DNA from: Blastocatellia bacterium
Lineage (GTDB): Bacteria; Acidobacteriota; Blastocatellia; UBA7656
DNA: 64,000 bases
Direction of reading: 5' to 3'
Assembly (NCBI GenBank): GCA_035315885.1
Contig: DATFXM010000194.1
Location: 172,825 to 236,824 of the forward strand
The notes beneath the pieces are model-generated. The model searched no databases. It had not been told where the DNA came from and worked only from the letters and a program-made list of their open reading frames with translations. Both the position numbers and the translations under genes were made by a program. Positions within the stretch are counted from its first letter, which is position 1. Each line of letters begins with the position of its first letter. Shown here in pieces: positions 1 to 64,000 of this stretch.

Positions 1-1273
1 CATCCTTTACGACTCGAGCCGTCTTGGCTTGTAGCCCAATAAGCCTTCGGATCGCGTCAGTAGTTCTAACTCTTGCGCGCGCCTCGAGGTACCGTCCCAG
101 CAGGATCAGCGTGATGATCACCGCAGCGGCCTCGAAGTAGACCGGCGGACCCTCGACCCGGTGGCCCATCGCCGCGTGCGAAGCGCTTACGAAGAATCCT
201 GGAAAGAAGGTTGCTGCGGTGGAATAGACGTAGGCCGCTCCGGTGCCCAGAGCGATCAGTGTAAACATGTCAGCGAAGCCATGCTTCAGCGCCGCCCACG
301 CTCGCTTGTAGAATTGCGCACCGCAGTACAGGACTACGGGAGTAGTCAAAAACAGTTGCAGCCAATTCACTCCAGGAAAATCCAGTGCATCTATTCGGCC
401 GTGAGACATGCTGATTACTACGACGGGAAGCGACATGATCGCGGCGACTATGAACTTGCGCTTTTGCTCCTGGACTTCGGCTTCGGATGCCGCTCCGTGT
501 TCGTGCCCGCCGTGTCCGGAGTCGCCATGCTCGTGACCGCCATGCCCCTGAATGCCGTGGGCTTCGAGATGATCGTGATCGCTCGTCCTGGCGATCAGGT
601 CTTCCGCGCCTCGAACGTCGTAACCAACATCTCGGACAGCTTTGACCAGCCGGGGCACTCCAGTCGTACTCGAGTCGTAATAGACCGTCGCCCGGCCGGT
701 CGCAAAGTTGACACCTGCCTGAAGTACACCAGGAGTAGAGCTGAGCTTCTGTTCTATGTGATGGGCGCACGCAGCGCAGGTCATCCCGCTTATTGGAAGA
801 TCTATCCGCTGTCTGGCAGAGGTGATGTGTTGGTCGTGATCTTTGGAGATCTCGGCTGGTGAAGATTCGATGACAGGAGCTGAATTCTTATCGTCGGGCC
901 GGCCAGTCTCGAGAACGGGGAGGAGCGCGATTCGCGAGGTTTGAGTTGAATGCGAATCATCCGAGTCGAAAAGGTCCGCAGCGTTGTCTTGATCAGCAGT
1001 CTCCTGATCGCCGGTGTCTTGACTGTCTGGCGGCTCGGCAGAATCACCCGCTGCACGGGATTCTTTCGGTAGGGTTTCACTTGCTGATTTAGAGTCAGCG
1101 GGTGAGTCGTTCTCCTGGGCCGTTGGGAGGAACCGCTCAGGATCAGATTCGAAGCGGTGTTTACAGATGGTGGAGCAAAAATAGTAGATTCGGCCACCGT
1201 GCCAGCTTATATCAGGAGCGGAGCCGGGATCGATTTCCATTCGGCAAACCGGATCAAAGAATGTGGCACTCAT
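1..1273 (-). CDS. copA: Copper-translocating P-type ATPase, N-terminal part. It starts at the ATG at 1273 and runs off the window's 5' edge.
   Basis: I translated the reverse complement by hand with no stops to position 1. The N-terminus is MSATFFDPVCRMEIDPGSAPDISWHGGRIYYFCSTICKHRFESDPERF (YHS/TRASH-type Cu domain). An ~100-aa D/E/S-rich linker follows, then an HMA motif (GMTCAACAHHIEQKL, VNFATGRATVYYD), then a His-rich tract (HGIQGHGGHEHGDSGHGGHEHG), then the first TM helices (IVAAIMSLPVVVIS). The track ORFs 161..862(+) and 802..1197(-) lie in other frames of this gene. Confidence 0.85.
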   Translation of the reverse strand, partial: MSATFFDPVCRMEIDPGSAPDISWHGGRIYYFCSTICKHRFESDPERFLPTAQENDSPADSKSASETLPKESRAAGDSAEPPDSQDTGDQETADQDNAADLFDSDDSHSTQTSRIALLPVLETGRPDDKNSAPVIESSPAEISKDHDQHITSARQRIDLPISGMTCAACAHHIEQKLSSTPGVLQAGVNFATGRATVYYDSSTTGVPRLVKAVRDVGYDVRGAEDLIARTSDHDHLEAHGIQGHGGHEHGDSGHGGHEHGAASEAEVQEQKRKFIVAAIMSLPVVVISMSHGRIDALDFPGVNWLQLFLTTPVVLYCGAQFYKRAWAALKHGFADMFTLIALGTGAAYVYSTAATFFPGFFVSASHAAMGHRVEGPPVYFEAAAVIITLILLGRYLEARARVRTTDAIRRLIGLQAKTARVVKD

Positions 1274-1295
1274 AGGTAGATTTTAAACCCCGTTG

Positions 1296-1496
1296 TGGAC
1301 TACTGGAAGTTCTGAGTTCTGAGTTCTGAGCAGAAGGCAGTAGGACGGTTTAGGGTTTAGGGTTTCCGGTTCGTTTGATTCAATAGTCTTTCGTCGAGCA
1401 TTGCTCGCCATCCGAGTCTCTATCTGACGAACCCTAAACCCGAAACCCTAAACCCGAAACCTGCCTACTGCCTACTACACAAACTTCCCTGTGGTA
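1296..1496. repeat. Composite palindromic intergenic element in the divergent copA/thiO region.
   Basis: Left arm: ggaagttctgagttctgagttctgag-cagaaggcagtagg-ggtttagggtttagggtttccggttc. Right arm: gaaccctaaacccgaaaccctaaacccgaaacc-tgcctactgcctact-aacttcc. The arms are reverse complements around a ~55-bp centre. Confidence 0.8.
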
Positions 1497-1506
1497 CGAT
1501 TATCTG

Positions 1507-2622
1507 ATGCCGCAACAAGAGATCGTAGTGATTGGTGGTGGGATTATTGGCTGCTCAATCGCTCTGCGGCTCGCTAAACTCGGCGCGAGCGTCACCCTTC
1601 TCGAGAAAGACCGCATCGGACGCGAGGCATCGTGGGCAGCGGCGGGAATGCTCGGCCCGCATTCGGAAGCGTCCGGCCCCGACCCCTTTTTCGATCTGTG
1701 TATTCGCAGCCGGGACCTGTACGCCGGCTTCGCCGCCGAGTTGCGGGAAGACTCCGGCGTCGATGCCGGGTATCGAAATGATGGCGGATTCTTTGTCGCG
1801 CTGGAGCCGCACGAATCGCTCGATGCCGCCCGATGGTCGGGCTGGCAAATTGATTCGGGCCTCGAGCTGCAGCAGGTGTCTTCATCCGATCTGCGATCGC
1901 ACGAACCGGAGATCAGCGATCAAATACATTCTGCGATCTCCATCCCCGGCGATCATCAAGTGGACAATCGCCTGCTGATGACTGCTCTTGAAATCGCGAT
2001 TCTAAGAGCCGGCGTGAAGGTCGTACGCCACTGCGAGGTTGCGTCGCTGGAGCTGAAGAACAACCGCGTTAGCGCGGTGTTGTCACACGACGCACGCTTT
2101 GATTGCGAAGCGGTAGTTCATGCAGCCGGTTGCTGGTCGTCCGTTCTCTTAAAGCAAATCGGTTTAGCGATCGACGTAGTGCCGGCTCACGGCCAGATGT
2201 TGTCGGTGAGGGGTCCGCATTTGAATCACGTCGTGCATTCCAATGACTGTTACCTTGTGCCGCGCGCCGACGGAAGGCTTCTGATAGGCGCCACCGTCGA
2301 GTACCAGGGCTTTAGAAAAACAGTCACTGCTGGAGCGATTCATTCTCTCCTTACTTCTGCGATGCGTCTGGTTCCTTCGATTCAGAACGCCCAATTGGTC
2401 GAGTGGTGGTCGGGGTTGAGGCCCGATACAAGGGATCATCAGCCGCTGCTCGGACCCGCCGGCCCGGACGGTCTGTTCCTGGCAACTGGCCATTTTCGAA
2501 ACGGGATCCTGCTGGCTCCAATTACTGCCGAACTGATTTCCAGTGCGATAATGTCCGGCAAGCCTGCCTCCGATCTCGGACCGTTTCGAGCTGACAGATT
2601 CCTGGTGAAACGCGCCGGATGA
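1507..2622 (+). CDS. thiO: FAD-dependent glycine oxidase / D-amino-acid-oxidase family protein (ThiO-like).
   Basis: N-terminal Rossmann motif IVVIGGGIIGCSIALRLAKLGASVTLLEKD. ASWAAAGML motif. Length of 371 aa is typical of ThiO/DAO-family enzymes. Confidence 0.7.
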   Translation: MPQQEIVVIGGGIIGCSIALRLAKLGASVTLLEKDRIGREASWAAAGMLGPHSEASGPDPFFDLCIRSRDLYAGFAAELREDSGVDAGYRNDGGFFVALEPHESLDAARWSGWQIDSGLELQQVSSSDLRSHEPEISDQIHSAISIPGDHQVDNRLLMTALEIAILRAGVKVVRHCEVASLELKNNRVSAVLSHDARFDCEAVVHAAGCWSSVLLKQIGLAIDVVPAHGQMLSVRGPHLNHVVHSNDCYLVPRADGRLLIGATVEYQGFRKTVTAGAIHSLLTSAMRLVPSIQNAQLVEWWSGLRPDTRDHQPLLGPAGPDGLFLATGHFRNGILLAPITAELISSAIMSGKPASDLGPFRADRFLVKRAG

Positions 2623-2661
2623 TGAAATAATCGCCGCTCCCGTAGTCCTCCTTGAACGAGA

Positions 2662-3741
2662 GTGAACCCAACTGCCGCTTCAACAGTCACCGGGAAGCCG
2701 GTTCGAGCCACGGTGATCGTGGTGAGTTACAACTCACCTGACAAACTGCTGGCCTGCCTCGGATCCGTTACTGGTTCTCTTCCAGCCGATTGTGAACTCC
2801 TGGTCATCGACAACGCATCACCCGAGAACAATGCAGACGCGGTTGCTGCTGCTTTTCCCTCGGTGAGACTGTTGCGTTCGCCGGAAAACCTCGGGTTCGC
2901 CGGCGGAGCAAACGAGGCGGTGAAAGCGTCGCGTGGAGAGTTTATCGTTTTGCTTAACCCCGACACGACGGTGCGGGAAGGTTGGCTTGATCAGTTGATT
3001 GCTCCGCTTGTCGCATCGGACCACATCGGAATGACCACCTCGCGGATTTTGCTCGCCGCCCGACCTCAATTGTTCAACGCATCCGGGTGCGAGATTCATC
3101 TGAGTGGAATATCGCTCTGCAGAGGTCTTGGGAGGAATCACCGCGAGTTCGATCCACCACGCAACGTAGCCGCAGTCTCGGGCGCCGCGTTCGCCATTCG
3201 CAGAGAAGTATTTGACCTGCTGGGTGGGCTCGACTCCGACATGTTCCTGTACCTGGAGGATATCGACCTATCGATGCGAGCCAGACTGGCAGGGTTCGGG
3301 ATCGAATACGCACCCGGGAGCGTGGTGCTGCATGACTACGAGTTGCGAATAACCCCGTTGAAGGTGTTCTGGCAGGAGCGCAATCGTTATCAGATGCTGC
3401 TCAAGAACCTGAGCTGGCCGACGTTGCTTGTGCTGCTCCCCACGCTCTTCCTGGCAGAAGTCATAACCTGGGGATTCGTAGTGCTGAAAGACCGCAAGAA
3501 CATAACCAACAAGCTGAATGCGTATCGCTGGGTTTTCGAGAACTGGGGAAAGATCATGAGCAAGCGGCGCCAGGTGCAGTCGCTCAGGAGGGCTTACGAC
3601 CGCGACATACTGTTGAGCACCAGCTATCGCCTGGAGTTTGAGCAAGCCGCCACCGGGGCACTACCGATTGCAACCGGAGCAATACTGAATCCGATATTCT
3701 TTCTGCTGCGAGCGATCGCGCTTGCACTTGTGTGGTGGTAA
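2662..3741 (+). CDS. Family 2 glycosyltransferase.
   Basis: VIVVSYNSPDKLLACLGSV, LLVIDNASPENN, and a DxD-like motif (LYLEDIDLSMR). The C-terminus carries TM helices, typical of rhamnosyl/GT2 enzymes. Confidence 0.75.
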   Translation: MNPTAASTVTGKPVRATVIVVSYNSPDKLLACLGSVTGSLPADCELLVIDNASPENNADAVAAAFPSVRLLRSPENLGFAGGANEAVKASRGEFIVLLNPDTTVREGWLDQLIAPLVASDHIGMTTSRILLAARPQLFNASGCEIHLSGISLCRGLGRNHREFDPPRNVAAVSGAAFAIRREVFDLLGGLDSDMFLYLEDIDLSMRARLAGFGIEYAPGSVVLHDYELRITPLKVFWQERNRYQMLLKNLSWPTLLVLLPTLFLAEVITWGFVVLKDRKNITNKLNAYRWVFENWGKIMSKRRQVQSLRRAYDRDILLSTSYRLEFEQAATGALPIATGAILNPIFFLLRAIALALVWW

Positions 3742-3795
3742 CGATTTATTGCCGTCCCCGGAGGGCGCCACCAATCGAACTCAGTTTCACACAAG

Positions 3796-3902
3796 GCCGC
3801 AAAGCGTCGCAAGGAACGCAAAGCGCGGAATCCCTGCGGGCTTTGCGGCTTTGCGTGAGACCCAACTCATGTAGCAACGCAACCCCTACAGGGTTGCGTT
3901 AC
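3796..3902 (+). terminator. GC-rich stem-loops downstream of the GT2 gene. This is terminator-like but has no U-tract.
   Basis: A perfect 10-bp stem aacgcaaccc/gggttgcgtt with a 5-nt loop at 3876-3900. A preceding cgcaaagc...gctttgcg hairpin. Confidence 0.3.
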
Positions 3903-4039
3903 CATACCAATCGCGCGTAGTGGTGACAAACGCCAAATCAAAAGCTCTCTTGTGATATCGCGAGTGTGCTAGCAGAATATAGGTTCAATTTTTCGGCGGC
4001 CTCACACGCATTTTTCACTGTCATTCAGAATCAATGTAG

Positions 4040-6205
4040 ATGGAATCGCAGGCGTTGCAAAACAAGTCAAAGCCTTCTGCACGAATCAGGCTGATATTCG
4101 CCGCCGGATTTGTCGTGCTGAGCACGCTACTGGTCTTTCCGTTTTTTTATTCAAAGACGGAAGTGATCTCCGGCCGTCGCGTGTACAAGATGCTCGGGAC
4201 TCACGATCTGCTGACTCACGTAAAAATGATGCAGCAATTCGAACTCTCGTTGAGCGCCGGTATCATAGAACCGAGGTGGTTTTCCGAAGTCAACAACGGC
4301 TACGGCTCCGCGACTTTCAACTACTACCCAAGACTGTTCTACTACGTGACAACGCTCGTTAATATTCCCTTCCATGACTGGCACACAACTCTGTTGATCC
4401 TGTCGATCGTTTGTCTCGCGGCATCGGGCGGTTCGATGTACTGGATGGCGCGAATGTTTTACAGCCGGCCCGCCAGTGTAATTGCCGCATTGCTCTACGT
4501 GTTGTTGCCGTATCATCTGCTGGACCTGTATTGGAGAGGCGCTCTGACCGAGTATGCGGGGTTCATTCTTCTTCCGCTAATTCTTCGCTTCGCAATAAAG
4601 GTTGGAACAGAACCGCGAACTCTCAATTTTGCGGGGCTCGGTCTTTTTTACGGCATACATCTTATGACTCACATGCCCGTAGCGTTGATGTTCAGCTACG
4701 GCATGGTCTTCTTCGCGATAATCTGGGCTGCGCAGAAACGTGACATCAGAATTCTGTTTCGGATCGGCGCTGGAATGGCTGTCGGAGTGCTCTTGAGCGC
4801 TACCTACTGGCTGCCCGCAGTGCTTGAGACATCGCTCGTATACGAGTGGGCGAGCCTCATGTTTCCTTATCACAGCGTGTACATCACGCCACTTGAAGGC
4901 GCGAACGCTTTCGACACTCTCATCATCCTGACCTTCAAGTACAACCTCGTGCTGGTGATCGTTGCCGCGCTTGCTTTGAAGTACCGCCGCCGTGACGATC
5001 AAGAGCAAGACAAAGGGTTTTCGTGGGATCGAATGTGGGTAATCATGGCGGGATTTGCGCTTTTTATGTGCAACGCGTTGTCGTATGACATCTCGAGACT
5101 CCTGCCGAAAATCCAGGCCGCTGTACCTCCATTTCGCTGGCTTGCCATCGCAGCTCTTTTCAGCGCCCTGCTTGTCGCCGCGGTTGTCGAACGCTGGCGC
5201 GCAGCCGAGTTGCGGTTGTTGGCCCGCGTAGCCCTGGTAGTCATTCTGGCCCTCAACGTCTGGCTTGCGGTATCCAAGTCGCTTCTCTCGTCGCTGGTCA
5301 ACGGACCGATGCCTGCTTCCGATATCTACCTCGACGCCGGATTCATTCCCGCAGGAGCGGCTCAACCTGGAGCGTTGCGCGATTCACCGCGAATCGAGCT
5401 TCAACCGGAGGGCGGCCTTGCCGAAACCACTCGCTGGGATCCAGAAAACCGGGAGATACGACTCAAGACGGATCAGCCCGCTACCGTCCGAATCAAAACC
5501 TACAACTTCCCGGGCTGGAAGGCTTCTATCGATGGCAAACCGACGACAATCTCGAGCGATAACGACGGAGTGCAAACCATCAGCGTCGAACCCGGCACGC
5601 ACGTAATTGACACTGCGTTCAAAAACACTCGGACTCGTACCGCTGCGCAGTTAGTCAGCCTGTTCGGCCTGTCCTCGCTTGTTGGGCTGGCGATATACGG
5701 TCGCCGTCGCGTCGCGGCAGATCAGCAGGAACCTAAGCTCAAGCGCGAAACCGCACACGCGACCGCAGGCGCAATGCGTTTGCTTGGTAATCGCAGAATC
5801 GCGGTGGCCGTCGTCGCCGCGATTGTAGCTGCAGGTGTAGCAATCGCCCTCGCTTTTGCCAGACCGGGTCACGACAAATCAAATAGTGGTTCGAGAGCGC
5901 CGGCGGGCGGCAGCGCGTCGCCTTCGGGATTGCCGGCGGATTCGGATGCTTCGCTCTTCATCCCGAACGCTTCAACTATCTCGGTCGCGGTAGATCCAGA
6001 GTCGCTCGATCAATTAGTGGAATCTCTGGCGCGTCACGACGCGGATAGAATCGATGAGCTCAGTCATTCGGGCAAGGTTCTCGTCGTGGAGAATCGAACC
6101 CGGGTTCGCGTGTTGGAGCGAAGCGCCGGCAAGGTAAAGGTGCGGTTGTCCGAGGGGAGATACCAGTGGGCCGAAGGGTGGGTGCCCGACCCCTGGGTTC
6201 GATGA
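4040..6205 (+). CDS. Large polytopic membrane protein with a C-terminal soluble domain. It is possibly a GT-C-fold (YfhO/ArnT-like) glycosyltransferase.
   Basis: There are more than 10 predicted TM helices across the first ~420 aa. A long Ala-rich helix and a ~120-aa soluble C-terminal domain follow. It sits between GT2 and sugar-modifying genes. The family assignment is uncertain. Confidence 0.6.
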   Translation: MESQALQNKSKPSARIRLIFAAGFVVLSTLLVFPFFYSKTEVISGRRVYKMLGTHDLLTHVKMMQQFELSLSAGIIEPRWFSEVNNGYGSATFNYYPRLFYYVTTLVNIPFHDWHTTLLILSIVCLAASGGSMYWMARMFYSRPASVIAALLYVLLPYHLLDLYWRGALTEYAGFILLPLILRFAIKVGTEPRTLNFAGLGLFYGIHLMTHMPVALMFSYGMVFFAIIWAAQKRDIRILFRIGAGMAVGVLLSATYWLPAVLETSLVYEWASLMFPYHSVYITPLEGANAFDTLIILTFKYNLVLVIVAALALKYRRRDDQEQDKGFSWDRMWVIMAGFALFMCNALSYDISRLLPKIQAAVPPFRWLAIAALFSALLVAAVVERWRAAELRLLARVALVVILALNVWLAVSKSLLSSLVNGPMPASDIYLDAGFIPAGAAQPGALRDSPRIELQPEGGLAETTRWDPENREIRLKTDQPATVRIKTYNFPGWKASIDGKPTTISSDNDGVQTISVEPGTHVIDTAFKNTRTRTAAQLVSLFGLSSLVGLAIYGRRRVAADQQEPKLKRETAHATAGAMRLLGNRRIAVAVVAAIVAAGVAIALAFARPGHDKSNSGSRAPAGGSASPSGLPADSDASLFIPNASTISVAVDPESLDQLVESLARHDADRIDELSHSGKVLVVENRTRVRVLERSAGKVKVRLSEGRYQWAEGWVPDPWVR

Positions 6206-6684
6206 GTTCAATGCCGATATCTTCAGACGTCAAACTCGGGAAGGCGGTAAAGATTTTTCAGCCGGATCTGGTCAATCTCTACGGCTGCAGCATCGGGGAC
6301 GAGACGAAGATCGGAGCATTCGTCGAAGTTCAAAAGAACTCGAACATTGGTGCGCGCTGCAAGATTTCATCGCATACCTTCATCTGCGAAGGTGTGACGA
6401 TCGAAGACGAAGTGTTTGTCGGGCACGGGGTGGTCTTTACTAACGACATCTATCCGAGGGCTACAAACGAAGACGGTAATCTCAAGACCGCCGAAGATTG
6501 GGCGGTTGTGCAGACTTTGATCAAACGGCGGGCTTCCATCGGAAGCAACGCGACGATTCTTGCCGGGATTACTATCGGAGAGAACTCGATGGTCGCTGCC
6601 GGTGCGGTGGTCACGCGCGACGTTCCGCCCAACGCAGTTGTCGCAGGGGTTCCAGCCAAAGTAATTGGAGATGCCAAAAAATAA
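6202..6684 (+). CDS. Hexapeptide-repeat (left-handed beta-helix) sugar N-acetyltransferase, WbpD/WlbB-like.
   Basis: Start chosen at ATG 6202, which overlaps the upstream stop as ATGA. Hexapeptide repeats appear in IGDETKIGAFVEV, IGARCKISSHTFI, IEDEVFVGHGVVF, IGSNATILAGITIGENSMVAAGAVV. Confidence 0.75.
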   Translation: MSSMPISSDVKLGKAVKIFQPDLVNLYGCSIGDETKIGAFVEVQKNSNIGARCKISSHTFICEGVTIEDEVFVGHGVVFTNDIYPRATNEDGNLKTAEDWAVVQTLIKRRASIGSNATILAGITIGENSMVAAGAVVTRDVPPNAVVAGVPAKVIGDAKK

Positions 6685-6730
6685 CGCGGCCGCGTGACGA
6701 AGAGCGTAACGACCAGGGTACGATTTACAT

Positions 6731-7756
6731 ATGATCAACGTTGGAGTAATCGGATACGGCTACTGGGGGCCGAATCTCGTACGCAATTTCATGGAAGCTT
6801 CCGGCTCAACAGTCGCTTACATAAGCGATCGGCGAGCTGAATGCCTGGCTGCAGTGCGACGCCGATACCCCTCGCCGAAAACCACTCTCGACCCTTTTGA
6901 CTTGATCGGCGATTCATCAGTTGATGCGGTCGCAATCGCCACCCCGGTGGCTACGCACTTTGAGCTCGCGCTGAGGGCTTTGAAGGCCGGCAAGCACGTC
7001 CTCGTGGAAAAGCCCCTCGCAGCAACCTCTGAACAGTGCGCAACGTTGATCGAAGAGGCTTCTCGAAAAAATCTGGTGTTGATGGTAGATCATACTTTTG
7101 TCTACACCGGCGCGGTGAGAAAAATCCGCGAGCTGGTTACGAGTCGAGTTCTTGGGGACATCTACTACTATGATTCGGTACGGGTAAATCTCGGGCTCTT
7201 CCAGCACGACGTGAACGTGATTTGGGACCTTGCGGTGCACGATCTTTCGATCCTGGATTTCGTGCTCGATGGCAAGCCGGTAGCGGTATCGGCGACGGCG
7301 ATCAACAACATCGCCGGTCAGCCGGAGAACGTCGCGTATATCACGCTCTTCTTTTCGGGAAACGAAATCGGTCACATTCACGTGAATTGGCTTGCGCCGG
7401 TCAAAGTCCGGCGTACGCTGATCGGCGGGAGTGAGAAAATGATCGTGTACGACGACATCGAGCCCAGCGAGAAACTGAAGATGTACGACAAAGGGATCAG
7501 GATCGAACCTCAGCGCGAAGAGCTGTACGAGCTCTTAGTGAGTTACAGATCGGGCGATATGTGGGCGCCAAAGCTGGACACCACCGAAGCGCTTCGCACC
7601 GAAGCCCTGCATTTCATCGAATGCATCGAACGCGGCAAACGTCCGCTAACGGATGGCGAGTCCGGTCTGCGCATCGTCAGATTGCTCGAAGCCGCTGAAA
7701 AGTCGGCGGCGGGTCGCGGAGCCCTCGTCGAACTCGCGAGGCGATGCGCGTCGTGA
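6731..7756 (+). CDS. Gfo/Idh/MocA-family NAD-dependent UDP-sugar dehydrogenase (WbpB/WlbA-like).
   Basis: N-terminal INVGVIGYGYWGPNLVRNF Rossmann motif. EKPLA motif. C-terminal pattern typical of UDP-GlcNAc(A) 3-dehydrogenases. Confidence 0.75.
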   Translation: MINVGVIGYGYWGPNLVRNFMEASGSTVAYISDRRAECLAAVRRRYPSPKTTLDPFDLIGDSSVDAVAIATPVATHFELALRALKAGKHVLVEKPLAATSEQCATLIEEASRKNLVLMVDHTFVYTGAVRKIRELVTSRVLGDIYYYDSVRVNLGLFQHDVNVIWDLAVHDLSILDFVLDGKPVAVSATAINNIAGQPENVAYITLFFSGNEIGHIHVNWLAPVKVRRTLIGGSEKMIVYDDIEPSEKLKMYDKGIRIEPQREELYELLVSYRSGDMWAPKLDTTEALRTEALHFIECIERGKRPLTDGESGLRIVRLLEAAEKSAAGRGALVELARRCAS

Positions 7757-8562
7757 CTCGCAACCCGACCAACAGGTCGACTCACATCCAAAGTCCAGAC
7801 AAAGCCCACTCGCAGTCCGTTCAGCCGGTTGCCGACGCTCGTCTCGAGCGAAGCGGCTTACCCAGCGTGTCGGTGTGCTTTCCAGCTTACAACGAGGAAG
7901 CGACCATCGAAGATGTTCTGCTGGAAGCCGGAGAGTTGCTGTCGGGCTCAGGACTCGACTTTGAGATACTGGTCTGCGACGACGCCTCGAAAGACAGCAC
8001 TCTCAACATAGCTCGCCGCGTGCAGCAACAATTCCCGATGCGCGTGTTCGTGCACGAACGAAATATGGGCATCCGCGCAACCTTCGAACATCTCTATGCG
8101 AATGCGACCAAGGAATTTGTCTTCTTGAACTCAACGGACCGTCAGTGGGATACGTCCGTGCTGTTTCAGATGCTGCCGATGACCGCACAGTTCGACGTGA
8201 TAATCGCATCGCGCCTGGACAAGAACTATGGACCAGCCCGCGGACTGGTATCGTGGGCATTCAATGCTATTCCACGAGTGCTCTTCGGAACGAGGACCTA
8301 TGACGCAGGTGCGGTCAAGCTGGTCAAACGAGAGATCATTCAAAGGTGCGAAATCGTTTCGAAGTCTCCATTCTCCGAAGCCGAACGTCTAATTCGAGCT
8401 GCGCGCGCCGGCTATCGCATAGCGGAACATCCGGTGGTCACGAGGCCGAGGGAAAGTGGAAAAGCGAAGGGGGTCAATGCGGGCGTGGTGTTTCGAGCAT
8501 TGGTAGACGTCGTGCTTGTATGGTTCTCTCTTCGCAAATGGAAACTTCGAGGAGATAGTTAG
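7744..8562 (+). CDS. GT2 polyprenyl-phosphate sugar synthase-like glycosyltransferase (Dpm1/ArnC-like).
   Basis: VSVCFPAYNEEATIEDVL and ILVCDDASKDST motifs. The enzyme is short and soluble with a C-terminal amphipathic tail. The true start may lie downstream of 7744. Confidence 0.65.
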   Translation: MRVVTRNPTNRSTHIQSPDKAHSQSVQPVADARLERSGLPSVSVCFPAYNEEATIEDVLLEAGELLSGSGLDFEILVCDDASKDSTLNIARRVQQQFPMRVFVHERNMGIRATFEHLYANATKEFVFLNSTDRQWDTSVLFQMLPMTAQFDVIIASRLDKNYGPARGLVSWAFNAIPRVLFGTRTYDAGAVKLVKREIIQRCEIVSKSPFSEAERLIRAARAGYRIAEHPVVTRPRESGKAKGVNAGVVFRALVDVVLVWFSLRKWKLRGDS

Positions 8563-8770
8563 CCGGCAGTGCCTGGGTTTGCCAATCTTTGCGGTCCTGG
8601 CGTGAAAGCCGACTCACCTCATCGCGCATAGCGGGGCAGCGCGAAGACATTTAGTCGCTTGCAATCAAATTAAGACGCCGCCCGAACCCACCTCAGTTTG
8701 ACACAACAATCCTCGCACGTTAGCATTTTCGTCATTCTTTAGGCCGGCCATTCTTGCAACACGATTATCG

Positions 8771-10762
8771 ATGTCTAAGCGAAATAAATCGAAAACACCA
8801 AAGAAACCCGCAACCAAAGAGCAAACTCCAAAAAAACGCGAGGCGGTGGGCCTTTCGCGTAAGCTGGTTCTGACGTTGGTGCTCGGAGTCACGATCATCG
8901 GTTTCGGTAACACGATTTTCAACGGGTTCGCTTACGACGATAACACGCAGATCCTCGAGAGCGAACTGATAAGGAACTTTGCAAATCTGAAGAAGGCGTT
9001 GGTAACCGATGTCTGGTTCTGGCGAGCGGAACAGGACAAGGATCCCTTAAAAGAAGCCGGGCCGAGCACGCCGTATTACCGCCCGATATTCATAATCTAT
9101 CTGATGATCGGATGGCACCTGTTTGGAACGTGGGCAGCCGGCTGGCACATGGCCAACATCCTCGTCCACCTGCTCGCGGTTTATCTGGCCTTCCTGTTGA
9201 TTGAACGGATCTCAAAGGACTATCGGCTCGCGGGATTGGCGAGCCTGATCTTTGCCATTCACCCTCTCCGCAGCGAATCCGTCGCATGGATAAGCGGCGT
9301 GACAGACCCGCTGCTGGCAGTGCTGCTGCTGTCGTCCTTTTATTTGTTCCTCAAATATCGAGAAGAGCGAAAAGGCAAGTTTTATGTCTGGTCGCTCGTG
9401 CTTTCAGCGTTCGCGTCGTTTTCGAAAGAACCGGCGGCATGCCTGCCGATGATGGTAATGGCGTACGAGTTGTTTCTCGCGAATCAGGACAAGCCGTTCC
9501 GCGTGCGATGGCAGATCTCGGTTCAGCACTTTTCCGGATTCGCCTTGATATCGGCTTCGTACTTCCTGATGAGGCAGCGGGCGCTCGGATTTGTATTGTC
9601 AGATCCGCACTTTTCGCCTCATTCGCCGGTCCATGCGGTGCTGACAATTCCGATTGCGATCTGGAAGTACATTGCTCTGTGGATCTGGCCTGCAGATTTG
9701 AGCCTGTTTCACTACACCCCGCTGGTCACCAGTGTTCTGAGCTTCAGGTTCATCTTGCCATTCATTGCACTGGTTGCGCTGGTTGCGGCGCTGGCGCCTC
9801 TATGGAAATCCCGACTGACCCGGTTCGCGTTGATCTGGTCTGTAATCAACCTGCTGCCGGTATTGAACCTCAGCGCCTTCTCCGAAGATCACTTGATCCA
9901 GGAACGCTATATCTATGTTCCTTCGATCGGATTCTCGATGCTGGTTGCGATCGGATTGATGAAGCTTCCGCAGTTGAAATGGTCTTCGGCGACGTTGAGA
10001 CGCACGGCGGTTACTGCCTCGATTGTAGTCTTGTGTCTTGTGCTCACTGGAAAGACGATGGCACAGAACGAAGTCTGGAGGGACGACACAAGTCTGTGGA
10101 GTCACGGTACCGAGGTGGCGCCGGATGAGCGCGCACCGCACTTTATACTGGGCTTTCACGAATTGAAACTGGAGCACTACGACCTGGCTGCGCAGCAGTT
10201 TGAGCAATACCTCAAGCTGAAGCCAAACAGCGTCATCGTTCTGAGCAATCTCGCGGCTATCAACCTGTTCAAATACCAGAACCAGGCCGCGGTGAATCGA
10301 TCTGGCGCCGATCGCGCGCTGCTGGACCGGGCGATTGCGCTTTCGGAAAAAGGGCTGGCGCTGGCCAGTCTGGGTCCGCTCTGGGACACGCTGGGCACTT
10401 GTTATACGTTCGATACGGACTTCAAGAATCTGGATCGAGCGCTTGCGTGTTATCAGCGGGGCCTTCTCGAAGAGCCGGACAACGCGATGTTGGTGTTTCA
10501 CACGGGTGCGACCTATTTGAAGAAGGGAGACTACGATCAGTCGCTGCGATATCTGCAGACGGCCCGCGATCGTCAGCCGAATCTGGCAGACGTTTACAAG
10601 ATGATCGCGTATGCGGAACAGGGTAAGGGACAGATTCAGGCGGCGATCGACGACTTCAACCGTTATCTGCAACTTCGTCCCGAGGCATTGGACGCACCTA
10701 AGGTCGCCGAAGACATCAAGAGCTTGCGAGCACAGTTGCAACAAGCTAACGGGCAGAGTTAA
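8771..10762 (+). CDS. GT-C-fold membrane protein with C-terminal TPR repeats (TMTC/PMT-like protein O-mannosyltransferase family).
   Basis: Lys-rich N-terminus. An FNGFAYDD motif lies in the first loop. About 11 TM helices span to ~aa 420. TPR repeats fill the C-terminal ~230 aa (YLKLKPNS..., YLKKGDYDQSLRYL..., YAEQGKGQIQAAID). Confidence 0.7.
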   Translation: MSKRNKSKTPKKPATKEQTPKKREAVGLSRKLVLTLVLGVTIIGFGNTIFNGFAYDDNTQILESELIRNFANLKKALVTDVWFWRAEQDKDPLKEAGPSTPYYRPIFIIYLMIGWHLFGTWAAGWHMANILVHLLAVYLAFLLIERISKDYRLAGLASLIFAIHPLRSESVAWISGVTDPLLAVLLLSSFYLFLKYREERKGKFYVWSLVLSAFASFSKEPAACLPMMVMAYELFLANQDKPFRVRWQISVQHFSGFALISASYFLMRQRALGFVLSDPHFSPHSPVHAVLTIPIAIWKYIALWIWPADLSLFHYTPLVTSVLSFRFILPFIALVALVAALAPLWKSRLTRFALIWSVINLLPVLNLSAFSEDHLIQERYIYVPSIGFSMLVAIGLMKLPQLKWSSATLRRTAVTASIVVLCLVLTGKTMAQNEVWRDDTSLWSHGTEVAPDERAPHFILGFHELKLEHYDLAAQQFEQYLKLKPNSVIVLSNLAAINLFKYQNQAAVNRSGADRALLDRAIALSEKGLALASLGPLWDTLGTCYTFDTDFKNLDRALACYQRGLLEEPDNAMLVFHTGATYLKKGDYDQSLRYLQTARDRQPNLADVYKMIAYAEQGKGQIQAAIDDFNRYLQLRPEALDAPKVAEDIKSLRAQLQQANGQS

Positions 10763-10812
10763 CAGAAGTAGGCAGTATGCATACTGCCTACTGCCTACTG
10801 CCTACCACTTTC
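10763..10812. repeat. Palindromic heptamer element (ggcagta/tactgcc) between convergent genes.
   Basis: The sequence gtaggcagtatgcatactgcctactgcctactgcctacc is a perfect palindrome around gcatac. Confidence 0.8.
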
Positions 10813-12299
10813 AGCGCTGATTGTACCGCGGCTTTCAAACCCTCGAGTGTCTTGTCTTTTACTTTCCGGCCATTCACAAACACAGTTGGAGTCGAACTCA
10901 CTCCGGCGGCGGTACCGTCGCGCAGGTCCTTCTTGACTGCCGCAGCGTATTGCCCCGATGCCAGCGCTTTATCAAACGCAGCTCGGTCCAGTCCCAGCCT
11001 CGTTGCATACTCCTTCAGGTTCACGACCTCCAACGCATTCTGGTTTTGAAACAGAAGCGCCGTGTACTCCCAGTACTTGCCCTGCGCTCGCGCTGCCTCC
11101 GCGGCCTCCGCCGCCTTCGCTGCGTAAGCATGCTGATCGAGCGGGAAATCCCGAACTACAAGCTTAACCTTGTCCCCAATCTCGTTCATCAACTGCTCGA
11201 GTACCGGCTGTGTTCGTCCACAACTCGGACATTGAAAATCTGTGAATTCAATTATCACTACCTGTGCGTTCGGATTCCCTTTCCACGGCCGATCGTCGAT
11301 CGAGATGTTGTAGTAGGGCGCTTCGGGTTCAATCAGGTTGTCCTTGAGATTTGCCGTAGTCCGAAGCTTCCCCGCAAAAGCGGTGGCCGCATTCGTCTGC
11401 TCCTGCCCCTCCAGATACTCCACGATCTGCTGCCGAACCTGCACGTAACCGCCTTGAATCCTGTCACGATTCTGCTCGTAAAAAGTCCGCGCATCGGTCT
11501 CTCGCACCGGCTTGATGAGCGGCGCAATCTCAGCTTCGTACAACGAGTCTGCCGACAGATTCCGCTTCTTCGCCTCCTGCTCCAGAAGCAGGCTGTTTAT
11601 CCGCGCGTCGAGCTGCCCCCGCCGTAGCGTGTAGATCTCTTCCTGAGCATCGTAGATCACCGAACGAAGCGCGTCCTCGAGATCTCCCGCAGTTATAGGT
11701 TTGCCCGTCACCGTAGCCAACACCCGCGCGCGCTCCGCATCGTTCTTCGGAGGCGCGGCCGTCGCGACAAGCACCCGCACTTGATAGGACTCTGTGAGAC
11801 CAGCGGCAAATTTGTTTATCAGCTCCTGCCGGCGCTGGTCCCTGAGATAGCTGATGATGCTTGGCTTCCATTCGCTGAATTCACCCTGAATGTTCGCTTT
11901 GTTCTGGTCGTAGTAGGCCCTCGCTTCGGCTTCGGTTGGTTCCTTCAAGGTAGAAACGACCTGTTGCTCAAGCTGGTCAATCGTAACGCCTCGTTTCGCT
12001 GCCTCCGCATCCATTACTCTTTTTCTGAGCTGGTTCTCCAACTCGCGGCTTCTCGCTTCGGCTACTTGTTTGCGCAGTTCGGCGATACGAACCTTGATCT
12101 CGTAGTCCACCATTTCCCGAGTTATCTTTGCACCGTTCACCGTTGCCAGAACGTCAGACGGAATCCCCGGATCGCAACCGCAATCAGGTTGGGGTTGCGG
12201 GTTTGCTTGCGCGGTCTGCACCGCTTCAATTCTCCCACCACCATAAGCGAGCCCACCGGACATCGCCAGCACCAGAACACTCGACAAATACTTCTTCAT
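10788..12299 (-). CDS. Secreted SurA-N-like chaperone domains fused to a DsbA-family thioredoxin domain.
   Basis: Signal peptide MKKYLSSVLVLAMSGGLAYG. Two helical SurA_N-like segments. A C-terminal thioredoxin fold with a CPSC active site (FTDFQCPSCGRT). Confidence 0.7.
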   Translation of the reverse strand: MKKYLSSVLVLAMSGGLAYGGGRIEAVQTAQANPQPQPDCGCDPGIPSDVLATVNGAKITREMVDYEIKVRIAELRKQVAEARSRELENQLRKRVMDAEAAKRGVTIDQLEQQVVSTLKEPTEAEARAYYDQNKANIQGEFSEWKPSIISYLRDQRRQELINKFAAGLTESYQVRVLVATAAPPKNDAERARVLATVTGKPITAGDLEDALRSVIYDAQEEIYTLRRGQLDARINSLLLEQEAKKRNLSADSLYEAEIAPLIKPVRETDARTFYEQNRDRIQGGYVQVRQQIVEYLEGQEQTNAATAFAGKLRTTANLKDNLIEPEAPYYNISIDDRPWKGNPNAQVVIIEFTDFQCPSCGRTQPVLEQLMNEIGDKVKLVVRDFPLDQHAYAAKAAEAAEAARAQGKYWEYTALLFQNQNALEVVNLKEYATRLGLDRAAFDKALASGQYAAAVKKDLRDGTAAGVSSTPTVFVNGRKVKDKTLEGLKAAVQSALKVVGSRQ

Positions 12300-12320
12300 C
12301 CTGCCTCCACAGCGGCCCGA

Positions 12321-13997
12321 TCACATGTTTCGATAATTCGGACCGCCGCCTCCTTCGGGAGTGACCCAGTCAATTATCTGATAAGGATCCATGATGTCGC
12401 ACGTCTTGCAGTGAACACAGTTCGAAAAATTGATCTGAAGCCTTCTGTTGTTCTGACTAGTATCCACCATCTCGTAGACGTTCGCCGGACAAAAATTCTG
12501 GCACGGGTTGCCGTACTCCGCGGTACATTTGTTCACGCATACGCTCAAATCGAGTACCCTGAGATGACACGGCTGATCTTCGTCGTGATGGGTGCTCGAG
12601 TAATATACGTCGGTCAGCTTTGGTATCGTAAGCTTGTCGTCGTACTTCAAGTCAGCGTAACGATCGCTTTGGTTCGCTCCGAGCTTCTCCATGTGCTCGT
12701 GGCCCGCCTTGATCGCCAATTTTCCGGGCAATCGCCCTCCGGTAATCGTTGAGATTCCGGCGAGCATGAGACCAGCCATTCTCCCCCCGTCGAAGCCCTG
12801 GTGGAAGTTTCGCGACTTCTCGAGCTCGCGACCAACATAGCTCTTTCTGAGCCGAGTCTCATAAGCTCCGAGAGTCTTGCGTGAAAAGTCACCCGCTACC
12901 AAGGCTTCGAGTATCGTCTCCGCGGCGAGCATGCCTGCCTTAATCGCTATATGGATGCCCTTCAAACGTTCGCCGTTCAACATGCCCCCCGAGTCGCCGA
13001 CAATCATAACTCCCTCGGAGGTAAGCAAAGGCATCGTGTACCATCCGCCTACCGGCATCGCCTTCGCCCCATAACGGATAAGCTTGCAGTCCTTCAACAG
13101 TTCACTGATCAGCGGGTGAGTTTTGAATAGCTGGAACTCGTGATGAGGATCGATTCGCGGATCTCGATAGTCAAGTCCAACCGCAAGACCCACGTCTATG
13201 ATGCGATCGCGCATACCGTAGATCCACGAACCTCCGAACGTGTGCGAGTCAAGCGGCCAACCCAGCGTGTGTATCACGGAGCCTGGCGGAAAACGGTCGT
13301 CCGGCGCTTCCCAAAGTTCCTTGACCCCCACCGAGTACACCTGGGGATCGCGCTCTGAATCGAGCTTCAAACGCCTCACGAGTTGCTTTGTGAGCGACCC
13401 GCGGACGCCTTCTCCCAGCACGGTAACCTTCGCCTGGATATCGACCCCAGGCTCGAAGTTTGGCTTTGGCTCGCCGTTCTTGTCTAAACCTTTGTCGCCG
13501 GTGCGAACGCCGATCACTGCGTCTCCGTTGTACAGGACTTCGGCGCCGGGAAACTCAGGAAAGATGTTTACTCCGGCTGCCTCGCACTTCTCGCCCATCC
13601 AGCGCACCAGTTTGTTGAGTGAGACAACGTAGTTCCCATGGTTGCGCAGAGGCGGTGGAAGAATTGGCAGCTCGAATTTGCCGCCGGCCGACAGGAAATA
13701 GACGTGCTCTTCCCCGACGGGCGCTTCGAAAGGGGCGCCTTCCTTATCGAAGTCGGGAACAAGCTCGCGCAGGCTTATTGGATCCAGCACCGCCCCGGAC
13801 AATTGATGGGCGCCGATTTCCGCAGCCTTTTCGATGACTGCAATATTGATTTCGCCGAGCTTCGTTGCTCCGGTGCTAGCGGCCGTTTCGTCGTGTTTCG
13901 ATACCAGGTTAGCGAGGTGAAGCGCACAAGAAAGGTTTGCCGGCCCGGCCCCCACCAGCAGGACATCCATTTCCAGCGTTTCGCGTTCGATGGGCAT
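12321..13997 (-). CDS. Electron-transferring-flavoprotein:ubiquinone oxidoreductase (ETF-QO).
   Basis: FAD motif DVLLVGAGPANLSCALHL. A C-terminal 4Fe-4S motif CVHCKTCDI...NY. Confidence 0.85.
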   Translation of the reverse strand: MPIERETLEMDVLLVGAGPANLSCALHLANLVSKHDETAASTGATKLGEINIAVIEKAAEIGAHQLSGAVLDPISLRELVPDFDKEGAPFEAPVGEEHVYFLSAGGKFELPILPPPLRNHGNYVVSLNKLVRWMGEKCEAAGVNIFPEFPGAEVLYNGDAVIGVRTGDKGLDKNGEPKPNFEPGVDIQAKVTVLGEGVRGSLTKQLVRRLKLDSERDPQVYSVGVKELWEAPDDRFPPGSVIHTLGWPLDSHTFGGSWIYGMRDRIIDVGLAVGLDYRDPRIDPHHEFQLFKTHPLISELLKDCKLIRYGAKAMPVGGWYTMPLLTSEGVMIVGDSGGMLNGERLKGIHIAIKAGMLAAETILEALVAGDFSRKTLGAYETRLRKSYVGRELEKSRNFHQGFDGGRMAGLMLAGISTITGGRLPGKLAIKAGHEHMEKLGANQSDRYADLKYDDKLTIPKLTDVYYSSTHHDEDQPCHLRVLDLSVCVNKCTAEYGNPCQNFCPANVYEMVDTSQNNRRLQINFSNCVHCKTCDIMDPYQIIDWVTPEGGGGPNYRNM

Positions 13998-14137
13998 GAT
14001 TGGTTTCTGGTTTCTGGTTCCTGGTTTACGGTTCCACCTTGCCGATTGCTCGCAGCCCGGGCTGTTCGTCGCATTGACTCACGTTTCGGACACCAGAACC
14101 GGACCAGAAACCAGGAACGAGAAACCAGGGAACTCAG
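13998..14137. repeat. Palindromic heptamer element (ggtttct/agaaacc).
   Basis: Left arm ggtttctggtttctggttcctggtttacggttcc. Right arm ccagaaccggaccagaaaccaggaacgagaaaccagg. Confidence 0.8.
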
Positions 14138-15133
14138 TCAACTGTTTTCCTTTGCTTTGGCGATCTCGGCGGTCAGGGCGGGAACAATTTCAAACAGATC
14201 TCCGACGACTCCGTAGTCGGCAATGTCGAAGATCGGGGCCTCCGGATCCTTGTTGATCGCGACTATCGTTTGAGAGTTCTTCATACCCACGACGTGCTGG
14301 ATCGCGCCTGAGATTCCTACCGCCAGGTAAAGCTTGGGCGCGACTGTTTGACCAGAACTGCCAATCTGGCGATCCATCGGCAGCCACTCGTTGTCGCAGA
14401 TTGGTCGCGAGGCTGCAAGCTCAGCGCCCAGCGTGTCGGCGAGCTTCTGCACCAGCTCGAGGTTCTCCTGCGCCTTGATCCCACGGCCGACCGCCACGAT
14501 CAACGGCGCCTGCGTCAGATCGACTGCCTGCTTTGCTTCCTGGAACTTCTGTTCGGGCACGCTGCGGATGTTCGCCCCAGCCATATCGACTTGCAGCGGA
14601 GTCACAGGCGCCGCAGAGCTGCCGCTTTCGGCCTTATCCGCTCGATAAGAACCCGACTGGAACGATGCAAACACCGGAGGCGCCGCCGCCACGCGGACGT
14701 CCGTGGTTATCTTGCCCTGAAACACCTGTCGCGTGAAAACAACGTCGCCGCCATCTACCTTCACGCCTATGCAATCGGTGACGAATGTTTTGCCGAGAGC
14801 CGAGGCGAGGATTGGTGCAAAGTCTCTGGTCTGGTAGGTATGACTCAGGATCACGAAGCGCGGGTCCAGTTTCTGCAGGACCTGCTTGAGCGCCCAGACG
14901 TACCCGTCGGGTGTATATTCGGCGAGCTTTTGATCCTCGACGGTGTAGACTCCTTCGAGTTTCTTTCCGGCAACTTCGCCGGCCACCGAAGCAATACCCG
15001 ACCCGAGCACCACTGCTGAGAGCTTCTGATTCAGATCGGTGGAAATTGCCTGTGCGGCGACCAGTGCTTCGAGAGACGTCTTGTTCAGGGCTCCGTCGCG
15101 CTGTTCCGCTATTAAGAGAATCCCGTCACTCAT
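14138..15133 (-). CDS. etfA: Electron transfer flavoprotein alpha subunit.
   Basis: The ILLIAEQRDG N-terminus and FAD-binding C-terminal region (AVGISGAIQHVVGM) are typical of EtfA. Confidence 0.85.
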   Translation of the reverse strand: MSDGILLIAEQRDGALNKTSLEALVAAQAISTDLNQKLSAVVLGSGIASVAGEVAGKKLEGVYTVEDQKLAEYTPDGYVWALKQVLQKLDPRFVILSHTYQTRDFAPILASALGKTFVTDCIGVKVDGGDVVFTRQVFQGKITTDVRVAAAPPVFASFQSGSYRADKAESGSSAAPVTPLQVDMAGANIRSVPEQKFQEAKQAVDLTQAPLIVAVGRGIKAQENLELVQKLADTLGAELAASRPICDNEWLPMDRQIGSSGQTVAPKLYLAVGISGAIQHVVGMKNSQTIVAINKDPEAPIFDIADYGVVGDLFEIVPALTAEIAKAKENS

Positions 15134-15164
15134 TTATTCCCCTCAAAATGTCTCAAACAATCGA

Positions 15165-15947
15165 TTACATCACGCGGGCTTCAAATCGCAGCTTCTCAAC
15201 CAACTTCGCGGCGACCTCAGCAGGCTTCCCTTCGAGCATCTCTGTCCGCTTGGTCTTCTCGGGCAGATAAGCCCGCTCCACGGTCTGTGCGGGCTTGAGG
15301 TCTTCCGCGGTCAATCCAAGGTCCGCAGCCTTGACGTCGCGAATCTCTTTCTTCTTCGCCGCCATGATTCCCTTCAGCGTCGCGTAACGTAGCTGGTTGA
15401 TACCAGATTGAATCGTCAAAAGCGCGGGAATCGGAAGCCGCACCCACTGGAACCAGCCGCTCTCCAGTTCGCGCTTTACCCTGACCGAACCTTCCTCAGG
15501 CTGAACCTCCATCACGATTGTAGCGCTCGCCAAATTGAGCTGCTGCGCCAGTATCAAGCCAACCTGCGCAAAGCCATGATCGTCCGACTGCAGCCCGGTG
15601 AATACCAGATCGTACTTCTCGTTCTTTAGCGCGCCGGCGATCGCCTTCGCGATTGCCGCAGCGTCGGTAGCCGCGTCAAACAACGGATCCTGCAAATGGA
15701 TGGCGCGATCCGCGCCTTTTGCCAACGCTTCCTTTATCGACTGCCGCACGCGCTCCGGACCAAGGCTGATGACGATCACCTCACCGCCGTGCTTTTCCTT
15801 CTGCCGAAGAGCTTCCTCCAGCGCATACGCGTCGGCCTCGCTCATTTCGTAGCTGAGGTCCCGTTCATCGATCCACTTGTGATCCGCGGCGATCCTCAGG
15901 ATCGAATCCTTCTTCGGGACCTGCTTCAGACACACAACAATGTTCAT
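15165..15947 (-). CDS. etfB: Electron transfer flavoprotein beta subunit.
   Basis: MNIVVCLKQVPKKDS... follows the canonical EtfB pattern. Confidence 0.85.
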   Translation of the reverse strand: MNIVVCLKQVPKKDSILRIAADHKWIDERDLSYEMSEADAYALEEALRQKEKHGGEVIVISLGPERVRQSIKEALAKGADRAIHLQDPLFDAATDAAAIAKAIAGALKNEKYDLVFTGLQSDDHGFAQVGLILAQQLNLASATIVMEVQPEEGSVRVKRELESGWFQWVRLPIPALLTIQSGINQLRYATLKGIMAAKKKEIRDVKAADLGLTAEDLKPAQTVERAYLPEKTKRTEMLEGKPAEVAAKLVEKLRFEARVM

Positions 15948-16043
15948 AAGCGTCCTTCCATCAGATTGTGATCGGACTGGCTTTGGCCGGAATTGACGGG
16001 TAACGGAAGTCGCTCGGCCGCCTGTTGAAAGCCGGCCGCAGTC

Positions 16044-17294
16044 TTATCTGGTTCCGTTTTCGAATCTCTTCATCAACAGCGCCGCGTTCGTTCCTCCGAA
16101 CCCGAACGAATTCGAAAGCGCGTACCGGATCGGCCTCCGACGCCCCGCACTTGGAACGTAGTCCAGGTCGCACTCCGGATCCGGCTTCTCATAGTTGGCC
16201 GTTGGAGGCGCGATCTGATTGTACAGAGCGAGCGCGATAACGCCCGCCTCAACACCACCCGCGGCGCCCAGCAGATGCCCCATCATCGACTTCGTCGAGC
16301 TTATCGGGATCGAATAGGCCGAATCGCCAAAAACCTTCTTGATCGCCATCGTCTCGAGCTTGTCGTTGTAGTAAGTGGACGTGCCGTGTGCGTTGATGTA
16401 GTCGACTTCGTGAGGGTTTATTCCAGCATCGCGAACCGCGTTTTGCATCACGCGTACCGCACCGTCCCCATCTTCCGAAGGCTGGGTTATGTGGAACGCA
16501 TCGCTGGACATCCCGTAGCCCACCATCTCCGCATAAATTCTCGCGCCTCGTGCCTGAGCGTGTTCGAGATCTTCCAGCAGCAAAACACCCGCACCTTCAC
16601 CGATTACAAAACCATCCCGGTCTGCATCAAACGGACGGCTGGCGCGAGTAGGTTCGTCGTTCCGCGTAGAGAGCGCCCTCATAGCCGCAAAACCGCCAAC
16701 GCCCATCGGAGTGATCGCGGCCTCAGCTCCTCCGCACAGCATCGCATCGGCATCCCCTCGCTGGATTATCTTGAAGCTGTCACCAACCGCGTGGGCGCCC
16801 GTCGAACAGGCGGTGCAAGTTGCTGAGTTCGGTCCCTTCAACCCGAACCTTATCGAGACCTGACCGGATGCCAGGTTGACGATGGCCGCCGGTATGAAGA
16901 AAGGCGAGATCTTGCCGGGCCCACCCTTGAGGAACTTTTCGTGTTCGCGTTCGATAACGCCGAACCCGCCGATGCCCGAGCCGATGTACACACCGCACCG
17001 AGTAGCGATCTCCTCGGTGACTTTCAACCCCGAGTCGTCCATCGCCTCCTGAGCCGCGGCGATCGCGTAGTGGATGAACGGGTCCATCTTCTTGATCTCC
17101 TTCTTCTCGATGAAGCTCAGGGGATCAAAGTTCTGGACTTCGCTTGCGATTCGCACAGGAAAGTTGGACGTTTCGAAGCGGGTGATCGGACCCACGCGGC
17201 TAACGCTCGCCAAAAGGTTCGACCACACCTCCTCCTTGACGTTTCCCGCCCCGCAGATCAGTCCGATACCGGTCACCACGACACGACGGTTCAA
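16044..17294 (-). CDS. fabF: 3-oxoacyl-ACP synthase II.
   Basis: [16 protein letters not shown]. An active-site Cys context ([12 protein letters not shown]). C-terminal [10 protein letters not shown] and [10 protein letters not shown] motifs. Confidence 0.9.
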
Positions 17295-17330
17295 GACAGC
17301 ACCTCCGCGTTTATCACCAACGCGAATTCC

Positions 17331-17573
17331 TCATTTCGCGTGCTTCTGGATGTACTCGACTGCGTCGCGCACGCTGGCAATTTTCTCTGCGTCTTCATCC
17401 GGAATCTCGATGTTGAACTCCTCTTCAAAACGCATCACCAACTCTACGGTGTCTAAAGAATCCGCGCCGAGATCGTCGATAAATCGGGCGTTTGGAGTCA
17501 CCTCCGCCTCGTCCACTCCCAGCTCATCGACAATGACTTGCTTCACTCTCTCTTCGATCGAACCTTCAGCCAT
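17331..17573 (-). CDS. acpP: Acyl carrier protein.
   Basis: An 80-aa ORF with the phosphopantetheine site [14 protein letters not shown]. Confidence 0.9.
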
Positions 17574-17633
17574 TTTCCAAAGCCCCTCCTAAGGTATTTC
17601 GCTCCTAAAAACCGAAACAGGGTACAGACCCGA

Positions 17634-18566
17634 TCATCGTTTCAGAGCCGCGAGGCTCGCGTCAAGCGACTGCGCGTCTTCGACGTTGAGAGCCTGACTC
17701 TCTCGACTGATCTGTCTGATCAATCCCGAAAGTACTTTGCCGGGCCCTAACTCAACAAAAGTACTCACGCCACGATCTATCAGCAGCCTTATCGATTCGG
17801 TCCATCGAACCGGCGAATCGACTTGAGCTATCAGGCAATGCCGCGCTTCGCTCCCCGATTGAATGATCGAAGCCTCAGCATTGGTAACCAGCGGCACCGC
17901 AAGATCTCGAAACTCGATCTCATTCAGAACCGGCTCGAGTCTGGCCGCCGCCGGCTTCATGAGCGCGCAATGAAACGGCGCACTCACCGGGAGCATCACT
18001 GCACGCTTTACTCCCCTCTCCTTCGCAAGCAAAACGGCCCGCTCGACCGCCGCGTGATGTCCCGCGATGACAATCTGGGTCGGCGAATTCAGATTCGCCG
18101 GCGAACAAACTCCCAGTTCGGACGCCTCGCGACAGATGTCCTCGACCACCTCGACTGACTGTCCGATAAGCGCCGCCATCGCGCCCTCGCCTGCCGGGAC
18201 GGCCTCCTGCATAAATTGCCCGCGCTTGCGAACGGCAGTCACTGCATCTTCGAAGTTCAATGATCCCGCCGCTACCAGTGCGCTGTACTCTCCAAGTGAA
18301 TGGCCTGCCACCACGTCAGGGTTTATTCCCTCGTGCTTGAGGGCGCTGAATGCCGCTACCGAAACCGTCAAGATCGCCGGCTGCGTGTTTGCGGTCAGTC
18401 TCAGGTCTTCTTCGGGTCCCTGAAAACAAAGGCCAGACAGATTCATGTCGAGCGCGCTGTCCGCCCTTGCGAAGACCTCTCGAGCCTGAGGCGAGCTCTC
18501 CCAGAGAGCCTTGCCCATTCCAACCTGCTGCGATCCCTGGCCAGGAAAAACGAATGCGGTCTTCAT
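17634..18566 (-). CDS. fabD: Malonyl-CoA:ACP transacylase.
   Basis: FVFPGQGSQQVGMG and GHSLGEYSALVAAG motifs. Confidence 0.9.
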   Translation of the reverse strand: MKTAFVFPGQGSQQVGMGKALWESSPQAREVFARADSALDMNLSGLCFQGPEEDLRLTANTQPAILTVSVAAFSALKHEGINPDVVAGHSLGEYSALVAAGSLNFEDAVTAVRKRGQFMQEAVPAGEGAMAALIGQSVEVVEDICREASELGVCSPANLNSPTQIVIAGHHAAVERAVLLAKERGVKRAVMLPVSAPFHCALMKPAAARLEPVLNEIEFRDLAVPLVTNAEASIIQSGSEARHCLIAQVDSPVRWTESIRLLIDRGVSTFVELGPGKVLSGLIRQISRESQALNVEDAQSLDASLAALKR

Positions 18567-19615
18567 CTGTAACCGTCTCGACCGGCCGCGACTGCAGCGC
18601 CGAGCTGATTCTCGATTTTTACGTTCATCTCGCCGACGCAGTAGTTCCTGGCGACCGCTATCGCGTTGCGTATCGCCTTCGGGCTCGATCGTCCGTGACA
18701 GATAACCGTCACGCCTCTTATCCCAAGCAAAGGCGCGCCACCGTATTCTGCGTAGTCCAATCTTTTCTTGAACTGCCTGAACGCCGGTCGAGTCAAAACC
18801 GCTCCCGCCTTCGTCTGCAAAGAAGCCTTTAGCTCGTGCTTAAGCAAAAGCATGATGAATTCGAACACGCCCTCGCTAACCTTCAGGGCTACGTTTCCGG
18901 TGAACCCGTCACAAACCACAACGTCGACCTGACCGGTATACATGTCGCGGCCTTCGACGTTGCCCACGAAGTTGAGGGATGAACTCTTCAAGAGCTTGAA
19001 GGCTTCCTTTGTAAGATCGTTGCCCTTGACTTCTTCTTCGCCGATCGACAGCAACCCGATTCTCGGACTCCTCACGCCTACGATCACACTGGAATAGAGA
19101 GAGCCCATTACCGCGAAATCGTAAAGGTGTGCAGGCTTGCACTCCGCGTTGGCGCCAACGTCGAGTATGACGGTTCCCGGACCGGCAAGAGTTGGGAGTA
19201 CAGTAGCGAGGGCGGGTCGATCTACGTTTGGCAGCGCGCCGATCACCAGCTTGGAGGTCATCATCACCGCTCCGGTGTTACCGGCGCTTACGAGCGCCTG
19301 CGCCTGCCCATCCCGAACGAGTTTTGCGGCAATGCGAATCGAGCTGTGCTTCTTGCGCCTGACGGCGACCGCGACCGGGTCGCTCATAGTGATGACTTCC
19401 GGCGCGTCGACGATTTCGATGTTAGAGCTGCGCCAGTATTTTGCGCGTCCGAGGGCACGGCTGCGGCGGTGTTTATCCAGCTCGGCCTGGATCAACTCAG
19501 ATCGGCCGACCAGAACAACCCCGACTCCCAGATCGTGGACCGCTTCGAGGGCGCCCTCAACCTCGCTGGCTGGAGCGAAATCCCCTCCCATTGCGTCGAT
19601 TGCGATCTTCAGCAT
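18563..19615 (-). CDS. plsX: Phosphate acyltransferase.
   Basis: IAIDAMGGDFAP at the N-terminus. The gene overlaps fabD by 4 nt. Confidence 0.85.
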   Translation of the reverse strand: MLKIAIDAMGGDFAPASEVEGALEAVHDLGVGVVLVGRSELIQAELDKHRRSRALGRAKYWRSSNIEIVDAPEVITMSDPVAVAVRRKKHSSIRIAAKLVRDGQAQALVSAGNTGAVMMTSKLVIGALPNVDRPALATVLPTLAGPGTVILDVGANAECKPAHLYDFAVMGSLYSSVIVGVRSPRIGLLSIGEEEVKGNDLTKEAFKLLKSSSLNFVGNVEGRDMYTGQVDVVVCDGFTGNVALKVSEGVFEFIMLLLKHELKASLQTKAGAVLTRPAFRQFKKRLDYAEYGGAPLLGIRGVTVICHGRSSPKAIRNAIAVARNYCVGEMNVKIENQLGAAVAAGRDGYR

Positions 19616-19716
19616 AAGTCAGGACCGAATGCTCGCTGCGGGCGCGTGCTCGAAGTGAACCTCACTTTGGGCGCGCTGGATCGGTAGACCGGAAGCGGCA
19701 ATCAGGCGCCGGCCCC

Positions 19717-19902
19717 TTACTCTTCTTCCTTGATTTCGATAGCGACGCGGCCTCGATAGAAGCCACACTTCGGACAGACTCGATGAGGCGGCCGAGGTTC
19801 GCCGCAATTCGGGCAGTTGCCGACAGCCGGCGCGGTCAGGTGGTCGTGGGCTCTCCTCTTTCCAGTGCGCGACTTGGAATGTTTTCGCTTAGGATTTGGC
19901 AT
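19717..19902 (-). CDS. rpmF: 50S ribosomal protein L32.
   Basis: MPNPKRKHSKSRTGKRRAH with a C-terminal CPNCGE...CPKCGFYRG zinc ribbon. Confidence 0.9.
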   Translation of the reverse strand: MPNPKRKHSKSRTGKRRAHDHLTAPAVGNCPNCGEPRPPHRVCPKCGFYRGRVAIEIKEEE

Positions 19903-19926
19903 TATTTACTCCCTATGAATTCGTCT

Positions 19927-20448
19927 TCAGCTATCAAGTTTAAATTGTTTCAGCGCCGCCCATCGCGGATCTGCAGGTTCTCTCTTGCAGTCACACCGCG
20001 CATCGTTGAGGTTTGCGCCGCACTCCGGGCAAAGCCCCTTGCATTCTTCCCGGCAAAGCCTGTGCATCGGCAACGCCAGTTCAATTTGTTCGCGCACGAC
20101 ATCGTCGAGGTCAATAACCTGATCTCGATAGAAGCCCACTTCAAGATCTTCTTCAACCAGCTCGCTTTCATCTGAGGTTCCGAGCGGCGGAACATAGACG
20201 AGATCGAACTTCTGCTTGACCGGTACCCGAGTCGAGCTCAAGCACCGGTCGCAATTAAACTCGACTTCTGCGTTGAGCTCACCTTCGAGCTCGACCCGAT
20301 CACCTTCGCGCGTTGCCATGGCGTCGAGCGTCGACTTTCCAACCAGTCTGCTTCGCTCTCGTTCGCCTAAGACCGGCTCGCCTTCGGGGTAGACGTGGTG
20401 AATTGTGAGTCCCTCGTCTTCTCTTATCTGAGCCACGTTAATGTTCAT
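19927..20448 (-). CDS. yceD: YceD/DUF177 family protein.
   Basis: CDRCLS...CREECKGLCPECGANLN Cys cluster. Conserved position upstream of rpmF-plsX. Confidence 0.8.
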   Translation of the reverse strand: MNINVAQIREDEGLTIHHVYPEGEPVLGERERSRLVGKSTLDAMATREGDRVELEGELNAEVEFNCDRCLSSTRVPVKQKFDLVYVPPLGTSDESELVEEDLEVGFYRDQVIDLDDVVREQIELALPMHRLCREECKGLCPECGANLNDARCDCKREPADPRWAALKQFKLDS

Positions 20449-20589
20449 TTGAGGGCTCCGCCCGAAAGCCGACCCCGTCTGCCACCGTGACTCGACCCCT
20501 AGGAGGCGATCACACAGAAAGGCGCTTCAACGCAAAAGATAGTCATTATATAAGACACTCCTCTATTGTCAACTTAGCCAGTTATTGAG

Positions 20590-20735
20590 CGAAGGGCGCG
20601 AAGGGGCGAGGGGCCCTGCCGGTGCCAGACCCGGATGAATGCCCTTTGTACACACTGTACACTCGCGCCTCTCTTCCTCCGCGTCCCCGCGTCTCCGGTT
20701 CGCGCATTCGCCCCTTCGCTCTCCCCTCCCCTTAA
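20590..20735. repeat. Oligopurine/oligopyrimidine imperfect palindrome in the divergent promoter region.
   Basis: gagcgaagggcgcgaaggggcgagggg ... cgccccttcgctctcccctcccc. Confidence 0.6.
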
Positions 20736-20740
20736 TTTCA

Positions 20741-20782
20741 GGAACTTTACGCCTCCCCAGGCGTGTTTGTAGGCGGTATAAT
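20741..20782 (+). promoter_or_regulatory. Candidate ECF-type autoregulatory promoter (GGAAC-N16-CGTG) plus an adjacent TATAAT hexamer upstream of the sigma gene.
   Basis: GGAAC at 20741-20745, a 16-nt spacer, CGTG at 20762-20765. TATAAT at 20777-20782. A GGAG RBS about 12 nt before ATG 20821. Confidence 0.4.
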
Positions 20783-20820
20783 CTGGGAGGTTGACTAACG
20801 ACGGAGAAGAAATCGGGCGA

Positions 20821-21450
20821 ATGGCCGCGATTACTCATCAGGCGCAAACAATAGAGCTGGGCGGCAGCCGTTCTATCGAATCGGCGAACGACCACGAACT
20901 TCTGGTCGCGATCAGAGACGGAGACGAGTCTGCCTTTCAGGAAATCGTGCGTCGCTACCGCAATCCAATAACCAATTTCATCTATCGGATGCTCGATGAC
21001 TACGACCGGTCGGTGGAATTAGCGCAGGAGACGTTTATAAGAGTGTACACGAGCGCGTCGCGATACCAGGCCAACTACAGCTTCTCGACTTATATCTATC
21101 GCATCGCCACCAATCTTGCGATCAGCGAACTGCGCAAGCGGAAGCGGCGCAAACTCGTGTCGTTATTCTCGCCTTATACGAACGAAGACGGCGAGACTCT
21201 CGAGATGGACCCGCCCGATCAAACCACTCTGCAAGACGAGGCACTAATCGAAGACGAGCGGCGGAAGGCCGTCTCCCGCGCGATCAAGTCGTTGCCCGAA
21301 AAGTATCGCGCGGCGGTAGTCCTGCGGGATGTTGAAGGGCTCAGCTATGATCGGATCGCTGAGGTCATGAATCTTTCTGAAGGCACGGTGAAATCGCGCA
21401 TCAACCGCGCCCGAAATCTGTTGAAGGAAAAACTGAGCGCGTATGTTTAG
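20821..21450 (+). CDS. ECF-subfamily RNA polymerase sigma-70 factor.
   Basis: Sigma-70 region 2 (YRNPITNFIYRML...ELAQETFIRVY) and region 4 (VVLRDVEGLSYDRIAEVMNLSEGTVKSRINRAR). I prefer the ATG at 20821 over the track's TTG at 20791. Confidence 0.8.
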   Translation: MAAITHQAQTIELGGSRSIESANDHELLVAIRDGDESAFQEIVRRYRNPITNFIYRMLDDYDRSVELAQETFIRVYTSASRYQANYSFSTYIYRIATNLAISELRKRKRRKLVSLFSPYTNEDGETLEMDPPDQTTLQDEALIEDERRKAVSRAIKSLPEKYRAAVVLRDVEGLSYDRIAEVMNLSEGTVKSRINRARNLLKEKLSAYV

Positions 21451-21481
21451 ACTTCCGTCTGTAACCCGGGGTGAAAGTTTT

Positions 21482-22150
21482 ATGAATGGCTGCGAAAGAA
21501 TAATGAGCTTGATCGACCAGTCGCATCGGCCGGACGTGCTCCCTATTGAGGCCGAGGCGCACATCGACGCGTGTGAGTCGTGCCGCTTGTTTGCCAATGA
21601 ACGCGCGGCATTGCGAGATCTGCTGGCGTCGAGCGCCAGAGTCACTGTCCCTGAGAATTTTGACTTTGTGTTGAAACAAAAGCTGGCAGCGAGCAGTTCG
21701 CCAGCCGCGGCTTCGTGGATGACGCCGGCTTTCTATTTCAGGTTAGCTGCTAGTGCAGCAGCGGTGGTGATCCTGGCAATCATTTTTGTGCCCAGGTATT
21801 TTCAAGCCGGCAAGTCCGGCCCTGTGGCGATTGACAGGGTAGAGGCGCCAAAACCGGGGGCGGACCAGGTCACTCCCTTGCCTGACATCGTTCATTCGCC
21901 GATAGGCCCGAGCGTCACACCTGTCGTTCTTAACGGTCGCAATTCATCGCGTGGGCAGTCGCGTGCGAGATACACGCCGCCACCGCCGGAAGAAGTCTAC
22001 CTGGGCGATGACCGAACAGGTACGTTGTTGATCAGGAGCGATGCCGGAGATGTGGAGCTGCCGATGCGTACCGTGAGCTATGGATCTCAGTCTCCGTTCT
22101 ACGGAGCAGAACCGCGGCAATCGGTTCGAGCGACGCCTCGAACCTTCTAG
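21482..22150 (+). CDS. Anti-sigma factor of the zinc-finger type, single-pass membrane.
   Basis: H-x3-C-x2-C (EAHIDACESCRL) in the N-terminal domain. A TM helix AFYFRLAASAAAVVILAIIFV. Located immediately after the ECF sigma. Alternative start at 21443. Confidence 0.65.
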   Translation: MNGCERIMSLIDQSHRPDVLPIEAEAHIDACESCRLFANERAALRDLLASSARVTVPENFDFVLKQKLAASSSPAAASWMTPAFYFRLAASAAAVVILAIIFVPRYFQAGKSGPVAIDRVEAPKPGADQVTPLPDIVHSPIGPSVTPVVLNGRNSSRGQSRARYTPPPPEEVYLGDDRTGTLLIRSDAGDVELPMRTVSYGSQSPFYGAEPRQSVRATPRTF

Positions 22151-22196
22151 GTTTTTCTCTGGTTGAGGTCTCTAGTAGTCCCAAGACTGAAAACCG

Positions 22197-23834
22197 ATGA
22201 TTAGTAGAGTAATAAGTTCAAGCTTTTTGGTGGCGCTTGCCTGTGTTTCGGCGAGCGCACAGATGACCTACAAGACGAATGTTGAACGGTCGAGCATTCC
22301 CTGGGCAGTTTCCGTAGTCCATACTATCGATCTTCAGAAGGCACTTGCGCAGGTCAGGCAAAACGGGAAAATCCGATTCGGACTTCCGCCCTCTGCTCCG
22401 GCAGTGCTGTATAACGTGGCAACCGGCGTCCTGGTCGACGACAAGGGCCATGTCGTAACGCGGCTCGGATTCCTGGACGGACCGGCGGGTGAGCAAAAAA
22501 TAACCGTGGCTGCCAGCGACGGCACCAGCCTGATGGCGAAGCTCGTTGGAGTCGACCTTGCAACCGGATTCGCGGTGCTCGAAGTTGCATCCCTTAAGGG
22601 CTCGGCTCCCAAGGTGGCGCCGCCCGATTCAGTGGCGAAAGCAAACGTGCGCATCTTGAGCACCGACGTGTCCGAAAAACCGGCAACACCGAGCGGCTCC
22701 GCAAAGCTCTACCTCTCGGCATTTTTCAAACAGTCACAAGGCCGAGTAATAGAGGACAGCCCGTACTCGAAATCCTGCGGCGCGCTGACGCTTTTGTCGG
22801 ATAGTTTCAGGTCAAAAGGCGACAGCAGCCTCATAACGACATTCGATAATGAATTGATCGGGATGGCGCAGTATGCGGGTTTCGGACGCGCCTACGTCTT
22901 CCCGTTCGCCTTCATTCGTGACACGGTTGCGCGGCGCGTTATCGAAAACAATGCCGACGTACCGGCGGGCTGGCTCGGGATATTAGGCGTCAGTGCAGCG
23001 ACGCTCTCCGTGGAGCAAGCGTCTCAGATAGGAATCAAGCCGACTCGTGGAGTAGTGGTCAGTGAGATCGTGCCGGACAGCCCCGCGGCGAAGTCCGGAA
23101 TGCGGACCAACGACTTGGTGCTGGCGGTCAACGACGCTAATGTCACCGGAGCACCTGACCTTGCCCGGATGCTGTCGTCTTATTCGGCGGGGGCAAAGGT
23201 TTCGCTGCGAGTTTTACGAGAGAGCAAGCCGCTCGAGCTTCAGTGCGTGCTGGGCGCAAGACATCTTTCAGATCAGGAAAAGTTTGCGCAAGCGTTTCCC
23301 GGACCCGAGCTGACGGTCAATTCAGAGATTGAGGAAATAAAAAGGCGACTAGAAGAGCTCGGAGCAGTGTATCGCCAGTACCTGAAAACTCCGGCGTCGC
23401 CCGAAACTACTGAGGCGTTGCGCGAGATCCAGTTTGAGATCCATTTCCTGAACGACAGCTTGCGCGCATTGTTGCCGCCGGGATCGGAAACAACTGCTCC
23501 GCGGCCAGCCGCTGCCCAGACTCCGCCGGTAGATCTCACTCAAGATCCTGAAAGCAGGGTGCACCTGTCGCTCGGTTTCTGGGCTCGCGAGCTGAAGCCG
23601 GGATTTGCGTCAACGGTGTTTGGCATTCCTGGTGGAATGCTTGTAGACGCAGTCGGCAGCAACACGCCGGCCGACCGCGCCGGGCTGAAAGCGGGAGATG
23701 TCATCGTAGGCCTGGCCGACAAACGTCTATTGAAACTGGCGCAGCTTCAGGCAGCGGTGGCGAGCACTACGACTCCTGTCGAACTCAGAGTGGTGCGCAA
23801 CAAAGAGCAGATCTCGATCACCATTGCGCCTTAG
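22197..23834 (+). CDS. Secreted HtrA/DegS-like protein with two PDZ domains. The protease-domain triad is only partly conserved.
   Basis: Signal peptide MISRVISSSFLVALACVSASA. A DegP-like core (DKGHVVTRL; KGDSSLITTFDNELIGM, compare GNSGG...GELIGI). No Asp is visible at the expected catalytic position. PDZ1 is VVVSEIVPDSPAAKSGMRTNDLVLAVN. PDZ2 is GMLVDAVGSNTPADRAGLKAGDVIVGL. Confidence 0.65.
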   Translation: MISRVISSSFLVALACVSASAQMTYKTNVERSSIPWAVSVVHTIDLQKALAQVRQNGKIRFGLPPSAPAVLYNVATGVLVDDKGHVVTRLGFLDGPAGEQKITVAASDGTSLMAKLVGVDLATGFAVLEVASLKGSAPKVAPPDSVAKANVRILSTDVSEKPATPSGSAKLYLSAFFKQSQGRVIEDSPYSKSCGALTLLSDSFRSKGDSSLITTFDNELIGMAQYAGFGRAYVFPFAFIRDTVARRVIENNADVPAGWLGILGVSAATLSVEQASQIGIKPTRGVVVSEIVPDSPAAKSGMRTNDLVLAVNDANVTGAPDLARMLSSYSAGAKVSLRVLRESKPLELQCVLGARHLSDQEKFAQAFPGPELTVNSEIEEIKRRLEELGAVYRQYLKTPASPETTEALREIQFEIHFLNDSLRALLPPGSETTAPRPAAAQTPPVDLTQDPESRVHLSLGFWARELKPGFASTVFGIPGGMLVDAVGSNTPADRAGLKAGDVIVGLADKRLLKLAQLQAAVASTTTPVELRVVRNKEQISITIAP

Positions 23835-23835
23835 G

Positions 23836-23905
23836 AAGTTCTGAGTTCTGAGTGCCAACCCCGAATGGGTTCTTACTCAGAACTCAGGGCTCAGAACTTC
23901 CTCTT
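23836..23905. repeat. Palindromic heptamer element (ttctgag/ctcagaa) with a small central hairpin module.
   Basis: ggaagttctgagttctgag-tgccaaccccgaatgggttcttac-tcagaactcagggctcagaacttcc. Confidence 0.8.
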
Positions 23906-23951
23906 CCCTTGCTCCATTCCAACGACTTTGTGATACTTAGCAGCACTCGCC

Positions 23952-25682
23952 GTGATAAACGACCGTAACCCCCGATGGGCGACGTTGTTGCTTGTTTTAC
24001 TCGCGATCGCCACTTCTCCCTACTTCGTGCGCCTCGGTGCCTCTTCGCTGTGGGACTCCAACGAAGCCTTTTACGCCGAGACTCCTCGTGAGATGGCCGA
24101 GTCGTCGGACTTTATAAGCCCCCGCTTCAACTACCAGCCCCGCTTCAATAAACCTCCGCTTTCCTATTGGATTGTCGCTGGCTTTTACGAGTTGTTCGGC
24201 GTCTCGGTAACGATTGAACGCCTGGCAATCGTGCTCGGCGGACTCGGAATTGTTGCCATCGCCTATGCGCTTACAAGGATCGCATTCTGTCATGAGGCCG
24301 CGCTTGTCGCGGCGGCGATGCTGGCCTCATCGCCGCGCCTGTTGATGTTCGCCAGGCGAATCATGATTGATGTCTATGTCTCGCTCTTCATGGGACTGGC
24401 GTTGTTGTTTTTCGCCCTGGCCTCATCTACACCCAACCGCCGAAGAACCTATCTTTCGTTGATGTACTGCTCTATCGGACTTGGCGTGTTAACAAAAGGA
24501 CCGATCGCGCTCCTGCTTCCAACCGTCGCAATCGGAGTTTTCCTGATCTTCGCGCGAAAGCCGGGAGAAATACGAAAGCTGATGTTGCCGGCCGGCGTTT
24601 TAATCATCGCCGCCATTGTGCTTCCGTGGTACGCGGCAGTGTACGCTCAACATGGCTGGCGCTATATCGAGGCATTTCTCCTTGAAGACAATCTCTCGCG
24701 ATACGCTGAACGCGCGTGGGGTCCGACTCGCAGTTTCCTTTTTTATATTCCCGTTCTTGCCGTAGACCTGTTCCCCTCTTCGATCTTTCTGGCTCCAGGA
24801 GTCTGGCTCGCATTTAAACTGCAACGCGCGCCGGCAACCGGTTCCGAGCAAACCGAGGAAAAAGAGCAAGAGCAAAACGCCGAACAGACCCTGCGCAACC
24901 GCCTTCCGCTGCTTTATGCGGTCTGGCTTGCGGTCATCGTAGTGTTCTTCTCGCTATCAAAGAGCAAGGAAGACTTGTACATCCTTCCAGTTTATCCTGC
25001 TGCTGCGGCGTTATCTGGAATCATCAGCTGGCAACTGCTGAGCAGGCAGCTCACGGGTCGAATGTATACAGCCACGCGCTGGCTGCTTGGGTGCGGAGGA
25101 CTTCTTTTTGCGATAGCCGGAGCTGCGGGAGCTTACCTGCTGTCATATCGCGAGTCATCCTACGCGCTTGCCGGGGCGGGCTTGTTTGGCTCAGCGGCGT
25201 TTGTCGGAGGCGTGCTCACGATTCTGAGCGCAAAGCAGCGTCTGTCGACCCTGGCAATAGTCGCGCTTGTAGTGTTCGTGTCGATCATAAACTGGGGCTT
25301 TGTGTTGATCACCCTGCCGGACTTCGAGCGCTACAAACCGGTGGCCCAACTTTGCAAGACGATTCAGGATCGCGCGTCGGACGATGCACTCATAGGCTAC
25401 TACCGGCTGGCGTCTCCCAGCATGGTCTTCTATCTGCGCAGGCCGGTCTTCGAGTTCTATGAGCCGAAGGAGCTGCAGCAGGCTCTCTGCAGCGGCAAGG
25501 AAGTCTTTTGTATCATTCCTCGCTCGGACTACGAAGCACTGCGTCCACTGTTACCGGTGGAAACGCATGTTCTTGCCAGCAGTCCGGTGTTTCAAGTAAA
25601 GTTAAAGCGCATTCTTGATAAGGTGTCACCTCCTCAAGTATTGCTTATATCCAACACAGTGGAGCAAACCACCGAGCAATGA
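23952..25682 (+). CDS. GT-C glycosyltransferase of the ArnT/PMT_2 (GT83/GT39) type.
   Basis: WDSNEAFYAE and NKPPLSYW motifs in the first periplasmic loop. About 12 TM helices. A C-terminal soluble domain. Confidence 0.75.
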   Translation: MINDRNPRWATLLLVLLAIATSPYFVRLGASSLWDSNEAFYAETPREMAESSDFISPRFNYQPRFNKPPLSYWIVAGFYELFGVSVTIERLAIVLGGLGIVAIAYALTRIAFCHEAALVAAAMLASSPRLLMFARRIMIDVYVSLFMGLALLFFALASSTPNRRRTYLSLMYCSIGLGVLTKGPIALLLPTVAIGVFLIFARKPGEIRKLMLPAGVLIIAAIVLPWYAAVYAQHGWRYIEAFLLEDNLSRYAERAWGPTRSFLFYIPVLAVDLFPSSIFLAPGVWLAFKLQRAPATGSEQTEEKEQEQNAEQTLRNRLPLLYAVWLAVIVVFFSLSKSKEDLYILPVYPAAAALSGIISWQLLSRQLTGRMYTATRWLLGCGGLLFAIAGAAGAYLLSYRESSYALAGAGLFGSAAFVGGVLTILSAKQRLSTLAIVALVVFVSIINWGFVLITLPDFERYKPVAQLCKTIQDRASDDALIGYYRLASPSMVFYLRRPVFEFYEPKELQQALCSGKEVFCIIPRSDYEALRPLLPVETHVLASSPVFQVKLKRILDKVSPPQVLLISNTVEQTTEQ

Positions 25683-26752
25683 AGAAAACTCTGCTGACCA
25701 CGGCCAAGGTCGTAGTAAGCGTCGGCATACTAACGTACATATTCACTCACGTTGTCGACATACGGCACCTATGGGCCAACCTCAGGGAGGCTGACTTCTC
25801 GTTGTTCGCCGCCGCCGTCGTTGTGTATTTCGGTGTTCAGGCGTTGAGCGCTTATCGATGGCATGCGCTGCTAAAACCCCAGGGAATCGAGGTCAGCTAT
25901 CCGCGAATTCTCGCCTTTTACTTCCTGGGCATGTACTTCAACTTCTTCCTGCCGTCCACCATCGGCGGAGACGTCTTTCGCATTTACTACCTGAGAAAGG
26001 AATCGGGGCGTTTGAGCGCATCGAGCGCTTCAGTGTTCCTTGATCGCGACATTGGGATGGGAGGGCTTGTGCTGCTCGCCACGGTAGTAGCAGCGGCGGC
26101 AGGAATCGAGTTCAAAGGAGTACCGCTCGCTCTGCCTTTCGGTGTCGTAGTACTCGGCTTCGTCATTGCGAACCTGGCGATTTTTTATCGCCCGACTTAC
26201 AACTTCATACACCGGCTTCTGTTGGTCTTCAGAATGAAGAGTGCAGATGTAAAAGTCGAACGGATCTTCGAGTCGGTCAATTGCTACCGCGGTAAGTGGC
26301 GACTGTGGGCAGTGACTTTGTTGATGTCGGTCGGAGTGCAGGTAGGTTGCGTTCTGGTAAATACTCTGTGCGCCGCCGCCATTGGGATGCAAACCAGGCA
26401 CGGCTGGTTAGACTTTCTCGTCTTCATCCCGACGATCGGCCTCGTCAGCATGATTCCCGTATCGGTAAACGGCACTGGCTGGCGAGAAGCGTCATACATC
26501 CTGCTGTTTCAGTCGGTAATCACCGATCCGGACCAGACTCACGCGGCGGCTCAGGCTGCGACCCTCGCCCTGCTGTGGCTCGGTGTGACAGTCATCGTGT
26601 CCTTGCCCGGCGGCATCATCTATGTGCTGAGAGGCTCTCGCAAAGAGGATCGCCCACCAGAGTCGGCCGATTTTCTTGAACCCGACCCAAACGCAAACGG
26701 AAGCAACCTTTCAACGTTGCAACACGACGAAGAATCGGTTTCCACGGTTTGA
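25679..26752 (+). CDS. MprF/YbhN-type 'flippase-like' integral membrane protein.
   Basis: About 8 TM helices. Conserved PSTIGGDVFRIYYL motif. ATGA overlap with the upstream GT-C gene. Confidence 0.65.
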   Translation: MKKTLLTTAKVVVSVGILTYIFTHVVDIRHLWANLREADFSLFAAAVVVYFGVQALSAYRWHALLKPQGIEVSYPRILAFYFLGMYFNFFLPSTIGGDVFRIYYLRKESGRLSASSASVFLDRDIGMGGLVLLATVVAAAAGIEFKGVPLALPFGVVVLGFVIANLAIFYRPTYNFIHRLLLVFRMKSADVKVERIFESVNCYRGKWRLWAVTLLMSVGVQVGCVLVNTLCAAAIGMQTRHGWLDFLVFIPTIGLVSMIPVSVNGTGWREASYILLFQSVITDPDQTHAAAQAATLALLWLGVTVIVSLPGGIIYVLRGSRKEDRPPESADFLEPDPNANGSNLSTLQHDEESVSTV

Positions 26753-26820
26753 GAAATTGAAACGGCTTCACCTCAGCCAGCGTTAGCGGTAGAGATAATT
26801 TTTTCTTTGAGGTTGCTCGC

Positions 26821-27360
26821 GTGATCAGTACACTAAAAGCATTATCGATGATCCTGCTCTTTTCGGTCGCAGGATTCGCGCAGGACAAGAAACCAACTCA
26901 AAAGCCCCTGAGCCAGGAAGAGCTCAATAAGATGGATGCCCACGCGATGAGACCCCCTACAGGGGCTTCGTTCTACATCGAGGCAATCAAGGACGCGATG
27001 GGTCAGTACAGCGTGCTGCTTGGAGATTCGAACAATCGTATAGTCACGGGCACTTATCAGGGATCCGAAATCGCGGCCTTCGAGGCCGTTCTTTCCAGCG
27101 CCGTCGATTTTGCGAGAACCGACGAGGCAGTAGGTCAAACCTCTCGCTTCGCAGACAAAACAACCAAATCAGTTTTCGTAGACGTCGAAAAAACGCCAAA
27201 GGCGAGCAAATACTGGGTGACACTCATATATGGCCGAAGCAAGGTCACCGTCGATTGCGGAGCGCTGGATCGCAGCGGAAAAGCCGTGAGCCGCAGCGCT
27301 CTCATCCTCGACATACTGGAAAAAGTCAAAACGGCCAGGGCGAACGCGCCATCACAATAA
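26821..27360 (+). CDS. Secreted hypothetical protein.
   Basis: Signal peptide MISTLKALSMILLFSVAGFAQ. No recognisable motifs. Confidence 0.5.
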   Translation: MISTLKALSMILLFSVAGFAQDKKPTQKPLSQEELNKMDAHAMRPPTGASFYIEAIKDAMGQYSVLLGDSNNRIVTGTYQGSEIAAFEAVLSSAVDFARTDEAVGQTSRFADKTTKSVFVDVEKTPKASKYWVTLIYGRSKVTVDCGALDRSGKAVSRSALILDILEKVKTARANAPSQ

Positions 27361-28110
27361 CGCAGCGACATCGGGCAACCAGAACCCGTACTCGCGACCG
27401 CCGTACTCACGTCGAACCTGCATCAGACACATTGAGCCCAGCTCGTCTGCAGCACGGCCGAGATAGGTAAAGTGCGGCAGATCTCCAGTCACTGTTCTGA
27501 ACCACCCACAGTCGTTCAAAACAATTTCGACTCGGTCATCCTCGTACTCTTTGAGATCGAACGCGAGCAACGAGAGGTGTTGCGAAGCTCCGGGGGCGGC
27601 TACCGAATACAGAATCGACTTGTCGAAATAGGTTCCGAAGAACAACTCGCCACCCTGTTCCAACTCCAGGACCGCGCCGACCTGATCCGGGAGAGCCAGC
27701 GCCGATATCCGCGCAGCCGATTCCTCGTCGATCCTCCCAAGCGACTTCCAATGCTCCAATCCTCTAGTGACGTTTCGAACCCACAGCCTGACCGTGTCCG
27801 CATAGACTCGAGCGCCGGAATCTTCCGCACGAGCGGTCAGACTGAGACCGGCCCTCGATGCGCGGGCCGCGGCTTCTTTTAGCGCAGCCATCGCGTCGCG
27901 CTGCAAAATCATTTCGTAATCGCCAAAAAAACCTGACGCGGTCGCGAGCGCGGATTGATATTCTGAGACTGCTTGCTCGTCCGAGAAGATCACCACGGGC
28001 GGTGGAGTCGCGGTTGTGACGAACACAGCGCCGTACTCGGCAAACAACCTCTGGTGCACCGCAGGCCCCAAGCTGGAACGTACTCGCTTCAGAGTTTCGC
28101 AACCTGACAT
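27352..28110 (-). CDS. Hypothetical protein, possibly a peptidase M15 (VanY/LD-carboxypeptidase-like).
   Basis: H-x6-D (SQHLSLLAFD) and a downstream DLPHFTY resemble M15 zinc-binding motifs. The call is weak. Confidence 0.35.
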   Translation of the reverse strand: MSGCETLKRVRSSLGPAVHQRLFAEYGAVFVTTATPPPVVIFSDEQAVSEYQSALATASGFFGDYEMILQRDAMAALKEAAARASRAGLSLTARAEDSGARVYADTVRLWVRNVTRGLEHWKSLGRIDEESAARISALALPDQVGAVLELEQGGELFFGTYFDKSILYSVAAPGASQHLSLLAFDLKEYEDDRVEIVLNDCGWFRTVTGDLPHFTYLGRAADELGSMCLMQVRREYGGREYGFWLPDVAALL

Positions 28111-28140
28111 AGCTTCGGTAGTCTCTCGCTAGGCTGAGGT

Positions 28141-30111
28141 CTATACCGGCCGCTTGAATCCTCGCTCTATGTCTCGCAAACCCACTCGCATAATTATCGG
28201 CCTGCCGTGTGGGCAAGTCATCGGGTTGCGAGTCTTCATCAACTCATCGATCAGCCACTGCATTTTTTCTTGCGTGAGCGGCATATTGATCTTGATCGCA
28301 GCTTTGCATGCGAGCGTTGCCGCCACTTCATCACGAACGTGCTCAGGAGTACGAGTTCGTCTTTCCTTCTCTACAGCAGTCAGCACCTCTTTCAGCAGAG
28401 ACACTGCGTCGGAGGGCGCGATGCTCGACGGCAACGCCTTTATCGCAATCGTTCTACCCGAGAGCTCGCTTACTTCAACCCCCATGGCCTCGAGGTCCGG
28501 ACGCACCGCGTGAAAAGCCTCTGCTTCGGCCGGAGTCAAATCGACCGTAGTAGGAATCAACAGAGGCTGGACTCCTGCAGATGTCGCGAGATGACGATCC
28601 CGAAACAACTCGAACAGTACGCGCTCGTGGGCAACGTGCTGGTCCACCAGCAACAACCCCTCGTCGTCTGTGGCTACGATGTAGCTGTCTCGTATCTGTC
28701 CAAGCGGTTTGATTCCGTGCCCAAGTCCCGGGAGCACTCCGTCCGAATCCGTCGCGGGTTGCCAGTCGGATCGATCTTGTGTCGCACCGCTTGCCGGCTC
28801 TTCAGTCAACTTTGACTGAGGCATTGCAGACTCAAAACGATCCGCGGCGGACTCGATCGAATGCGCGCGCTGTACCGTGTTACCGCGTTGGCCTGCGATA
28901 TCCGGCGCGGGGCCGATGAGCGACTCGCGCAGCCTAGCCAGTTCGCTTCCCGCGCGAGGCCCCGGCGGCAAAGTCGCTGCGGTCCCCGCTGTTGTGCTGG
29001 ACGCTGCCAAGTTTGAGTCGAAGTCTGTCGGTGCGAGCTGTCCGGGCGTTGTTCCAGACGCCTGGAAATCATCTCTTTCAGAGTCTCGATTCGACTTGAA
29101 TCCCGGGAGCGGCGCGATGGGTCGGGACGAAGTCAGAGCTTCGGCTACTGCATCGCGAATAAATGCGAGCACCACGCTGCCGTGAAGGAATCTGACCTCG
29201 GTCTTCGCGGGATGAACGTTCACGTCGACTTCTGAATGAGGGGTTTCGATGAAGAGTACCGCCGCCGGATACGTGCCAGACGGCATCATCGATCGGTACG
29301 CCTCGGTCAATCCCCTTCCGATCAGTTGATCGCGCACGAATCGGCCGTTTACAAACAGAAACTGTGAGTCTCTCGATGACCGCTGTTCTTGTGGATTTGA
29401 TACAAATCCCTTGACGCTCAGGCCACCGCTGCTGCGATTGACTTCGACCAGCTTTGATAGCAGCACATTGCCAAGAACTTGATAAGCTCTCTCCTTGAGG
29501 GTGCGAACCGTCTCGACCCTCACCGCGTCGCGTCCATTATTCACAAGTAGAAACGACACTGCTGGATTCGCCAACGCATAGTGTTGAACCAGGTTCGTTA
29601 TGTGAAAGCTTTCTGTCGCATCGCTTTTCAGAAATTTTCGACGAGCTGGAACATTGAAGAAGAGGTCTCGAACTTCGATTTCAGTGCCTTCGGGCCAGGC
29701 AATGTCCCGGACACCTACCAGTTTTCCTCCGCTGAATTCGACTTCGGTGCCCTCCAGGTCGCGCGCTGTCTTAGTTCGAAGGAACAGACGCGAAACGGAA
29801 GCTATGGAAGGGAGAGCTTCGCCACGAAATCCAAGAGTCGCGATTGCTTCGAGGTCGGACGCTTGTCGGAGCTTTGAAGTTGCGTGACGTTCAAAGGCCA
29901 CGATCGCGTCGTCCCTGGTCATGCCTTCGCCGTCGTCTACTACCCGAATCAGGCGCTTGCCGCCCGACTCGACTTCGATGTTGACGACGCGCGCGCCGGC
30001 GTCCAGGGCGTTCTCGAGTAATTCTTTTACGACCGATGCCGGGCGTTCGACGACTTCGCCCGCGGCGATCATGTTTGCGAGCGTATCGGGCAGGACTCTT
30101 ATTTTGGACAT
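28141..30111 (-). CDS. mutL: DNA mismatch repair protein MutL.
   Basis: MSKIRVLPDTLANMIAAGEVVERPASVVKELLENALDAGA (GHKL ATPase). C-terminal dimerisation domain. Start set at ATG 30111. The 114 nt upstream of it are repeat-like and presumably 5'UTR. Confidence 0.85.
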   Translation of the reverse strand: MSKIRVLPDTLANMIAAGEVVERPASVVKELLENALDAGARVVNIEVESGGKRLIRVVDDGEGMTRDDAIVAFERHATSKLRQASDLEAIATLGFRGEALPSIASVSRLFLRTKTARDLEGTEVEFSGGKLVGVRDIAWPEGTEIEVRDLFFNVPARRKFLKSDATESFHITNLVQHYALANPAVSFLLVNNGRDAVRVETVRTLKERAYQVLGNVLLSKLVEVNRSSGGLSVKGFVSNPQEQRSSRDSQFLFVNGRFVRDQLIGRGLTEAYRSMMPSGTYPAAVLFIETPHSEVDVNVHPAKTEVRFLHGSVVLAFIRDAVAEALTSSRPIAPLPGFKSNRDSERDDFQASGTTPGQLAPTDFDSNLAASSTTAGTAATLPPGPRAGSELARLRESLIGPAPDIAGQRGNTVQRAHSIESAADRFESAMPQSKLTEEPASGATQDRSDWQPATDSDGVLPGLGHGIKPLGQIRDSYIVATDDEGLLLVDQHVAHERVLFELFRDRHLATSAGVQPLLIPTTVDLTPAEAEAFHAVRPDLEAMGVEVSELSGRTIAIKALPSSIAPSDAVSLLKEVLTAVEKERRTRTPEHVRDEVAATLACKAAIKINMPLTQEKMQWLIDELMKTRNPMTCPHGRPIIMRVGLRDIERGFKRPV

Positions 30112-30118
30112 CGGCGCA

Positions 30119-30277
30119 CTTATGAGTTTCTGGTCTCTCGTTTCCGGTTTCCAGTTTGGGAGAACTCGGTTTTTTTTCCGCAGGCGTTTTTCTGACCAGC
30201 GGCGTAGTGCATCACGCATTAACATTAACGCCGCGGCGACCTAACTCGAAACCCGAAACTCGAAATCCGAACCGAGT
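30119..30277. repeat. Imperfect palindromic heptamer element (gtttccg / cgaaac arms).
   Basis: Left arm gagtttctggtctctcgtttccggtttccagtttggg. Right arm ctcgaaacccgaaactcgaaatccgaac. Confidence 0.6.
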
Positions 30278-30757
30278 CTAAGTCGAAGTATGATCGTGAA
30301 TGATTTTCCAGCCCGATGCGAACTTCTTGAACGTAAGAGTAAAAAGCCCACTGGATTCCTTGCCCGAAGCCTTCAGCCGATACTTGCCGCGAACGAATGC
30401 TGCCTGTGGCCCTAACAATTCAATCTTAAGGTCCAGGAATTCAAGAATCCCCATCTCGTTCCCGGCGCTGCGATAACGCTGCTGGTAGCGCTGGATCGTC
30501 TGGTCCCACCCTGACGTTTCAACACCGCCGGAGTAAAAAGTCAATTGAGGCGAACGCCAGTAACCCTCCATAAACCCCTCGAGGTCTCCACGGTTCCACG
30601 CTTCGACCTGGCGATCCAACACTGCCCTGATCTGCTGGGCAGCGGTTGCGTGTGTGCGGGCGGACACCGAGGCAGTCACAACAGTTGATAATAAGACCAC
30701 CACCAGAATCTGAGCGCTGACCGCTACCCTTCGAGTCATGTCACTCCTCCACGACAA
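30278..30757 (-). CDS. Secreted NTF2/SnoaL-like (DUF4440-type) protein.
   Basis: Signal peptide plus the characteristic LDRQVEAWNRGDLEGFMEGYW ... F.LTF.K...GWKIIHDH motif. Confidence 0.6.
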   Translation of the reverse strand: MSWRSDMTRRVAVSAQILVVVLLSTVVTASVSARTHATAAQQIRAVLDRQVEAWNRGDLEGFMEGYWRSPQLTFYSGGVETSGWDQTIQRYQQRYRSAGNEMGILEFLDLKIELLGPQAAFVRGKYRLKASGKESSGLFTLTFKKFASGWKIIHDHTST

Positions 30758-30780
30758 GTCTGATATATTCCGCCTACCCG

Positions 30781-31692
30781 ATGATCAAGCCCTACGGTTC
30801 CGAGCTAGATGAATTGAGTTCGTGCAGCATCTGCAATTCAACAACCGCGCGCGTACTGTATACGGCGGTTGACCGGCTTAGCAACTCTGGCGAACGCTTT
30901 ACGATTGTGGAGTGCGAGGGCTGCGGCGTTCTGCGCACCGCGCCGGACATGAGTTACGCGGAACTCGCGAGATTTTATCCAGAGGACTACTGGGGCGATT
31001 CCGCTGAACCCTCGGACACTTGGATCCGACGCTCTCAGAGAGAAAAGCTGGAGTTTCTCGGGCGATGCGGACTGACAGGTGGTCGCATTCTGGACGTGGG
31101 CTGCGGAGCGGGGTTCTTTCTCCGAGCGCTGGAGTCAGACAGATGGGAACGATTTGGCGTTGAAACCGGTGATAAAGCGGCAACGATTGCACGCCGTTTC
31201 CTCGGGGATAAGATCGTGCAAGGGACATTCTCTGCCGCGCAGTTTCAACGCGAGTCCTTCGACGTAGTTAGTTTTTGGTCGGCTCTAGAACATACAAACG
31301 AGCCGCGTGAGAACCTCATCTCAGCCGCGGAACTCTTACGGCCGGGAGGGACATTGATAGTGCAGCTACCGAATGCCACCAGCTATCAGGCTCAAGCGTT
31401 CGGAGGCGACTGGTTTTCTCTCGATGCGCCGCGTCATCGCTATCACTATTCTCCGTCTGCGCTTGAGAGGCTGTTGAAAGAAACAGGTTTCTCGGTCTAT
31501 CGAACGAGTTACTTTTCGAGGGCGCACAACGCGCACGCACTACGTCAGAGCTTGAAGAAAAGGCTACTGAGTGCCGGGGCTGGCGCTCGCGTGGTGTTCT
31601 ATTTGAGCATTCCGTTCATTCGGCCGTTTGATTCATTGATGAGCGCCCTTGGCAAAGGCGCTACGATGACGGTAGGAGCGAGGAAGTTCTGA
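30781..31692 (+). CDS. Class I SAM-dependent methyltransferase.
   Basis: ILDVGCGAGFF SAM motif. LRPGGTLIVQ. N-terminal CSICNS...CEGCG zinc-ribbon-like segment. Confidence 0.7.
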   Translation: MIKPYGSELDELSSCSICNSTTARVLYTAVDRLSNSGERFTIVECEGCGVLRTAPDMSYAELARFYPEDYWGDSAEPSDTWIRRSQREKLEFLGRCGLTGGRILDVGCGAGFFLRALESDRWERFGVETGDKAATIARRFLGDKIVQGTFSAAQFQRESFDVVSFWSALEHTNEPRENLISAAELLRPGGTLIVQLPNATSYQAQAFGGDWFSLDAPRHRYHYSPSALERLLKETGFSVYRTSYFSRAHNAHALRQSLKKRLLSAGAGARVVFYLSIPFIRPFDSLMSALGKGATMTVGARKF

Positions 31693-31950
31693 GTTCTGGA
31701 TTAAGTGCTGAGTGCTGAGCGCTGAGTGCTGAGCGCTGAGCGCTGAGTATCAACCCCGAAGGGGTTGCGTCGCCCGGCCCAGGGTTGCCGTCCGCGGCTA
31801 CCCTGGGTAGGACGCCAAATATCTCGCCAACCCCGAAGGGGTTGCGTCGCCCAGCCCAGGGTTGCCGTCCGCGGCTACCCTGGGTAGGACGCCAAATATC
31901 TCGCCAACCCCGAAGGGGTTGGTACTCAGCACTCAGCACTCAGCACTTCC
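31693..31950. repeat. Large composite palindromic element. (ctgagtg/ctgagcg)n and (cactcag)n arms flank two tandem ~77-bp hairpin units.
   Basis: Left arm ctgagtgctgagcgctgagtgctgagcgctgagcgctgag. Two copies of the unit caaccccgaaggggttgcgtcgcc(c/a)gcccagggttgccgtccgcggctaccctgggtaggacgccaaatatctcgc. Right arm ggtactcagcactcagcactcagcac. Confidence 0.9.
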
Positions 31951-32962
31951 ACAACGCCATCACCTCGCGATCGGTGAGCCGTGCCGCAGCTCGTTCAGCC
32001 TTTCGACGCTCTCGCACTTCCGGCAGAAGCCTCAACGCTTTGATCACTCCTCGAACAAACCCAAACTGAAACCTCAACGGTGCCGATAATGTCAGCAGCA
32101 CAACCCAAGCAACGTGACTCGTCAGCATTCTCCAGTCGTGCAGATGAATCCAGTGGTAAAGGAGCCTGTTGCGCTGCTCGATGACTCTCACCTTACGCTG
32201 GTCCAACTTGCGAATCGTCGATGAAATTGAGTGCCGAGCCGTCGATCGGGGTTCGTATAGAACCCGATAGCCGCGCTTCCACGCCTTGTAACTCAGTTCG
32301 ACATCTTCCCAATAGAACGGGTTGAGCAGAGACTCAAAGCCGCCGACCTCCAGAAATTTCTCGCGATCGATCATAGAACTGCCGCCCCCGGCAAACATCG
32401 AGAAGTAATCCCGACCCGGCCCGGTCGACCCCGGCGGGGGCGCCCAACTGTCATGAACCCGAATGAATCCTCGAGAAAAAGATCCCCGCTTACCAATCCC
32501 GCATTCAACCCCTGTTCGCATGTCGATAACTTTACAGTGCGCCGCAAAAATTGAACGGTCGCGAAAATTCTCGACCAGCTTGCCGATCGCATCGCCGGCC
32601 ACTTCGACGTCATTGTTGAGCAACAGAATCAAGCGGTAGCTCGACGCGAGAACTCCGGTATTGCATGCCGCGCCGAAGCCTTCATTTCGATCGCGTACAA
32701 CAACCCGCAACGACGGTGACGCTGGACGCTCACCGACCTCGGCGGCCGCCCTGTTTTCCAACTCAGCAATACTGAATCCCTGTTCCTTCAGCCACCATAC
32801 GCTCTGATCAGTGCTCCCGTCGTCTACAACGATTATCTCAGTTGGGGCCGCCGTCTCTTCCCGGTATTGCTTAGCGGCCTGGAGGACTGAAGGCAGAAAC
32901 TGCTTGAGCAGGTCGATTCCGTTCCAGGTCGGAATGACAATGCTGACTGGCGCGGATGCCAT
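31940..32962 (-). CDS. Family 2 glycosyltransferase.
   Basis: VSIVIPTWNG, IIVVDDGSTD, and a DxD-like motif (YWEDVELSY). Confidence 0.75.
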   Translation of the reverse strand: MASAPVSIVIPTWNGIDLLKQFLPSVLQAAKQYREETAAPTEIIVVDDGSTDQSVWWLKEQGFSIAELENRAAAEVGERPASPSLRVVVRDRNEGFGAACNTGVLASSYRLILLLNNDVEVAGDAIGKLVENFRDRSIFAAHCKVIDMRTGVECGIGKRGSFSRGFIRVHDSWAPPPGSTGPGRDYFSMFAGGGSSMIDREKFLEVGGFESLLNPFYWEDVELSYKAWKRGYRVLYEPRSTARHSISSTIRKLDQRKVRVIEQRNRLLYHWIHLHDWRMLTSHVAWVVLLTLSAPLRFQFGFVRGVIKALRLLPEVRERRKAERAAARLTDREVMALWKC

Positions 32963-32970
32963 TCGAGGGT

Positions 32971-33987
32971 TTACCGGACTGAGGTTCTGGCGGGGTTTGC
33001 GAGCTTCTCAAGCGTTTGAACGCTCTCGTGGCTGCCAATGGCCACAAAGACATCGCATTCCTCGATTGTGGTGTCGGCGGGCGGGTTGAAGATCATGTGC
33101 CCGTTCGCACGTTTGATCGCGATCACGATCACTCCGTGTTCCGTTCGAATTCCGGTGTCCTTCAGCGCTCGACCGATGAACGGCGATCCCGGGCCGATCT
33201 CAACCTGTTCAATCTCCAGCTCGAGCCTCTCGGTCATGGTAGCCAGCTCCATGAAATCGGCTACCGCGGGCCGCAATAGCATTTGCGCCATCCGGGCCGA
33301 CCCGGTGAGTACCGGCGAAACGACTCGATTCGCGCCGGCCTTTCTAAGCCGATCGACCGCCGCTTCATCGTTGGCTCTGGCGATGATTAACAAGTCCTTG
33401 TTCAAGTCGCGCGCTGTTAGAGTTATATAGAGGTTGTCGGGGTCCGAGGCGACGGCGCACACCAGGCCTCTGGCTCGTTCCAAGCCGGCTGCCCGCAGCA
33501 CAACCTCATCCGTCGCATCGCCCATCAGAACCAGCGCCCCCTCGGTAAGCAGCTTTTCGGCGCTGACCTCATCGCTTTCGATGACAACATAGTCGTGACC
33601 GCTGTGGGCGATCTCTCTGATAACCCGAGATCCGACGCGCCCCGCGCCGCATACAATGTAGTGCCCGTGAAGTTTGCCGATGTCTCTAAACATTCGTCGC
33701 TTCCCAAACGCCGATATTACACCCGATTCGACTACCGTTTGTACAACCGACGACAAGGCGTAGCCCAATGAGCCTACACCAAGAATGATCACTGCTGAAG
33801 TGAAGTACCGCGCACCTTCGGTCATGTTGGCGGGCTCGGAATAACCGATGGTAGAAACTGTGATTAATGTGAAATAGAAGCAATCAAACCAGTCCAGATG
33901 CAGAAGCAGCTTAAAGCCGATCGTTCCAAACGCGAGCAACAGCCCGAGCAGAATCAGAGCAGTCCTAAGCTTTTTGTTTGATTGCAT
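32971..33987 (-). CDS. Two-TM potassium channel with cytoplasmic RCK (TrkA-N plus TrkA-C) domains.
   Basis: Pore region TLITVSTIGYSE, a GYG-like filter with Ser in place of the second Gly. A Rossmann motif YIVCGAGRVGSRV. A C-terminal TrkA-C domain. Confidence 0.7.
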   Translation of the reverse strand: MQSNKKLRTALILLGLLLAFGTIGFKLLLHLDWFDCFYFTLITVSTIGYSEPANMTEGARYFTSAVIILGVGSLGYALSSVVQTVVESGVISAFGKRRMFRDIGKLHGHYIVCGAGRVGSRVIREIAHSGHDYVVIESDEVSAEKLLTEGALVLMGDATDEVVLRAAGLERARGLVCAVASDPDNLYITLTARDLNKDLLIIARANDEAAVDRLRKAGANRVVSPVLTGSARMAQMLLRPAVADFMELATMTERLELEIEQVEIGPGSPFIGRALKDTGIRTEHGVIVIAIKRANGHMIFNPPADTTIEECDVFVAIGSHESVQTLEKLANPARTSVR

Positions 33988-34021
33988 AACAGCGTCGAGC
34001 GCTTATGTTAGCCGGTGAGTG

Positions 34022-34092
34022 CAGGCGAGGCAAGAAAGGCAGTAGGCAGTAGGCGGTAGGCAGTATGCAGTAGGCCGGACGCCAGGCGGAAT
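34022..34092. repeat. Tandem ggcagta-type heptamer array, mostly direct repeats.
   Basis: ggcagtaggcagtaggcggtaggcagtatgcagtaggc. Confidence 0.6.
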
Positions 34093-34166
34093 TCAATTCA
34101 CAAAAAAAGAGGGAGTCATCTAGACTCCCTTTCTTCAACCCCATCAGAATAAAAAAGCAAAATGCG

Positions 34167-35195
34167 TTACGTCAAAACCGATACTAACGTCGCACGACGT
34201 ACCGGAGTCAGCCGGTGAAGTGCCTTCTGTTTCTTTTCCAGCGTCACGGTGACTGTCTGCTCGGCTTTGTTCCGTACAATGCGGAGTGTAATCTGGCCTT
34301 CAGCTTTCTTGTTGATGGCGCGCCGCACTGAAGCCACATCGTCTACCGGTTCGTTGTCAATAGCCACGATCACATCGCCTGCCTTGAGGCCTGCCTTGGC
34401 AGCCGGCCCATTCTCGCCTACGTGTGTGACCAACACGCCCTTCCCTTCCTTGACTCCGAAGTAGGTGGCAAGCTGATCGGTCAGAGATTCAAGGGATGCA
34501 TCCAACCGCGCGCCGCTAAAAAAGAAACCGTACTCGCCGGGCCCGACGAAGTTGAAATTGCCGAAGTTGTATTTGAAGCGACCGAGATCCTCGGAGTACT
34601 TCTTCGTCAGCTCTTCGGATTGTCGAAGTTGCTCCTGCGCCTTCTTCATCGCCTCCTCAGTGCTTCTTCGCAGTTTCTCGTCCAGTTCCGGCCGCCATAC
34701 AAAATTGTTCTCGCGCTTTGTCAGAGCGGCGCTCACTGTCTGATGAGCCCGCCCTCGGACAAACTCGATCGAGACGTTGCGCCCCGCGGGAGTCTCGCTC
34801 AGAAGCCTCTGGAGTTCGCGAACGCTGTCCACTCTGCGACCGTTGAACCCGATTATGACGTCGTTCTCTTTCAGGCCCGCTTTCTCGGCGGGACTGCCCT
34901 CGACCACCTTCATCACAATCGCACCTCGCTCCTCGCTCAGCGAGAGCTCCTTGGCGCGATCTGGCGTCACTTCCTCGAGGTAGACTCCCAGATACCCACT
35001 CTCGTCGAAAGGAACTGCCAAAGTCATCAGTGGCGCAGAGTCGTCTACCAGGGTGGTAAGCTGGTCCTTCTTCGCCTTCTCCGCCGCTTTCTGGGCTTCC
35101 TTTTCCTTCTGCTTTTCTTTCTGATCGTCGCTGGCCGCCGCGACTCCCACTCCGAGCACAAGAATGAGAACGGTCACAAGATGCACAAGCTTCAT
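34167..35195 (-). CDS. Secreted protein with two PDZ domains.
   Basis: Start at MKLVHLVTVLILVLG (signal peptide; ATG 35195). PDZ1 is GAIVMKVVEGSPAEKAGLKENDVIIGFNG. PDZ2 is GVLVTHVGENGPAAKAGLKAGDVIVAIDN. Lys/Glu-rich linkers. Confidence 0.7.
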   Translation of the reverse strand: MKLVHLVTVLILVLGVGVAAASDDQKEKQKEKEAQKAAEKAKKDQLTTLVDDSAPLMTLAVPFDESGYLGVYLEEVTPDRAKELSLSEERGAIVMKVVEGSPAEKAGLKENDVIIGFNGRRVDSVRELQRLLSETPAGRNVSIEFVRGRAHQTVSAALTKRENNFVWRPELDEKLRRSTEEAMKKAQEQLRQSEELTKKYSEDLGRFKYNFGNFNFVGPGEYGFFFSGARLDASLESLTDQLATYFGVKEGKGVLVTHVGENGPAAKAGLKAGDVIVAIDNEPVDDVASVRRAINKKAEGQITLRIVRNKAEQTVTVTLEKKQKALHRLTPVRRATLVSVLT

Positions 35196-35286
35196 AGTAG
35201 TCGTTCCTCCGATTTGCGTGTCCGGTAGTCTCGAATTAACTCTGCTATGCCGAGACACGCCCCCAAAACGCAAAAGTTCCAAATAC

Positions 35287-36522
35287 TTATTCAGTTTTTT
35301 CCGCTCCGCCGCCTGCACGGGTCGCCTTGAATACCCTTCGCGCCAGCCATGGCACCCTGGATAGCACACCTACCGTGAAATTTGCCGCGGCGGGTGAGGA
35401 AACGATTCCCCTTAACCAGTTAGCTGCTGTCAGCCGGTCCGAAAACTCTCGCCGGTACAGCTCGCCATAGCAGCCAATAGCCTCTTCCGTACCAACCGAT
35501 CTGCTGACTGCTTCTGCCGCCAGCTCGCCGGTCCGCAAGGCCATCTGAATGCCAGTCCCGGTGAACGGGTCGATCATCCCTCCCGCATCGCCTATCGCGA
35601 TTACACCGTCGCCGCCGAGGCGCGTCCTTCCAAATGTGAGCGGCCCAACCGTCAGCCACGCACCCTCTACCTCGGCGGTTCTCAGGCGATCACGTGCTGT
35701 CTGATTCGCGCACATGGTCCGTTGCAAAATCGCTTTCGGATCCGAGCGCGCGTCGCGCAGCACTTTTTCGCCAAGGATGAAGCAGATGTTGACCAGACCA
35801 TCTTCGATCCGCGACAGGCCGCCGTATCCCCCTGGAAAAAAGCACAGATCGAGCTGATCGTCGAGATCGGGGACTCCTGACAGGTGGGCCTCCATCGCAT
35901 AAAGGCGATAGCCCTTGAGTCCGCCAATTCGTTCGTGCTGCCCAACAACCAGTCGCGAGTTTCTGCCTGATCCGTCAAGCACAAATGCGGATCTGAATCG
36001 AACTGCAGAACCCGATGGAAGCGAAACTGCTTCGACACCAATCGTGCGCTTGCCATCAGACAACCTTTGTTTGACGGCGGTGCCATCCATGCACGCCACG
36101 CCAATCTCTGCGGCGCGTTCAAATAGAACCTGATCGAAACGCGCGCGGCTCAAGCTGATCGCGGCCTCTTGAGTCGGCGAAATATCCGGAACCTTGGACT
36201 CGACTGTTCTGCCGCTCGCAGTTACAACCCTGACTTTTGAAATCCGCTGCGCCCCGGCGTCAATCATTGCTTCAAGCACTCCTAGTCTGCGAAGGGTCGG
36301 CAGGCATTCAGGTGTGACAAATTCGCCGCAGAGTTTCGGCCGAGGCATTCGCTTCTCTTCAAGCAATAGAACCCGCGCGCCAAGCGTTGTGAGAGTTATC
36401 GCCGCTGAACAGCCTGCGGGTCCGGCGCCGACTACGATGACATCGAATTCGTCCACGAACTGACCTTTACATGTGAGCAATGAGCAACAAGCGATAAGGG
36501 AACAGCCGCCTGATTTCAACAT
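35287..36522 (-). CDS. FAD-dependent oxidoreductase, geranylgeranyl reductase family.
   Basis: FDVIVVGAGPAGCSAAITL and GDAGGMIDPFTGTG motifs. The start is ambiguous: ATG 36522, or GTG 36457, which sits immediately before VDEFDVIVVGAG. Confidence 0.7.
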   Translation of the reverse strand: MLKSGGCSLIACCSLLTCKGQFVDEFDVIVVGAGPAGCSAAITLTTLGARVLLLEEKRMPRPKLCGEFVTPECLPTLRRLGVLEAMIDAGAQRISKVRVVTASGRTVESKVPDISPTQEAAISLSRARFDQVLFERAAEIGVACMDGTAVKQRLSDGKRTIGVEAVSLPSGSAVRFRSAFVLDGSGRNSRLVVGQHERIGGLKGYRLYAMEAHLSGVPDLDDQLDLCFFPGGYGGLSRIEDGLVNICFILGEKVLRDARSDPKAILQRTMCANQTARDRLRTAEVEGAWLTVGPLTFGRTRLGGDGVIAIGDAGGMIDPFTGTGIQMALRTGELAAEAVSRSVGTEEAIGCYGELYRREFSDRLTAANWLRGIVSSPAAANFTVGVLSRVPWLARRVFKATRAGGGAEKTE

Positions 36523-37237
36523 GATCGAGGCCTGCGCTCCGCGAGAAACCGAGAAGCTCATCCCTCGTGAACCCTCGCAGCACCGAGACTGGGCCATCGT
36601 TTCGAGTCAGAAAGCTGGTGGCCAGAATTGGACCGCTCATTCTCGCGAAATAGTAGGGCACCAGATCCCGAACAAGATCGTTGACGATCACTGCTCGACG
36701 GGCAATCTTAGAGAAACTCATCAAAAGTTTAACCACATCCTCGTCCTTGAAGTGATGCAGGAACAGCGACGCGGTAACGAAGTCGAAGCTCCGCTCGGCG
36801 AACGGCAACGCAAGCGAGTCGGCTTCGACAAGCTGTACACCTCTGCGGACTCCCAGCTTCGATTTCGCGACTCGCAGGTTTCGTGCGCTGTAGTCGACTC
36901 CGACCACTTCAGCGGCGAATCCGTTCGCCTCGCTCCAGTCCAGGACCGCTCCCGGTATGTCTGCCGAACCTGTGCCAACATCCAGCAGTGAAAAAGCGTC
37001 GCCTGAGGTCACTGACTTCGCTTCACGGCGATTGTCCGGATTCGTGGCGATCTTCGATTGCTGAGTTGTCAGCAGTTCCGACAGCGCGGTCAGGATCGCG
37101 CGAGTTCCGCCAAGCCACTTGTTTACACGTCGCAGGTCTTGAAGGTTTTTCGCGACGTCATCGTCGGTTCCAACGCCTGCGTCGAGCAGTTCTTCTTCGT
37201 AGATTCGCTTTGGAGTCGGCATCAGGGCTGGAATCAT
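36467..37237 (-). CDS. Class I SAM-dependent methyltransferase.
   Basis: LLDVGTGSADI (motif I). VVGVDYS. LVEADSLALPF. The closest resemblance is to the ubiE/COQ5-type fold. Confidence 0.65.
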   Translation of the reverse strand: MIPALMPTPKRIYEEELLDAGVGTDDDVAKNLQDLRRVNKWLGGTRAILTALSELLTTQQSKIATNPDNRREAKSVTSGDAFSLLDVGTGSADIPGAVLDWSEANGFAAEVVGVDYSARNLRVAKSKLGVRRGVQLVEADSLALPFAERSFDFVTASLFLHHFKDEDVVKLLMSFSKIARRAVIVNDLVRDLVPYYFARMSGPILATSFLTRNDGPVSVLRGFTRDELLGFSRSAGLDHVEIRRLFPYRLLLIAHM

Positions 37238-37400
37238 AGCATTTCGGCTGCTTGACTTTGAACAATACCATCCCTAGAATCGCTACGTTTTTACGGTTTT
37301 TCAATCAGGTTGTATTTTATGTGTCAGTCGGTGATGCAAGCCCTCCGACTCCGCCGTTTAAATCAAGTCGCGCAATCTCCCAGGCATTCCTAGAGGCCAC

Positions 37401-40400
37401 ATGTCTACCAGGACCCTCACAAATGCCCGTGGAATAGATGAAGCGTTGGCTGCGGGCCGCGCCGCGATGGAGGCGAGCCAGTTCGAAGAGGCAGCCAACC
37501 ACTTCCGCCAGGCGTTGCGCATGGGTCCGCGTCCGGGCGACGAAGAAGCTCTAATCCGCTGCGAGCTGAGCAAAGCTCTAGAAAAGCGCGCGCTGAACCG
37601 CGAACAGCTCGACGCGATAGCGAAATACGAGAAGACAACAGAATTCAGCAGACTTTCCGAGCGCTGGCAGTTGCAGGTGCTGATCCGGCTGGCGAGTGGC
37701 CTGTCGGTCAACAACGACGTTCCACGCTCAATCGCTCTGTTCAATCAAGCCATCAAAATCGCACGCGACCGGCAGGACGACTCGGCCATCGGCGCGTGCT
37801 ATTTCGGTCTGGGCCGCGCATACCGGAACCTCCTCGAAATCAGAATCGCGCGGGACCAATACGTCTCGGCACTCGAACACTATCGGCGAACGGGCGACTG
37901 GCGGAAGCTCGCCGAATCGCATTTGTACATAGGGTATATCACGGCTTACGAAGGGGACTTCCGCGGCGCTCTTCAATCGCTCAAGCAGACTCTGGCGTTG
38001 GTGGGCAATCGCGAAGAGCACGACCTGCTGGGCCGGTGCTATATGTACATGGCGATCGCTTATGACAATCTGGGTTCGACCGACAAGGCGCTCGCGTCGT
38101 GGGACAAATGTCTCAGCCATTTTGAGCGGGCCGGGAATCGCATTCACTATGCGATAAACCAGAACAATCTCGCGGTCAAACTTATCTGGCTGGGAGAATG
38201 GTCGCGCGCTGAAAGCCTCGCCAGGCAGGCGATGGAGGTACTCCGAGACTCGCCAAGCATTGCCCAATACGCTTCGGTAGTCGACACGCTGGCCCGCGTC
38301 TATGTCCTTCAAGGAAAGCTCGACGAAGCCGATCAATTGCTTGCGCACTCCCTGGAAGTTATCAATTCGATCAAGACTGGCGAGTGGGTCGAGATCAGCA
38401 CTCGCATGACCATCGGCCTCAGCTATTTGATGAAGGGTGACCCCGAAAGCGCCAAGCAGCCACTCGGGCGGGCCGTCGACATTTGCCTGCGCGGCAGTGA
38501 TCTGCATTTCGCGTCAGAGGCGCAATTGCTGCTTGCGGATTCCCTTCTCCAAACTGGAGAGGTCGCGCAAGCACGAGAGATTGTCGATTCGGTGCGCAAT
38601 TACCTGAGAGACGCACCCAACATGCTTTCGTGGGGCATGATGATGCGCATGCTTGCGAAGCTGGAGGCTGCTGAAGGCCATCTCGCCGCAGCAATTCAGT
38701 CGCTCGGGCAGAGCAGCTCGATATATACCTTGCGAAGAAATCGATACGCGTGCGCGGTCAATCGAATAGTTTTGGCGGAGCTGCTGGAGCGTCAGGGACG
38801 AATCTCCGAGGCCCTCGACGAGGTGTCGAGCGCGCTGACTACATTTGCCGAGCTCGGCGCGGCTACCGACGAAAGGAATACGCAGACCAGGCTCGATACG
38901 CTCAAGGCGCGCGCCCAGGGTGAACCCGGCGAGGCGCCCGAGCCAAAGATAGTGCTTCGGGCGCCTTCATTTGATTTGGCCTCATCTCTCGTTTCCTCAC
39001 TGGACGGCTTCATAGCTCAACGCCTCGTTCAGGCATCGGTGTCGCGTGACCTGCTGCTTCACGAGCTGGCGGCCATCATCTCCGATCTCTCGCAGAGCCG
39101 CGGAACGATTGTAGCTGAGATCGCCGGTGAGGATCAGACAGCCTTTCACAGGCTCAATCTCAAGATCGCTGCCGGCGTAGGCCTGTCGGATCGCGAAGAG
39201 GCCGAGTGCCTTGCGATGCTGGCGGAGTTGCCGGTTGCGCACTATCACACCCGTTTCGTTTATCAATTGAACGACAACCAGCAGTCTCGGTTTTTGCTCT
39301 ACATTGTTGAACCTCACGCCGAGCGATTCCTCGAAGGCAAGGTCAACATTCAACCGCTTCTCGATATCGGGGAGCTTGGCCTCGAAGCGTACGTGCTGAA
39401 AAACAAGAGCAGGCGGACCCAGGTGTTCGATCCTGCGCGATTGCTGGCCCAGGTTGAGCTGCCGGGTTTCATATGCGCGAGCCGAGCAATGAGCAACGTG
39501 CTGGAACAGATCAATAAGATCCGTTCGTCGGACGTAACGGTGCTCATCACCGGCGAATCGGGGACCGGCAAGGAACTGGTCGCTCGAGCGATTCACGCGG
39601 GCAGTTCCCGGAAGATGAACACGTTCCTGCCGTTCAATTGTTCCGCGGCGCCGCACGAAATGATCGAGAGCCAGCTTTTTGGTTTCAGAAAAGGCGCATT
39701 CACCGGTGCGGTCGCCAACAACGAAGGCATAATCCGGGCTGCCGATCGCGGGACTCTGTTTCTGGATGAAATCGGAGACCTGCCGTTAAAGCTTCAGCCA
39801 AAACTGCTGCGTTTTCTTCAAGAGGGCGAAGTACATCCACTCGGCGAGAGCCAGCCGATCAGAGTCAACGTGCGGGTGCTTGCAGCGACCAACTCAGATT
39901 TGGAACGCGCGGTGGCCGAAGGCCGCTTTCGCGAGGATCTCTTTCACAGGCTTAACGTTATTCGCATCCAGGTACCACCGCTTCGGCAGCGCCGCGAAGA
40001 GATACCGGCTTTGATCAATTACTACTTGAGTCAGTATCTTCAAGACGCTGCGAAGACCGACATAAAGCTTTCTGAGGAAGCAGTGGATCTGCTTGTGGTC
40101 TATGACTGGCCGGGGAACGTTCGGCAGTTGTGCAATGAGGTACGGCGAATTGTGGCTTACGCCGACTCCGGAAGCGTGGTCACCCCGGACGGACTGTCGG
40201 AAGAGATTGTTCGAGCGAGCCGTGAGATCGACACGACGCCGACCCCGGTTCAAAAGATAGGGACACCGGTTGCGTCATCGACCGACTCGACGCTGTCGGA
40301 AGCGGTGGAGGAGCTGGAGCGCCGGATGATTCAGGACGCGCTGAAGCGATCCAGTGGCAACATCGCACGAGCTGCCAAGGAGCTGGGCCTGTCTCGAAAG

Positions 40401-40442
40401 GGTCTGTACCTGAAGATGGACCGTCTGAACTTCGACATTTGA
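37401..40442 (+). CDS. Sigma-54-dependent transcriptional activator (bEBP). Long TPR-like and GAF-like N-terminal region. No receiver domain.
   Basis: AAA+ sigma-54 activation domain: Walker A VLITGESGTGKE, GAFTGA loop (FGFRKGAFTGA), and EGEVHPLGESQPIRVNVRVLAATN. C-terminal Fis-type HTH (NIARAAKELGLSRKGLYLKM). The N-terminal ~620 aa are helical and TPR-like. Confidence 0.85.
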   Translation: MSTRTLTNARGIDEALAAGRAAMEASQFEEAANHFRQALRMGPRPGDEEALIRCELSKALEKRALNREQLDAIAKYEKTTEFSRLSERWQLQVLIRLASGLSVNNDVPRSIALFNQAIKIARDRQDDSAIGACYFGLGRAYRNLLEIRIARDQYVSALEHYRRTGDWRKLAESHLYIGYITAYEGDFRGALQSLKQTLALVGNREEHDLLGRCYMYMAIAYDNLGSTDKALASWDKCLSHFERAGNRIHYAINQNNLAVKLIWLGEWSRAESLARQAMEVLRDSPSIAQYASVVDTLARVYVLQGKLDEADQLLAHSLEVINSIKTGEWVEISTRMTIGLSYLMKGDPESAKQPLGRAVDICLRGSDLHFASEAQLLLADSLLQTGEVAQAREIVDSVRNYLRDAPNMLSWGMMMRMLAKLEAAEGHLAAAIQSLGQSSSIYTLRRNRYACAVNRIVLAELLERQGRISEALDEVSSALTTFAELGAATDERNTQTRLDTLKARAQGEPGEAPEPKIVLRAPSFDLASSLVSSLDGFIAQRLVQASVSRDLLLHELAAIISDLSQSRGTIVAEIAGEDQTAFHRLNLKIAAGVGLSDREEAECLAMLAELPVAHYHTRFVYQLNDNQQSRFLLYIVEPHAERFLEGKVNIQPLLDIGELGLEAYVLKNKSRRTQVFDPARLLAQVELPGFICASRAMSNVLEQINKIRSSDVTVLITGESGTGKELVARAIHAGSSRKMNTFLPFNCSAAPHEMIESQLFGFRKGAFTGAVANNEGIIRAADRGTLFLDEIGDLPLKLQPKLLRFLQEGEVHPLGESQPIRVNVRVLAATNSDLERAVAEGRFREDLFHRLNVIRIQVPPLRQRREEIPALINYYLSQYLQDAAKTDIKLSEEAVDLLVVYDWPGNVRQLCNEVRRIVAYADSGSVVTPDGLSEEIVRASREIDTTPTPVQKIGTPVASSTDSTLSEAVEELERRMIQDALKRSSGNIARAAKELGLSRKGLYLKMDRLNFDI

Positions 40443-40735
40443 GTGCTGAGTGCTGAGTCTTGAGTGCTAACCCCGAGGGGGTTGCGTCCACCAGCCCAAG
40501 GTTGCCGTCCGCGGTTACCCTGGGATCCCCGAACACCTAGATCCAACCCGGAAGGGGTTGCGTCGTTGAGCACACGGTTGCCGTCCACGTCTACCCTGGG
40601 AACCCGAACACCTAGATCCAGCCCCGATGGGTTTGCGTCGTTGAGCCCACGGTGCCGTCCACGTCAACCCTGGGACGCAATCCCATCGCGGTTGTACCCC
40701 ACCACTCAGAACTCAGAACTCAGAACTTCCGAGTG
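40443..40735. repeat. Large composite palindromic element. (ctgagtg)n left arm, three diverged ~75-bp hairpin units, (actcaga)n right arm.
   Basis: tgagtgctgagtgctgagtcttgagtgc. Then aaccccgagggggttgcgtcc...ccaaggttgccgtccgcggttaccctggg... repeated three times with divergence. Then cactcagaactcagaactcagaacttcc. Confidence 0.9.
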
Positions 40736-40751
40736 TGTACCTGCTTTACAG

Positions 40752-40840
40752 GTGTGAACTCACTACACATACCAGCTTAAGTTATTGAATTTCAAACAAG
40801 AGACTCGACTCGCGCTCGGAGATGTGTAGCTAGTTCACAC
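40752..40840. promoter_or_regulatory. 19-bp inverted repeat pair. It is a candidate enhancer (UAS) for the adjacent bEBP, or MITE-like termini.
   Basis: gtgtgaactcactacacat at 40752-40770. atgtgtagctagttcacac at 40822-40840, whose reverse complement is gtgtgaactagctacacat. The pair lies ~90-180 bp upstream of the candidate -24/-12 promoter. Confidence 0.4.
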
Positions 40841-40928
40841 TTCGCTCCGCCGGTTTCGTTTGGGCATTAGCCTGCCAACTTGTTGTATTCACGAGGTCGC
40901 AACTCCAACAAAGTGGTTGCGTCGTGCA

Positions 40929-40944
40929 GGCACGGACCTTGCAC
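40929..40944 (+). promoter_or_regulatory. Candidate sigma-54 (-24/-12) promoter.
   Basis: aGGCACGgaccTTGCA. GG and GC have the exact consensus spacing of TGGCACG-N4-TTGCA. About 75 nt downstream sits an SD-preceded small ORF. Confidence 0.45.
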
Positions 40945-41027
40945 AAGTCATAGCGAAGGCAGGGCTGAGGCGATCAGGTGAGGGGTTGCCGAGGCCAGGC
41001 CGTTAAGCCCTGAAAGGAGAGACAACC

Positions 41028-41090
41028 ATGTGCAACTCAAGCTTCCACCTGAACGAAGGACGAATTCTTTGCGATGTCCAAGCGCAATAA
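41028..41090 (+). CDS. Small ORF (20 aa) with a canonical SD. It may or may not be coding.
   Basis: aaAGGAGAgacaaccATG. Peptide MCNSSFHLNEGRILCDVQAQ. Third-position GC is low for this genome. Confidence 0.25.
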   Translation: MCNSSFHLNEGRILCDVQAQ

Positions 41091-41181
41091 GAGGTAAGAA
41101 ATCGACCTTTTGTTCAGCCACCGACAGAGGTGCGAAATTAGTTAATAGTCACCTCGTCGTCAGCCAAAGGAGAAACAAAGA

Positions 41182-41265
41182 ATGGTTGCGAATGGACTCC
41201 AGGCTAAGATCGGAGTGATCTTTGATGAGGTCGGGATCGAAGAAGTAGTCGCTCCCCGTTTTTAG
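41182..41265 (+). CDS. Small ORF (27 aa) with a canonical SD. It may or may not be coding.
   Basis: aAGGAGAaacaaagaATG. Peptide MVANGLQAKIGVIFDEVGIEEVVAPRF. It is followed by the 9-bp hairpin ccgcaggcg/cgcctgcgg. Confidence 0.25.
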   Translation: MVANGLQAKIGVIFDEVGIEEVVAPRF

Positions 41266-41879
41266 GACCTCTGAAGCATCAGCACGAGTTCGTAGGCACC
41301 GCAGGCGTGGTGAGGGACCCGCCTGCGGCGGCCTCGTTCTCTGCAATGGCCGCACGAATTGAAAGAAAGACGAGCGCTGGGCTCGACTGTCCTGCATTTG
41401 TCGAGCTCAGCCCCCTAATCAAAGAATCGGCCTCGCGAGACACTCCCGACGGCGCCCAAGACAAAATCGCCCCGGTCGCCGAATTCGAACACCGGGCCAC
41501 AACTCGAATCTAGCGCGAATCGGCACCGAGTCAGACGTGTGCTCGAAATCACGTCCGGTGGTTCGCCTTAACAACAGCGAACACCCGTGCCGTCGTGGCG
41601 CATCGATGCGGCTCGGCAAAAATATTCACCGACTATTCAGTACGTACTGATGCGATATAAGTCGCACTCGGCGCTGGGCTGTTTGAGTGCCCGAGGTTTG
41701 AATCTGCGCCCTTCTTTCACGTTGTCATCGGGCGTCGCCACGAAAAGTTTGCGAGTCGGCCGCTCGCAACACCACGATGAAGTCGGGGCACAATGATTGC
41801 GAAAGATGCGCCGTGAGCTTTCAGCCGGTGCGGCTCGAGCAACTCTCCTGCCGAGGGCACCGCACCGCTAAGGCTCACG

Positions 41880-42545
41880 AACTTGTTGAGTGCTGAGTGC
41901 TGAGTGCTGAGTGCTGAGTGCTGAGTGCTGAGTGCTGAGTGCTGAGTGCTGAGTGCCAAGCCCGACGGAATTGCGGAAGGGCCGATCAAACCAGGTTTCC
42001 GGACGCAACCCTTTCAGGGTTGCAGAGATTTGACCAACTTGACCCAGGGTAGCCGCAGACGGCAACCCTGGGCTGGACGACGCAACCCCTTCGGGGTTCC
42101 AGAGATTTGACCAACTTGACCCAGGGTAGCCGCGGACGGCAACCCTGGGCTGGACGACGCAACCCCTTCGGGGTTCCAGAGATTTGACCAACTTGACCCA
42201 GGGTAGCCGCAGACGGCAACCCTGGGCTGGACGACGCAACCCCTTCGGGGTTGGCGCTCAGAACTCAGCATTGATAAAGCCGGCACTCACCATTTGATAA
42301 GTTCAGCACTCAGCACTCAGCACTCAGCACTCACGCTCAGCACTCACACTCGCACTCAGCACTCAGCACTCACACTCATACTCAGCGCTCACACTCACAC
42401 TCGCACTCAGCACTCAGCACTCACGCTCAACACTCGCACTCAGCACTCACGCTCAGCACTCGCACTCAGCACTCAGCACTCAGCACTCAGAACTCAGAAC
42501 TCAGCACTCAGAACTCAGAACTCAGAACTCCCCTCCTTCCCCAGA
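41880..42545. repeat. Largest composite element in the window, ~660 bp. (gagtgct)n array, then at least three inverted-orientation ~77-bp hairpin units, then a ~250-bp (cactcag)-variant heptamer microsatellite.
   Basis: About 10 copies of gagtgct at 41886-41955. The unit (gac)ccagggtagccgc(a/g)gacggcaaccctgggctggacgacgcaaccccttcggggttccagagatttgaccaactt is repeated at least three times at 41960-42250. It is the reverse complement of the 31750 unit. Heptamers cactcag/cactcac/cgctcag/aactcag run from 42300 to 42540. Confidence 0.9.
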
Positions 42546-42580
42546 AACAAGTCTTGATCTATGCTATCCACAGTTAAAGG

Positions 42581-43243
42581 ATGGCCGATATAGAAGCCAA
42601 CGAAACACTCTGTGATTGCGGCGCAAGACTCACGCCTAATCTGCGTTACTGCCTCTCTTGTTACCGCCCAGTTAAAAATCGCGATCAGATGCAGGCGCAC
42701 TTCAACGCTGCCCGAGCCGTGGACACTACCAGACGCTTCGACCCAACCACCGTTTTCCTGCCCGAAGTGCACGAAGCTCTCGCAAAACGCGCGAGACGAC
42801 GCAAACGGCTCCTCGTCGCAGGACTGATCGCGGTGTTGTTGATAGTCGCTGGTCTCTTTGCGTTCGATTCGATCCATCGCCGGCGCCAGTTGGCGGAGCG
42901 CGCACAGTCCCGGGAGAGAATGGCGCAGCGAGAACTCGCGATGTTGGCCGACGGTCTCGAGAGGTTCAAGGCTGACGTAGGCCGCTATCCGACCGAACAG
43001 GAAGGACTCGCGTCGCTCACTCGCAGGCCCTCAAAAAACTCTTCGGTCGATGTAGCGCAGGCGGGCGACTGGATGGGCCCTTACATAGAAGGCGTCTTTG
43101 AAGTCGACCCTTGGGGTAACGACTACGTCTATCGCCTGGTGGACAACGGCGCAGCTTTCGAACTGATCTCATACGGCCCTCAAGGCGACTCCGGCGCGGG
43201 TAAAGTGTTGCGCGCGGCGCCACCTCGTGAAATATTGCGTTGA
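42581..43243 (+). CDS. Zinc-ribbon plus single-TM protein with a C-terminal type II secretion GspG pseudopilin-like domain. It lacks a prepilin leader.
   Basis: N-terminal CDCG...CLSCY zinc ribbon. TM helix LLVAGLIAVLLIVAGLFAF. C-terminal GRYPTEQEGLASL...WMGPYIEG..DPWGNDYVYRL...FELISYGPQGDSGAG closely matches the GspG globular domain (RYPT.EGL...W.GPY...DPWG..Y.Y......F.L.S.G.DG). Confidence 0.7.
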   Translation: MADIEANETLCDCGARLTPNLRYCLSCYRPVKNRDQMQAHFNAARAVDTTRRFDPTTVFLPEVHEALAKRARRRKRLLVAGLIAVLLIVAGLFAFDSIHRRRQLAERAQSRERMAQRELAMLADGLERFKADVGRYPTEQEGLASLTRRPSKNSSVDVAQAGDWMGPYIEGVFEVDPWGNDYVYRLVDNGAAFELISYGPQGDSGAGKVLRAAPPREILR

Positions 43244-43391
43244 TCGTCTGAAGTGGCGACTCATCGTCGACCGCCGTTCAGAACGGCGGATCCCACGGCT
43301 GGCCTGGCACACAAAAGCGCGAAAACTTATCTCGGCTGCCGTGATCGCTTTGTAGCAAGGGCCGTCATCATGGATAATTAAGCCGAAGATA

Positions 43392-43976
43392 ATGCGAGTG
43401 ACTGATACGACAACCCGGGCTGAGGCGGGACCGGGGATCGGAACTCTTGGATCACCCCTGGCCGAACTGTCTCACAGAATAGACCGGCTCACCGCAGTTC
43501 CGACCCTTGCAGAAGTCGAGGCGTGGTTCTCCCAGCTCACAATCCGCCCTCGAGATTACGAATCCTACCGGGTTTTCACCGAACGAAAGTACGCTCGAAA
43601 TCTGATCGCTCGCAGCGAGTTTGCAGAGCTGTTGCTATTGTGTTGGCGCGCCGGCCAGCGGACTCCGATTCATGATCACGGCGGCTCAATAGGCGTTGTG
43701 ATGGTGTGTGAGGGTCTGCTCAACGAAACTATGTACGAGCGCGACGCCGACGGGCGAGTTCGTCCTTACAACACGCATCGGTGGTCCCCGGGTGGAATCA
43801 CTGGCGCGGACGTTCCCGATATTCATCAGCTGTTGAATCTTCAACCCTCGGGCCGGGACATGGTGACCCTGCATTGCTACGCACCTCCGTTATCGGTGCT
43901 GAATACTTTTTCCCTCCGGAGCACGAGGGTTGGACGTTGGCGGGAAGGTTACTTCATTGGCGGCGCCGGCATCTGA
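43392..43976 (+). CDS. Cupin-fold cysteine dioxygenase type I family protein (CDO/3-mercaptopropionate dioxygenase-like).
   Basis: Iron-binding motif TPIHDHGGSIGVVMV and a downstream HCY motif typical of bacterial CDO homologues. Confidence 0.6.
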   Translation: MRVTDTTTRAEAGPGIGTLGSPLAELSHRIDRLTAVPTLAEVEAWFSQLTIRPRDYESYRVFTERKYARNLIARSEFAELLLLCWRAGQRTPIHDHGGSIGVVMVCEGLLNETMYERDADGRVRPYNTHRWSPGGITGADVPDIHQLLNLQPSGRDMVTLHCYAPPLSVLNTFSLRSTRVGRWREGYFIGGAGI

Positions 43977-44006
43977 TCTGCAAACTCGATAAGGGAGTTT
44001 CCAATA

Positions 44007-44708
44007 ATGTTCAACAAAGTGAAGGCGCGGGCGGCCACGGGATTTTGCGCCCTGACCGCCATCCTGGTTGGCACTTTGGTGTTGACGCCGCACGGAGGAT
44101 CCTTTGCCCAATCAGGCCGGAAGATCCCCAAAAAGCCACCCGGCACTCAGCAGCAGGACTCACCGCCGCCATCCGATTCAAGCAAGTCCAAAGAAGCATC
44201 GAACGACAATCAGTCAGATAACAAGAAGCCCGCGATACCGGTGGCGGTCGTCAGCAACGTGGCTTTCGTCGGAAGTTACGATCTGCAGCTTGCCGGGCTG
44301 GTTACGGATGGAATACTCTCGCGGCTCTCTGAAACCCACGCAGTGCAGGCCAGCACCGCTGGAACGAATTTGAATCGCAAGGAGGCGAGCGACCTCGCGA
44401 AGAAATCAACCGACACTTACGTCCTGTGGTTCGAGTTGCAGGCCGACGTGATCGATAGTCGGTCCAGTATAGGTGGAGTTGATCCCAGAAGCATGTATGT
44501 TGATTTCGTAGTTTTCGCGCCGGGGAGCAACAAACAGAAGACGTCCGGTCACGTGTATCAGCGCGGGCGAGGTCAGGGCGGAATTCCTGGTAATGGACCG
44601 TCGTCCACCTGGACCGTCGAATACTCGCTTCGCAACGCCGGGCGTGAGACAGCCGACCGGCTGCTGGATGCACTGGGGTTGGCATCGCTGCCCCAGATAC
44701 CTCATTAG
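44007..44708 (+). CDS. Secreted hypothetical protein with a low-complexity Ser/Asp/Lys-rich linker.
   Basis: Signal peptide/TM AATGFCALTAILVGTLVLTPHG. No recognisable domains. Confidence 0.5.
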   Translation: MFNKVKARAATGFCALTAILVGTLVLTPHGGSFAQSGRKIPKKPPGTQQQDSPPPSDSSKSKEASNDNQSDNKKPAIPVAVVSNVAFVGSYDLQLAGLVTDGILSRLSETHAVQASTAGTNLNRKEASDLAKKSTDTYVLWFELQADVIDSRSSIGGVDPRSMYVDFVVFAPGSNKQKTSGHVYQRGRGQGGIPGNGPSSTWTVEYSLRNAGRETADRLLDALGLASLPQIPH

Positions 44709-44775
44709 ATCCTCTATTGCTGAGCGCCAACCTGCAAAACAAGACAGGCCACGAGTAGTTCGGCCGGAACACCGA

Positions 44776-46320
44776 ATGAAATACGGCTTCGTAATAGACC
44801 ATCGCAAATGCATCGGATGCCACGCCTGCACCATCGCTTGCAAGTCCGAGCATCAAGTTCCGGTGGGCTCGTTCAGGACCTGGGTCAAATACATTGAAGA
44901 GGGTTCTTACCCGGACACACGTCGCCACTTCGCGGTTCTGCGTTGCAATCATTGCGAGAATGCACCCTGCGTCACCATCTGTCCGGTCAGAGCTCTGTTC
45001 AAGCGGGACAATGGAATTGTCGATTTCGACGGCGACCGCTGCATCGGCTGCAAGGCGTGTATGCAAGCCTGTCCATACGATGCGCTGTATATAAATCCAA
45101 ATACCAATACCGCCGAGAAGTGCAACTACTGCGCGCATCGCGTCGAAAATCTGATCGAGCCGGCATGCGTGATCGTTTGTCCGGTTCAGGCAATAATCTC
45201 CGGAGACCTGGACGACCCTTCATCGCACATCTCGAGGCTCGTGGCTACTGAGTCCACGCTTGTTCGGAAACCCGAAGCCAGAACAAATCCAAAGCTCTAT
45301 TACATTGAAGCAAGCGATACGGCGCTGCGGCCGGCCGAGCAATCGCACGCCGGAGGATACATCTGGTCCGAAATCCAGATGGACGCGATTGCTCGTGATG
45401 CTCAGGCGCTGGCTGCCTCCGAAGCGAAGGCCCGCACCACCTACGACGTTTCGCACGACCGGCCGTGGGGATGGAAGGTCTCGGCTTATCTCTGGACCAA
45501 GTCGATCTCGGCCGGCGCGTTTCTGCTTGCGGCGATAGCGATACTGTTCGGATACGTTCGCGGTCAGAATTGGCTGTTCAACAGCGCGGCACCTCAGGTC
45601 GCGCTGGTGTTTCTTGGTCTGACACTCTTTCTATTGATCGCGGACCTTAAGCGTCCCGAAAGGTTTCTGAGAATCCTGCTTTGGCCGCAATGGAAGTCAT
45701 GGCTTGTGGTTGGAGGGTACATACTGCTGGCCTACGGAGCGATCGCCGGCGGGTGGCTCCTGCTTCAGTGGTTTACTACCGATGCCGACCTGGACGCGGC
45801 GGTCGTCGGCGTTGGCGGAGTTGTTGCAGCGGCTGCTGCGGTGTACTCGGCATTTCTCTTTCGCCAGGCGCGGGGCCGGGTATTTTGGCACAGCCCCATC
45901 GTTGCATTTCATTTGTTTGTTCAGGCGTTGTTGGCCGGCGCGGCCGCGCTTATGGTAGTACTCGCGGTCGATTCTGCCCTCGAAGGGAATCTGCTCTTCG
46001 GCTCGAGCTATGTCTTCTTGCAATACGAACTGGCGGGAAGCCTCGTCGCTCATCTCATACTGATGACTGGCGAAGTATTCATGCCGGAAGAGAGCGCCGA
46101 ACGAAAACGAGCCGCGCGGTTGATAAGCCACGGCATATTTGCCTGGAGATTTTGGTTGGGCTGCGTGGTCATCGGCGGGTTGATTCCGTTGGCGATGGCC
46201 ATCAGAGGCTTCGAACAGATGCCCGCAGTGGCGATCCCCGCTTGTGTTGCCGCCCTCGCGGGGCTGCTGCTCTGGGAACATATCTGGGTACAGGCGGGAC
46301 AGGCGGTCCCGCTTAGCTGA
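44776..46320 (+). CDS. 4Fe-4S ferredoxin-type subunit (PsrB/NrfC/DmsB-like) fused to an ~8-TM NrfD/PsrC-like membrane anchor.
   Basis: Start at MKYGFVIDHRKCIGCHACTIAC. Four Cys clusters (CIGCHAC..C, CNHCENAPC..C, CIGCKACMQACP, CNYCAHR...C). The C-terminal ~270 aa carry about 8 hydrophobic helices. Confidence 0.75.
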   Translation: MKYGFVIDHRKCIGCHACTIACKSEHQVPVGSFRTWVKYIEEGSYPDTRRHFAVLRCNHCENAPCVTICPVRALFKRDNGIVDFDGDRCIGCKACMQACPYDALYINPNTNTAEKCNYCAHRVENLIEPACVIVCPVQAIISGDLDDPSSHISRLVATESTLVRKPEARTNPKLYYIEASDTALRPAEQSHAGGYIWSEIQMDAIARDAQALAASEAKARTTYDVSHDRPWGWKVSAYLWTKSISAGAFLLAAIAILFGYVRGQNWLFNSAAPQVALVFLGLTLFLLIADLKRPERFLRILLWPQWKSWLVVGGYILLAYGAIAGGWLLLQWFTTDADLDAAVVGVGGVVAAAAAVYSAFLFRQARGRVFWHSPIVAFHLFVQALLAGAAALMVVLAVDSALEGNLLFGSSYVFLQYELAGSLVAHLILMTGEVFMPEESAERKRAARLISHGIFAWRFWLGCVVIGGLIPLAMAIRGFEQMPAVAIPACVAALAGLLLWEHIWVQAGQAVPLS

Positions 46321-46443
46321 TTCAGAACGCAAGATTTTCTGGTTAGAGGATTCGAGTTAGAGGATTCGAGTGGACCGCATCAGCCAATATGAAGTGCGCG
46401 AGTTATACAGTGCGCCGGATAGAAAGCGGACTCACGACCAACA

Positions 46444-49272
46444 ATGTCACAAGATGAGCAACACAGAAAACTAACTCAGCTCGCGAAGGACGCTGAGGAT
46501 CGCGGAGGGCAACTGCAGAACTACCCGCCTCCTGATAAATGGGACGACTGGGTTGAGTTGGATGCGCGCGCATGGCCGCGACGAGTCGAGCGTCACTATC
46601 AACTGATCCCGACTGTGTGCTTCAACTGCGAGTCGGCTTGCGGCCTGCTGGCCTACGTGGACAAACAGACCGGAGAGATCCGCAAGTTCGAAGGCAACCC
46701 TCTCCACCCCGGGTCGCGCGGGCGCAATTGCGCCAAGGGGCCGGCGACAATCAACCAGATCGATGATCCCGAACGAATCCTGTATCCGCTGAAGCGGAAA
46801 GGTAAGCGTGGCGAAGGCGAATGGGAGCGCACAACCTGGGACGAGGTTCTGGACACTTTCTCCGCACGAATACGGAAGGCGCTGATCGATGGGCGTCGCG
46901 ACGAAGTCGTCTACCACGTCGGACGCCCGGGTCACGACGGGTACATCGATCGAGTTCTTCAGGCGTGGGGAGTTGACGGTCACAACTCTCACACGAATAT
47001 CTGCTCTTCGTCCGCGCGTCTCGGTTACGCGCTTTGGCAAGGAGCGGACCGGCCCTCGCCCGATTATTCAAACGCCAGGTTTATTCTTCTGCTCAGCTCG
47101 CACCTGGAAACGGGGCACTACTTCAATCCGCATGCTCAACGAATAATCGAAGGCAAAATGAGCGGCGCCAAAATCGCGGTGATCGATCCGCGTCTTTCGA
47201 ACACCGCCTCCTCAGCGAACTATTGGTTGTCACCGTATCCCGGCACCGAAGCTGCGTTGCTGCTTTCGATGGCCTCAGTCATCCTGAATGAGAATCTCTT
47301 CGACCGCCAGTTCGTGCGACGCTGGGTGAACTGGGAAGAATTCATGCGCTTTGAGCGGCCGCACCTCCCGTCTTCATTTGAATCTTTCATTGACGAGCTC
47401 AGGCAAGTGTATTCAAGCTTCACGCCGGAGTTTGCTGCTGAGGAATGCGGCGTGGAAGCATCCACGATTGTCGAGGTAGCGCACGAGATCGCTCGAGCGG
47501 GTTCCGCGTTTGCCTCGCACGTATGGCGCAGCGCGGCAAGCGGAAACCTCGGAGGTTGGCAGGTTGCACGCGCGTTGATGTTCCTTAACGTCCTGACTGG
47601 AAGCGTCGGAACTCGCGGGGGTGTTTGTCCTAACACGTGGAACAAATTCGTGGCGACTCCGTTTTCAAAGCCGGAGCCACAAAAAGTATGGAGTGAGCTC
47701 CTGTGGCCCCGCGAGTATCCCCTCTCGCATCACGAGCTGAGTTTCCTGCTTCCCCATTTATTGAAAGACGGGCGAGGCCATCTGTCGGCGTACTTCACTC
47801 GCGTTTACAACCCGGTTTGGACCAATCCTGATGGATTGAGTTGGATTGAGGTGTTGCGCGATGAGTCACTGATTGAGCTTCATGCAGCGCTGACGCCGGT
47901 ATGGAGCGAGACCGCGTGGTTTGCCGACTATGTCTTGCCGATGGGCCTGGGCGCTGAGCGGCATGACTTGATGAGCCAGGAGACGCACTCTGCTCAATGG
48001 ATTTCGTTTAGACAGCCGGTCAAACGAGTGGTCGCCGAGAGATCCGGCGCCCACGTGGACTACACGTATCAGGCCAACCCCGGCGAGGTTTGGGAAGAGG
48101 ACGAGTTCTGGATCGAGTTGTCGTGGAGGATCGATCCCGACGGAAGTCTCGGCGTACGCCGACATTTCGAGTCCCCGTACCGGCCCGGCGAAAAGGTGTC
48201 GATCGAAGAGTACTATCGGTGGATCTTCGAAAACAGCATACCCGGCCTGAAAGAACAGGCAGCGAGCATGGGCCAGGAGCCGCTCGACTACATGCGACGG
48301 ATCGGCTCGTTCTCGGTAAGGAAGAATGTCTACGATCTGCACGAGGCTGCGGTCTCCGAGGCACAGCTCGAAAACGCACGGATCGACGATCAAACCGGAA
48401 GGATAATCAAGCCCGGGGTGGGTGCGATGAGCGCCGTCGGCTTGATGATCGACGGAGAGCCGCGCGTCGGGTTCAACACGCCCTCGCGGAAGCTCGAGTT
48501 GTACTCCAGGACGATGGCAGAATGGAAGTGGCCTGAGCACAGCCTGCCGGGTTACATGCGCAGTCACATACACTGGAGAGACCTGGAGCGCGGCTCGGGG
48601 GAATACATTCTGGTGCCTACTTTTCGGCTACCTACGCTGATTCACACTCGCTCGGGCAACGCGAAGTGGTTGTATGAAATCTCGCATACGAATCCGTTAT
48701 GGGTTAACCCCGGTGACGCGAAGGTGCTCGGCTTCGAGAATGGGGCGCTGGTCAGAGTGAACACGGAGATCGGATACTTCGTGATTCGGGCCTGGGTGAC
48801 TGAAGGAATCAGGCCTGGCGTAGTTGCGTGTTCGCACCATCTCGGCAGGTGGCGTCTTAAGCGTGAGGAAGGCGCGGACCGCTGGGCCTCTGCCCTGGTA
48901 GATCTGGAAGAACTCGGTGAAGGCCGGTGGAAGCTGAGACGCGTTGAAGGGATCGCGCCGTTCGAAAGCGCGGACCCCGATTCGGAAAGAATCTTCTGGC
49001 GCGAAGCAGGCGTACATCAGAATCTGGCTTTCCCGGTGCATCCGGACCCGGTGAGCGGAATGCACTGCTGGCATCAGCGAGTGCGACTGGAAAGCGCGAA
49101 AGACGGCGATCAGTACGGGGACGTCGTGGTGGACACGAAGCTGTCTCGAGATGTCTATCGCAAGTGGTTGGAGATGACGCGGCCCGCTCCCGGACCCGAG
49201 GGTCTGAGGCGACCGCGATGGTTCTCACGTCCGGTCAGGCCCGCCGATGAGGTGTACGTCATGACGGTTTAG
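46444..49272 (+). CDS. Molybdopterin (bis-MGD) oxidoreductase catalytic subunit of the Psr/Phs/Ttr/Arr-like clade. No twin-arginine signal.
   Basis: N-terminal 4Fe-4S motif CFNCESACGLL...NCAKG. Its length and the PGVVACSHHLGRW region are typical of Mo-bisPGD enzymes. The N-terminus MSQDEQHRKLTQLAKD lacks an RR motif. Confidence 0.75.
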   Translation: MSQDEQHRKLTQLAKDAEDRGGQLQNYPPPDKWDDWVELDARAWPRRVERHYQLIPTVCFNCESACGLLAYVDKQTGEIRKFEGNPLHPGSRGRNCAKGPATINQIDDPERILYPLKRKGKRGEGEWERTTWDEVLDTFSARIRKALIDGRRDEVVYHVGRPGHDGYIDRVLQAWGVDGHNSHTNICSSSARLGYALWQGADRPSPDYSNARFILLLSSHLETGHYFNPHAQRIIEGKMSGAKIAVIDPRLSNTASSANYWLSPYPGTEAALLLSMASVILNENLFDRQFVRRWVNWEEFMRFERPHLPSSFESFIDELRQVYSSFTPEFAAEECGVEASTIVEVAHEIARAGSAFASHVWRSAASGNLGGWQVARALMFLNVLTGSVGTRGGVCPNTWNKFVATPFSKPEPQKVWSELLWPREYPLSHHELSFLLPHLLKDGRGHLSAYFTRVYNPVWTNPDGLSWIEVLRDESLIELHAALTPVWSETAWFADYVLPMGLGAERHDLMSQETHSAQWISFRQPVKRVVAERSGAHVDYTYQANPGEVWEEDEFWIELSWRIDPDGSLGVRRHFESPYRPGEKVSIEEYYRWIFENSIPGLKEQAASMGQEPLDYMRRIGSFSVRKNVYDLHEAAVSEAQLENARIDDQTGRIIKPGVGAMSAVGLMIDGEPRVGFNTPSRKLELYSRTMAEWKWPEHSLPGYMRSHIHWRDLERGSGEYILVPTFRLPTLIHTRSGNAKWLYEISHTNPLWVNPGDAKVLGFENGALVRVNTEIGYFVIRAWVTEGIRPGVVACSHHLGRWRLKREEGADRWASALVDLEELGEGRWKLRRVEGIAPFESADPDSERIFWREAGVHQNLAFPVHPDPVSGMHCWHQRVRLESAKDGDQYGDVVVDTKLSRDVYRKWLEMTRPAPGPEGLRRPRWFSRPVRPADEVYVMTV

Positions 49273-49455
49273 AGTCTTGGGTTTAGGGTTTAGAGTTTTG
49301 GGTTTAGTGTTTCGGGATTAGTGTTTCGGGGTCCGGAGATTTTGACGAGGAAGAGTTCTGTTATCGGCTGCTGCCTTCAGTCGCCAAAGACAACCAGAGA
49401 CCCGAAACCAGAAACTAGAAACCCCGAAACCCTAAACCCGAAACCTAATTTAGGT
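49273..49455. repeat. Palindromic heptamer element (ggtttag/ggtttcg versus cgaaacc/ctaaacc).
   Basis: gggtttagggtttagagttttgggtttagtgtttcgggattagtgtttcgggg ... gacccgaaaccagaaactagaaaccccgaaaccctaaacccgaaacc. Confidence 0.8.
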
Positions 49456-49496
49456 TTTACGATTCACGATTCTCAAGGTAGGCTTAGAGGGTAAAG

Positions 49497-50645
49497 ATGA
49501 GAATAGTGGTTATCGGATACGGCCGAGTGGGATTCAGAACCGTAGCCGCGCTGCTCGAACGAGGACATCAGATCGGTCTTGTCGACAAAGAGGCCAGCCG
49601 CCTCAGTCGCGCGTCCCACCTCGAAGGTGTTGAGCTCGTCCACGGAAACGGCATCGACGTAGATATCCAGCGTGAAGCCGGCGTGGGTGAAGCCGATATG
49701 CTTCTTGCCGTCACTTTCGACGACAATGTCAATCTCATGGCCGCTCAGGTCGCTCGAACGCACTACCGCGTCCCGATTGCGATTGCGAGGGTCTACGAAC
49801 CGACCCATGCGGAGGCCATTCAAGAAGATCCTCAGCTCGTGGTCGTCTGCCCGACATTATTTGCCGTAAAGCATATCGTCGAACAGGTGGACATCGCCGC
49901 GGGGCAGGCAAGGCCGGAGCCCAGAGCACCCGTTGAGCCTCCTACACCGCCGCCGAGACCGCACTACGACGCAACGGACGACTTTCGCTACATCCTGATC
50001 GCCGGTGGCGGCAAAGTCGGCGTTAACCTCGCGCGCGAGCTCTACGAGGCCGGTCACGAAGTTGCCGTCATCGAGCGCGATCCGGCGCGAGGCGCCGCGC
50101 TTCTAAACAAGCTCAGTTGCCCGATTTTCGTGGGAGACAGCTCGACGCACGATGTACTCGAGATGGCGGGAGCTCAACGAGCTCGCGTATTCGTAGCCGC
50201 CACCGGGAGCGATCAGGACAACCTGATTGCCTGTCAGGTCGCCAAAAAAGTGTTTGGTGTCCCGAAGACCATAGCTCGTGCATCCAATCCTAAGAACGAA
50301 GACGTAATGATGCGTTTGGGGGTCGACTCGACCGTCAGTTCAACCGCAATCATCGAGCAGGTAATCGAACGCGAGCTTCCGACAGTAAAAATCAAAACGC
50401 TTCTGAGCTTGCAGGCGGGAGCGTTCCAGATTCTGGAATACACGATCGACGTGAACTCGCCGGCTGCTGGAAAGCTGGTGCGGGACATCAGCCTTCCAAC
50501 GGACAGCAACCTGATAGCTGTTCTTCGCGGTCAAACTGCTGTCGTAGCTCGAGGCGACACCCGGCTCGCAGAAGGAGACCTGGTTGTCGCGCTGGTTAAT
50601 ACAGAGCAGGAATCTGAATTGAGAACCGCGCTTCTTGGCGCGTGA
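49497..50645 (+). CDS. trkA: TrkA-like NAD-binding K+-transport regulatory protein (RCK N-N-C arrangement).
   Basis: Two Rossmann motifs (IVVIGYGRVGFRTV; ILIAGGGKVGVNLA) and a C-terminal TrkA-C domain. Confidence 0.7.
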   Translation: MRIVVIGYGRVGFRTVAALLERGHQIGLVDKEASRLSRASHLEGVELVHGNGIDVDIQREAGVGEADMLLAVTFDDNVNLMAAQVARTHYRVPIAIARVYEPTHAEAIQEDPQLVVVCPTLFAVKHIVEQVDIAAGQARPEPRAPVEPPTPPPRPHYDATDDFRYILIAGGGKVGVNLARELYEAGHEVAVIERDPARGAALLNKLSCPIFVGDSSTHDVLEMAGAQRARVFVAATGSDQDNLIACQVAKKVFGVPKTIARASNPKNEDVMMRLGVDSTVSSTAIIEQVIERELPTVKIKTLLSLQAGAFQILEYTIDVNSPAAGKLVRDISLPTDSNLIAVLRGQTAVVARGDTRLAEGDLVVALVNTEQESELRTALLGA

Positions 50646-50676
50646 CAGAAAGGAGAATTGCCCACCACAACTGGAC

Positions 50677-51042
50677 ATGAACAAGAAAGTACTGGTTGTT
50701 GATGATCATCACGACACCTCATTGCTATTATGCAGGGTCCTGAAAACCGAAGGGTACGATGTACACCACGCAATCGACGGAGTTGTAGGGTTAAGCTCAG
50801 CAAAGCGGGTCCATCCCGATCTAATCGTAACGGACGTGCAGATGCCGCGGATGAACGGCATCGAGATGATTCGATTGCTCAGAGAGAGCGATGAGTGCCG
50901 GCGGGTACCAATAATCGTAATCAGCTCTTATGGCAAGCACGTTATGGAAGACGCGCTCAGCGCGGGCGCGGATCAGTTCGTAGCGAAGCCGATAGATGTC
51001 GACGAGTTGTTGATCCAGGTGAAGACGCGTCTGGCGAACTAG
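50677..51042 (+). CDS. Single-domain CheY-like response regulator.
   Basis: VLVVDDHHD...DLIVTDVQMPRMNG...QFVAKP. Start set at ATG 50677. The track begins at a TTG at 50635. Confidence 0.7.
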   Translation: MNKKVLVVDDHHDTSLLLCRVLKTEGYDVHHAIDGVVGLSSAKRVHPDLIVTDVQMPRMNGIEMIRLLRESDECRRVPIIVISSYGKHVMEDALSAGADQFVAKPIDVDELLIQVKTRLAN

Positions 51043-51043
51043 T

Positions 51044-52033
51044 CTACTGGGCGTCAGCCGGTCCGTATATGATCGCGGAACTATCCACCATCTGATGGAG
51101 TGAGTCTGGTTTGTCTATCTCCGGGTCAAAGACGCAGGTTCGATTTCTGCCGCTCAGCTTTGCCCGGTAAAGCGCCTGGTCGGCTTTCTGGACCAGTTCG
51201 AGAGCAGTCAATCCGTCTCGCGGGAAGGATGCGACGCCGAGGCTGATCGTGATGAGCATGGTTAGGGTCGGATCGGTCGCAGACGCGTGGAACGCGTTGG
51301 ACTCAACCCTTGCTCGAATGGCTTCCGCGACCTTGAACCCGTTGTTCTGCCCTTCGACGTAGGCCATGTACTCTTCGCCGCCGTACCTTGCAGCCTTCTC
51401 CACGCTCCCGACGATCTCGCTTATTATCTGACCTACATCGCGAATCGTGTAGCTTCCGACCAGATGTCCGCGGCCGTCGTTTACACGTTTGAAGTGGTCC
51501 AGGTCCATCATCAGAACGCTGACCTCTTCGGTTTCGGCAGTGCTTGCGGCACGATTGATCAAACGGTCCAGATCGGCAAACAAGCTCCTTCGCGAGCGAA
51601 GCCCGGTTAGGTCGTCGTATTGAGTCATCTTGTGAAGCCGTTCCTGGAAGTCGGCTTCAAACTCATCGAGCATCGCGAACTTGATCACGTGATTTCCGAC
51701 CTTCACCCGGTCCCCGTCTTCCAGCAACTGCTGAGCGGTCAGCCGTGCGCCGTTGAGGTAGGTGCCGTTTGTTGAGCCGAGATCGCTGATGTAGTACTCA
51801 ACGCAGGTAGCTTGATCGAGTCTGAGGATTTCGACGTGAAGGCGGGAGGCGATTTCGTCTCTGAGGACGAGGTCGGCTTGAGAGCCCCGGCCGATCAGGG
51901 TCTGCTCCTTCTCGACCTTTATGGTCAGACCTAAGGATGGGCCCTGCAGAACGACGAGCACCGGTCGTTTTTTGAGATTCGACTGCGGCACGTCCCGCAG
52001 ATCCAGCTTTACCGTTCGTTCCGCGTCACTCAT
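51044..52033 (-). CDS. FHA-domain diguanylate-cyclase-like protein (GGDEF with a GGEEY signature).
   Basis: FHA core (LIGRGSQADLVLRDEIASRLH...SDLGSTNGTYLNG). GGDEF domain with the RYGGEEY motif in place of GG(D/E)EF. Confidence 0.75.
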   Translation of the reverse strand: MSDAERTVKLDLRDVPQSNLKKRPVLVVLQGPSLGLTIKVEKEQTLIGRGSQADLVLRDEIASRLHVEILRLDQATCVEYYISDLGSTNGTYLNGARLTAQQLLEDGDRVKVGNHVIKFAMLDEFEADFQERLHKMTQYDDLTGLRSRRSLFADLDRLINRAASTAETEEVSVLMMDLDHFKRVNDGRGHLVGSYTIRDVGQIISEIVGSVEKAARYGGEEYMAYVEGQNNGFKVAEAIRARVESNAFHASATDPTLTMLITISLGVASFPRDGLTALELVQKADQALYRAKLSGRNRTCVFDPEIDKPDSLHQMVDSSAIIYGPADAQ

Positions 52034-52079
52034 TTGAATCTTTGACCTGCTGACTATATCAACAACCGGGTGGAATCGT

Positions 52080-52275
52080 AAATCGTGAATAGTGAATAGT
52101 AAATGGTTTCTTGGCCCGGCTTCTGGGTTTCTGGTTCCTGGTTCCTGGTTCGAGGAATTGCGACTCTGCGATGGTCGGGAGTCGTTTGCCTAAGTCCTGC
52201 TTGCTCGGATGACAAGCATGCCCGCTAAGGAACAGCTGTTTCAACCAGAAACCCGAAACCAGAAACCCTAAACCC
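52080..52275. repeat. Palindromic heptamer element (ggtttct/ggttcct versus agaaacc/ctaaacc) in a divergent promoter region.
   Basis: ggtttcttggcccggcttctgggtttctggttcctggttcctggttcgagg ... caaccagaaacccgaaaccagaaaccctaaaccctgaaccctaaacc. Confidence 0.8.
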
Positions 52276-52360
52276 TGAACCCTAAACCGTTCCGAATAAC
52301 CCTTACCCCTTGCCTGACGTTGCGACCACCAATAGAATCTCCTTTGAGCATGGAGATGTC

Positions 52361-53014
52361 ATGAACAAGAGTAACGGTCAGAGCCTGAGCGAGTGTCTCG
52401 GAGTTCAACGAATCGCTGAGGCCAACCTTCCAACCGAGTTGGGAGAGTTCCAGATCATTGCCTTCAAAAGTACCCTGGGGAACGAAGAATTCCCGGTGCT
52501 GGTCAAGGGCAACCTGAAACCCGACATAGCGAGTCTCGTTCGAATCCATTCCCAATGTCTGACCGGGGATGTATTTCACTCGATCAAATGTGACTGCGGC
52601 CGCCAGTTGGACCAGGCGATGCGAATGATCCAGCAGGAAGGTCACGGAGTGATCATCTACCAGCAACAGGAAGGCCGCGGCATCGGCTTTACCAACAAGA
52701 TACGCGCTTACGCCCTTCAGGACGCGGGCCAGGACACCGTCGAAGCAAACCTCTCGCTGGGCTTCGAAGCCGACCTTCGCCAGTACGAATGCTGCGCCGA
52801 GATCCTCAAGCAACTTGGTCTTCGACGAATCCGGCTCATGTCAAACAACCCGGACAAAATCGAGGCGATTCGCCGCGCCGGCCTGGAGATTGTCGAGCGC
52901 GTATCGATCGAAGTCGAACCTGACGAAACAACCGCTCAGTACCTTCGCACCAAAAAGGAAAAGATGGGGCATCTTCTGGACCGGATCGAGCCCTCACCTC
53001 AGGCTGAAAAGTAA
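52361..53014 (+). CDS. ribA: GTP cyclohydrolase II.
   Basis: [14 protein letters not shown] matches the RibA N-terminus. Zinc motif [41 protein letters not shown]. Confidence 0.85.
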
Positions 53015-53015
53015 G

Positions 53016-54080
53016 TCAACCTCGAAGCGACGACAGCGCTTCTCCAGTCAATGCCACGCAAGCCGAGGTTTTCAAGTTCAACAACAGTAAGAACTCACCC
53101 AGGCCCGCGGCTACAGTACCGGCTGCGACCGCCCGCTCGCCTTCCCTGCGCGGCGCGCTTAAGACCGAAAGCGCATCTGCCGGCAAGAAGACTTCGTCTC
53201 CAGCCTGAATCACCCAGCGTCCGGATTCTTCGGCGGTAAGCACCGTTTCGATCTGACCGCGGCGAAAAATGACCGCATTCAATTTCGCGAGTTCTCCTCT
53301 CAGAACGGCGGCCCACTTAGCCGCCTCTCGCGCATTGAACGCCACGCGTCGATCGGACATCACGAACTCGATGCCTTCGGTTGAGGACCTGATCACAATG
53401 CTCGATTCAGGTAGCGCTGTTTCGGATCGTTCTACTTGTCGTGACTCGACAAATTGTTCAAGGCAGGATGCCACCTTGAAGCAAAACGCCAGCGGAAGCT
53501 CCAATCCTTTAACCTGAATCCGGGGAGCTCTGCGCCGTACAGTTTCGGAAGGCGATTCAAGCTTCGTCCTTCGCGAGTCGAGTTCCTGCAAGTGGTCGGG
53601 GCCAAGCAGCACCCAGCGCGCGTTTCGCTGATCGCTCAACAGAAGCTGACCTTCCGATGCCGAGGCTATGAGCCAATCGGGCAATGAGCATCGGGTATTC
53701 GCGGCGTCCGCGCCCGACTGCATGCGCAGCAGGCATTCAATGTCGGGCGCATCGAGCCAAATCTCGCTCTGAGGAAATGACAGCAGCAGGCCGATCGCGG
53801 TGTTGGCCATCACAATCTCTGCTGATGAACGTCGGACTTCGAACTGTTCCAGTCGCAGTCGCACCGTAGCCCAGAAGTGACGCGCTTCGAGGGCTCCGAG
53901 TTTCACTTCGCGATCCTGGTGCCGGATTATCAGCGCTCCATCGGCGCGAATGGTAAGCCCGCTACCTCCCTGCCTGATGACTTCCGGAGTCGATTTTCCG
54001 TCTTCGATGAACTGCGACAAGGAAGAGTAAAGATAGGGAGCGAAGGCCAGACTGCAACGTATGGATAAAAGATTCAACAT
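53016..54080 (-). CDS. Hypothetical protein.
   Basis: Long ORF with coding-like composition. No motifs recognised. Confidence 0.45.
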   Translation of the reverse strand: MLNLLSIRCSLAFAPYLYSSLSQFIEDGKSTPEVIRQGGSGLTIRADGALIIRHQDREVKLGALEARHFWATVRLRLEQFEVRRSSAEIVMANTAIGLLLSFPQSEIWLDAPDIECLLRMQSGADAANTRCSLPDWLIASASEGQLLLSDQRNARWVLLGPDHLQELDSRRTKLESPSETVRRRAPRIQVKGLELPLAFCFKVASCLEQFVESRQVERSETALPESSIVIRSSTEGIEFVMSDRRVAFNAREAAKWAAVLRGELAKLNAVIFRRGQIETVLTAEESGRWVIQAGDEVFLPADALSVLSAPRREGERAVAAGTVAAGLGEFLLLLNLKTSACVALTGEALSSLRG

Positions 54081-54178
54081 CGTTTTTCTCTCGGTGCGCT
54101 ACTGTTAGCGTAGCACGCACGAGGCCGGTCCTTCTATCAACATTGCTAAGCGCGATGTAATTCGGTAGAAATCAATCT

Positions 54179-54487
54179 ATGTCAGAGAAGCGCGCGAGGC
54201 CGAGTGATGCGATTCGCAGAGTATTGAGCGGCAGTTTGCTTGCCGCAGAGGGAGACAAGCTTGCGAACGGGTTGCAGGAGCGAAGCGTTCATTTGGGTCC
54301 CGACGGGTATGTTTATCAGTTGGCCACGAGTGAAAGGCGAGGTGTTCTGGAGACTTCGATAGTCGGCAAGCGCGCTGTCGGCGAGTACCTCAGATGGGTT
54401 GACGGACTGTTCCGGCCGGGCGAACTGCCAGGCGAAGAGAACGGCATTCATTTCCGCGCAGCACGAAAGCTGCGCGAACTAATCTGA
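54179..54487 (+). CDS. Hypothetical small protein.
   Basis: ORF only. Confidence 0.3.
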   Translation: MSEKRARPSDAIRRVLSGSLLAAEGDKLANGLQERSVHLGPDGYVYQLATSERRGVLETSIVGKRAVGEYLRWVDGLFRPGELPGEENGIHFRAARKLRELI

Positions 54488-54518
54488 ACGCAGACATACG
54501 AGGACGAAGGCAGATTCG

Positions 54519-54944
54519 ATGAGTGATTTGCTATTCAGGAAGCCGAGTGTGGGTAAGGAAATTTTGTCTCATTGCGGCCGCTGCAAGGACGAGCGGACGC
54601 ACATTGTGACCGCGATGGACGGCGATGTTGTTCGTCGGGTCACCTGCTCGACGTGCGGCAGCACGCACAATTACCGGCCGCCGGCGACGAAGCGGCCGGT
54701 AAGAAGCGGAGCCGGCCGTACCCGCAGCGAAGGGGGAACTCAAAAGCAGGCCTTTCGGATTGATCCGAGCCGCCCGGTGAGAGACTACGACATGCACGCA
54801 AACTTCAGTGAAGGAGAGGTGATCAGTCACCCGAAGTTCGGACTGGGTGAAGTTCAGACCTCTCTTGCGCCTAACAAGATCGAAGTACGCTTCACTGAAG
54901 GCACACGGTTACTGCTGCACAACATGAAAAGTGCTGAGTACTGA
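54519..54944 (+). CDS. Zinc-ribbon protein with a C-terminal beta-rich domain.
   Basis: CGRCKDERTH...CSTCGSTHNY four-Cys ribbon. C-terminal KFGLGEV...IEVRFTEG. Confidence 0.5.
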   Translation: MSDLLFRKPSVGKEILSHCGRCKDERTHIVTAMDGDVVRRVTCSTCGSTHNYRPPATKRPVRSGAGRTRSEGGTQKQAFRIDPSRPVRDYDMHANFSEGEVISHPKFGLGEVQTSLAPNKIEVRFTEGTRLLLHNMKSAEY

Positions 54945-55098
54945 GTGCCGAGTGCCGAGTTGTGAATGATCAGCTCGGGCCGCGGAGACGCCGCGGCCTG
55001 CGCAGCGACAGTTGAGGCGCTCAGAGTTTCACTGAGGCACAGTTGAACTGGCCACGCGAGAACTTGCAAGAGCTGTGGTGCGCTTCTAGAACCGGCCT

Positions 55099-55338
55099 TT
55101 ACTTGAAGAAGCTGGCGTTCTTCTGGATGAAGTGACGCCATTTGTCTGGGACGTAGGCTTCCACAAAGATCGCAGAAACGGGACAGGCAGGGCGGCACGC
55201 GTCGCAGTTAGTGCAGGCGGCCGGATCGATGTACATCTGTGGTTCTCCCGGCCCCCCTTGAATGCAGTCTTCCGGACACACATCGACGCAATACAGCTCT
55301 TTTGCGCCTATGCACGGCTCACAGATAACGTAGGCCAA
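55099..55338 (-). CDS. Ferredoxin (Azotobacter-type 7Fe/8Fe 2x[Fe-S] class).
   Basis: CIGAKELYCVDVCPEDCI and CTNCDACRPACP. Confidence 0.8.
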   Translation of the reverse strand: MAYVICEPCIGAKELYCVDVCPEDCIQGGPGEPQMYIDPAACTNCDACRPACPVSAIFVEAYVPDKWRHFIQKNASFFK

Positions 55339-55356
55339 GCTAACTCCAAAATGAGT

Positions 55357-55614
55357 CTATTTGTAGTGGTCGGCATTAATCTGGGTAAAGTGCTTCCACT
55401 GCTCTGGCAAGTCGTCTTCGGTAAAGATCGCCTGCACCGGACAGGCCGGCTCACACGCGCCACAATCGATGCACTCATCCGGGTGTATGTATAACAGCTC
55501 CGAAGTTTCGAAATCCGGCTCATCCTTCCGCGGGTGAATGCAATCTACCGGGCAGACGTCCACGCAAGCCGTGTCCTTCGTCCCGATACACGGTTCTGCT
55601 ATAACGTAGGTCAT
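55357..55614 (-). CDS. Ferredoxin (second tandem copy).
   Basis: [18 protein letters not shown] and [12 protein letters not shown]. Confidence 0.8.
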
Positions 55615-55724
55615 CTAGCACTCCTTTCGTGATTTCTCGAAGCAAGGCATTAACAACTATAGAATGATTCCTCAGCCAGCCGATACAAATTTGCTCAATT
55701 TTTTTTAAAGAGTCAATCCCAAAC

Positions 55725-55995
55725 TTTTAGTAAGCGAACTGGCGAAGGGACGAATCGGCGACGCGGAGACGAGAGACGAAGTGACGCGGAGAGGAGGGAC
55801 GGGGTGAGGAGGGATGCGGTGACGCGGTGAGGAGAGACGCCGTGACGTGACGCGTCCGTTGGTCGCCCCTTCGCACTTTCGCCCATTGCCCCTTCTCTCC
55901 CCGTCCGTCCCTCCTCTCCGCGTCTCCGCGTCTCTCCTCTCCGAGTCGCCCTTCTCCCCTTCTCCCTTCGCCCATTCGCTCCCCGTCCGTAGTCG
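55725..55995. repeat. Oligopurine/oligopyrimidine imperfect palindrome.
   Basis: gacgcggagacgagagacgaagtgacgcggagaggagggacggggtgaggaggg ... ccttctctccccgtccgtccctcctctccgcgtctccgcgtctctcctctcc. Confidence 0.8.
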
Positions 55996-55998
55996 CGT

Positions 55999-56652
55999 TC
56001 AGTCATGCTTGGGCTCGAAGGTGACATGAGGAATCATCGTGGCCTTTTCCTTCATCGTTACACGACCGGCCAGCTTCTTCTGCACGCGCTCGGCCGGCAC
56101 AAATGCTACCTTGCTGTCTACAAGCTGCTGGTTGGGCCGATAACCGAGCCCAAACTCAGGCAGCTCCGGCCGATTCGTCAGGCGCTTCAGGTCCCAGATC
56201 GTTTCGTTCCTGCTGTACGCGCAAATCTCTGTCTCGCGGCTCATGATGATCGCCTCTTCCGGACAGGCGTCTACACAGAACCCACAAAAGACACAGCGCA
56301 ACATGTCGATTTCAAATCGAGCTGGGTACTTCTCGATCTGCGGATCAGGATGCTCTGCAGGCTCGATGTAGATACAATCGGCAGGGCACGCAGTAGCACA
56401 CATATAACAGGCCACGCACCGCGGCGTCCCATCTTCCCTCGTTGTCAGAATGTGAGCGCCCCGATAGCGATCTGAGTAAGCGCGGCGCTCCTCCGGATAC
56501 CGGATCGTGGCGTCAACTTTGCCCGTCAGATTGTCGATCATCCGCGTCATCGTGAGCCCCATTCCCGAGAGCGGAGCAAGTACTTCCTTCGCGATCGACG
56601 ACTCTGCAGCCGTCCGGTCCGCAACGTTTATGACCTTCGGAGTCTTCTTCAT
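55999..56652 (-). CDS. nuoI: NADH-quinone oxidoreductase subunit I.
   Basis: Two 4Fe-4S motifs, CVACYMCATACP and CVFCGFCVDACP. Confidence 0.85.
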   Translation of the reverse strand: MKKTPKVINVADRTAAESSIAKEVLAPLSGMGLTMTRMIDNLTGKVDATIRYPEERRAYSDRYRGAHILTTREDGTPRCVACYMCATACPADCIYIEPAEHPDPQIEKYPARFEIDMLRCVFCGFCVDACPEEAIIMSRETEICAYSRNETIWDLKRLTNRPELPEFGLGYRPNQQLVDSKVAFVPAERVQKKLAGRVTMKEKATMIPHVTFEPKHD

Positions 56653-56655
56653 AAC

Positions 56656-58266
56656 TCAACCATTTGCCAGCACACCCGGAATGCGGGTCTGCTCGATAGT
56701 AATACCCTTGAGGGCGGGCTCGGTGAGGGACATCTCCTGGAACACTTCCTCTACCGACATCCACGGAGCATTCTCGCCCGATGCATGAAGCAACATCGCA
56801 AAAACCTCCCAGGCCGGCAGCGCATCGGCTGGCGGATCAATCGCCCGACCCGCCCACTGAACTCGCCCCTGGAAGTTTGTATAAGTGCCATCCTCCTCGG
56901 ACCACACCGCGAGCGGCAGAACAATATCTGCTCGACTCTGCCATTCGGCCTTATGTGCGGCCATCACTACCGAGTATTCGAGTGACTCAAGAAGCTCTGC
57001 AAGCTTTGCTTCAGCGGCCTCATCGCCTTCTCTTCGAACCAGCGGCTCGAGGTAACTTATTATTCCGGTCTTGACCTTACCCGACTTTGCTGCCTGAATA
57101 GCTCCGTCGATCGAGCCCAGCCCGTTTCCAAAACCCAGCTTGAGTGCGCCAGATGTATTCGGGTGTTTATCAATTCGCCTGAGAATCTGGTCTTCGCGTT
57201 GGGTCACCGCGACATCCTCGTTACCAAACCGAAATTCGATGCTGGTTGTGCCAAGCCCGCCAAGATACTTCTTAAACAGATAAAGCGCCTCGTTGGTCAA
57301 ACAGGAAGAGGCGAAGCCCAACACCGAATTGCCGCCGCCGTTCGATTGAGCTGACGCAATTCTGGACACCACTGCCCGCGCCGCATCTTCCCAGGTCACC
57401 GGAGCCTGTAGGCCATCACCACCCTTCATCAAAGGCCGGGCGATTCGATCTTGTTTGGCGATCTCGTGAAAGCTGAGACGGCCTTCGTCGCAAAGCCAAC
57501 TGCTGTTGACCTCTGTGTTGCGTCTGGGAAGCAGCCTGAAAATTGTTCCGTCGCGATGATCGATGCGGACGTTGCAAGCCGTTGAACACCCTGCGCAGAT
57601 CGAGTCGGTGCTGTTCAGGAACCAGACTCGGCACTTGAACCTGAAGTCGCGCGACGTCAAAGCACCTACCGGACAGATATCAACCACGTTTCCTGAATAG
57701 GGGTTCTCGAGAGGCCGGTCTTCGAACGTGCCGATCGCCACGTGATCGCCTCGATTGAAGAACTGCATCTCGCCCGTTCCGGTTATGTGGTTGCAGAACC
57801 TTATGCACCTGGAGCAGAGTACGCAGCGCTCCTGATCGAGCACGACCATCGGGCCAAGATCCACGGCTTTTCGTTTGTGGACCTTCAACTCTAGCGGGAT
57901 CTCGCTCGTATGAAGCCCGTAAACCATGTAGTAGTCCTGCAAGCGGCACTCGCCGGCCTGATCGCACACCGGACAATCCACTGGATGGTTTATGAGCAGG
58001 AACTCCAGAACACCTCGCACTGCCTGCTTGACCCTCTCGTTCTCCGAGCGCACAACCATGCCTTCGCTGACCACCGTGGTGCAGGAGGGCGTCAGCTTTG
58101 GCATCTTCTCGACCTCAACCAGACACATGCGACAGTTGCCATCGATCGGAAGGTCCGGGTGATAGCAGTAGTGCGGGATCTCGACTCCGTGGTCTGCCGC
58201 GGCCTGAATTATTGTCTGGCCCGGCCTGGCTTCGATCTCTTGGTCGTTTAAGGTGAACTTTGGCAT
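56656..58266 (-). CDS. nuoG: NADH-quinone oxidoreductase subunit G (short form).
   Basis: 2Fe-2S N-terminus (HYCYHPDLPIDGNCRMCLVEV). HPVDCPVCDQAGECRLQD. CVLCSRCIRFC. Confidence 0.85.
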   Translation of the reverse strand: MPKFTLNDQEIEARPGQTIIQAAADHGVEIPHYCYHPDLPIDGNCRMCLVEVEKMPKLTPSCTTVVSEGMVVRSENERVKQAVRGVLEFLLINHPVDCPVCDQAGECRLQDYYMVYGLHTSEIPLELKVHKRKAVDLGPMVVLDQERCVLCSRCIRFCNHITGTGEMQFFNRGDHVAIGTFEDRPLENPYSGNVVDICPVGALTSRDFRFKCRVWFLNSTDSICAGCSTACNVRIDHRDGTIFRLLPRRNTEVNSSWLCDEGRLSFHEIAKQDRIARPLMKGGDGLQAPVTWEDAARAVVSRIASAQSNGGGNSVLGFASSCLTNEALYLFKKYLGGLGTTSIEFRFGNEDVAVTQREDQILRRIDKHPNTSGALKLGFGNGLGSIDGAIQAAKSGKVKTGIISYLEPLVRREGDEAAEAKLAELLESLEYSVVMAAHKAEWQSRADIVLPLAVWSEEDGTYTNFQGRVQWAGRAIDPPADALPAWEVFAMLLHASGENAPWMSVEEVFQEMSLTEPALKGITIEQTRIPGVLANG

Positions 58267-58269
58267 TTT

Positions 58270-58400
58270 CTTTAGTTCTGAGTGCTGAGTGCTGAGTTGT
58301 TGGTACTGAGTTCCTGATTCTCAATACTGAGTTTTGGTCATGTGATCCTCGGATTTGAGGAGCTTTATCTCAAGAAACAACTCAGCATTCAGCACTTCAA
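58270..58400. repeat. Partial palindromic heptamer element (ctgagtg/cactcag type) inside the nuo operon, between nuoG and nuoF.
   Basis: agttctgagtgctgagtgctgagttgttggtactgagtt ... aactcagcattcagcacttc. Confidence 0.7.
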
Positions 58401-59644
58401 TTACAGCAGGCTTCAAATTCGTGCCTGAATTTTGTCAGAAAACTCCTGATAGGCATTACATCCGCATCGGCGAGCGGGCAAATCGTCTTACCCTCCATGT
58501 TGTCCACCACCTTCAACAGCAGGTCGATATCCGATCGCTTGCCTTCGCCCGCTACCATCCTCCTAAGAAGCTTCGCCGCCCAGCCCGTTCCCTCGCGGCA
58601 TGGAGTGCACTGTCCGCAGGACTCATGCGCATAAAAGTCTGCAATAACCGACAGCGCAGCGGGCATGCTCACCGTTTCGTCGAACACGATCATTCCACCC
58701 GAACCGAGCATTGAGCCCGCCTTCATCAACGACTCGTAATCCAGCAAAACGCCTTCACACTCGGCGGCAGTCAACACAGGGACAGATGACCCGCCCGGTA
58801 TTACTGCTTTCAGCTTACGGCCGTCCTTTATCCCTCCGGCCTCGTTGTTGATGAAATCCATGAGCGGATACCCCATATCGACTTCGTAGACTCCAGGCTT
58901 GGCTACGTGGCCGGACACCGAAAAAAGTTTTGTACCCTTGCTCTTCTCGGTTCCTATCGCCGCGTAGGCCGCCCCGCCGTGCTCAATGATCCACGGCACC
59001 GCACAGAGCGTCTCGACGTTGTTGACCACGGTCGGTGATGCAAGGAAGCCGCTCGTAGCGGGAAACGGAGGCTTGATTCTCGGATACCCGCGATACCCCT
59101 CGAGCGATTCAATCAGCGAAGTCTCTTCGCCGCAAATGTACGCACCTGCCCCCATATGCAGATGGATATCCAAGGCGAAGTCTCGGCCCATCACTGAAGG
59201 GCCCAGAATGCCGGCTTTGTACGCTTCGTCAAGCGCGGTCTCGATCACCTCCTCGAGAAAACCGAACTCACCCCTCATATAGATGTATGAGAGATGGCAC
59301 TCCAGCGCGAGACTCGCGATTGCCATGCCCTCTATCAACAAGTGAGGGTCGCGCTCAAGCAGTAGCCGGTCCTTGAATGTCCCGGGCTCGCTCTCATCTG
59401 CATTGCACAACAGGTACGTAGGCTTGCCGCTGTTGCGTGGAACAAAGCTCCATTTCATGCCGGTCGGGAACCCCGCCCCGCCACGCCCGCGCAGCCCGCT
59501 AGTCTTAACCTCTTCAACGAGGGTGGCCGGCTGCATCCCCAGCGCCTTTTCGAGGACCTTGTACCCGTTGCGCTCGCGATATGTCTGGATGGACTTCTGG
59601 CCCGGCTTGTCGGTGTTCGCCAGCAGGATTTTATTCATTGGCAA
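58397..59644 (-). CDS. nuoF: NADH-quinone oxidoreductase subunit F.
   Basis: GLRGRGGAGFPTGMKW, an FMN/NADH site, and ESCGQCTPCREG. Confidence 0.9.
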   Translation of the reverse strand: MPMNKILLANTDKPGQKSIQTYRERNGYKVLEKALGMQPATLVEEVKTSGLRGRGGAGFPTGMKWSFVPRNSGKPTYLLCNADESEPGTFKDRLLLERDPHLLIEGMAIASLALECHLSYIYMRGEFGFLEEVIETALDEAYKAGILGPSVMGRDFALDIHLHMGAGAYICGEETSLIESLEGYRGYPRIKPPFPATSGFLASPTVVNNVETLCAVPWIIEHGGAAYAAIGTEKSKGTKLFSVSGHVAKPGVYEVDMGYPLMDFINNEAGGIKDGRKLKAVIPGGSSVPVLTAAECEGVLLDYESLMKAGSMLGSGGMIVFDETVSMPAALSVIADFYAHESCGQCTPCREGTGWAAKLLRRMVAGEGKRSDIDLLLKVVDNMEGKTICPLADADVMPIRSFLTKFRHEFEACCN

Positions 59645-60107
59645 GCTTCTCGATTGTTTCTCGCACGCGCTCGGGGCTTAGGTTTTCAAAATAGCGATCC
59701 CCAACCTGCATCACCGGAGCGGTGTCGCACGACGCAAGACATTCGGTGAAATCCCAACTGAACTTCCCATCAGGTGTTATCTGACTGCGATCAACCCCGA
59801 GCTTCTCCTTGATCACGTCGGCGCATGGATACGTACCCATGAGCCAGCAACTCACGTTGCGGCAAAGCTCCAGGTGGTACTTACCAACCGGCTTCTTTCG
59901 AAGAAGCGTGTAAAAAGTTGCGACGCTCAAGACATCAGCGGGAGGATAGCCCATCAGACCGCCGACGTATTCGGCGACCTCCTGCGAAATCCACCCAAAC
60001 TCGCGCTGAGCAAGAGCGAGCACCGGTACTAGAGCTGCCCGCTTCTCAGGATAGTGAGAGAGAATCCTCTCGTAGCTGCGTTGCGCCTCTTCGCTAAACT
60101 GAATCAT
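59631..60107 (-). CDS. nuoE: NADH-quinone oxidoreductase subunit E.
   Basis: [10 protein letters not shown]...CLASCDTAP 2Fe-2S thioredoxin-like motif. Confidence 0.85.
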
Positions 60108-62419
60108 CGATCGAGCTCTCCAGCGATGATGTTGTAACTACCTAGTGCGGCAATGGCATCGGCAACCAGTGATCCCTCAATCATCTTCGGATACGCCGAG
60201 AAGAGCGAGAAGCACGGGCCGCGTGCGTGCACACGCCAGGGCTGCATCGATCCATCGCTGATGATGTAGTAGCCCAACTCGCCGTTTGCACCCTCGGTGT
60301 ATCCATACACTTCACCCGGAGGAGGTTGTATTCCATGCATCGTGAGCTTGAAATGGTTCATCAAGTCTTCGATGTTGGTATACACGCCTTTTTTTGGCGG
60401 CAGGGTGATACGCCGGTCATCGACCTGAAATGGGCCCTCCGGCAGATTCTCGAGCGCCTGCTCTACTATTCGCACGCTCTGCCGCATCTCTTCCATCCTT
60501 ACCAGGTAACGGTCGTAGACGTCTCCCCGGTTTCCAATAGGCACTTCAAAATCGAAGTCATCGTAGCTCGAGTAAGGATGCACCTGACGGATGTCGTAGG
60601 GCACACCCGTCGCTCGCAACATTGGACCCGTAAACCCCCAGTCGATTGCGTCGGTCTTGTTTATCTCCGTAACTCCGACTGCACGTTGTTTGAACAGACG
60701 GCTGTGCGTGTTCAAACGGTCCAGATCGTCAATGTACTTCGGCAGCCGCTTTAAAACCTCCCGACAGCGCGGGACAAAGTCGGCAGGCAGCTCCGAGGCA
60801 AGTCCGCCAACTCGCACGTAGCTGACCATCATCCGCACGCCGGCTGTCATCTCCAGCAGATCGTAGATCTCTTCTCTCGGCTCGAACGAGTACCAGAAGT
60901 TGGTTATCGCGCCCAGGTCCACCAGATTTGCGCCAATGCACACCATGTGGTCCATGATGCGGGACAGCTCGCCCAGCAATACCCGGATGTATTGCACTCG
61001 TTTTGGTACTTCGATCCCAAGAAGCTTCTCGACGGCACACGCATACCCGACGTTGTTCAAGAACGACGAACAGTAGTTCAAACGATCGGTGTACGGTATT
61101 ACCTGATTCCACTGGTGGGTCTCGGCCATCTTTTCAAAACAGCGATGCAGGTAACCTATCTCCACATCGGCATCGACTATTTTTTCGCCGTCCAGACGAC
61201 AGACGATTCGCAGAGTTCCGTGAGTAGCCGGATGCGATGGGCCCACATTGACGATCGTCGGCTCAGGGCTCAGCCGGTCCTGCTCGTGACCCTCCCACTG
61301 AGTCCGGTACTCGATCGGCAGCTTGTAATCACGAGATAGCGGCGTTCGCGCTCCCGCTTCGTGATCCTTCCTGAGTGCGTATCCAACGAATTCCTCGTGG
61401 CAAAGAATGCGGCGAAGGTCGGGGTGATTCCGGAATCGAACGCCGAACATGTCATATGTTTCGCGTTCCCACCAATTCGCCGTCTTCCAGATTGAGCTGA
61501 CCGAATCTATCTCGGGCGCCGACTCCGCCAGGGGCACCTTCAGCCTCAGCCGGTGCCCGTGATCTATCGAGTACATTTGGTAGACGACGTTGAATCGCTC
61601 CTCGCGGGTCGTATTCGGATAGCCCAGATAGTCTGCACCGGTGATCGAGCTCAGCAGATCGAATTTCGTTGACGAATCAGCTTTAAGAGTACGGCAGATC
61701 TCCACGACCTGGTCGGGTCTGACGGTGACCGCAAGATCCCCACGAAAGTCGTTCACGTCCAGAACCTGATCCTTGAATCTATCCTGAATCAAGGCCGCGA
61801 TGGGATTCTGCGGCGCCGCGGGCTCTCGGGTTATATGAACCAGTCTGACTGCCTCGTGGGCCTGCTGTTCGGCGATCAGCAGCGTTTTGGGAGAACTTTC
61901 GGTGATTTCTTTTTTCATCCGCTCGCGCAGCTCGGCGCGGGCATCGGCATCAACGAAGCGCTCTTTTTGAATGATCTCTCTGATCATCAGGACCGCTTGA
62001 AGTACGGCTTCGGGCGAAGGAGGACAGCCGGGAATGTAGACGTCTACCGGGATCAACTCGTCGATGCCCTGCATCACGTGATAGGCGCGGTAGAAGCCGC
62101 CCGAGGTTGCGCACGCGCCCATCGAGATCACCCACTTCGGATCAGGCATCTGATCGTAGATCTTCTTGAGCACCGGACCCATTTTGTCGGTGATGGTGCC
62201 CATGACCATGAGCAAATCGGACTGGCGAGGGCTGAAGCGGACGACTTCGGCGCCGAAACGTGCGAGGTCGTAGTGGGCAGAGACCACGGACATGAACTCA
62301 ATTGCGCAGCAAGCGGTGCCGAAGGGCATGGGCCACAGCGAGTTCTTCCGCCCCCAGTTTGCCATTTCGCTTACTTTGGTTGTCAGGAAACTCTCGCCAA
62401 CTGTGGAGGCAGAACTCAT
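60104..62419 (-). CDS. nuoBCD: Fused NADH-quinone oxidoreductase subunits B-C-D in one 771-aa polypeptide.
   Basis: NuoB part: [11 protein letters not shown]...GACATSGG...IPGCPP. NuoC part: [26 protein letters not shown]. NuoD part: [18 protein letters not shown]...C-terminal [13 protein letters not shown]. The frame is continuous. Confidence 0.85.
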
Positions 62420-62499
62420 GTTGTCCCTCGATTGTTTTTGCGTAGTCCGCTCAGAAGTTGATCCTATTTGTCCGCGGTTCGAATTAAATCTTATCTCTG

Positions 62500-62830
62500 G
62501 GTATGGAGCCCGTCAAACATGGCGGTATTTTTTGGGGTGAGGAGATAAGGCGAATTGGCGAAGGGGCGGTGGCGTGATGCGGAGACGGGGAGAGGAGGGA
62601 CGGGGGAAGGAGGGAATGGGCGAAGGGGCGACCCGCACGGTTCAGCTGACACGGTTGCCCATTCTCTCTTCGCCCATTCGCGCCTTCGCCCATTCGCCCA
62701 TTCCCTCCTCTCCGCTCCCTCCTCCCCGCGTCCCCGCGTCGCCCCTTCGCTTCTCTTCCGCTCCGCTTGTGTCCTTCTCTACGCTACTGCATACTCGCTT
62801 CAGCATCTTCAATACGGCCCCTGGAGAAAA
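62500..62830. repeat. Oligopurine/oligopyrimidine imperfect palindrome.
   Basis: ggcgaaggggcggtggcgtgatgcggagacggggagaggagggacgggggaaggaggg ... cccattccctcctctccgctccctcctccccgcgtccccgcgtcgccccttcgc. Confidence 0.8.
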
Positions 62831-62834
62831 TGAC

Positions 62835-63323
62835 ATGCGGATATTCGGAAAGAATCTCTCAGACTACATTGCAGTGCAGAAGGGAATGCTTCTTCTGATC
62901 GCGCTTGTCGCGCTCGGGCGGCTAGCGCTCTCTCTGGCAGGAGTGTCAAATTCCGCTGCGAAGTGGCTCAGCGTCACCGCAGTGATGGCTCTCGGAGCAG
63001 TCTACGCCGGGATCAAAGTCAACAGCAGCGGCTTTGGCGGCTTCAGACACTTGCTCCCGATGGTGTTCTTCCAGGATGTCCTTGCCCAGCTTGTCGTTGC
63101 CGGCGGCATCGCCCTGGCAATCGTTACTCAAAAGGACAACATCTTCAGCGCGCCTGAGTACTCAGGAAACCGCGACGGCAAGACCTGGTCACATTCGGTC
63201 GCTCACCTTGTGCTCGGATTTATCGTAGCGCCGCTTGTGTCCTGGGGAATCTCTTCGTTGGTTCTGTTGCTTGCGCGCAAGACTTCGCCCGGCAAGCGCG
63301 ACGCCGAAGCCGCAAGCGCGTAG
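62835..63323 (+). CDS. Small integral membrane protein (4 TM), hypothetical.
   Basis: Start set at ATG 62835 (MRIFGKNLSDYIAVQKGMLLLIALVALG). The track's upstream extension is repeat-derived. Confidence 0.5.
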   Translation: MRIFGKNLSDYIAVQKGMLLLIALVALGRLALSLAGVSNSAAKWLSVTAVMALGAVYAGIKVNSSGFGGFRHLLPMVFFQDVLAQLVVAGGIALAIVTQKDNIFSAPEYSGNRDGKTWSHSVAHLVLGFIVAPLVSWGISSLVLLLARKTSPGKRDAEAASA

Positions 63324-63324
63324 A

Positions 63325-63545
63325 GTACGCGGAGGAAGGGGAGATGAAGAGATGAGGAGATGAAGAGATGAGGAGATGAGGAGATGAGGAGATGAGGGGA
63401 TGATGCGAAGGGGCGAAGGGGCGAGAAAAGTCAACGGTCTTCCGGATAGTATGTCTCCGCGTCACCGTGTCTCTCCTCCCCGCGTCCGTATCTCCCCTTC
63501 GCCCTTTCGCATATCTCGCTTCCCTGCCTCGTAGTACTTCCGGCC
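63325..63545. repeat. (gaggagat)n array plus pyrimidine-rich partner. It overlaps the 3' end of rarA.
   Basis: gagatgaagagatgaggagatgaagagatgaggagatgaggagatgaggagatgagggg ... gtctctcctccccgcgtccgtatctccccttcgccc. Confidence 0.7.
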
Positions 63546-64000
63546 GCGCAAATTCTCAGGCAGACAGTCCATCTCCTCCGCCCTGCCTGACTCAAATTCA
63601 TGGGCGTATTGATATCCCTGACCGTAGCCCAGCCGCTTCATTAACGAAGTCGATGCGTTACGTAGGTGCAATGGGACGGGCTCGCGCTCAGTTTCCAACG
63701 CATCCTTTTGCGCCGCCCCGTAGGCCTCCAGCACCGAGTTCGATTTTGGCGCGAGCGCCAGATAGAGTGTCGCCTGGGTCAAGGCAAGCTTCGCCTCCGG
63801 CAAGCCTATGAAATGAGTGGCCTGCATCGCCGCAACTGCCTCGACCAGCGCCATCGGGTCGGCCAGTCCGATATCTTCCGAAGCATGGTGAATGAGCCGA
63901 CGAGCCACATACATCGGGTCCTCTCCTGCTTCCAGCATCCGAGCAAGCCAGTAAACCGCCGCATCGGGATCTGAGTTGCGGATCGACTTGATGAACGCGG
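63462..64000 (-). CDS. rarA: Replication-associated recombination protein A (AAA+), C-terminal part. The gene runs off the window's 3' edge.
   Basis: Reading upstream of the track's Met gives ...[34 protein letters not shown], the conserved MgsA C-terminal domain. The final ~20 aa ([13 protein letters not shown]) are encoded by the repeat element. Confidence 0.8.

Follow-up and report, generated by a model that had tools for sequence, protein, structure and literature searches.

Heptanucleotide long simple-sequence repeats, and an excess of heptamers, were reportedly described in prokaryotes by Mrazek, Guo and Shah in 2007, and Mazel and colleagues are said to have described the heptamers of cyanobacterial STRRs in 1990. 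Each Xanthomonas genome has 70-75 inverted pairs of arrays of the heptamer GGGAATC, in convergent orientation (Rehm et al. 2015, PLoS One, PMC4692102), and direct repeats of TAACTGA occur in Beggiatoaceae, cyanobacteria and Bacteroidetes (MacGregor 2015, PMC4679880). Here we show that the elements of a 64-kb window (the whole stretch of DNA that was analysed) consist of long simple-sequence repeats in inverted pairs, their units being 7 nt and in some cases 8 nt long. As such, they are not a new kind of element: their class is that of the heptanucleotide simple-sequence repeats, and they are a dense, many-word form of the repeat class known from Xanthomonas and cyanobacteria, in a soil-type member of the Acidobacteriota. 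What is new in the window is the nesting of about five recurring word families in mirrored layers, together with a near-absolute polarity of the arms, the placement of arrays against gene ends, stop codons within the repeats and a codon bias of the strands.

The initial annotation had claimed that almost every intergenic gap above about 120 bp holds a long imperfect inverted repeat, with 7-8-mers in the left arm and their reverse complement in the right, and the observation is borne out. On a curated gene map, tandem 7-8-mers form facing arrays in 15 of the 19 gaps longer than 120 bp (the gap at 19616-19926, with rpmF inside, was left out of this count). TRF called period-7/8 arrays at all 17 loci listed at the time, and a repeat search returned the complementary inverted arms, among them those at 1327-1371/1437-1481, 31703-31727/31924-31948, 41887-41956/42303-42333 and 55757-55802/55905-55950. 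Non-coding DNA is 10- to 130-fold richer in the repeat words. Measured against dinucleotide shuffles, 13 of the 18 elements now recognised fold with a z of -3 or below, the lowest values (-12 to -13) being those at 31682-31950 and 41884-42535, and a strict array detector found no arrays in 20 block-shuffles of the window. Within the list of 17, the locus at 34022 is one-armed, that at 54936 is mostly so, and pairing is weak at 30119 (z -1.2), 52080 (z -2.5) and 63325 (z -0.6); the list also missed a small element at 3790-3862. The same facing-array architecture occurs commonly in other genomes, and in 84 loci chosen without regard to repeats period 7 dominates, with 30 arrays as against 3, 7, 3 and 2 for periods 5, 6, 8 and 9.

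The heptamer had been thought to differ freely from locus to locus; instead, about five word families recur, namely AGTTCTG/AGTGCTG (AGTKCTG), GGTTTAG-like words, GGCAGTA, GTGAATA and G-rich 8-mers. E1 (1305-1488; DNA fold z -8.3), which separates a copA-like gene from the divergent thiO, combines three of these in a three-layer palindrome, in which a left arm of (AGTTCTG)3, GGCAGTA and (GGTTTAG/GGTTTCC)4 is followed by a unique 57-nt core and a right arm of (CTAAACC/CGAAACC)5, (TGCCTAC)2 and AACTTCC. The minimal AGTKCTG element, E5 (23834-23901; z -5.7), begins at the stop codon of an HtrA-like gene and runs GGA(AGTTCTG)2AGTGC, hpA hairpin CAACCCCGAATGGGTT, (CTCAGAA)-type arm, CTTCC. Larger relatives enclose tandem copies of an hpA-hpB unit. 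In E7 (31682-31950; z -12.9), 2.2 copies of 77 nt (31751-31921) lie between an arm of AGTTCTG plus (AGTGCTG/AGCGCTG)6 and an (ACTCAGC)3 arm, and each of the two convergent flanking genes has its TGA stop codon within a repeat unit. E9 (40440-40730; z -3.9) has 2.8 copies of 76 nt (40469-40675) between (TGAGTGC)4, whose first unit holds the stop codon of a sigma-54 activator gene, and (ACTCAGA)3ACTTCC. E10 (41884-42535; z -12.7) has 3.3 copies of 77 nt in the opposite orientation (42002-42252), and a right arm of about 230 nt of degenerate TCAGCAC/TCAGAAC (42303-42530); the ten perfect TGAGTGC units of its left arm (41887-41956) point to recent slippage. Two further elements of this family are E13 (54930-55060; z -2.7), whose (AGTGCTG/AGTACTG/AGTGCCG)4 arm includes the upstream gene's stop codon and is followed by a GC hairpin, GGGCCGCGGAGACGCCGCGGCC, and by a right arm that is weak, and E15 (58270-58396; z -6.7), where AGTTCTG(AGTGCTG)2 faces CTCAGCA/TTCAGCAC and the element fills the nuoF-nuoG gap within the nuo operon.

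Are these elements then mobile? Non-autonomous hairpins of a REPIN- or MITE-like kind could be served by a transposase elsewhere in the genome, their arms merely happening to be prone to slippage and their nested layers resulting from insertion into the loop of an older element. The exact termini GGAAGTTCTGAG...CTCAGAACTTCC are common to E1, E5, E7 and E9, and hpA is central in E5, E7, E9 and E10; this looks like the copying of a unit and counts against pure slippage. The 68-nt hairpin of E5 is of REPIN size, AGTTCTG lies outside AGTGCTG 12 times and inside it 5 times, and each genome is dominated by a few words. Moreover, the REP-like 55-nt hpA-hpB module that sits within AGTKCTG elements is almost unchanged between the window and a relative, L084, despite NuoG proteins that are just ~73% identical. 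However, neither target-site duplications nor conserved termini were found across 50 AGTGCTG-type elements from other genomes, and the cores of the elements are unrelated to one another, those of the GGTTTAG-type and purine-rich elements all being different. The two arms show no correlation in length (Spearman -0.004, n = 57), roughly half of the arrays are unpaired, and arrays abut genes rather than lying at random in the gaps. Furthermore, the window genes scanned (64 kb) include no transposase, integrase or reverse transcriptase, and no transposase was seen at the relatives' loci. Mobility is, in our judgement, unlikely as the general explanation.

Among the GGTTTAG-like palindromes, E3 (13998-14137), of the form (GGTTTCT/GGTTCCT)4 ... 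(CCAGAAA/CCAGGAA), takes up the whole gap from the stop codon of etfA to the start codon of ETF-QO, and E6 (30119-30277), flanked by mutL and a DUF4440 gene, has a GTTTCTG/GTTTCCG-type arm against (CTCGAAA/CCCGAAA)4. E11 (49266-49470; z -3.1) has a (GGTTTAG/GTTTCGG)9 arm, the first unit of which supplies the TAG stop of a molybdopterin oxidoreductase gene; beyond a unique core come a (CCAGAAA/CCCGAAA/CCCTAAA) arm and then (ACGATTC)2. E12 (52074-52291), between divergent GGDEF and ribA, has a (GAATCGT/GAATAGT) layer, a (GGTTTCT/GGTTCCT) arm, a unique 91-nt core and (AACCAGA/AACCCGA/AACCCTA)6 on the right. GGCAGTA faces (TACTGCC)3 in E2 (10763-10819), which lies between convergent genes and holds in its right arm the stop codon (10788-10790) of a minus-strand DsbA-like gene; in E8 (34037-34075, plus strand; z -0.2) it forms a one-armed array of five units.

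E4 (20585-20735; z -3.0), between yceD and an ECF sigma gene, pairs a G-rich 8-9-mer arm (GCGAAGGG...) with a C-rich one (GCGTCCCC, CCCCTTCGC); a perfect -35/-10 consensus lies downstream on the minus strand (20572-20545). E4, at least, thus appears to precede a promoter, which may not transcribe it. In E14 (55725-55985; z -10.9), a purine-rich arm (GCGGAGAC, GAGGGAC, GGTGAGGA ...) faces its complement over inverted arms of 46 nt (89%), at a position held by a fumarase gene in relatives. E16 (62530-62765; z -7.4), upstream of nuoBCD, sets G4-capable G-rich 8-mers (GGCGAAGG, GGAGAGGA, GGGACGG) against C-rich ones (GCCCATTC, CCTCCTCTCC, GCGTCCCC). The arms of E17 (63325-63520), (GGAGATGA)8(GCGAAGGG)2 and a C-rich arm (GTCTCCGC, GTCTCTCC, CCCCTTCGCC), have their vocabulary in common and pair poorly; the right arm extends into the 3' end of rarA and has the rarA stop codon inside. 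The small palindrome E18 (3790-3862; z -4.9) is built of GCAAAGC / GGCTTTGC 8-mers, words that are GC-balanced and reversed in T/A polarity. Just beyond E18, at 3879-3900, lies a lone hpA-like hairpin, GCAACCCCTACAGGGTTGC.

Another reading needs no special origin and takes the elements for ordinary terminators of transcription or for hairpins that stabilise mRNA. An element is present in each of the four convergent gene pairs that leave any space between their genes, some AGTGCTG elements of other genomes (e.g. L095, L176) are followed by a T-run, and canonical terminators (a hairpin plus a T-run) are no commoner in the window than expected from shuffles, which means that other 3'-end signals are needed. 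Yet four elements separate divergent genes and a further one is inside the nuo operon, most are without a T-run, stems of 30-90 pairs made of tandem units far exceed what termination requires, and E8 stands beside a normal bidirectional hairpin terminator (34110-34130) rather than in its place. We consider this reading very improbable. The initial annotation was right to set the class apart from both the canonical terminator and the classical REP (Rfam gave no match either, and elements also occupy divergent promoter regions), and its gene labels copA-like/thiO, GGDEF/ribA, yceD/ECF sigma and nuoF-nuoG are correct.

The arms also follow a near-absolute polarity. Over the window and 204 other loci, G exceeds C in the 5' arm of 65 of 67 palindromic arrays (8:0 and 17:1 when split per distinct word), and AGTGCTG arrays have their reverse-complement partner downstream 31 times and upstream once. 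In unpaired arrays it is the 5' end of the G-rich strand that adjoins a gene (median 21 nt vs 75 nt, 35:13, p = 0.002). The repeat unit or arm supplies seven flanking stop codons in the window. Stop codons are enriched in the G-rich strand (51 vs 37.9 expected, P < 0.001) and start codons depleted in the C-rich strand (2 vs 9.2 expected, P = 0.002), statistics that are modest, the words tested being only partly independent. Both effects persist without the AGTGCTG family and after word clustering; in the unbiased subset alone neither is significant (P = 0.155 for stops, P = 0.057 for starts).

Such polarity is also that of head-to-head telomere arrays, with the G-rich strand running 5' to 3' towards the centre on both strands. 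Wherever a nick, a break or a hairpin tip offers a 3' end, a dedicated enzyme could extend it reiteratively with G-rich repeats, as in telomere addition, the palindrome being two facing tracts as in a telomere-telomere fusion; GGTTTAG is the plant telomere unit TTTAGGG, and one word active per period would give mirrored layers. But such a process predicts back-to-back arrays, where the arms of most elements are separated by 20-90 nt of unique core, and the arrays are anchored at gene ends and not at the gap centre. With no reverse transcriptase or primase-polymerase gene found nearby, and codon content a simpler account of the polarity, we give this the slightest of chances.

Alternatively, the arrays could be selected as tracks for a protein that binds single-stranded nucleic acid sequence-specifically (a cold-shock-domain protein at 6-7 nt per domain, ribosomal protein S1, or a CsrA-like protein), or as non-B DNA (G-quadruplex or i-motif), and would then control the whole genome post-transcriptionally or topologically. 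A period of 7 nt agrees with the Csp footprint proposed for TAACTGA repeats upstream of start codons (MacGregor 2015, PMC4679880), the C/A-rich arms of E3 and E15 end directly 5' of a start codon, and words are genome-specific. Five of the seven canonical G4 motifs of the window lie in elements, and GGGAATC repeats form G4 in vitro (Rehm 2015, PMC4692102). Nevertheless, a single specificity would not explain many unrelated words in one genome, a canonical G4 is possible in just 3 of the 18 elements, no candidate protein came to light, and turnover among relatives is fast: the orthologous nuoF-nuoG gap holds CGCAAAGT in L083, CACAAAG in L084 and no array in L081, and the closest relative, L001, has no arrays in 21 kb. 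Selection of this kind seems to us quite unlikely as an origin.

So how did two facing arrays with the same word arise? In every one of the 15 two-armed elements the arms agree in word family, and their layers mirror each other, while variant units do not. On balance we lean towards an origin in which the arms of pre-existing hairpins were amplified independently by 7-nt replication slippage, with translation signals filtering their orientation. Each gap would have started with a hairpin or a short inverted repeat, which in some gaps was a copy from a REP-like hairpin family, and slippage would have duplicated 7-nt segments of each stem arm. Mismatch repair is less efficient on loops above 3 nt (Mrazek & Huang 2014); because slipped loops of 7 nt would evade MutS-based repair, arrays could grow and shrink freely and separately in each arm, and because the arms began as complements, the two arrays would carry complementary words. 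Mirrored layers would represent successive stem segments amplified in place. Growth would continue until the flanking genes are reached, where a G-rich, stop-rich strand reading away from a stop codon and a G-poor, start-poor strand reading into the next start codon would be tolerated; this single tolerated orientation would yield the universal rule that the 5' arm is G-rich and the 3' arm C-rich.

Slippage by itself gives no reason for a few words to dominate a genome, or for AGTGCTG to turn up in many unrelated contigs of metagenomes (more than 120), and none is apparent for the preference for exactly 7 nt. As for the earlier proposal of hairpin-forming, microsatellite-like arrays regenerated de novo at each site, the arrays themselves are supported, and local growth fits the unrelated cores, the missing target-site duplications, the independent arm lengths and the differing or absent words of the relatives' nuoF-nuoG gaps; a new heptamer at each site was an overstatement, given the small vocabulary and the termini and central hairpin that AGTKCTG elements share. 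If transcribed, an element would give a gap-crossing RNA with a long stem-loop, from the upstream stop codon to just before the downstream start. This predicted structure could act as a barrier to 3' exonucleases, delay or halt RNA polymerase, or link translation on the two sides of the gap, and much array DNA may simply be tolerated.

How do these elements compare with the described systems? The repeats attributed to Mrazek and to Mazel are said to share the preference for period 7, intergenic location, genome-specific words and a proposed origin in polymerase slippage; as far as the citing papers portray them, they are direct repeats, without systematic palindromes, a polarity rule or a link to stops and starts. 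TAACTGA heptamers likewise sit immediately 5' of start codons, their G-poor strand being that of the mRNA sense, carry stop codons in all frames and use one word across distant phyla, and their reverse complement rotates to AGTTATC, close to the AGTNNNN words of the window; unlike our elements, they are nearly always unpaired (169 direct sets vs one inverted repeat), consist of a single word and are described without a hairpin (PMC4679880). REP/BIME/REPIN sequences with their RAYT are also intergenic, genome-specific, hairpin-forming and dense, and their units are matched in size and shape by the hpA-hpB module (55 nt) and by E5 (68 nt). Their arms, however, are not tandem short repeats, their head, of the GTAG type, is conserved and their copies are nearly identical, whereas the window has mostly unique cores, variable arms and no RAYT gene in sight. 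MITEs are similarly small, non-coding and intergenic with inverted ends, and nesting occurs in both, but our elements have no target-site duplication or conserved internal sequence, and their arm lengths vary independently. The Xanthomonas repeats differ in using one G4-forming word family with four units preferred, where the window has at least five unrelated families, mostly not G4-forming, nested mirrored layers, purine-rich 8-mer arrays, a REP-like module in some elements and arrays that provide the stop codons of flanking genes, in another phylum, the Acidobacteriota. Still, the paired architecture has its precedent in their convergent form: tandem heptamers that are mostly intergenic, one array per strand in the same G-rich-5'-arm polarity, the array near a gene on its 5' side (28 vs 160 nt in Xanthomonas, 21 vs 75 nt here), and a repeat length and sequence that vary among related species.

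Repeat arrays of period 7 or 8 were recovered with TRF at all 17 loci listed in the initial annotation, reaching 10 perfect or 34 degenerate copies, and an inverted-repeat search returned the matching arms, which bears out the presence of the elements. The claim that nearly every gap longer than 120 bp is occupied also stands, with an element in 15 of the 19 true gaps of this size. These gaps were taken from a curated gene map that combines ORFs with domain hits and a self-trained codon score, and one of 311 bp at 19616-19926, which contains rpmF, was left out of the count. As palindromes, two of the loci do not hold: 34022 (E8, 34037-34075) has one arm only and adjoins a normal bidirectional terminator, and 54936 (E13, 54930-55060) is mostly one-armed. 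The loci at 30119, 52080 and 63325 are present, but the pairing of their arms is weak, and a small element at 3790-3862 (E18) had been missed. The window is ordinary Acidobacteriota chromosomal DNA, with fab, etf and nuo genes, mutL and thiO; 11% of it is non-coding, and a search of it for tRNA and tmRNA returned none. Within the window, non-coding DNA is enriched 10- to 130-fold in the repeat words, a strict detector found zero arrays in 20 block-shuffles of the window sequence, and 13 of the 18 elements show a fold z of -3 or below against dinucleotide shuffles, the strongest reaching -12 to -13. An assembly artefact was rejected, given that the same architecture occurs in many independent assemblies and that stop codons of neighbouring genes fall within the arrays.

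The repeat word had been described as differing from locus to locus. Several words are indeed in use, but they belong to about five recurrent families and do not vary freely: AGTTCTG/AGTGCTG (together AGTKCTG); GGTTTAG, GGTTTCG, GGTTTCT and GGTTCCT; GGCAGTA; GTGAATA/GAATCGT; and the G-rich 8-mers GGCGAAGG, GCGGAGAC, GGAGAGGA and GGAGATGA. Left and right arms agree in family in 15 of 15 two-armed elements, where the chance of such a match is estimated at ~0.26 per element, assuming independent draws from about five families. The nesting can also be mirrored, as in E1 (1305-1488), where AGTTCTG, GGCAGTA and GGTTTAG lead to the core and CTAAACC, TACTGCC and AACTTCC lead out of it. Variant units are not mirrored between the arms, and E10 (41884-42535) is markedly asymmetric, with 10 perfect units in its left arm versus ~34 degenerate ones in its right arm. 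Among 57 AGTGCTG-type palindromes the lengths of the two arms are uncorrelated (Spearman -0.004; medians 28 and 28 nt around a 40-nt loop). With arm lengths uncorrelated and variant units unmirrored, continuous hairpin-templated symmetrisation of the arms was rejected. Pairwise alignments of the cores of GGTTTAG-type and purine-rich elements score no better than shuffles, so that these cores are unrelated; telomere-like addition of repeats clashes with such unique cores between the arms, and we consider it very improbable.

Canonical G4 motifs are confined to E1, E14 (55725-55985) and E16 (62530-62765), and GGG is absent from the AGTKCTG, GGCAGTA and GTGAATA words. As just 3 of the 18 elements qualify, G-quadruplex formation was rejected as a general property. 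An origin of the arrays as binding tracks or as G4 structures appears unlikely, the former clashing with the many words per genome and the latter with the scarcity of G4 motifs. The words themselves are partly shared over large distances: GTGAATC/GAATCGT arrays are found in both Acidobacteriota and Bacteroidota (L074, a Lewinellaceae locus, 7818-7962; L038, 17149; window 52074-52104), and a limited vocabulary therefore seems common across phyla. A separate repeat, the 14-mer GTTAGAGGATTCGA, forms a perfect direct repeat of 2.1 copies at 46342-46371, upstream of a molybdopterin oxidoreductase gene; it lacks an inverted partner and could serve as an operator-like site.

The two arms also differ in composition, the left arm being G/T-rich and the right arm C/A-rich in 16 of the 17 two-armed elements of the window, a polarity that is valid on both strands because the structure is palindromic. 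Outside the window, a NuoF-based scan with one genome per species (80 loci) revealed palindromic heptamer arrays in Acidobacteriota (L017, L018, L027, L037, L038, L048 and L083) and Bacteroidota (L060, L063 and L074), each locus with its own words, and none in Bdellovibrio or the remaining loci of that scan. When metagenomes were scanned for three AGTGCTG units, at least 120 contigs matched and, among the matches listed, the reverse-complement partner of the array lies downstream 31 times versus upstream once. With a unit-agnostic detector applied to the window and 204 other loci, G exceeds C in the 5' arm of 65 of 67 palindromic arrays; counted by distinct word, the ratio is 8:0 for unbiased loci and 17:1 for metagenome loci. 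Polarity is equal in convergent and divergent gaps, and a transcription-driven strand skew was rejected as its cause on that ground. GC-balanced 8-mers, in the relatives CTTTGCGT/ACGCAAAG and CACAAAGG, occur in the same palindromic architecture in L083 (8095-8214 and 9929-10000), L084 (9914-10000) and E18 of the window (3790-3862); the G>C rule has no defined outcome for such words, and T/A polarity was found both ways.

The polarity extends to the position of the arrays relative to genes. Read in their G-rich orientation, unpaired arrays lie a median of 21 nt from the gene on their 5' side versus 75 nt from that on their 3' side; the 5'-side gene is the nearer one in 35 versus 13 cases (p = 0.002), irrespective of the strand of that gene. 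For paired arrays these medians are 7.5 nt and 62.5 nt. Flanking stop codons lie within a repeat unit or arm in E7 (31682-31950, both sides), E9 (40440-40730), E11 (49266-49470), E13, E2 (10763-10819, right) and E17 (63325-63520, right), while E3 (13998-14137) and E15 (58270-58396) span the entire distance from stop codon to start codon. In mRNA sense, it is the G-rich strand that follows a stop codon and the G-poor strand that precedes a start codon. C is absent from stop codons and G is required in start codons, and we therefore tested the words themselves for codon content, using 90 distinct words in tandem context with letter-permuted words as expectation. A stop codon is present on the G-rich strand of 51 of the 90 words, where 37.9 are expected (P < 0.001), and the C-rich strand carries ATG, GTG or TTG in 2 of 90, where 9.2 are expected (P = 0.002). 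Both the enrichment of stops and the depletion of starts hold without the AGTGCTG family and after clustering of similar words; in the small unbiased subset alone they are not significant (P = 0.155 and P = 0.057, respectively). With a period of 7 or 8, a single stop codon per unit supplies stops in all three frames.

One array has become part of a protein. RarA/MgsA ends in a C-terminal tail of ~14 residues, beyond its Pfam domain, for which the right arm of E17 (63465-63510, minus strand) supplies the coding sequence and, within the arm, the terminating stop codon. ORFs of 87-123 aa that lack coding signal run through elements at 31661-31939, 40464-40757, 41868-42239, 42294-42557 and 55713-56027, and false gene calls are to be expected from such arrays, with repetitive peptides such as ...STQHSALSTQHSAL...

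The AGTKCTG elements stand apart in what they share. E1, E5 (23834-23901), E7 and E9 have the termini GGAAGTTCTGAG...CTCAGAACTTCC in common, and a hairpin, hpA (CAACCCCGAAGGGGTTG), is central in E5, E7, E9 and E10. In three of these last four, hpA is part of a tandem unit of 76-77 nt, composed of hpA, a second hairpin hpB (CCCAGGGTTGCCGnnnnCGGCTACCCTGGG) and a 20-22-nt spacer specific to each locus. Since these units repeat with the spacer included, spacers within one locus are identical and not unique, for which reason a CRISPR array was rejected. The 55-nt two-hairpin module (CAACCCCGAAGGGGTTGCGTCG..CCCAGGGTTGCCGTCCGCGGCTACCCTGGG) occurs in such spaced tandem copies at 31751-31921, 40469-40675 and 42002-42252 of the window and at 7895-8170 of L084, nearly unchanged between the two although their NuoG proteins are only ~73% identical. 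It was absent from the other ~200 loci in which it was sought and has no match in Rfam. The module has the appearance of a lineage-specific REP-like family. The view that the elements are not classical REPs was confirmed in general, as their arms are tandem arrays variable in length and word around unrelated cores, and behaviour as a conserved unit is limited to the hpA-hpB module. For the AGTKCTG-hpA subset a mobile, REPIN- or MITE-like origin is plausible in view of the common termini and core, and it fails for all other elements; neither a transposase among the window genes scanned nor a RAYT (Y1 transposase) in the 64-kb window was found. No target-site duplications or flanking direct repeats were seen at 50 elements, and different genomes do not share termini. 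With no such duplications and with unrelated cores, a MITE was rejected, the AGTKCTG subset sharing hpA being the exception.

Comparison with relatives places different words in the same gap. Between nuoF and nuoG, the window carries AGTKCTG arrays, L083 CGCAAAGT arrays and L084 CACAAAG arrays, while the 41-bp gap of L081 has no array; the suggestion that orthologous gaps may hold other heptamers is borne out in the two loci with arrays. A single CAGTTCTGA in the L081 gap (9960-10000) could have seeded the word AGTTCTG, or could be chance. The best full-length NuoG match is 74% identical, megablast among all 205 sequences returned no closely related pair, and L001, which stands nearest by NuoF with 82% identity, lacks arrays over 21 kb. 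In the relatives, a fumarase gene downstream of nuoG overlaps the end of the gene for a 217-aa Fe-S protein (L081 12250-13668, L083 12300-13712, L084 12363-13781), and the corresponding position in the window (55615-55998) holds the purine-rich palindrome E14 alone. Both the window (60104-62419, minus strand) and its Blastocatellia relatives have nuoB, nuoC and nuoD fused, in the window as one 771-aa gene.

How might such elements arise? Heptamers are a known preference of long simple-sequence repeats in prokaryotes, and in loci not selected for repeats period 7 accounts for 30 of 45 arrays, versus 3, 7, 3 and 2 for periods 5, 6, 8 and 9. The starting point would be a pre-existing hairpin; from there, we infer that each arm would be amplified separately by 7-nt slippage, that the slipped 7-nt loops would escape MutS repair, and that orientation would then be filtered by the tolerance of the flanking genes. 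That slipped loops of such size evade MutS repair is an idea taken from Mrazek & Huang (2014); MutL is encoded in the window. Slippage in two arms is the simplest model that explains why words match, layers are mirrored, arm lengths are independent, cores are unique and duplications are absent. The proposal of the initial annotation that elements grow de novo at each site agrees with it in part: growth in place fits the uncorrelated arms, the lack of duplications and the differing nuoF-nuoG words, but not the shared termini and hpA of the AGTKCTG elements. A more far-reaching reading, built on the polarity rule and the codon content, is that of a general and hitherto undescribed system of genome punctuation, in which a directional mechanism would actively lay genome-specific G-rich heptamer tracts from gene ends into intergenic DNA; the tracts would stop translation in three frames, provide leaders free of start codons and insulate transcripts by hairpins. 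We think this improbable. It may cover Acidobacteriota, Bacteroidota, Xanthomonas, cyanobacteria and Beggiatoaceae, and its directional mechanism might consist in a trans-acting factor by which the word in current use is fixed, which would also account for the mirrored layers.

As to function, the initial claim that the elements are not simple terminators is supported. Hairpin-plus-T-run sites in the window do not exceed shuffle expectation (22 versus 21.0, 26 versus 21.8 and 14 versus 19.4) and coincide with an element only beside E8, and elements also lie in divergent gaps. Because canonical terminators are not above chance, the long stems could act as 3'-end or stability signals. All four convergent gaps with any space contain an element, four elements lie between divergent genes, one lies within the nuo operon, and E4 (20585-20735) is located upstream of a perfect promoter consensus. 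Much of the array DNA may merely be tolerated. Rfam, suggested earlier as a check, holds no matching family: the whole window gave no match at gathering score, and 40400-42600 gave one chance-level match only at E <= 1. Between two large repeat elements, ~1.1 kb at 40733-41880 contains no ORF with coding signal; its longest ORF has no Pfam match and the region no Rfam match, and the stretch may represent a decayed gene or code for an unknown RNA.

It has been recognised for more than 30 years that some bacteria carry an excess of heptamer repeats and, to our knowledge, neither a cause nor a function has found acceptance. The present window offers a compact natural test case, with many word families and nested hairpins in almost every gap, and its regularities lend themselves to testing in any genome: the G-rich strand points away from the gene nearest to it and is rich in stop codons, its complement poor in start codons. 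If true genome-wide, they would mean that translation signals shape which repeats spread. At a practical level, the arrays break short-read assemblies, create false ORFs and shift annotated stop codons.

By the properties of their units, the arrays are long simple-sequence repeats (unit 5-11 nt), with head-to-tail copies beyond chance, heptamers commonest and a mainly intergenic location. The closest known system is that of Xanthomonas, where GGGAATC heptamer arrays form 70-75 'convergent' inverted pairs per genome, lie nearer to the 5' neighbour gene (28 versus 160 nt), vary between species and have no assigned function (Rehm et al. 2015, PMC4692102). The window elements likewise have the same word on opposite strands in convergent orientation, with the array nearer the 5'-side gene. 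Architecture and polarity thus agree, but the Xanthomonas pairs use one G4-forming word, and a GGGNATC-type word with at least four G-tracts capable of G-quadruplex formation does not characterise the window elements. Elsewhere, in Beggiatoaceae, cyanobacteria and Bacteroidetes, TAACTGA direct repeats immediately precede start codons (MacGregor 2015, PMC4679880); the literature searched contained no account of heptanucleotide repeats in Acidobacteria. Were the regularities true genome-wide, they would account for the 'always convergent' pairing in Xanthomonas. Beyond these known systems, what is new is the use of many words in mirrored nested layers, the purine-rich 8-mer arrays, a REP-like module within a single family of words, stop codons supplied by the arrays, a polarity rule valid across words and phyla, and its explanation by codon content.

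Follow-up and report, generated by a model that had tools for sequence, protein, structure and literature searches.

Three intergenic loci of the 64-kb window, as we call the whole stretch of DNA analysed here, which stems from an uncultured Blastocatellia bacterium, carry eight full units of about 77 bp, as counted with a covariance model of the two hairpins, S and L, that make up each unit. The loci, referred to as arrays A, B and C, occupy positions 31751-31921 (+), 40467-40695 (+) and 42002-42254 (-). In every unit, hairpin S (C-AACCCC-GAA-GGGGTT-G) carries a CGTC tag on its 3' side; a connector of 7 nt leads to L, a 13-bp hairpin in which a T·T mismatch is conserved, and the linker that comes after L is specific to the locus. 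The model places the starts of full units at 31750 and 31827 (+), at 40467, 40543 and 40618 (+), and at 42041, 42118 and 42195 (-); it also detects terminal or lone S hairpins at 3872-3897, 31904-31924, 40644-40695 (-) and 41989-42023 (-). The features are listed below with coordinates, strand and, in brackets, the basis of the assignment.

3872-3897, -: lone S-type hairpin AACGCAACCCCTACAGGGTTGCGTT, outside every array (covariance model, sequence)
30781-31692, +: methyltransferase gene; the left heptamer array of A begins just past its stop codon (Pfam)
31704-31748, +: left heptamer array of A, AGTGCTG/AGCGCTG, 6.4 copies (Tandem Repeats Finder)
31751-31771, +: first S hairpin of array A (31751-31767) with its CGTC tag (31768-31771) (sequence, model, fold)
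31778-31807, +: L copy 1 of array A, CCCAGGGTTGCCG-TC-CGCGGCTACCCTGGG, 13 bp, T·T mismatch (sequence, model, fold)
31827-31886, +: second S-connector-L unit of array A, R1 score 84 bits (covariance model)
31905-31921, +: terminal S of array A, without CGTC tag, abutting the right heptamer array (sequence, model)
31924-31947, +: right heptamer array of A, ACTCAGC, 3.4 copies, complementary to the left array (Tandem Repeats Finder)
31940-32962, -: GT2 glycosyltransferase gene; stop codon overlapped by the right heptamers of A (Pfam)
37401-40442, +: sigma-54 activator gene; stop codon overlapped by the left heptamers of B
40440-40468, +: left heptamer array of B, TGAGTGC, 4.1 copies (Tandem Repeats Finder)
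40467-40676, +: three S-L units of array B (40467-40526, 40543-40602, 40618-40676), increasingly degenerate (model, fold)
40674-40693, -: diverged inverted S hairpin of array B, GACGC-AATCCCATCGCGGTT (sequence, model)
40704-40727, +: right heptamer array of B, ACTCAGA, 3.4 copies (Tandem Repeats Finder)
41887-41956, +: left heptamer array of C, TGAGTGC, 10 perfect copies (Tandem Repeats Finder)
41957-42023, -: spacer-like segment of array C with an inner S, AACCCTGAAAGGGTT-GCGTC (42002-42021) (sequence, model)
42041-42254, -: three S-L units of array C (42041-42100, 42118-42177, 42195-42254), 82-84 bits, linkers identical (covariance model, Tandem Repeats Finder)
42258-42530, +: right heptamer array of C, TCAGCAC, about 34 copies, long and degenerate (Tandem Repeats Finder)
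42581-43243, +: type II secretion protein G-like gene, about 50 nt beyond the right heptamers of C (Pfam)

A two-hairpin unit in tandem arrays

A preliminary description of this DNA had drawn a two-hairpin unit at three loci, in both orientations and within heptamer palindromes. These points are borne out by the eight model hits, by the period-77 arrays that Tandem Repeats Finder delimits at 31751-31921 (2.2 copies, 98% matches), 40469-40675 (2.8 copies, 84%) and 42002-42252 (3.3 copies, 97%), and by the inverted heptamer arrays that flank all three arrays; the window also contains heptamer palindromes without S-L units. With up to three mismatches, the 24-nt core of L occurs 7 times in the window and S plus GCGTC 12 times, while neither occurs in shuffled sequences. 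Homogeneity within a locus is 97-98%, and each locus has a linker of its own that all its units share, suggesting that the arrays grew locally by tandem duplication between direct S repeats. Such head-to-tail tandem arrays are unusual for classical REPs. The segment at 41957-42023 in array C corresponds to the central S2/spacer of the inverted doublets seen at related loci.

Other details of the preliminary description had to be revised. It placed the longer hairpin within a GCGTC/GACGC clamp, but only the locus at 31.7 kb and the final unit at 40.6 kb have a downstream GACGC, which neither the locus at 42 kb nor the family consensus shows. What is kept across the family is the GCGTC 3' of hairpin S. 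The pair quoted as a compensatory change, agccccgatgggttt versus aaccccgagggggtt, differs by a 1-nt deletion and a G·T wobble, with no double change.

Units of arrays A and C fold into both predicted hairpins, with -24.2 and -22.5 kcal/mol as DNA and z-scores of -4.3 and -5.6, respectively. Along array B, model scores drop from 71 to 52 to 42 bits. Its units 1 and 2, with z = -1.0 and +1.0, fold no better than shuffled sequences, unit 3 (40618-40695) reaches z = -2.9, and hairpin L is missing from the predicted folds of units 2 and 3. Array B is an old copy in decay, not one that compensates its mutations.

Distribution and covariation of the repeat family

The repeat family is present in at least 116 soil-metagenome contigs (the true matches among at least 120 contigs matched), some of the loci being one site sampled in different metagenomes; many of the contigs listed end inside the repeat. 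Part of the window recurs in near-identical form on contig L005, four contigs from the same sample (L034, L051, L089 and L109) carry further copies, and the S and L sequences of contig L126 are identical to those of the window. A scan of GTDB with the L core, covering representative genomes, a set to which the window's own genome does not belong, returned a single true match, in a Blastocatellia MAG; the other three of the four matches were a coding coincidence, produced by an E-G-C-R-P-R-L-P-W stretch of DNA_alkylation/HEAT proteins. A phage origin is unsupported, as the viral contigs scanned for the repeat gave no match. A full-text literature search, using the repeat sequences, REP together with Acidobacteria, and the terms TnpAY1, REPtron and Blastocatellia, retrieved no description of the family.

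Both stems covary among the 198 distinct units listed, although variation is visible only to a limited extent in the S 3' arm and the L 5' arm, which were fixed in the metagenome search pattern. In this set, 97.1% of cells are paired, compared to 27-57% when the 3' partners are slid, in line with the selection on the hairpins that had been proposed from the window alone. Changes on both sides occur in 6 of 18 stem pairs of the listed units: the fifth S pair (alignment A1, columns 7 and 13) is CG in 60 and GC in 60 units, and one L pair (columns 33 and 61) is GC in 115 and AU in 7. The L variants CCAGCG/CGCTGG and CCCAACG/CGTTGGG retain both the pairing and the T·T mismatch. Compensatory change is thus real at the level of the family, but not in the example from the window that had been quoted for it. 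The tag follows S as GGTTG-CGTC or GGTTG-TGTC in all 125 aligned units listed; the search pattern demanded GYGTC, yet untargeted partner units and S2 copies show the tag too.

TGAGTGC-type heptamer palindromes enclose every element in the window's lineage. In the larger CCGC sub-family, heptamer flanks occur at none of 111 boundaries (listed loci).

Inverted doublets and a Y1 transposase gene

Outside the window, the usual form of the repeat is an inverted doublet, [S-L-S]> <[S-L-S]. Among 130 clusters at the listed loci, which reach up to 8 units per array, '+-' junctions number 58 and '-+' junctions 0. Y1_Tnp (PF01797) is the second most frequent Pfam family in the 144 repeat-flanking ORFs of these loci. 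The 116 listed loci contain seven intact Y1 genes, one pseudogene (L082) and one remnant (L104), and in 8 of the 116, all selected by the repeat, inverted repeat ends bracket a Y1/HUH gene of 150 aa. Wherever a contig covers both flanks, '+' units lie to the left of the gene and '-' units to the right, and the CGTC side of the bracketing S hairpins faces the gene. A search for RAYT motifs in these loci (a regular expression for HUH plus Y..NP) had no match and was misleading, since the enzyme has a Y...Q motif; it was the Pfam scan of flanking ORFs that found the gene.

The association also holds in the reverse direction. Four Y1 homologues picked by protein similarity alone led to 8 contigs, among them Terriglobia and Pirellulaceae MAGs. 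S hairpins adjoin both ends of the gene, and an S-L unit (+) lies upstream in all four cases; downstream, an S-L unit (-) is present in three, while contig L134, whose assignment to a Pirellulaceae MAG depends on binning, has only an inverted S. We found no Y1 gene in the 64-kb window itself, and for this genome the link to a transposase therefore rests on the related contigs.

The Y1 proteins are 150-151 aa long and share the motifs DHVH, FQWQ and YIENQ[EK]EHH as well as a conserved C-terminal tail, FQDELRSLL..H..EWDERYLWD (alignment A7). They score 19-24 bits with the NCBIfam model REP_Tyr_transpos (cut-off 80) and 41-53 bits with transpos_IS200, below the cut-off of 55. Their best PDB matches are the TnpA proteins of IS608 and ISDra2, and the E. 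coli TnpA-REP structure is not among the matches at E<=1. Judged by its sequence, the protein is not a canonical RAYT and is closer to IS200 TnpA. It also differs from the acidobacterial TIRYTs of Di Nocera et al., with which we compared it. Every signature listed for TnpAY1 subclass 1.2 is present, as judged against Table 1 of PMC6006769: about 148 aa, DH[IV]H, WQ, Y---Q--HH and a specific C-terminal tail (Quentin et al. 2018, PMC6006769). This subclass, found mostly in Cyanobacteria and Bacteroidetes, is described as low-copy and without IS properties, with no REP partner listed (PMC6006769).

A proposed REP-like system and its alternatives

The bracketing of a Y1/HUH transposase gene by inverted modules in related loci favours a reading of the units as DNA recognised by a protein. 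Of the readings suggested in the preliminary description, that of a protein-recognised DNA comes closest to the evidence; judging from how IS608 TnpA and E. coli TnpA-REP work, a hairpin in single-stranded DNA is likely to be the recognised form, not a cruciform. The unit is probably a module from a family of palindromic, REP/REPIN-like DNA repeats carried by soil Acidobacteriota. Such a module comprises S with its 3' CGTC/TGTC tag, a connector nnCCAGC, the 13-bp L, a variable linker and another S, and the ancestral layout may have been [S1-L-S2]> Y1-transposase gene <[S2-L-S1]. Gene-less doublets, [S1-L-S2]> ~30-40 nt <[S2-L-S1], would then be non-autonomous derivatives, like REPINs or MITEs, and the three loci of the window half-elements in one orientation. 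The HUH/Y1 enzyme of about 150 aa could bind the S and L hairpins in single-stranded DNA as its two counterparts do, with the irregularity of the L stem and the CGTC tag as candidate recognition or cleavage features, and we infer that it would cut and rejoin the strand and in this way spread the repeats. Indirect evidence for mobilisation comes from near-identical strains that differ in whether half a doublet is present, the break falling in the loop of an S hairpin. Both the mobility of the S-L system and the recognition between enzyme and substrate are conceived here after these better-known enzymes. On balance, and with more reserve, we favour the specific view that S-L is the cognate substrate of TnpAY1 subclass 1.2, which would form an independent REPtron/REPIN-like system in Acidobacteriota and possibly Planctomycetota, with insertion specific for heptamer centres in one Blastocatellia lineage, where the elements always sit at the centre of a TGAGTGC-type palindrome.

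One could also regard the Y1 gene and its flanks as an active IS200-family insertion sequence with the doublets as its MITEs, that is, as selfish, recently mobile and not domesticated. The nearest relatives of the Y1 protein are indeed the IS200/IS608 TnpA proteins, a pseudogene and a remnant exist, the Y1 loci sit in different gene contexts, and near-identical strains show the indel polymorphism described above. However, IS200/IS605 elements have subterminal hairpins in the same orientation rather than inverted composite repeats (PMC6006769), no tnpB gene was found in the Y1 loci, the protein carries the signatures of a subclass without IS properties, and gene-less units far outnumber genes at the listed loci (224 versus 8). 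Moreover, the Y1 copies are just 55-64% identical to one another, which speaks against a recent burst. We regard an active insertion sequence as rather unlikely.

Against a REP-like DNA repeat one may further hold that the units are a functional structured RNA, such as a 3'-UTR stabiliser, a processing signal or a small RNA, with the transposase association being secondary; a structured RNA or riboregulator had also been considered in the preliminary description. The hairpins are stable and covary, C-UUCG-G-like loops occur on one strand, arrays A and B start at or overlap stop codons, and REPs are known to work in mRNA (PMC3733652). In addition, among 66 pairs of neighbouring genes at the listed loci, as defined by crude ORF calls, 43 co-directional and 17 convergent pairs outnumber 6 divergent ones. 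Yet Rfam 15 had no match in the whole window at gathering thresholds, and in E-value mode the three loci gave only chance-level hits, such as mir-584 and RNaseP-T (25 bits, compared to a gathering threshold of 60). Stem mismatches of the G·T and A·C types are balanced (32 versus 24 overall, 7:12 in unconstrained units), which favours neither strand and is uninformative on strand choice. Single-orientation arrays at the listed loci run with the flanking gene in 5 cases and against it in 7, and array C precedes the next gene and points the opposite way. An intrinsic-terminator scan of the three loci detected no G+C-rich hairpin followed by a T run. Finally, hairpin L is lost in the decaying array B, and the stem of L is near-invariant in sequence across the family, pointing to sequence-specific recognition, not to structure alone. 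We therefore consider an RNA function unlikely, and a REP/REPIN-type mobile-DNA repeat most likely, rather than a dedicated regulatory RNA; the units may still affect the host, for example by stabilising mRNA 3' ends, an effect reported for REPs. CRISPR, attC and riboswitch readings were rejected, since unique spacers and cassettes are lacking and no gene association is conserved: the 144 neighbouring ORFs of the listed loci represent 206 different Pfam families.

That the units are bound by a DNA-binding protein of the host (nucleoid-, gyrase- or replication-related) or are a by-product of the heptamer palindromes, with no mobility and a fortuitous transposase association, is very improbable, for although L is extremely conserved and all elements of the window's lineage are embedded in TGAGTGC-type palindromes, the transposase association holds both ways, the CCGC sub-family lacks heptamer flanks at all 111 boundaries, and some heptamer palindromes of the window have no S-L unit.

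Comparison with known repeat systems

REP/REPIN-RAYT systems, or 'REPtrons', were reportedly characterised by Nunvar (2010), Bertels and Rainey (2011) and Ton-Hoang (2012). The S-L family resembles them in its short, imperfect, extragenic palindromes in many copies (counted across contigs), in the predominance of inverted doublets and repeat clusters, in the Y1/HUH gene bracketed by inverted repeats (at related loci, none in the window) and in the small number of repeats between divergent genes. It differs from them in its enzyme, which does not belong to class 2 (TnpA-REP/RAYT), lacks Y..NP and stays far under the REP_Tyr_transpos cut-off, in a repeat made of two different hairpins instead of a single REP, and in its head-to-tail tandem arrays. 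Its GTAG, moreover, does not lie at the foot of a hairpin; read on the complementary strand, it surrounds the mismatch within the stem of L (CCCAGG-GTAG-CCG, or CCCAAC-GTAG-GCC in the variant).

The architecture of REP/RAYT, REPIN and REPtron systems has been described together with the CGTC-tagged REPs (Di Nocera, De Gregorio & Rocco 2013, PMC3733652). Like the latter, S has outer A·T pairs, closes in a short loop and leaves a CGTC, often TGTC, unpaired on its 3' side; in dimers, the tagged ends point towards each other ('HH'). Compared with their stem of 8-9 bp and loop of 4-5 nt, S has a stem of 6-7 bp and a loop of 3 nt; AA/TT is present at the outer stem, and the tail is not clearly the 3-nt CCA. 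In addition, S is always coupled to hairpin L. CGTC-tagged REPs are known from Proteobacteria, Chlorobi, Bacteroidetes, Spirochaetes and Thermotogae and have no dedicated transposase (PMC3733652), whereas the S-L repeats have acidobacterial hosts and flank a Y1 gene.

With IS200/IS605 elements such as IS608 and ISDra2, the system shares a Y1 HUH transposase with the catalytic motif YIENQ and imperfect hairpins with a conserved stem irregularity beside the gene, and no terminal duplication was seen. Unlike theirs, the S-L ends are inverted composite repeats and not subterminal hairpins on the same strand, the Y1 loci have no tnpB, gene-less copies predominate and the Y1 copies are not near-identical. 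Relative to TnpAY1 subclass 1.2 as described, the inverted composite hairpin flanks, the dispersed copies and the occurrence in Acidobacteriota, possibly also Planctomycetota, set the present loci apart. TIRtrons (TIRYT) and class 3 TnpAY1 occur in the same phyla (Acidobacteria, Planctomycetes) and likewise have Y1 genes set between long inverted repeats, partly self-complementary, of which dispersed families exist as well, with about 600 copies in Solibacter usitatus (PMC3733652, PMC6006769). The Koribacter TIRYTs, however, have an MPDHVH...WQ arrangement and class 3 has NHVH and YV..EQ, and their repeats bear a CnGA foot or a GGGGWSAS motif where S-CGTC plus L is found here. Looser parallels exist with E. 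coli BIMEs and the pneumococcal BOX, which are mosaic, modular intergenic repeats with variable numbers of internal modules, and, for the flanks, with cyanobacterial STRR heptamers, which are likewise repeated in tandem between genes. The REPs of BIMEs alternate in orientation, in contrast to the head-to-tail arrays of the window, and neither BIMEs nor BOX nor STRR are related to the S-L family in sequence.

A match to a known repeat family, named in the preliminary description as an outcome that would speak against its proposal, was obtained in kind, the units being REP/REPIN-like, while we found no published family with the same sequence.

Implications

REP/REPIN-RAYT is the best-studied case of a domesticated transposase that maintains a population of short repeats within bacterial genomes. 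To our knowledge, such systems have been characterised mostly in Proteobacteria and always with class 2 (RAYT) enzymes. Here, a REP-like genomic architecture surrounds an enzyme of another kind, an IS200-like Y1 protein of subclass 1.2, in a host phylum that is among the most abundant and least cultured in soil. S-L repeats break metagenome assemblies and can pass for structured RNAs, and the covariance model can be used to mask them or to take a census. For the window itself, our reading would mean ordinary repeat DNA and no new regulatory RNA. If it is true, the orphan subclass 1.2 would gain a candidate substrate with a defined hairpin, mismatch and tag, and the system would represent an intermediate between IS200 elements and REPtrons, combining IS200-like enzyme chemistry with a REP-like inverted architecture and massive gene-less amplification.

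The repeat and its arrays in the window

A unit of ~75 bp had been noticed in three places and in both orientations, and this observation holds: Tandem Repeats Finder returned arrays with a period of ~77 at all three, and the 24-nt core of the large hairpin L (7 occurrences in the window) and the small hairpin S followed by GCGTC (12 occurrences at ≤3 mismatches) both scored 0 in shuffled sequence. The region of array A, 31693-31950, is the entire gap between two convergent genes.

Arrays of S-L units and neighbouring genes
30781-31692, + strand: methyltransferase gene, left neighbour of 31693-31950
31751-31921, + strand: array A, period ~77, 2.2 copies, 98% matches
31940-32962, - strand: family 2 glycosyltransferase gene, right neighbour of 31693-31950
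40469-40675, + strand: array B, period ~77, 2.8 copies, 84% matches
42002-42252, - strand: array C, period ~77, 3.3 copies, 97% matches, opposite orientation

In the orientation of array A, S reads C-AACCCC-GAA-GGGGTT-G and is followed by a CGTC tag. A 7-nt connector (nnCCAGC) leads to L, CCCAGGGT-T-GCCG / loop / CGGC-T-ACCCTGGG, which comprises 13 bp including a T·T mismatch, and each unit is closed by a linker of ~20 nt that has the same sequence within a locus and is unrelated across loci. S is found at both ends of the arrays, giving the order S-L-S-L-S. A GCGTC/GACGC clamp, previously taken as a general feature, is not one, as the GACGC partner is limited to array A and the last unit of array B. 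As single-stranded DNA, units of arrays A and C are predicted to adopt the expected S + L fold (-24.2 and -22.5 kcal/mol, z = -4.3 and -5.6), and 31693-31950 as a whole is predicted to fold with its heptamer arms paired (-90 kcal/mol, z = -12.9). Array B is a decaying copy: the scores of its units with R1, our covariance model of S and L, drop from 71 to 52 and 42 bits, units 2 and 3 no longer have L, and the folds of units 1 and 2 are weak (z = -1.0 and +1.0).

Several further features were observed in the window. A lone S-type hairpin (AACGCAACCCCTACAGGGTTGCGTT, 3872-3897) lies in an intergenic position upstream of the gene at 4040, with neither L nor heptamer flanks. The ~1.1 kb between arrays B and C (40730-41870) hold no ORF of at least 100 aa, gave only chance-level matches in the E-value mode of Rfam, and contain a 19-nt inverted repeat (40744-40763 and 40820-40840; gtgtgaactcactacacat / atgtgtagctagttcacac). 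G+C-rich tandem repeats with periods of 8, 15 and 23 nt (55783-55977, 62584-62734 and 63340-63424; e.g. GGAGATGA x8, GACGCGGTGAGGAGG), some of them complementary pairs flanking genes, are unrelated to the S-L family. Part of the window has a near-identical copy in soil metagenome JGI 3300010359 and run SRR5262249, and the best named relatives of its MutL, from Blastocatellia and Acidobacteriota MAGs, are 65-68% identical; the DNA is accordingly assigned to an uncultured Blastocatellia bacterium.

The family outside the window

When species-representative genomes were scanned for the L core, the one true match came from a Blastocatellia MAG (L002) whose S stem, AACCGC...GCGGTT, shows a C-G to G-C swap. 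Three other matches were rejected as coding coincidences in DNA_alkylation/HEAT genes. The 24 nt of the L core are identical to a stretch encoding E-G-C-R-P-R-L-P-W (L001 4126-4149, L003 6928-6951, L004 782-805) in Parabacteroides, Prolixibacteraceae and Chloroflexota genes, of which that of L004 matches Pfam DNA_alkylation and HEAT; such chance identity introduces false matches into pattern searches. With the S-L junction as anchor, a metagenome scan yielded at least 120 contigs, all from soil-type samples, with 116 true members among the matches listed, a collection in which the search pattern brings ascertainment bias and certain loci are one site sampled in several metagenomes. Viral contigs scanned for the repeat gave 0 matches. 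R1 was built after 125 distinct units had been aligned (alignments A1 and A2); over all loci among the matches listed, it detected 224 strong units, of which 198 are distinct. In one CCGC-type sub-family, a conserved extra segment, GGAASCTCTGATTAAGTCTCTT, lies directly outside the outer hairpin S1, on its 5' side (L020, L026, L031, L038, L066, L079, L083, L085, L096, L123 and L125), and the mobile element could extend further in these cases.

Covariation and the RNA reading

Standard pairs occupy 97.1% of A1 cells, compared with 27-57% after sliding of the 3' partners. At the fifth pair of S (A1 columns 7 and 13), 60 units have CG, 60 have GC and a few have UA or AU, and at an L pair (columns 33 and 61), 115 have GC and 7 have AU; in alignment A4, which includes partner units free of the search-pattern constraint, 6 of 18 pairs show both-sided changes. 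The L variants CCAGCG/CGCTGG (L035) and CCCAACGTTGG/CCTACGTTGGG (L132) retain pairing as well as the T·T mismatch, and the L apex varies in length, its extensions remaining complementary. In L126, some units beside a Y1 transposase gene (125-215 and 945-1010) have an L whose apex is enlarged by ~30 nt, CAGGGTTGCAGAACAAACCCAGTGTACTGGTATGCGGCTACCTGA, which shows that large insertions are tolerated at this point. Selection on structure, as claimed in the preliminary description, is thus supported by family-wide covariation in both stems, but the example of compensatory change cited from the decaying array B is actually a 1-nt deletion plus a wobble.

The suggestion that the repeat encodes a structured RNA fared less well. 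It matched no Rfam family; G·T mismatches in the stems are in balance with A·C mismatches (32 vs 24 in all units, 7 vs 12 in those free of the search-pattern constraint), single-orientation arrays run along neighbouring genes in 5 cases vs 7 against, and no hairpin-plus-T-run terminator signature was present when looked for, the last three points disfavouring selection on one RNA strand. By crude ORF calls, 43 elements have co-directional, 17 convergent and 6 divergent gene contexts, a pattern that is typical of REP-like repeats.

Doublets and heptamer flanks

At most loci, a + unit is followed by the inner hairpin S2, a spacer of ~30-40 nt and a - unit, forming a doublet, S1-L-S2> <S2-L-S1, whose CGTC-tagged ends point toward each other; in 130 clusters, '+-' junctions number 58 and '-+' junctions 0 (loci among the matches listed). 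Strains are polymorphic for half a doublet plus ~130 nt, which L014, L058, L118 and L124 carry and L019, L023 and L044 lack, the breakpoint lying inside the S2 loop. A second palindromic element, GGTAGCGACCGGATCC ... ~85 nt ... GGATCCGGTCGCTACC, adjoins the doublet in the long allele (L014 ~1640-1790; also L058, L118 and L124) and possibly represents a further repeat family, one bounded by GTAG/CTAC.

Inverted heptamer arrays (TGAGTGC ... GCACTCA) stand on both sides of each of arrays A, B and C. These flanks are limited to the window's own sub-lineage; a strong period-7 signal was found at 13 of 44 CCCC-type outer boundaries vs 0 of 111 CCGC-type boundaries. Many further intergenic heptamer arrays occur in the window, at 1308-1461, 49266-49445 and 52126-52288 and at 10778, 14001, 30243, 34037, 46342, 54930 and 58274, several of them forming palindromes (e.g. 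GGTTTAG... / ...AACCCGA); they have unrelated central sequences and carry no S-L units. Given this restriction and the palindromes free of S-L units, we regard the heptamers as context or insertion target, outside the family, and the palindromes as a separate genome-wide feature of the lineage.

A candidate Y1 transposase partner

The 144 ORFs next to the repeats matched 206 different Pfam families, and hence no functional neighbour is conserved. Second by frequency was Y1_Tnp (PF01797), with 5 members, and tblastn on 116 loci brought the count up to 7 intact genes, a pseudogene (L082) and a remnant (L104); the 64-kb window contains no Y1 gene. Within repeat loci, the gene has + units to its left and - units to its right:

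L048: four + units, gene, three - units
L126: two + units, gene, four - units
L098: one + unit, gene, three - units
L046: one + unit, gene, two - units

The gene is directly adjoined by S hairpins, whose CGTC side is turned toward it, and the S and L sequences of L126 are identical to those of array C. In a reverse test, four homologues of the L126 protein, which has 2275 homologous clusters at E ≤ 1e-10, were chosen by protein identity alone, on contigs from JGI, ENA and NCBI that include a Terriglobia MAG and a Pirellulaceae MAG, one taxon assignment hinging on MAG binning. With R1, all four showed a + S-L unit upstream of the Y1 gene, both ends of which are bordered by an S hairpin, and three a - S-L unit downstream, where L134 (Pirellulaceae) has only an inverted S. 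This two-way association suggests that doublets represent both ends of a gene-containing unit, with the gene swapped for a short spacer.

The Y1 proteins (150-151 aa, mutually 55-64% identical) share DHVH (the HuH motif), FQWQ, YIENQ[EK]EHH and a conserved C-terminal tail. Their bit scores are 55-78 against Pfam Y1_Tnp, 41-53 against NCBIfam transpos_IS200 (cut-off 55) and 19-24 against NCBIfam REP_Tyr_transpos (cut-off 80), and their closest solved relatives are TnpA of IS608 and ISDra2 (E ~1e-6). Line by line, they agree with the features listed for subclass 1.2 of Quentin et al. 2018 (148 aa, DH[IV]H, WQ, YIKNQKEHH, specific tail), which Table 1 of that study assigns to Cyanobacteria and Bacteroidetes with a 'no' in the REP column (PMC6006769). 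A comparison with the TIRYTs that Di Nocera et al. 2013 described from Acidobacteria showed those to be different proteins.

Discussion

The S hairpin resembles CGTC-tagged REPs in its outer-stem A·T pairs, in its CGTC tag, often TGTC, and in tag-to-tag dimers, but its stem and loop are shorter (PMC3733652). That super-family was reported without a transposase and without a report from Acidobacteria (PMC3733652). In its general logic the system works like the REP/REPIN-RAYT 'REPtrons', yet two defining features are lacking, the enzyme not being a class 2 RAYT and the hairpin foot having no GTAG, and we therefore keep the system out of the RAYT family; a conserved GTAG exists only within the L stem, on the complementary strand.

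By analogy with IS608 TnpA and E. coli TnpA-REP, the Y1 enzyme would bind the hairpins in single-stranded DNA, with the conserved irregularity of the L stem and the CGTC tag as candidate determinants of recognition and cleavage, and gene-less doublets would be mobilised in trans. The window arrays are probably one-orientation halves, amplified locally by slippage or by unequal exchange between direct S repeats. The S-L repeat is genuine and non-random, and most likely of the REP/REPIN kind rather than a new structured RNA. What is moderately novel lies outside the window, namely a candidate repeat partner for an orphan subclass of Y1 transposases in a major soil phylum.

Follow-up and report, generated by a model that had tools for sequence, protein, structure and literature searches.

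A predicted sigma-54-dependent unit for two micro-proteins of a leader/hexapeptide family beside a TPR-containing enhancer-binding protein in Blastocatellia

The window, a stretch of 64 kb analysed here as a whole, comes from the genome of a soil acidobacterium of the Blastocatellia (Acidobacteriota). It contains a gene for a sigma-54 enhancer-binding protein (bEBP), followed by a composite repeat, three predicted enhancer sites (UAS), a predicted sigma-54 promoter and two micro-ORFs, pep1 and pep2, beyond which lies a GC-rich hairpin (Table 1).

Table 1. Features of the bEBP-peptide locus (positions in the window; a dot marks features given without strand)
Feature	Position	Strand	Basis
bEBP, sigma-54 enhancer-binding protein, 1013 aa	37401..40442	+	ORF and Pfam
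bEBP TPR superhelix sensor domain, aa 1-506, 26 helices	37401..38918	+	AF2 model
bEBP small GAF-like alpha/beta domain, aa 536-668	39006..39404	+	AF2 models, Foldseek
bEBP AAA+ sigma-54 interaction domain, aa 691-857	39471..39971	+	PF00158, 225 bits; GAFTGA loop
bEBP Fis-type HTH_8 DNA-binding domain, aa 969-1008	40305..40424	+	PF02954, E=8e-14
REP-like composite repeat between bEBP stop and enhancer, outside the system	40443..40730	.	TRF
UAS site 1, TGTGTACCTGCTTTACA, -194 from start of -24 element	40734..40750	.	cross-locus comparison
UAS site 2, TGTGAACTCACTACACA, -175; left arm of the inverted repeat	40753..40769	.	cross-locus comparison
UAS site 3, TGTGTAGCTAGTTCACA, -105; right arm of the inverted repeat	40823..40839	.	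cross-locus comparison
Predicted sigma-54 promoter AGGCACGGACCTTGCA	40928..40943	+	consensus match; conserved position
Conserved 5' UTR, stops shortly ahead of the pep1 Shine-Dalgarno; possible stem-loop	40955..41013	+	alignment with L075
pep1, 20 aa, MCNSSFHLNE-GRILCD-VQAQ, hexapeptide-unit ('core-type')	41028..41090	+	AGGAGA 7 nt upstream
pep2, 27 aa, MVANGLQAKIGVIFDEVGIEEVVAPRF, acidic 'leader-type', core-less	41182..41265	+	AGGAGA 8 nt upstream
GC-rich hairpin after pep2, likely transcript 3' end	41295..41333	+	inverted repeat I2; folding

Pfam matches of the bEBP comprise Sigma54_activat (E=4e-67), AAA_lid_14, HTH_8 and many TPR families, the last over aa ~14-480; Walker A and GAFTGA motifs lie at aa 718 and 765, and about 42 full-length orthologs, with identities of 53-74%, are found in Blastocatellia. 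As a preliminary description of the sequence had stated, no receiver domain is present according to the Pfam search. The same description had extended a helical, TPR-like region over the first ~620 aa; the TPR helices are there, but in the AF2 model of the whole protein (pLDDT 87.6, mostly >90 in the superhelix) they end at aa 506, and a disordered linker occupies aa 508-533. By Foldseek comparison with the PDB, the TPR fold resembles generic peptide-binding TPR proteins (LGN/Pins, OGT, APC subunits), and no RRNPP member or peptide-pheromone receptor appears among the 50 best matches listed. A GAF-like segment had been proposed to follow the TPR region. Modelled in isolation (pLDDT 84), aa 536-668 indeed retrieve GAF domains as nearly all their top PDB matches (3ci6, 2vjw, 3e0y), although these are weak (E >= 2.7e-3, TM 0.35-0.49); since Pfam, in addition, matches no GAF family anywhere in the bEBP, the domain is, on the evidence of the models, GAF-like at fold level only.

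Comparison of 21 related loci with a peptide gene yields an enhancer consensus, TGTGTAGCWGCTTCACA, a 17-bp palindrome represented by 63 sites. Three such palindromes precede a GGCAC-N5-TTGC promoter at about -191, -172 and -104; 18 of the 21 loci have a counterpart of site 1 between -188 and -194, and 19 have one of site 3 between -102 and -105. Sites 2 and 3 had previously been described as a near-perfect 19-bp inverted repeat. Its arms are found (40752-40770 and 40822-40840, separated by 51 nt) and match at 17 of 19 positions; the related site at 40734-40750 had been overlooked. The window holds no second copy of the inverted-repeat sequence and, elsewhere, no further good enhancer sites. 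This cross-locus comparison supports 40734, 40753 and 40823 as predicted enhancer sites of the bEBP.

The predicted promoter has its GG at 40929-40930 and its GC at 40941-40942, one base upstream of the 40929-40944 at which the motif had been placed, with a predicted transcription start at ~40953-40955. It is the sole match with at most one mismatch in 64 kb, but chance alone would give 0.77 such matches and the match by itself is not significant; its significance lies in conservation across loci, as 21 of 21 peptide loci have a GGCAC-N5-TTGC element 83-372 nt ahead of the ATG of the peptide gene. Downstream, ~50 nt of the 5' UTR are identical to locus L075, the closest relative, despite diverged synonymous sites, and RNAalifold proposes a stem-loop, with no compensatory changes among three sequences. 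The transcript likely ends at the hairpin that follows pep2 (99 nt of context fold at -45.2 kcal/mol, z = -2.75), which has no clear U-tract and is not called by a simple terminator scan.

Both micro-ORFs are present with Shine-Dalgarno sequences as first reported, and their conservation in related genomes has been borne out. Relative to L075, pep1 displays 6 synonymous and no non-synonymous changes in its first 12 codons, and pep2 displays 10 synonymous and 3 non-synonymous changes; amino-acid motifs are kept across loci that are 50-79% diverged, with differing nucleotides. Because this substitution pattern is that of coding sequence, it supports both ORFs as protein-coding and translated. 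It conflicts with the earlier suggestion that the product might be an sRNA, and equally with the ORFs acting as regulatory uORFs (attenuators) of a downstream gene. The conservation of the 5' UTR above the level of synonymous sites could be read in favor of such non-genic roles, as could the peptide ORFs that precede same-strand MFS and permease genes in L013, L014 and L028. There is, however, no same-strand follower in the window, L012, L015, L021, L074 or L075, a hairpin follows pep2, and Rfam gives no match, so that we hold an sRNA or attenuator reading to be highly improbable.

Searches with pep2 (tblastn and motif) give matches in 19 loci of a first scan, which contain 23 ORFs of the family, plus pep2 orthologs in L074 and L075. 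The leader motif of pep2, GVIFDE..IEEVVAP, is followed by only two residues beyond Ala-Pro, and pep2 therefore cannot yield a core. Orthologs of pep1 are MCNSSFHLNEGRLLQG (L075) and MCNSSLHCDFGKLLSD (L074), and the ORFs homologous to it by position are (GILLGD)n tandems; pep1 itself has a single hexapeptide unit, GRILCD, atypical in its Arg and Cys. In most relatives a single ORF (leader-AP|core) joins the leader to a hydrophobic tail of six hypervariable residues, with unrelated 6-aa tails on identical leaders, whereas the window has a 'split' form in which the core ORF and the core-less leader ORF are separate. There are also hexapeptide-repeat peptides whose leaders are of the double-glycine export type. 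A profile search returns 438 database homologs of pep2, every one of them named hypothetical or unnamed, and no described family or paper covers these peptides; pep1 and pep2 belong to a family of leader/hexapeptide precursors that is widespread and has so far gone unannotated.

The same layout of enhancer sites, promoter and Shine-Dalgarno-preceded micro-ORFs is found in 21/21 related loci with a peptide gene. Among the bEBP orthologs, roughly one in two (e.g. L001, L023, L024) lacks a peptide module within 6 kb. This phylogenetic footprinting upholds the initial proposal of a bEBP-controlled sigma-54 unit for small, possibly RiPP-precursor-like peptides. Comparison at the level of sequence shows how enhancer and promoter are arranged, that both ORFs are coding and to which family they belong, and which genes surround them. 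We consider it likely that the locus is a dedicated sigma-54 regulatory unit, under bEBP control, encoding two translated micro-proteins of one peptide-precursor family.

In most relatives the leader-core ORF has two kinds of neighbour, a gene for an intramembrane HExxH protease fused to HlyD and one for an HD-GYP/GAF/GGDEF protein. Peptide-anchored look-ups recovered the order HD-GYP/GAF/GGDEF, peptide, protease-adaptor in three places; two of these also have a TPR bEBP, and the third, L078, has only a sigma-54 activator of 388 aa, which lacks TPR and is encoded on the opposite strand. The fusion protein carries an HE[FL]AH motif amid 6-7 predicted transmembrane segments. Against NF041824 (daptide_HExxH) it reaches 194-200 bits, below the NCBIfam cut-off of 300 bits, and it also matches NF058609 (YydH/LiaK) and HlyD models. 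It is akin to the peptidases that remove daptide and epipeptide leaders. In daptides, an intramembrane peptidase takes off a leader whose last residue is Pro(-1) (10.1101/2023.03.08.531785); the leader of the relatives likewise ends in Pro, within an invariant Ala-Pro. No homolog of the protease, of an exporter, or of the MFS or HD-GYP proteins is found in the 64-kb window, and processing and export of pep1 and pep2 are for this reason unsupported in the window organism.

A working model can be proposed in which the HTH_8 domain of the bEBP would bind the three palindromes and, when the N-terminal sensor region permits, sigma-54 RNA polymerase at the promoter would be remodelled. A short transcript, ~350-400 nt, would then stop near the hairpin, its products being pep2 as conserved acidic leader and pep1 as one hydrophobic hexapeptide unit of the variable-core kind. 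In relatives, the intramembrane protease-HlyD periplasmic adaptor would cut after the invariant Ala-Pro and pass the core to an exporter, with an HD-GYP/GAF/GGDEF (c-di-GMP) enzyme as linked component in their commoner arrangement. We infer that the hexapeptide part leaves the cell, by release or export, to serve as a diffusible signal or bioactive peptide, and that a conserved partner recognises the strongly conserved leader part. This partner would be the protease wherever a locus has one; in loci of the window type it would most plausibly be the bEBP with its TPR/GAF sensor, which would create feedback on its own promoter. The family may then represent peptide signalling within a Gram-negative phylum.

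The peptides' role, as signal, antimicrobial or regulator ligand, would bear other interpretations. Hypervariable hydrophobic cores behind a conserved leader may be weapons, bacteriocin- or RiPP-like, that the bEBP turns on upon an environmental cue, with export and immunity provided by the protease-HlyD fusion or by the MFS and MacB-like (duplicated FtsX/MacB-type) permeases linked in L005, L012-L015, L021 and L028. The kinship of the fusion, itself joined to an export adaptor, with daptide/epipeptide-type leader peptidases fits this idea, as does the resemblance of the double-glycine variants to class II bacteriocin export signals. Six unmodified residues are nevertheless very short for an antimicrobial, no modifying enzyme is linked to the peptide genes in the loci examined, neither an exporter nor a candidate for immunity is found in the window, and the linked c-di-GMP enzyme favors signalling over killing; a role in competition therefore seems rather unlikely. 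Alternatively, the peptides may act only inside the cell, acidic pep2 with its IEEV motif binding the TPR/GAF-like region as anti- or co-activator in a simple feedback loop, with no secretion in window-type loci. The bEBP is the sole protein always linked to the leader in the window, L074, L075, L002 and L072, the leader is strongly conserved even without core or protease, and this type of TPR superhelix, with LGN/Pins among its fold matches, binds extended peptides. Yet such a loop leaves pep1 unexplained, and in most relatives the leader directly precedes a cleavable core beside a membrane protease-adaptor, pointing to an export-related role; we give this purely intracellular reading a similarly small share of credence.

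The preliminary description had also viewed the region as an AT-richer island of ~1.1 kb, compatible with an acquired cassette. Lower GC is confirmed for 40731-41270 (50.4%, against 56.5% in the window) but not for 41271-41880 (59.5%). The island does lie between the window's two largest repeat arrays, as described, which are in opposite orientation, and downstream synteny with relatives is broken, as a recent mobile insertion bounded by these arrays, with the inverted repeat as a MITE end, would predict. Such an origin has next to no likelihood: the order PDZ-FAD-methyltransferase-bEBP is conserved upstream in 30 loci, the bEBP-enhancer-peptide linkage is class-wide, and the inverted repeat, unique in the window and at a fixed promoter distance in 21 loci, is ruled out as a MITE. 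The arrays themselves are lineage-specific, self-contained REP-like elements, found in none of 78 related loci and present in the window also at 3876 and 31704-31921. The copy downstream of the bEBP consists of a 76-bp unit x 2.8 with flanking heptamers, at a place where the closest relatives have only 60-130 nt between bEBP stop and enhancer.

Comparison with related loci shows a single conserved module. It is made up of a 1013-aa sigma-54 enhancer-binding protein (bEBP) whose sigma-54 contact loop is intact, an enhancer of three sites, a -24/-12 promoter and two apparently translated micro-ORFs, pep1 (20 aa, core-type) and pep2 (27 aa, leader-type). We rate the system as a dedicated activator with a precursor-peptide operon, following the regulatory logic of a textbook bEBP/sigma-54 unit. 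It is unusual in the TPR plus GAF-like sensor borne by a sigma-54 activator, in its hypervariable six-residue cores, in the tandem multi-core micro-ORFs and in the splitting of leader from core.

Coordinates of the locus and its surroundings (window positions, or bEBP residues where marked aa)
Feature	Position	Remarks
PDZ-domain protein, FAD-dependent oxidoreductase, UbiE-like methyltransferase	34167-37237	minus strand
bEBP gene	37401-40442	plus strand
TPR families, many	bEBP aa ~14-480	Pfam
TPR superhelix, 26 helices	bEBP up to aa 506	AlphaFold2 model
Disordered linker	bEBP aa 508-533	AlphaFold2 model
Compact alpha/beta domain	bEBP aa 536-668	AlphaFold2 model
AAA+ sigma-54 interaction domain	bEBP aa 691-857	Pfam PF00158, 225 bits; lid domain alongside
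Fis-type HTH_8	bEBP aa 969-1008	Pfam
Enhancer site 1 (predicted)	40734-40750	overlooked in the preliminary description
Enhancer site 2 (predicted)	40753-40769	
Enhancer site 3 (predicted)	40823-40839	
Inverted repeat arms	40752-40770, 40822-40840	
Sigma-54 element	40928-40943	AGGCACGGACCTTGCA
5' UTR	40955-41013	predicted start to pep1 Shine-Dalgarno
pep1	41028-41090	MCNSSFHLNEGRILCDVQAQ
pep2	41182-41265	MVANGLQAKIGVIFDEVGIEEVVAPRF
Weak terminator-like sites	41385, 41483, 41769	minus strand
REP-like element	3876-3900, 31704-31921, 40443-40730, 41887-42530	
Telomere-like heptamer arrays	1430-1461, 30243-30271, 49266-49445, 52243-52288	short, intergenic

Full-length relatives of the bEBP number about 42 (53-74% identity), all in Blastocatellia or Acidobacteriota MAGs and metagenomes, and the source of the window is a relative of uncultured Blastocatellia (Acidobacteriota). 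The protein has the equipment of a sigma-54 activator: an AAA+ domain with intact GAFTGA and Walker A/B motifs (GAFTGA at aa 765, GESGTGKE, Walker A, at 718, DEIG at 789), and a C-terminal HTH with candidate sites upstream of the promoter. Scores on the NCBIfam equivalog models were all far under cut-off. Pfam found no receiver domain, in agreement with the preliminary description, which had also assigned the protein a TPR/GAF N-terminus; this was right in kind, the TPR part stopping in the model near aa 506 and not at 620. For the AlphaFold2 model of residues 1-690 (77 homologs, pLDDT 87.6), the best Foldseek matches listed for the TPR part were generic peptide-binding TPR proteins (LGN/Pins, OGT, APC subunits), and RRNPP receptors were absent among them. 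The alpha/beta domain, modelled alone (pLDDT 84), gave PDB matches that were almost all GAF domains, albeit weak ones (best E 2.7e-3, TM 0.35-0.49), and Pfam returned no GAF match on the bEBP. A second, shorter TPR-AAA+-HTH sigma-54 activator (603-631 aa) directly follows the peptide genes in two relatives (L074, 4872-6683; L011, 10204-12099) and is absent from the window.

The inverted repeat downstream of the bEBP gene, first noticed from the sequence alone, is real: its arms match at 17 of 19 positions and it occurs once in the window, with two arms in 64 kb where none would be expected by chance. In all 21 peptide loci, three 17-bp palindromes (consensus TGTGTAGCWGCTTCACA, 63 sites) lie at about -191, -172 and -104, counted from where the -24 element begins, and no further good enhancer site exists elsewhere in the window. 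A MITE, which would be found at many unrelated loci, is ruled out, as the arms number only two in 64 kb and their position relative to the promoter is kept in 21 loci. The proposed sigma-54 element has one mismatch to TGGCACG-N4-TTGCW, with GG at -24, GC at -12 and exact spacing; AGGCACGGACCTTGCA is the sole match with at most one mismatch in 64 kb, yet 0.77 would be expected by chance, which taken alone is chance level. An equivalent GGCAC-N5-TTGC element is nevertheless present 83-372 nt upstream of the peptide ATG in 21/21 loci, and it is this comparative evidence (phylogenetic footprinting), not the lone window match, that is decisive for the enhancer-promoter pair. A promoter scan detected no sigma-70 promoter in the island, and no rpoN was noted among the genes of the 64-kb window.

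About 50 nt of the 5' UTR are identical to those of L075, one of the two closest relatives, while nearby synonymous positions have diverged. This conserved segment may be an RNA or protein-binding element; a stem-loop is predicted in it, with no compensatory pairs among three sequences, too few to tell. An Rfam E-value scan of 40300-42700 returned only a chance-level Streptomyces sRNA match on the minus strand. At the other end, pep2 is followed by a GC-rich hairpin (folding energy -45 kcal/mol over its 99-nt context; z = -2.75) without a U-tract, which was not called by the terminator scan.

Classical bEBP/sigma-54 regulons include those with N-terminal sensors, such as NifA, NorR and FhlA (GAF), and those with NtrC-type enhancers. 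The locus shares with them the GAFTGA AAA+ domain, the C-terminal Fis-type HTH, a regulator gene adjoining its target and several palindromic sites 100-200 bp upstream of a GG-N10-GC promoter. It differs from them in its sensor, a 500-aa TPR superhelix with a reduced GAF-like domain in place of any receiver, PAS or V4R domain, and in its sole conserved target, which is a pair of micro-ORFs and not an enzyme operon.

Downstream of bEBP orthologs, pep2-like ORFs occur in 19 loci and additionally in the closest relatives, L074 and L075. E-E-x-x-A-P is invariant and G-V nearly invariant in the family alignment. A profile search yielded 438 homologs at E <= 0.01, none of them with a Pfam domain and all called 'hypothetical protein' or nothing, save for one evidently wrong annotation; neither peptide matches Pfam or NCBIfam at E <= 10. 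Orthologs of pep1 were found in L075 (MCNSSFHLNEGRLLQG) and L074 (MCNSSLHCDFGKLLSD). Relative to L075, the first 12 codons of pep1 carry six synonymous and no non-synonymous changes, and pep2, from GVIF to its end, ten synonymous and three non-synonymous ones. This synonymous bias points to protein-level selection on both micro-ORFs. The small ORFs proposed from the window thus have homologs in relatives and codon changes of the coding type, and the same changes argue against the sRNA-only alternative offered alongside them and against an attenuator; a non-coding function is contradicted by the data. A first tblastn match of pep1 in L024 (GVLLCQIQAQ) was spurious, lying within an ORF of ~790 aa, and a metagenome scan with a DNA pattern for the pep1 start (Shine-Dalgarno plus MCNSSFH) gave no match.

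Most members of the family are of a 'long-tail' form, in which a conserved acidic leader (e.g. MTNEMTILSEGVILDDLMIEEMEEVVAP) precedes a hydrophobic tail, mostly of six residues. The tails are hypervariable even behind identical leaders (GVALLG, GAIICQ, AIILTN, GVVLSE, GHLLTD and others). Long-tail genes are single or paired and are followed by a 700-920-aa protein. In its N-terminal half this protein is an intramembrane metalloprotease (motif HE[FL]AH; 6-7 transmembrane segments predicted), and in its C-terminal half a HlyD-type periplasmic adaptor. A protein with HD-GYP, GAF and GGDEF domains is also linked to these loci: the order HD-GYP/GAF/GGDEF protein, peptide(s), protease-adaptor was found in each of three peptide-anchored look-ups. 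A TPR bEBP was present in two of the three; in the remaining locus, L078, the only activator is a TPR-less sigma-54 protein of 388 aa, encoded on the opposite strand. Daptide leaders, too, end in Pro(-1) and are cut off by an intramembrane peptidase (10.1101/2023.03.08.531785), so cleavage of the long-tail precursors after the invariant Ala-Pro can reasonably be inferred.

The window belongs to a 'short-tail' form with 0-4 residues after Ala-Pro, also seen in L002, L005, L011-L015, L021, L028, L072, L074 and L075. Its pep2 has just RF after Ala-Pro, and its pep1 lacks a leader. In short-tail loci, the first Shine-Dalgarno-preceded ORF past the promoter takes the exact position of pep1 and encodes head-to-tail hexapeptide repeats over 12-47 aa, with neither spacers nor recognisable cleavage signals separating the units: MNE(GILLGD)3(GIMLGD)3GILLAN, MKMNE(GILLSD)3...(GHLLAN)3, MCK...(GILLGD)5, (GVLLGD)3 and (GFLLAD)n, with (GILLGD)6 also occurring. 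The units resemble the tails of long-tail peptides (GILLTD, GFLLSD, GILLGD). As pep1 of the window holds a single such unit, GRILCD, and pep2 has no core, core and leader are encoded separately in the window type; most relatives join them in one precursor, in which identical leaders carry unrelated 6-aa tails. As to the earlier suggestion of a RiPP precursor, leader and variable core occur together in most relatives, the window splits them, and no modifying enzyme is linked. A strictly defined RiPP is rejected on the latter ground, for the window as for the related loci examined.

Hexapeptide-repeat ORFs also occur at paralogous TPR-bEBP loci (L017, 9094-9900; L018, 9251-9525), where two to four of them, each preceded by a Shine-Dalgarno (e.g. 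MSNGILVGDGIMLSDGIMLSDGLLLSDGLLLSD), stand behind their own sigma-54 promoter with a variant enhancer motif, TGTATACCTGGTAAACA, at -191; a leader-type ORF is absent from both loci. A search for such ORFs retrieved only 10 matches among 5.8 billion proteins, probably owing to such ORFs seldom being called. Four metagenomic sequences (P0247, P0249, P0245, P0248) carry hexapeptide repeats (GVLLSDGVLLGD...) after a double-glycine-type leader (…AEIDAVTGG). Since these repeats occur fused to double-glycine export leaders, the fusions would mark the hexapeptide-repeat part as the exported moiety. Among the hexapeptide-repeat relatives, Pfam Hexapep (PF00132) matches one, and one bears the name 'isoleucine patch' acetyltransferase-like; the repeats therefore mimic those of left-handed beta-helices. 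In two longer members of the peptide family (P0080, P0120) leader end and core occur twice per ORF (…EEMEEVIAP-RIAINHNETL…EEVEEVIAP-RIAINHNETL…); these are multi-cassette precursors of a different core type.

Several known peptide systems were compared with this arrangement. With daptides and epipeptides (MpaA/MpaP; YydF/YydH, LiaK) it shares multiple short precursor ORFs at each locus, an acidic/hydrophobic leader that is conserved and has Pro at its end, a variable core and, in relatives though not in the window, a homolog of the HExxH peptidase (NF041824, NF058609) adjoining the precursors. It departs from them in lacking a linked oxidative decarboxylase, aminotransferase, methyltransferase or radical SAM epimerase, in the fusion of the relatives' peptidase to a HlyD adaptor and in the Gram-negative host. 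Daptides are defined by an invariant C-terminal Thr and by decarboxylase, aminotransferase and methyltransferase of the MpaB/C/D/M type (10.1101/2023.03.08.531785). Daptide identity is rejected, as the final residue of the tails varies (G, N, D, E and others), such enzymes are missing, and the protease half scores 194-200 bits on daptide_HExxH (NF041824) vs a cut-off of 300; it also matches the YydH/LiaK epipeptide peptidase model, and is a homolog, not an equivalog, of the NF041824 peptidase.

In layout, the locus also resembles the RRNPPA peptide quorum sensing of Bacillota (Rap/Rgg/NprR/PlcR/PrgX/AimR) (PMC4873490, PMC11343458, PMC6458997), which includes tandemly duplicated propeptides (PMC11343458). 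Here too, a cytoplasmic TPR transcription regulator is encoded beside a tiny propeptide gene under its predicted control, and in 21 loci the micro-ORFs lie directly downstream of the regulator's predicted enhancer and promoter; the putative mature parts are short (5-9 aa), hydrophobic and hypervariable, and the unit is repeated in tandem in several propeptides. The regulator, however, belongs to the sigma-54 AAA+ activators and carries its HTH at the C-terminus instead of being an N-terminal HTH-TPR protein, the propeptides lack a Sec signal, export would run via the protease-adaptor fusion, and the phylum is Acidobacteriota. An RRNPPA receptor proper is excluded by the TPR-GAF-AAA+-HTH architecture and by best fold matches to LGN, OGT and APC subunits.

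Likeness to two other groups is looser. PatS, PatX and HetN are morphogen peptides of heterocystous cyanobacteria, the ligand of PatS being HetR. The present peptides resemble them in the Gram-negative host, the 13-30-aa micro-ORFs and a short C-terminal penta- or hexapeptide that would be the active diffusible part; no sequence relation to them is known, and PatS differs in its partner, which is HetR and not a bEBP, and in that sigma-54 plays no part. The positional homologs of pep1, as tandem copies of one hexapeptide, also recall multi-core precursors (cyanobactins, eukaryotic alpha-factor-type), from which they differ in having nothing between units to guide cleavage, and the window pep1 in being single-unit. 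Neither a Pfam or NCBIfam model nor any paper of the literature searched describes these peptides or this type of bEBP; nor did that literature contain anything relevant linking sigma-54/bEBP to RiPPs, Acidobacteria or signalling peptides.

In the mechanism that we propose, the bEBP would oligomerise on the three sites and activate sigma-54 polymerase, and the bicistronic transcript would stop at the hairpin after pep2. The hexapeptide part would be the exported or bioactive moiety and the leader a recognition element for a conserved partner; pep2 or a pep1-derived peptide would bind the TPR/GAF module of the bEBP and feed back on the promoter. Because the bEBP is the sole conserved linked protein in window-type loci, we consider that such binding would be the most economical account of leader conservation, although the fold search of the TPR part did not single out pheromone receptors. 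An antimicrobial role of the peptides and a role as purely intracellular regulators were weighed as well. A more far-reaching reading, which we think rather unlikely, is a peptide-pheromone system in Blastocatellia: hypervariable hydrophobic hexapeptides from micro-ORFs would be freed from the acidic leader by the intramembrane protease-adaptor, or from tandem multi-core or 'split' precursors, and the peptide or the free leader would be sensed in the cytoplasm by the TPR/GAF part of the bEBP, in an auto-inducing circuit coupled to c-di-GMP through HD-GYP/GGDEF, with the window as a minimal 'receiver plus split precursor'. If true, such a system would be without a known counterpart in Gram-negative bacteria.

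In soils, Acidobacteria rank with the most abundant bacteria and, to our knowledge, almost nothing is known of their cell-cell signalling and ribosomal peptides. An unannotated peptide family of 438 database matches, with dedicated regulator, three-site enhancer and sigma-54 promoter, offers a readable regulatory code and a testable candidate for peptide quorum sensing outside Firmicutes, linked to c-di-GMP. Searches with the conserved enhancer and promoter motif can reveal micro-ORFs overlooked by gene callers.

The distribution of the module is patchy. Roughly one bEBP ortholog in two lacks a peptide module within 6 kb. In L001, L023 and L024, whose bEBPs are 68-69% identical to that of the window, upstream synteny is kept, a 780-840-aa ORF lies downstream, and the 6 kb downstream contain neither the enhancer nor the promoter nor a peptide module; the module has thus been lost or moved in some lineages. 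The only genes linked in the related loci examined encode the protease-adaptor, the HD-GYP/GAF/GGDEF protein, MFS proteins and permeases, with no post-translational modification enzyme there or in the window. The window has no leader peptidase or exporter, tblastn with the proteins of relatives finding no protease-HlyD, HD-GYP, MFS or MacB-like homolog in its 64 kb, whereas long-tail relatives carry the fusion.

Directly upstream of the bEBP gene lies a divergent block whose order (PDZ protease, FAD oxidoreductase, methyltransferase, bEBP) is kept in 30 loci across Blastocatellia. The methyltransferase was rejected as evidence for a peptide maturase, since the block occurs even at loci in which a peptide module was not detected. 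Repeat arrays on either side of the island had led the preliminary description to suggest an acquired cassette; the conserved upstream order indicates that the locus is ancestral, not an insertion, and contradicts a mobile cassette, and the arrays are copies of a composite REP-like element found elsewhere in the window too. Its 76-77-bp unit contains two hairpins (AACCCCGAAGGGGTT and CCCAGGGT...ACCCTGGG), is arranged in tandem and has runs of heptamers in inverted orientation, (GAGTGCT)n / (TCAGCAC)n, on its flanks. The window contains 12 matches to the unit and the 78 related loci none, so the element is a lineage-specific expansion; one copy has entered the gap that separates the bEBP stop from enhancer site 1, which measures 290 nt vs 60-130 nt in L075 and L074.

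The AT-richer island, described as ~1.1 kb long, comprises 40731-41270 only (50.4% GC vs 56.5% for the window). The following ~600 bp (41271-41880) have 59.5% GC, no convincing ORF and no Rfam family, and tblastx and blastn of 41271-41890 against all related loci gave nothing meaningful; three weak terminator-like sites lie in this stretch. Past 41880 come repeat arrays and then unrelated genes (T2SS-G-like pseudopilin, cysteine dioxygenase, Fe-S/NrfD protein). Synteny breaks here, as the genes found downstream in relatives, RNase E/G and radical SAM, are both missing from the window. Telomere-like heptamer arrays (AACCCGA/AACCCTA, complement GGTTTAG) are scattered through the window. Finally, in L033 (6001-9055) and L076 (3618-6499, 6975-9218), both long-read MAG contigs, the bEBP and HD-GYP/GGDEF genes are each split into two ORFs, which probably reflects assembly frameshift errors and not biology.
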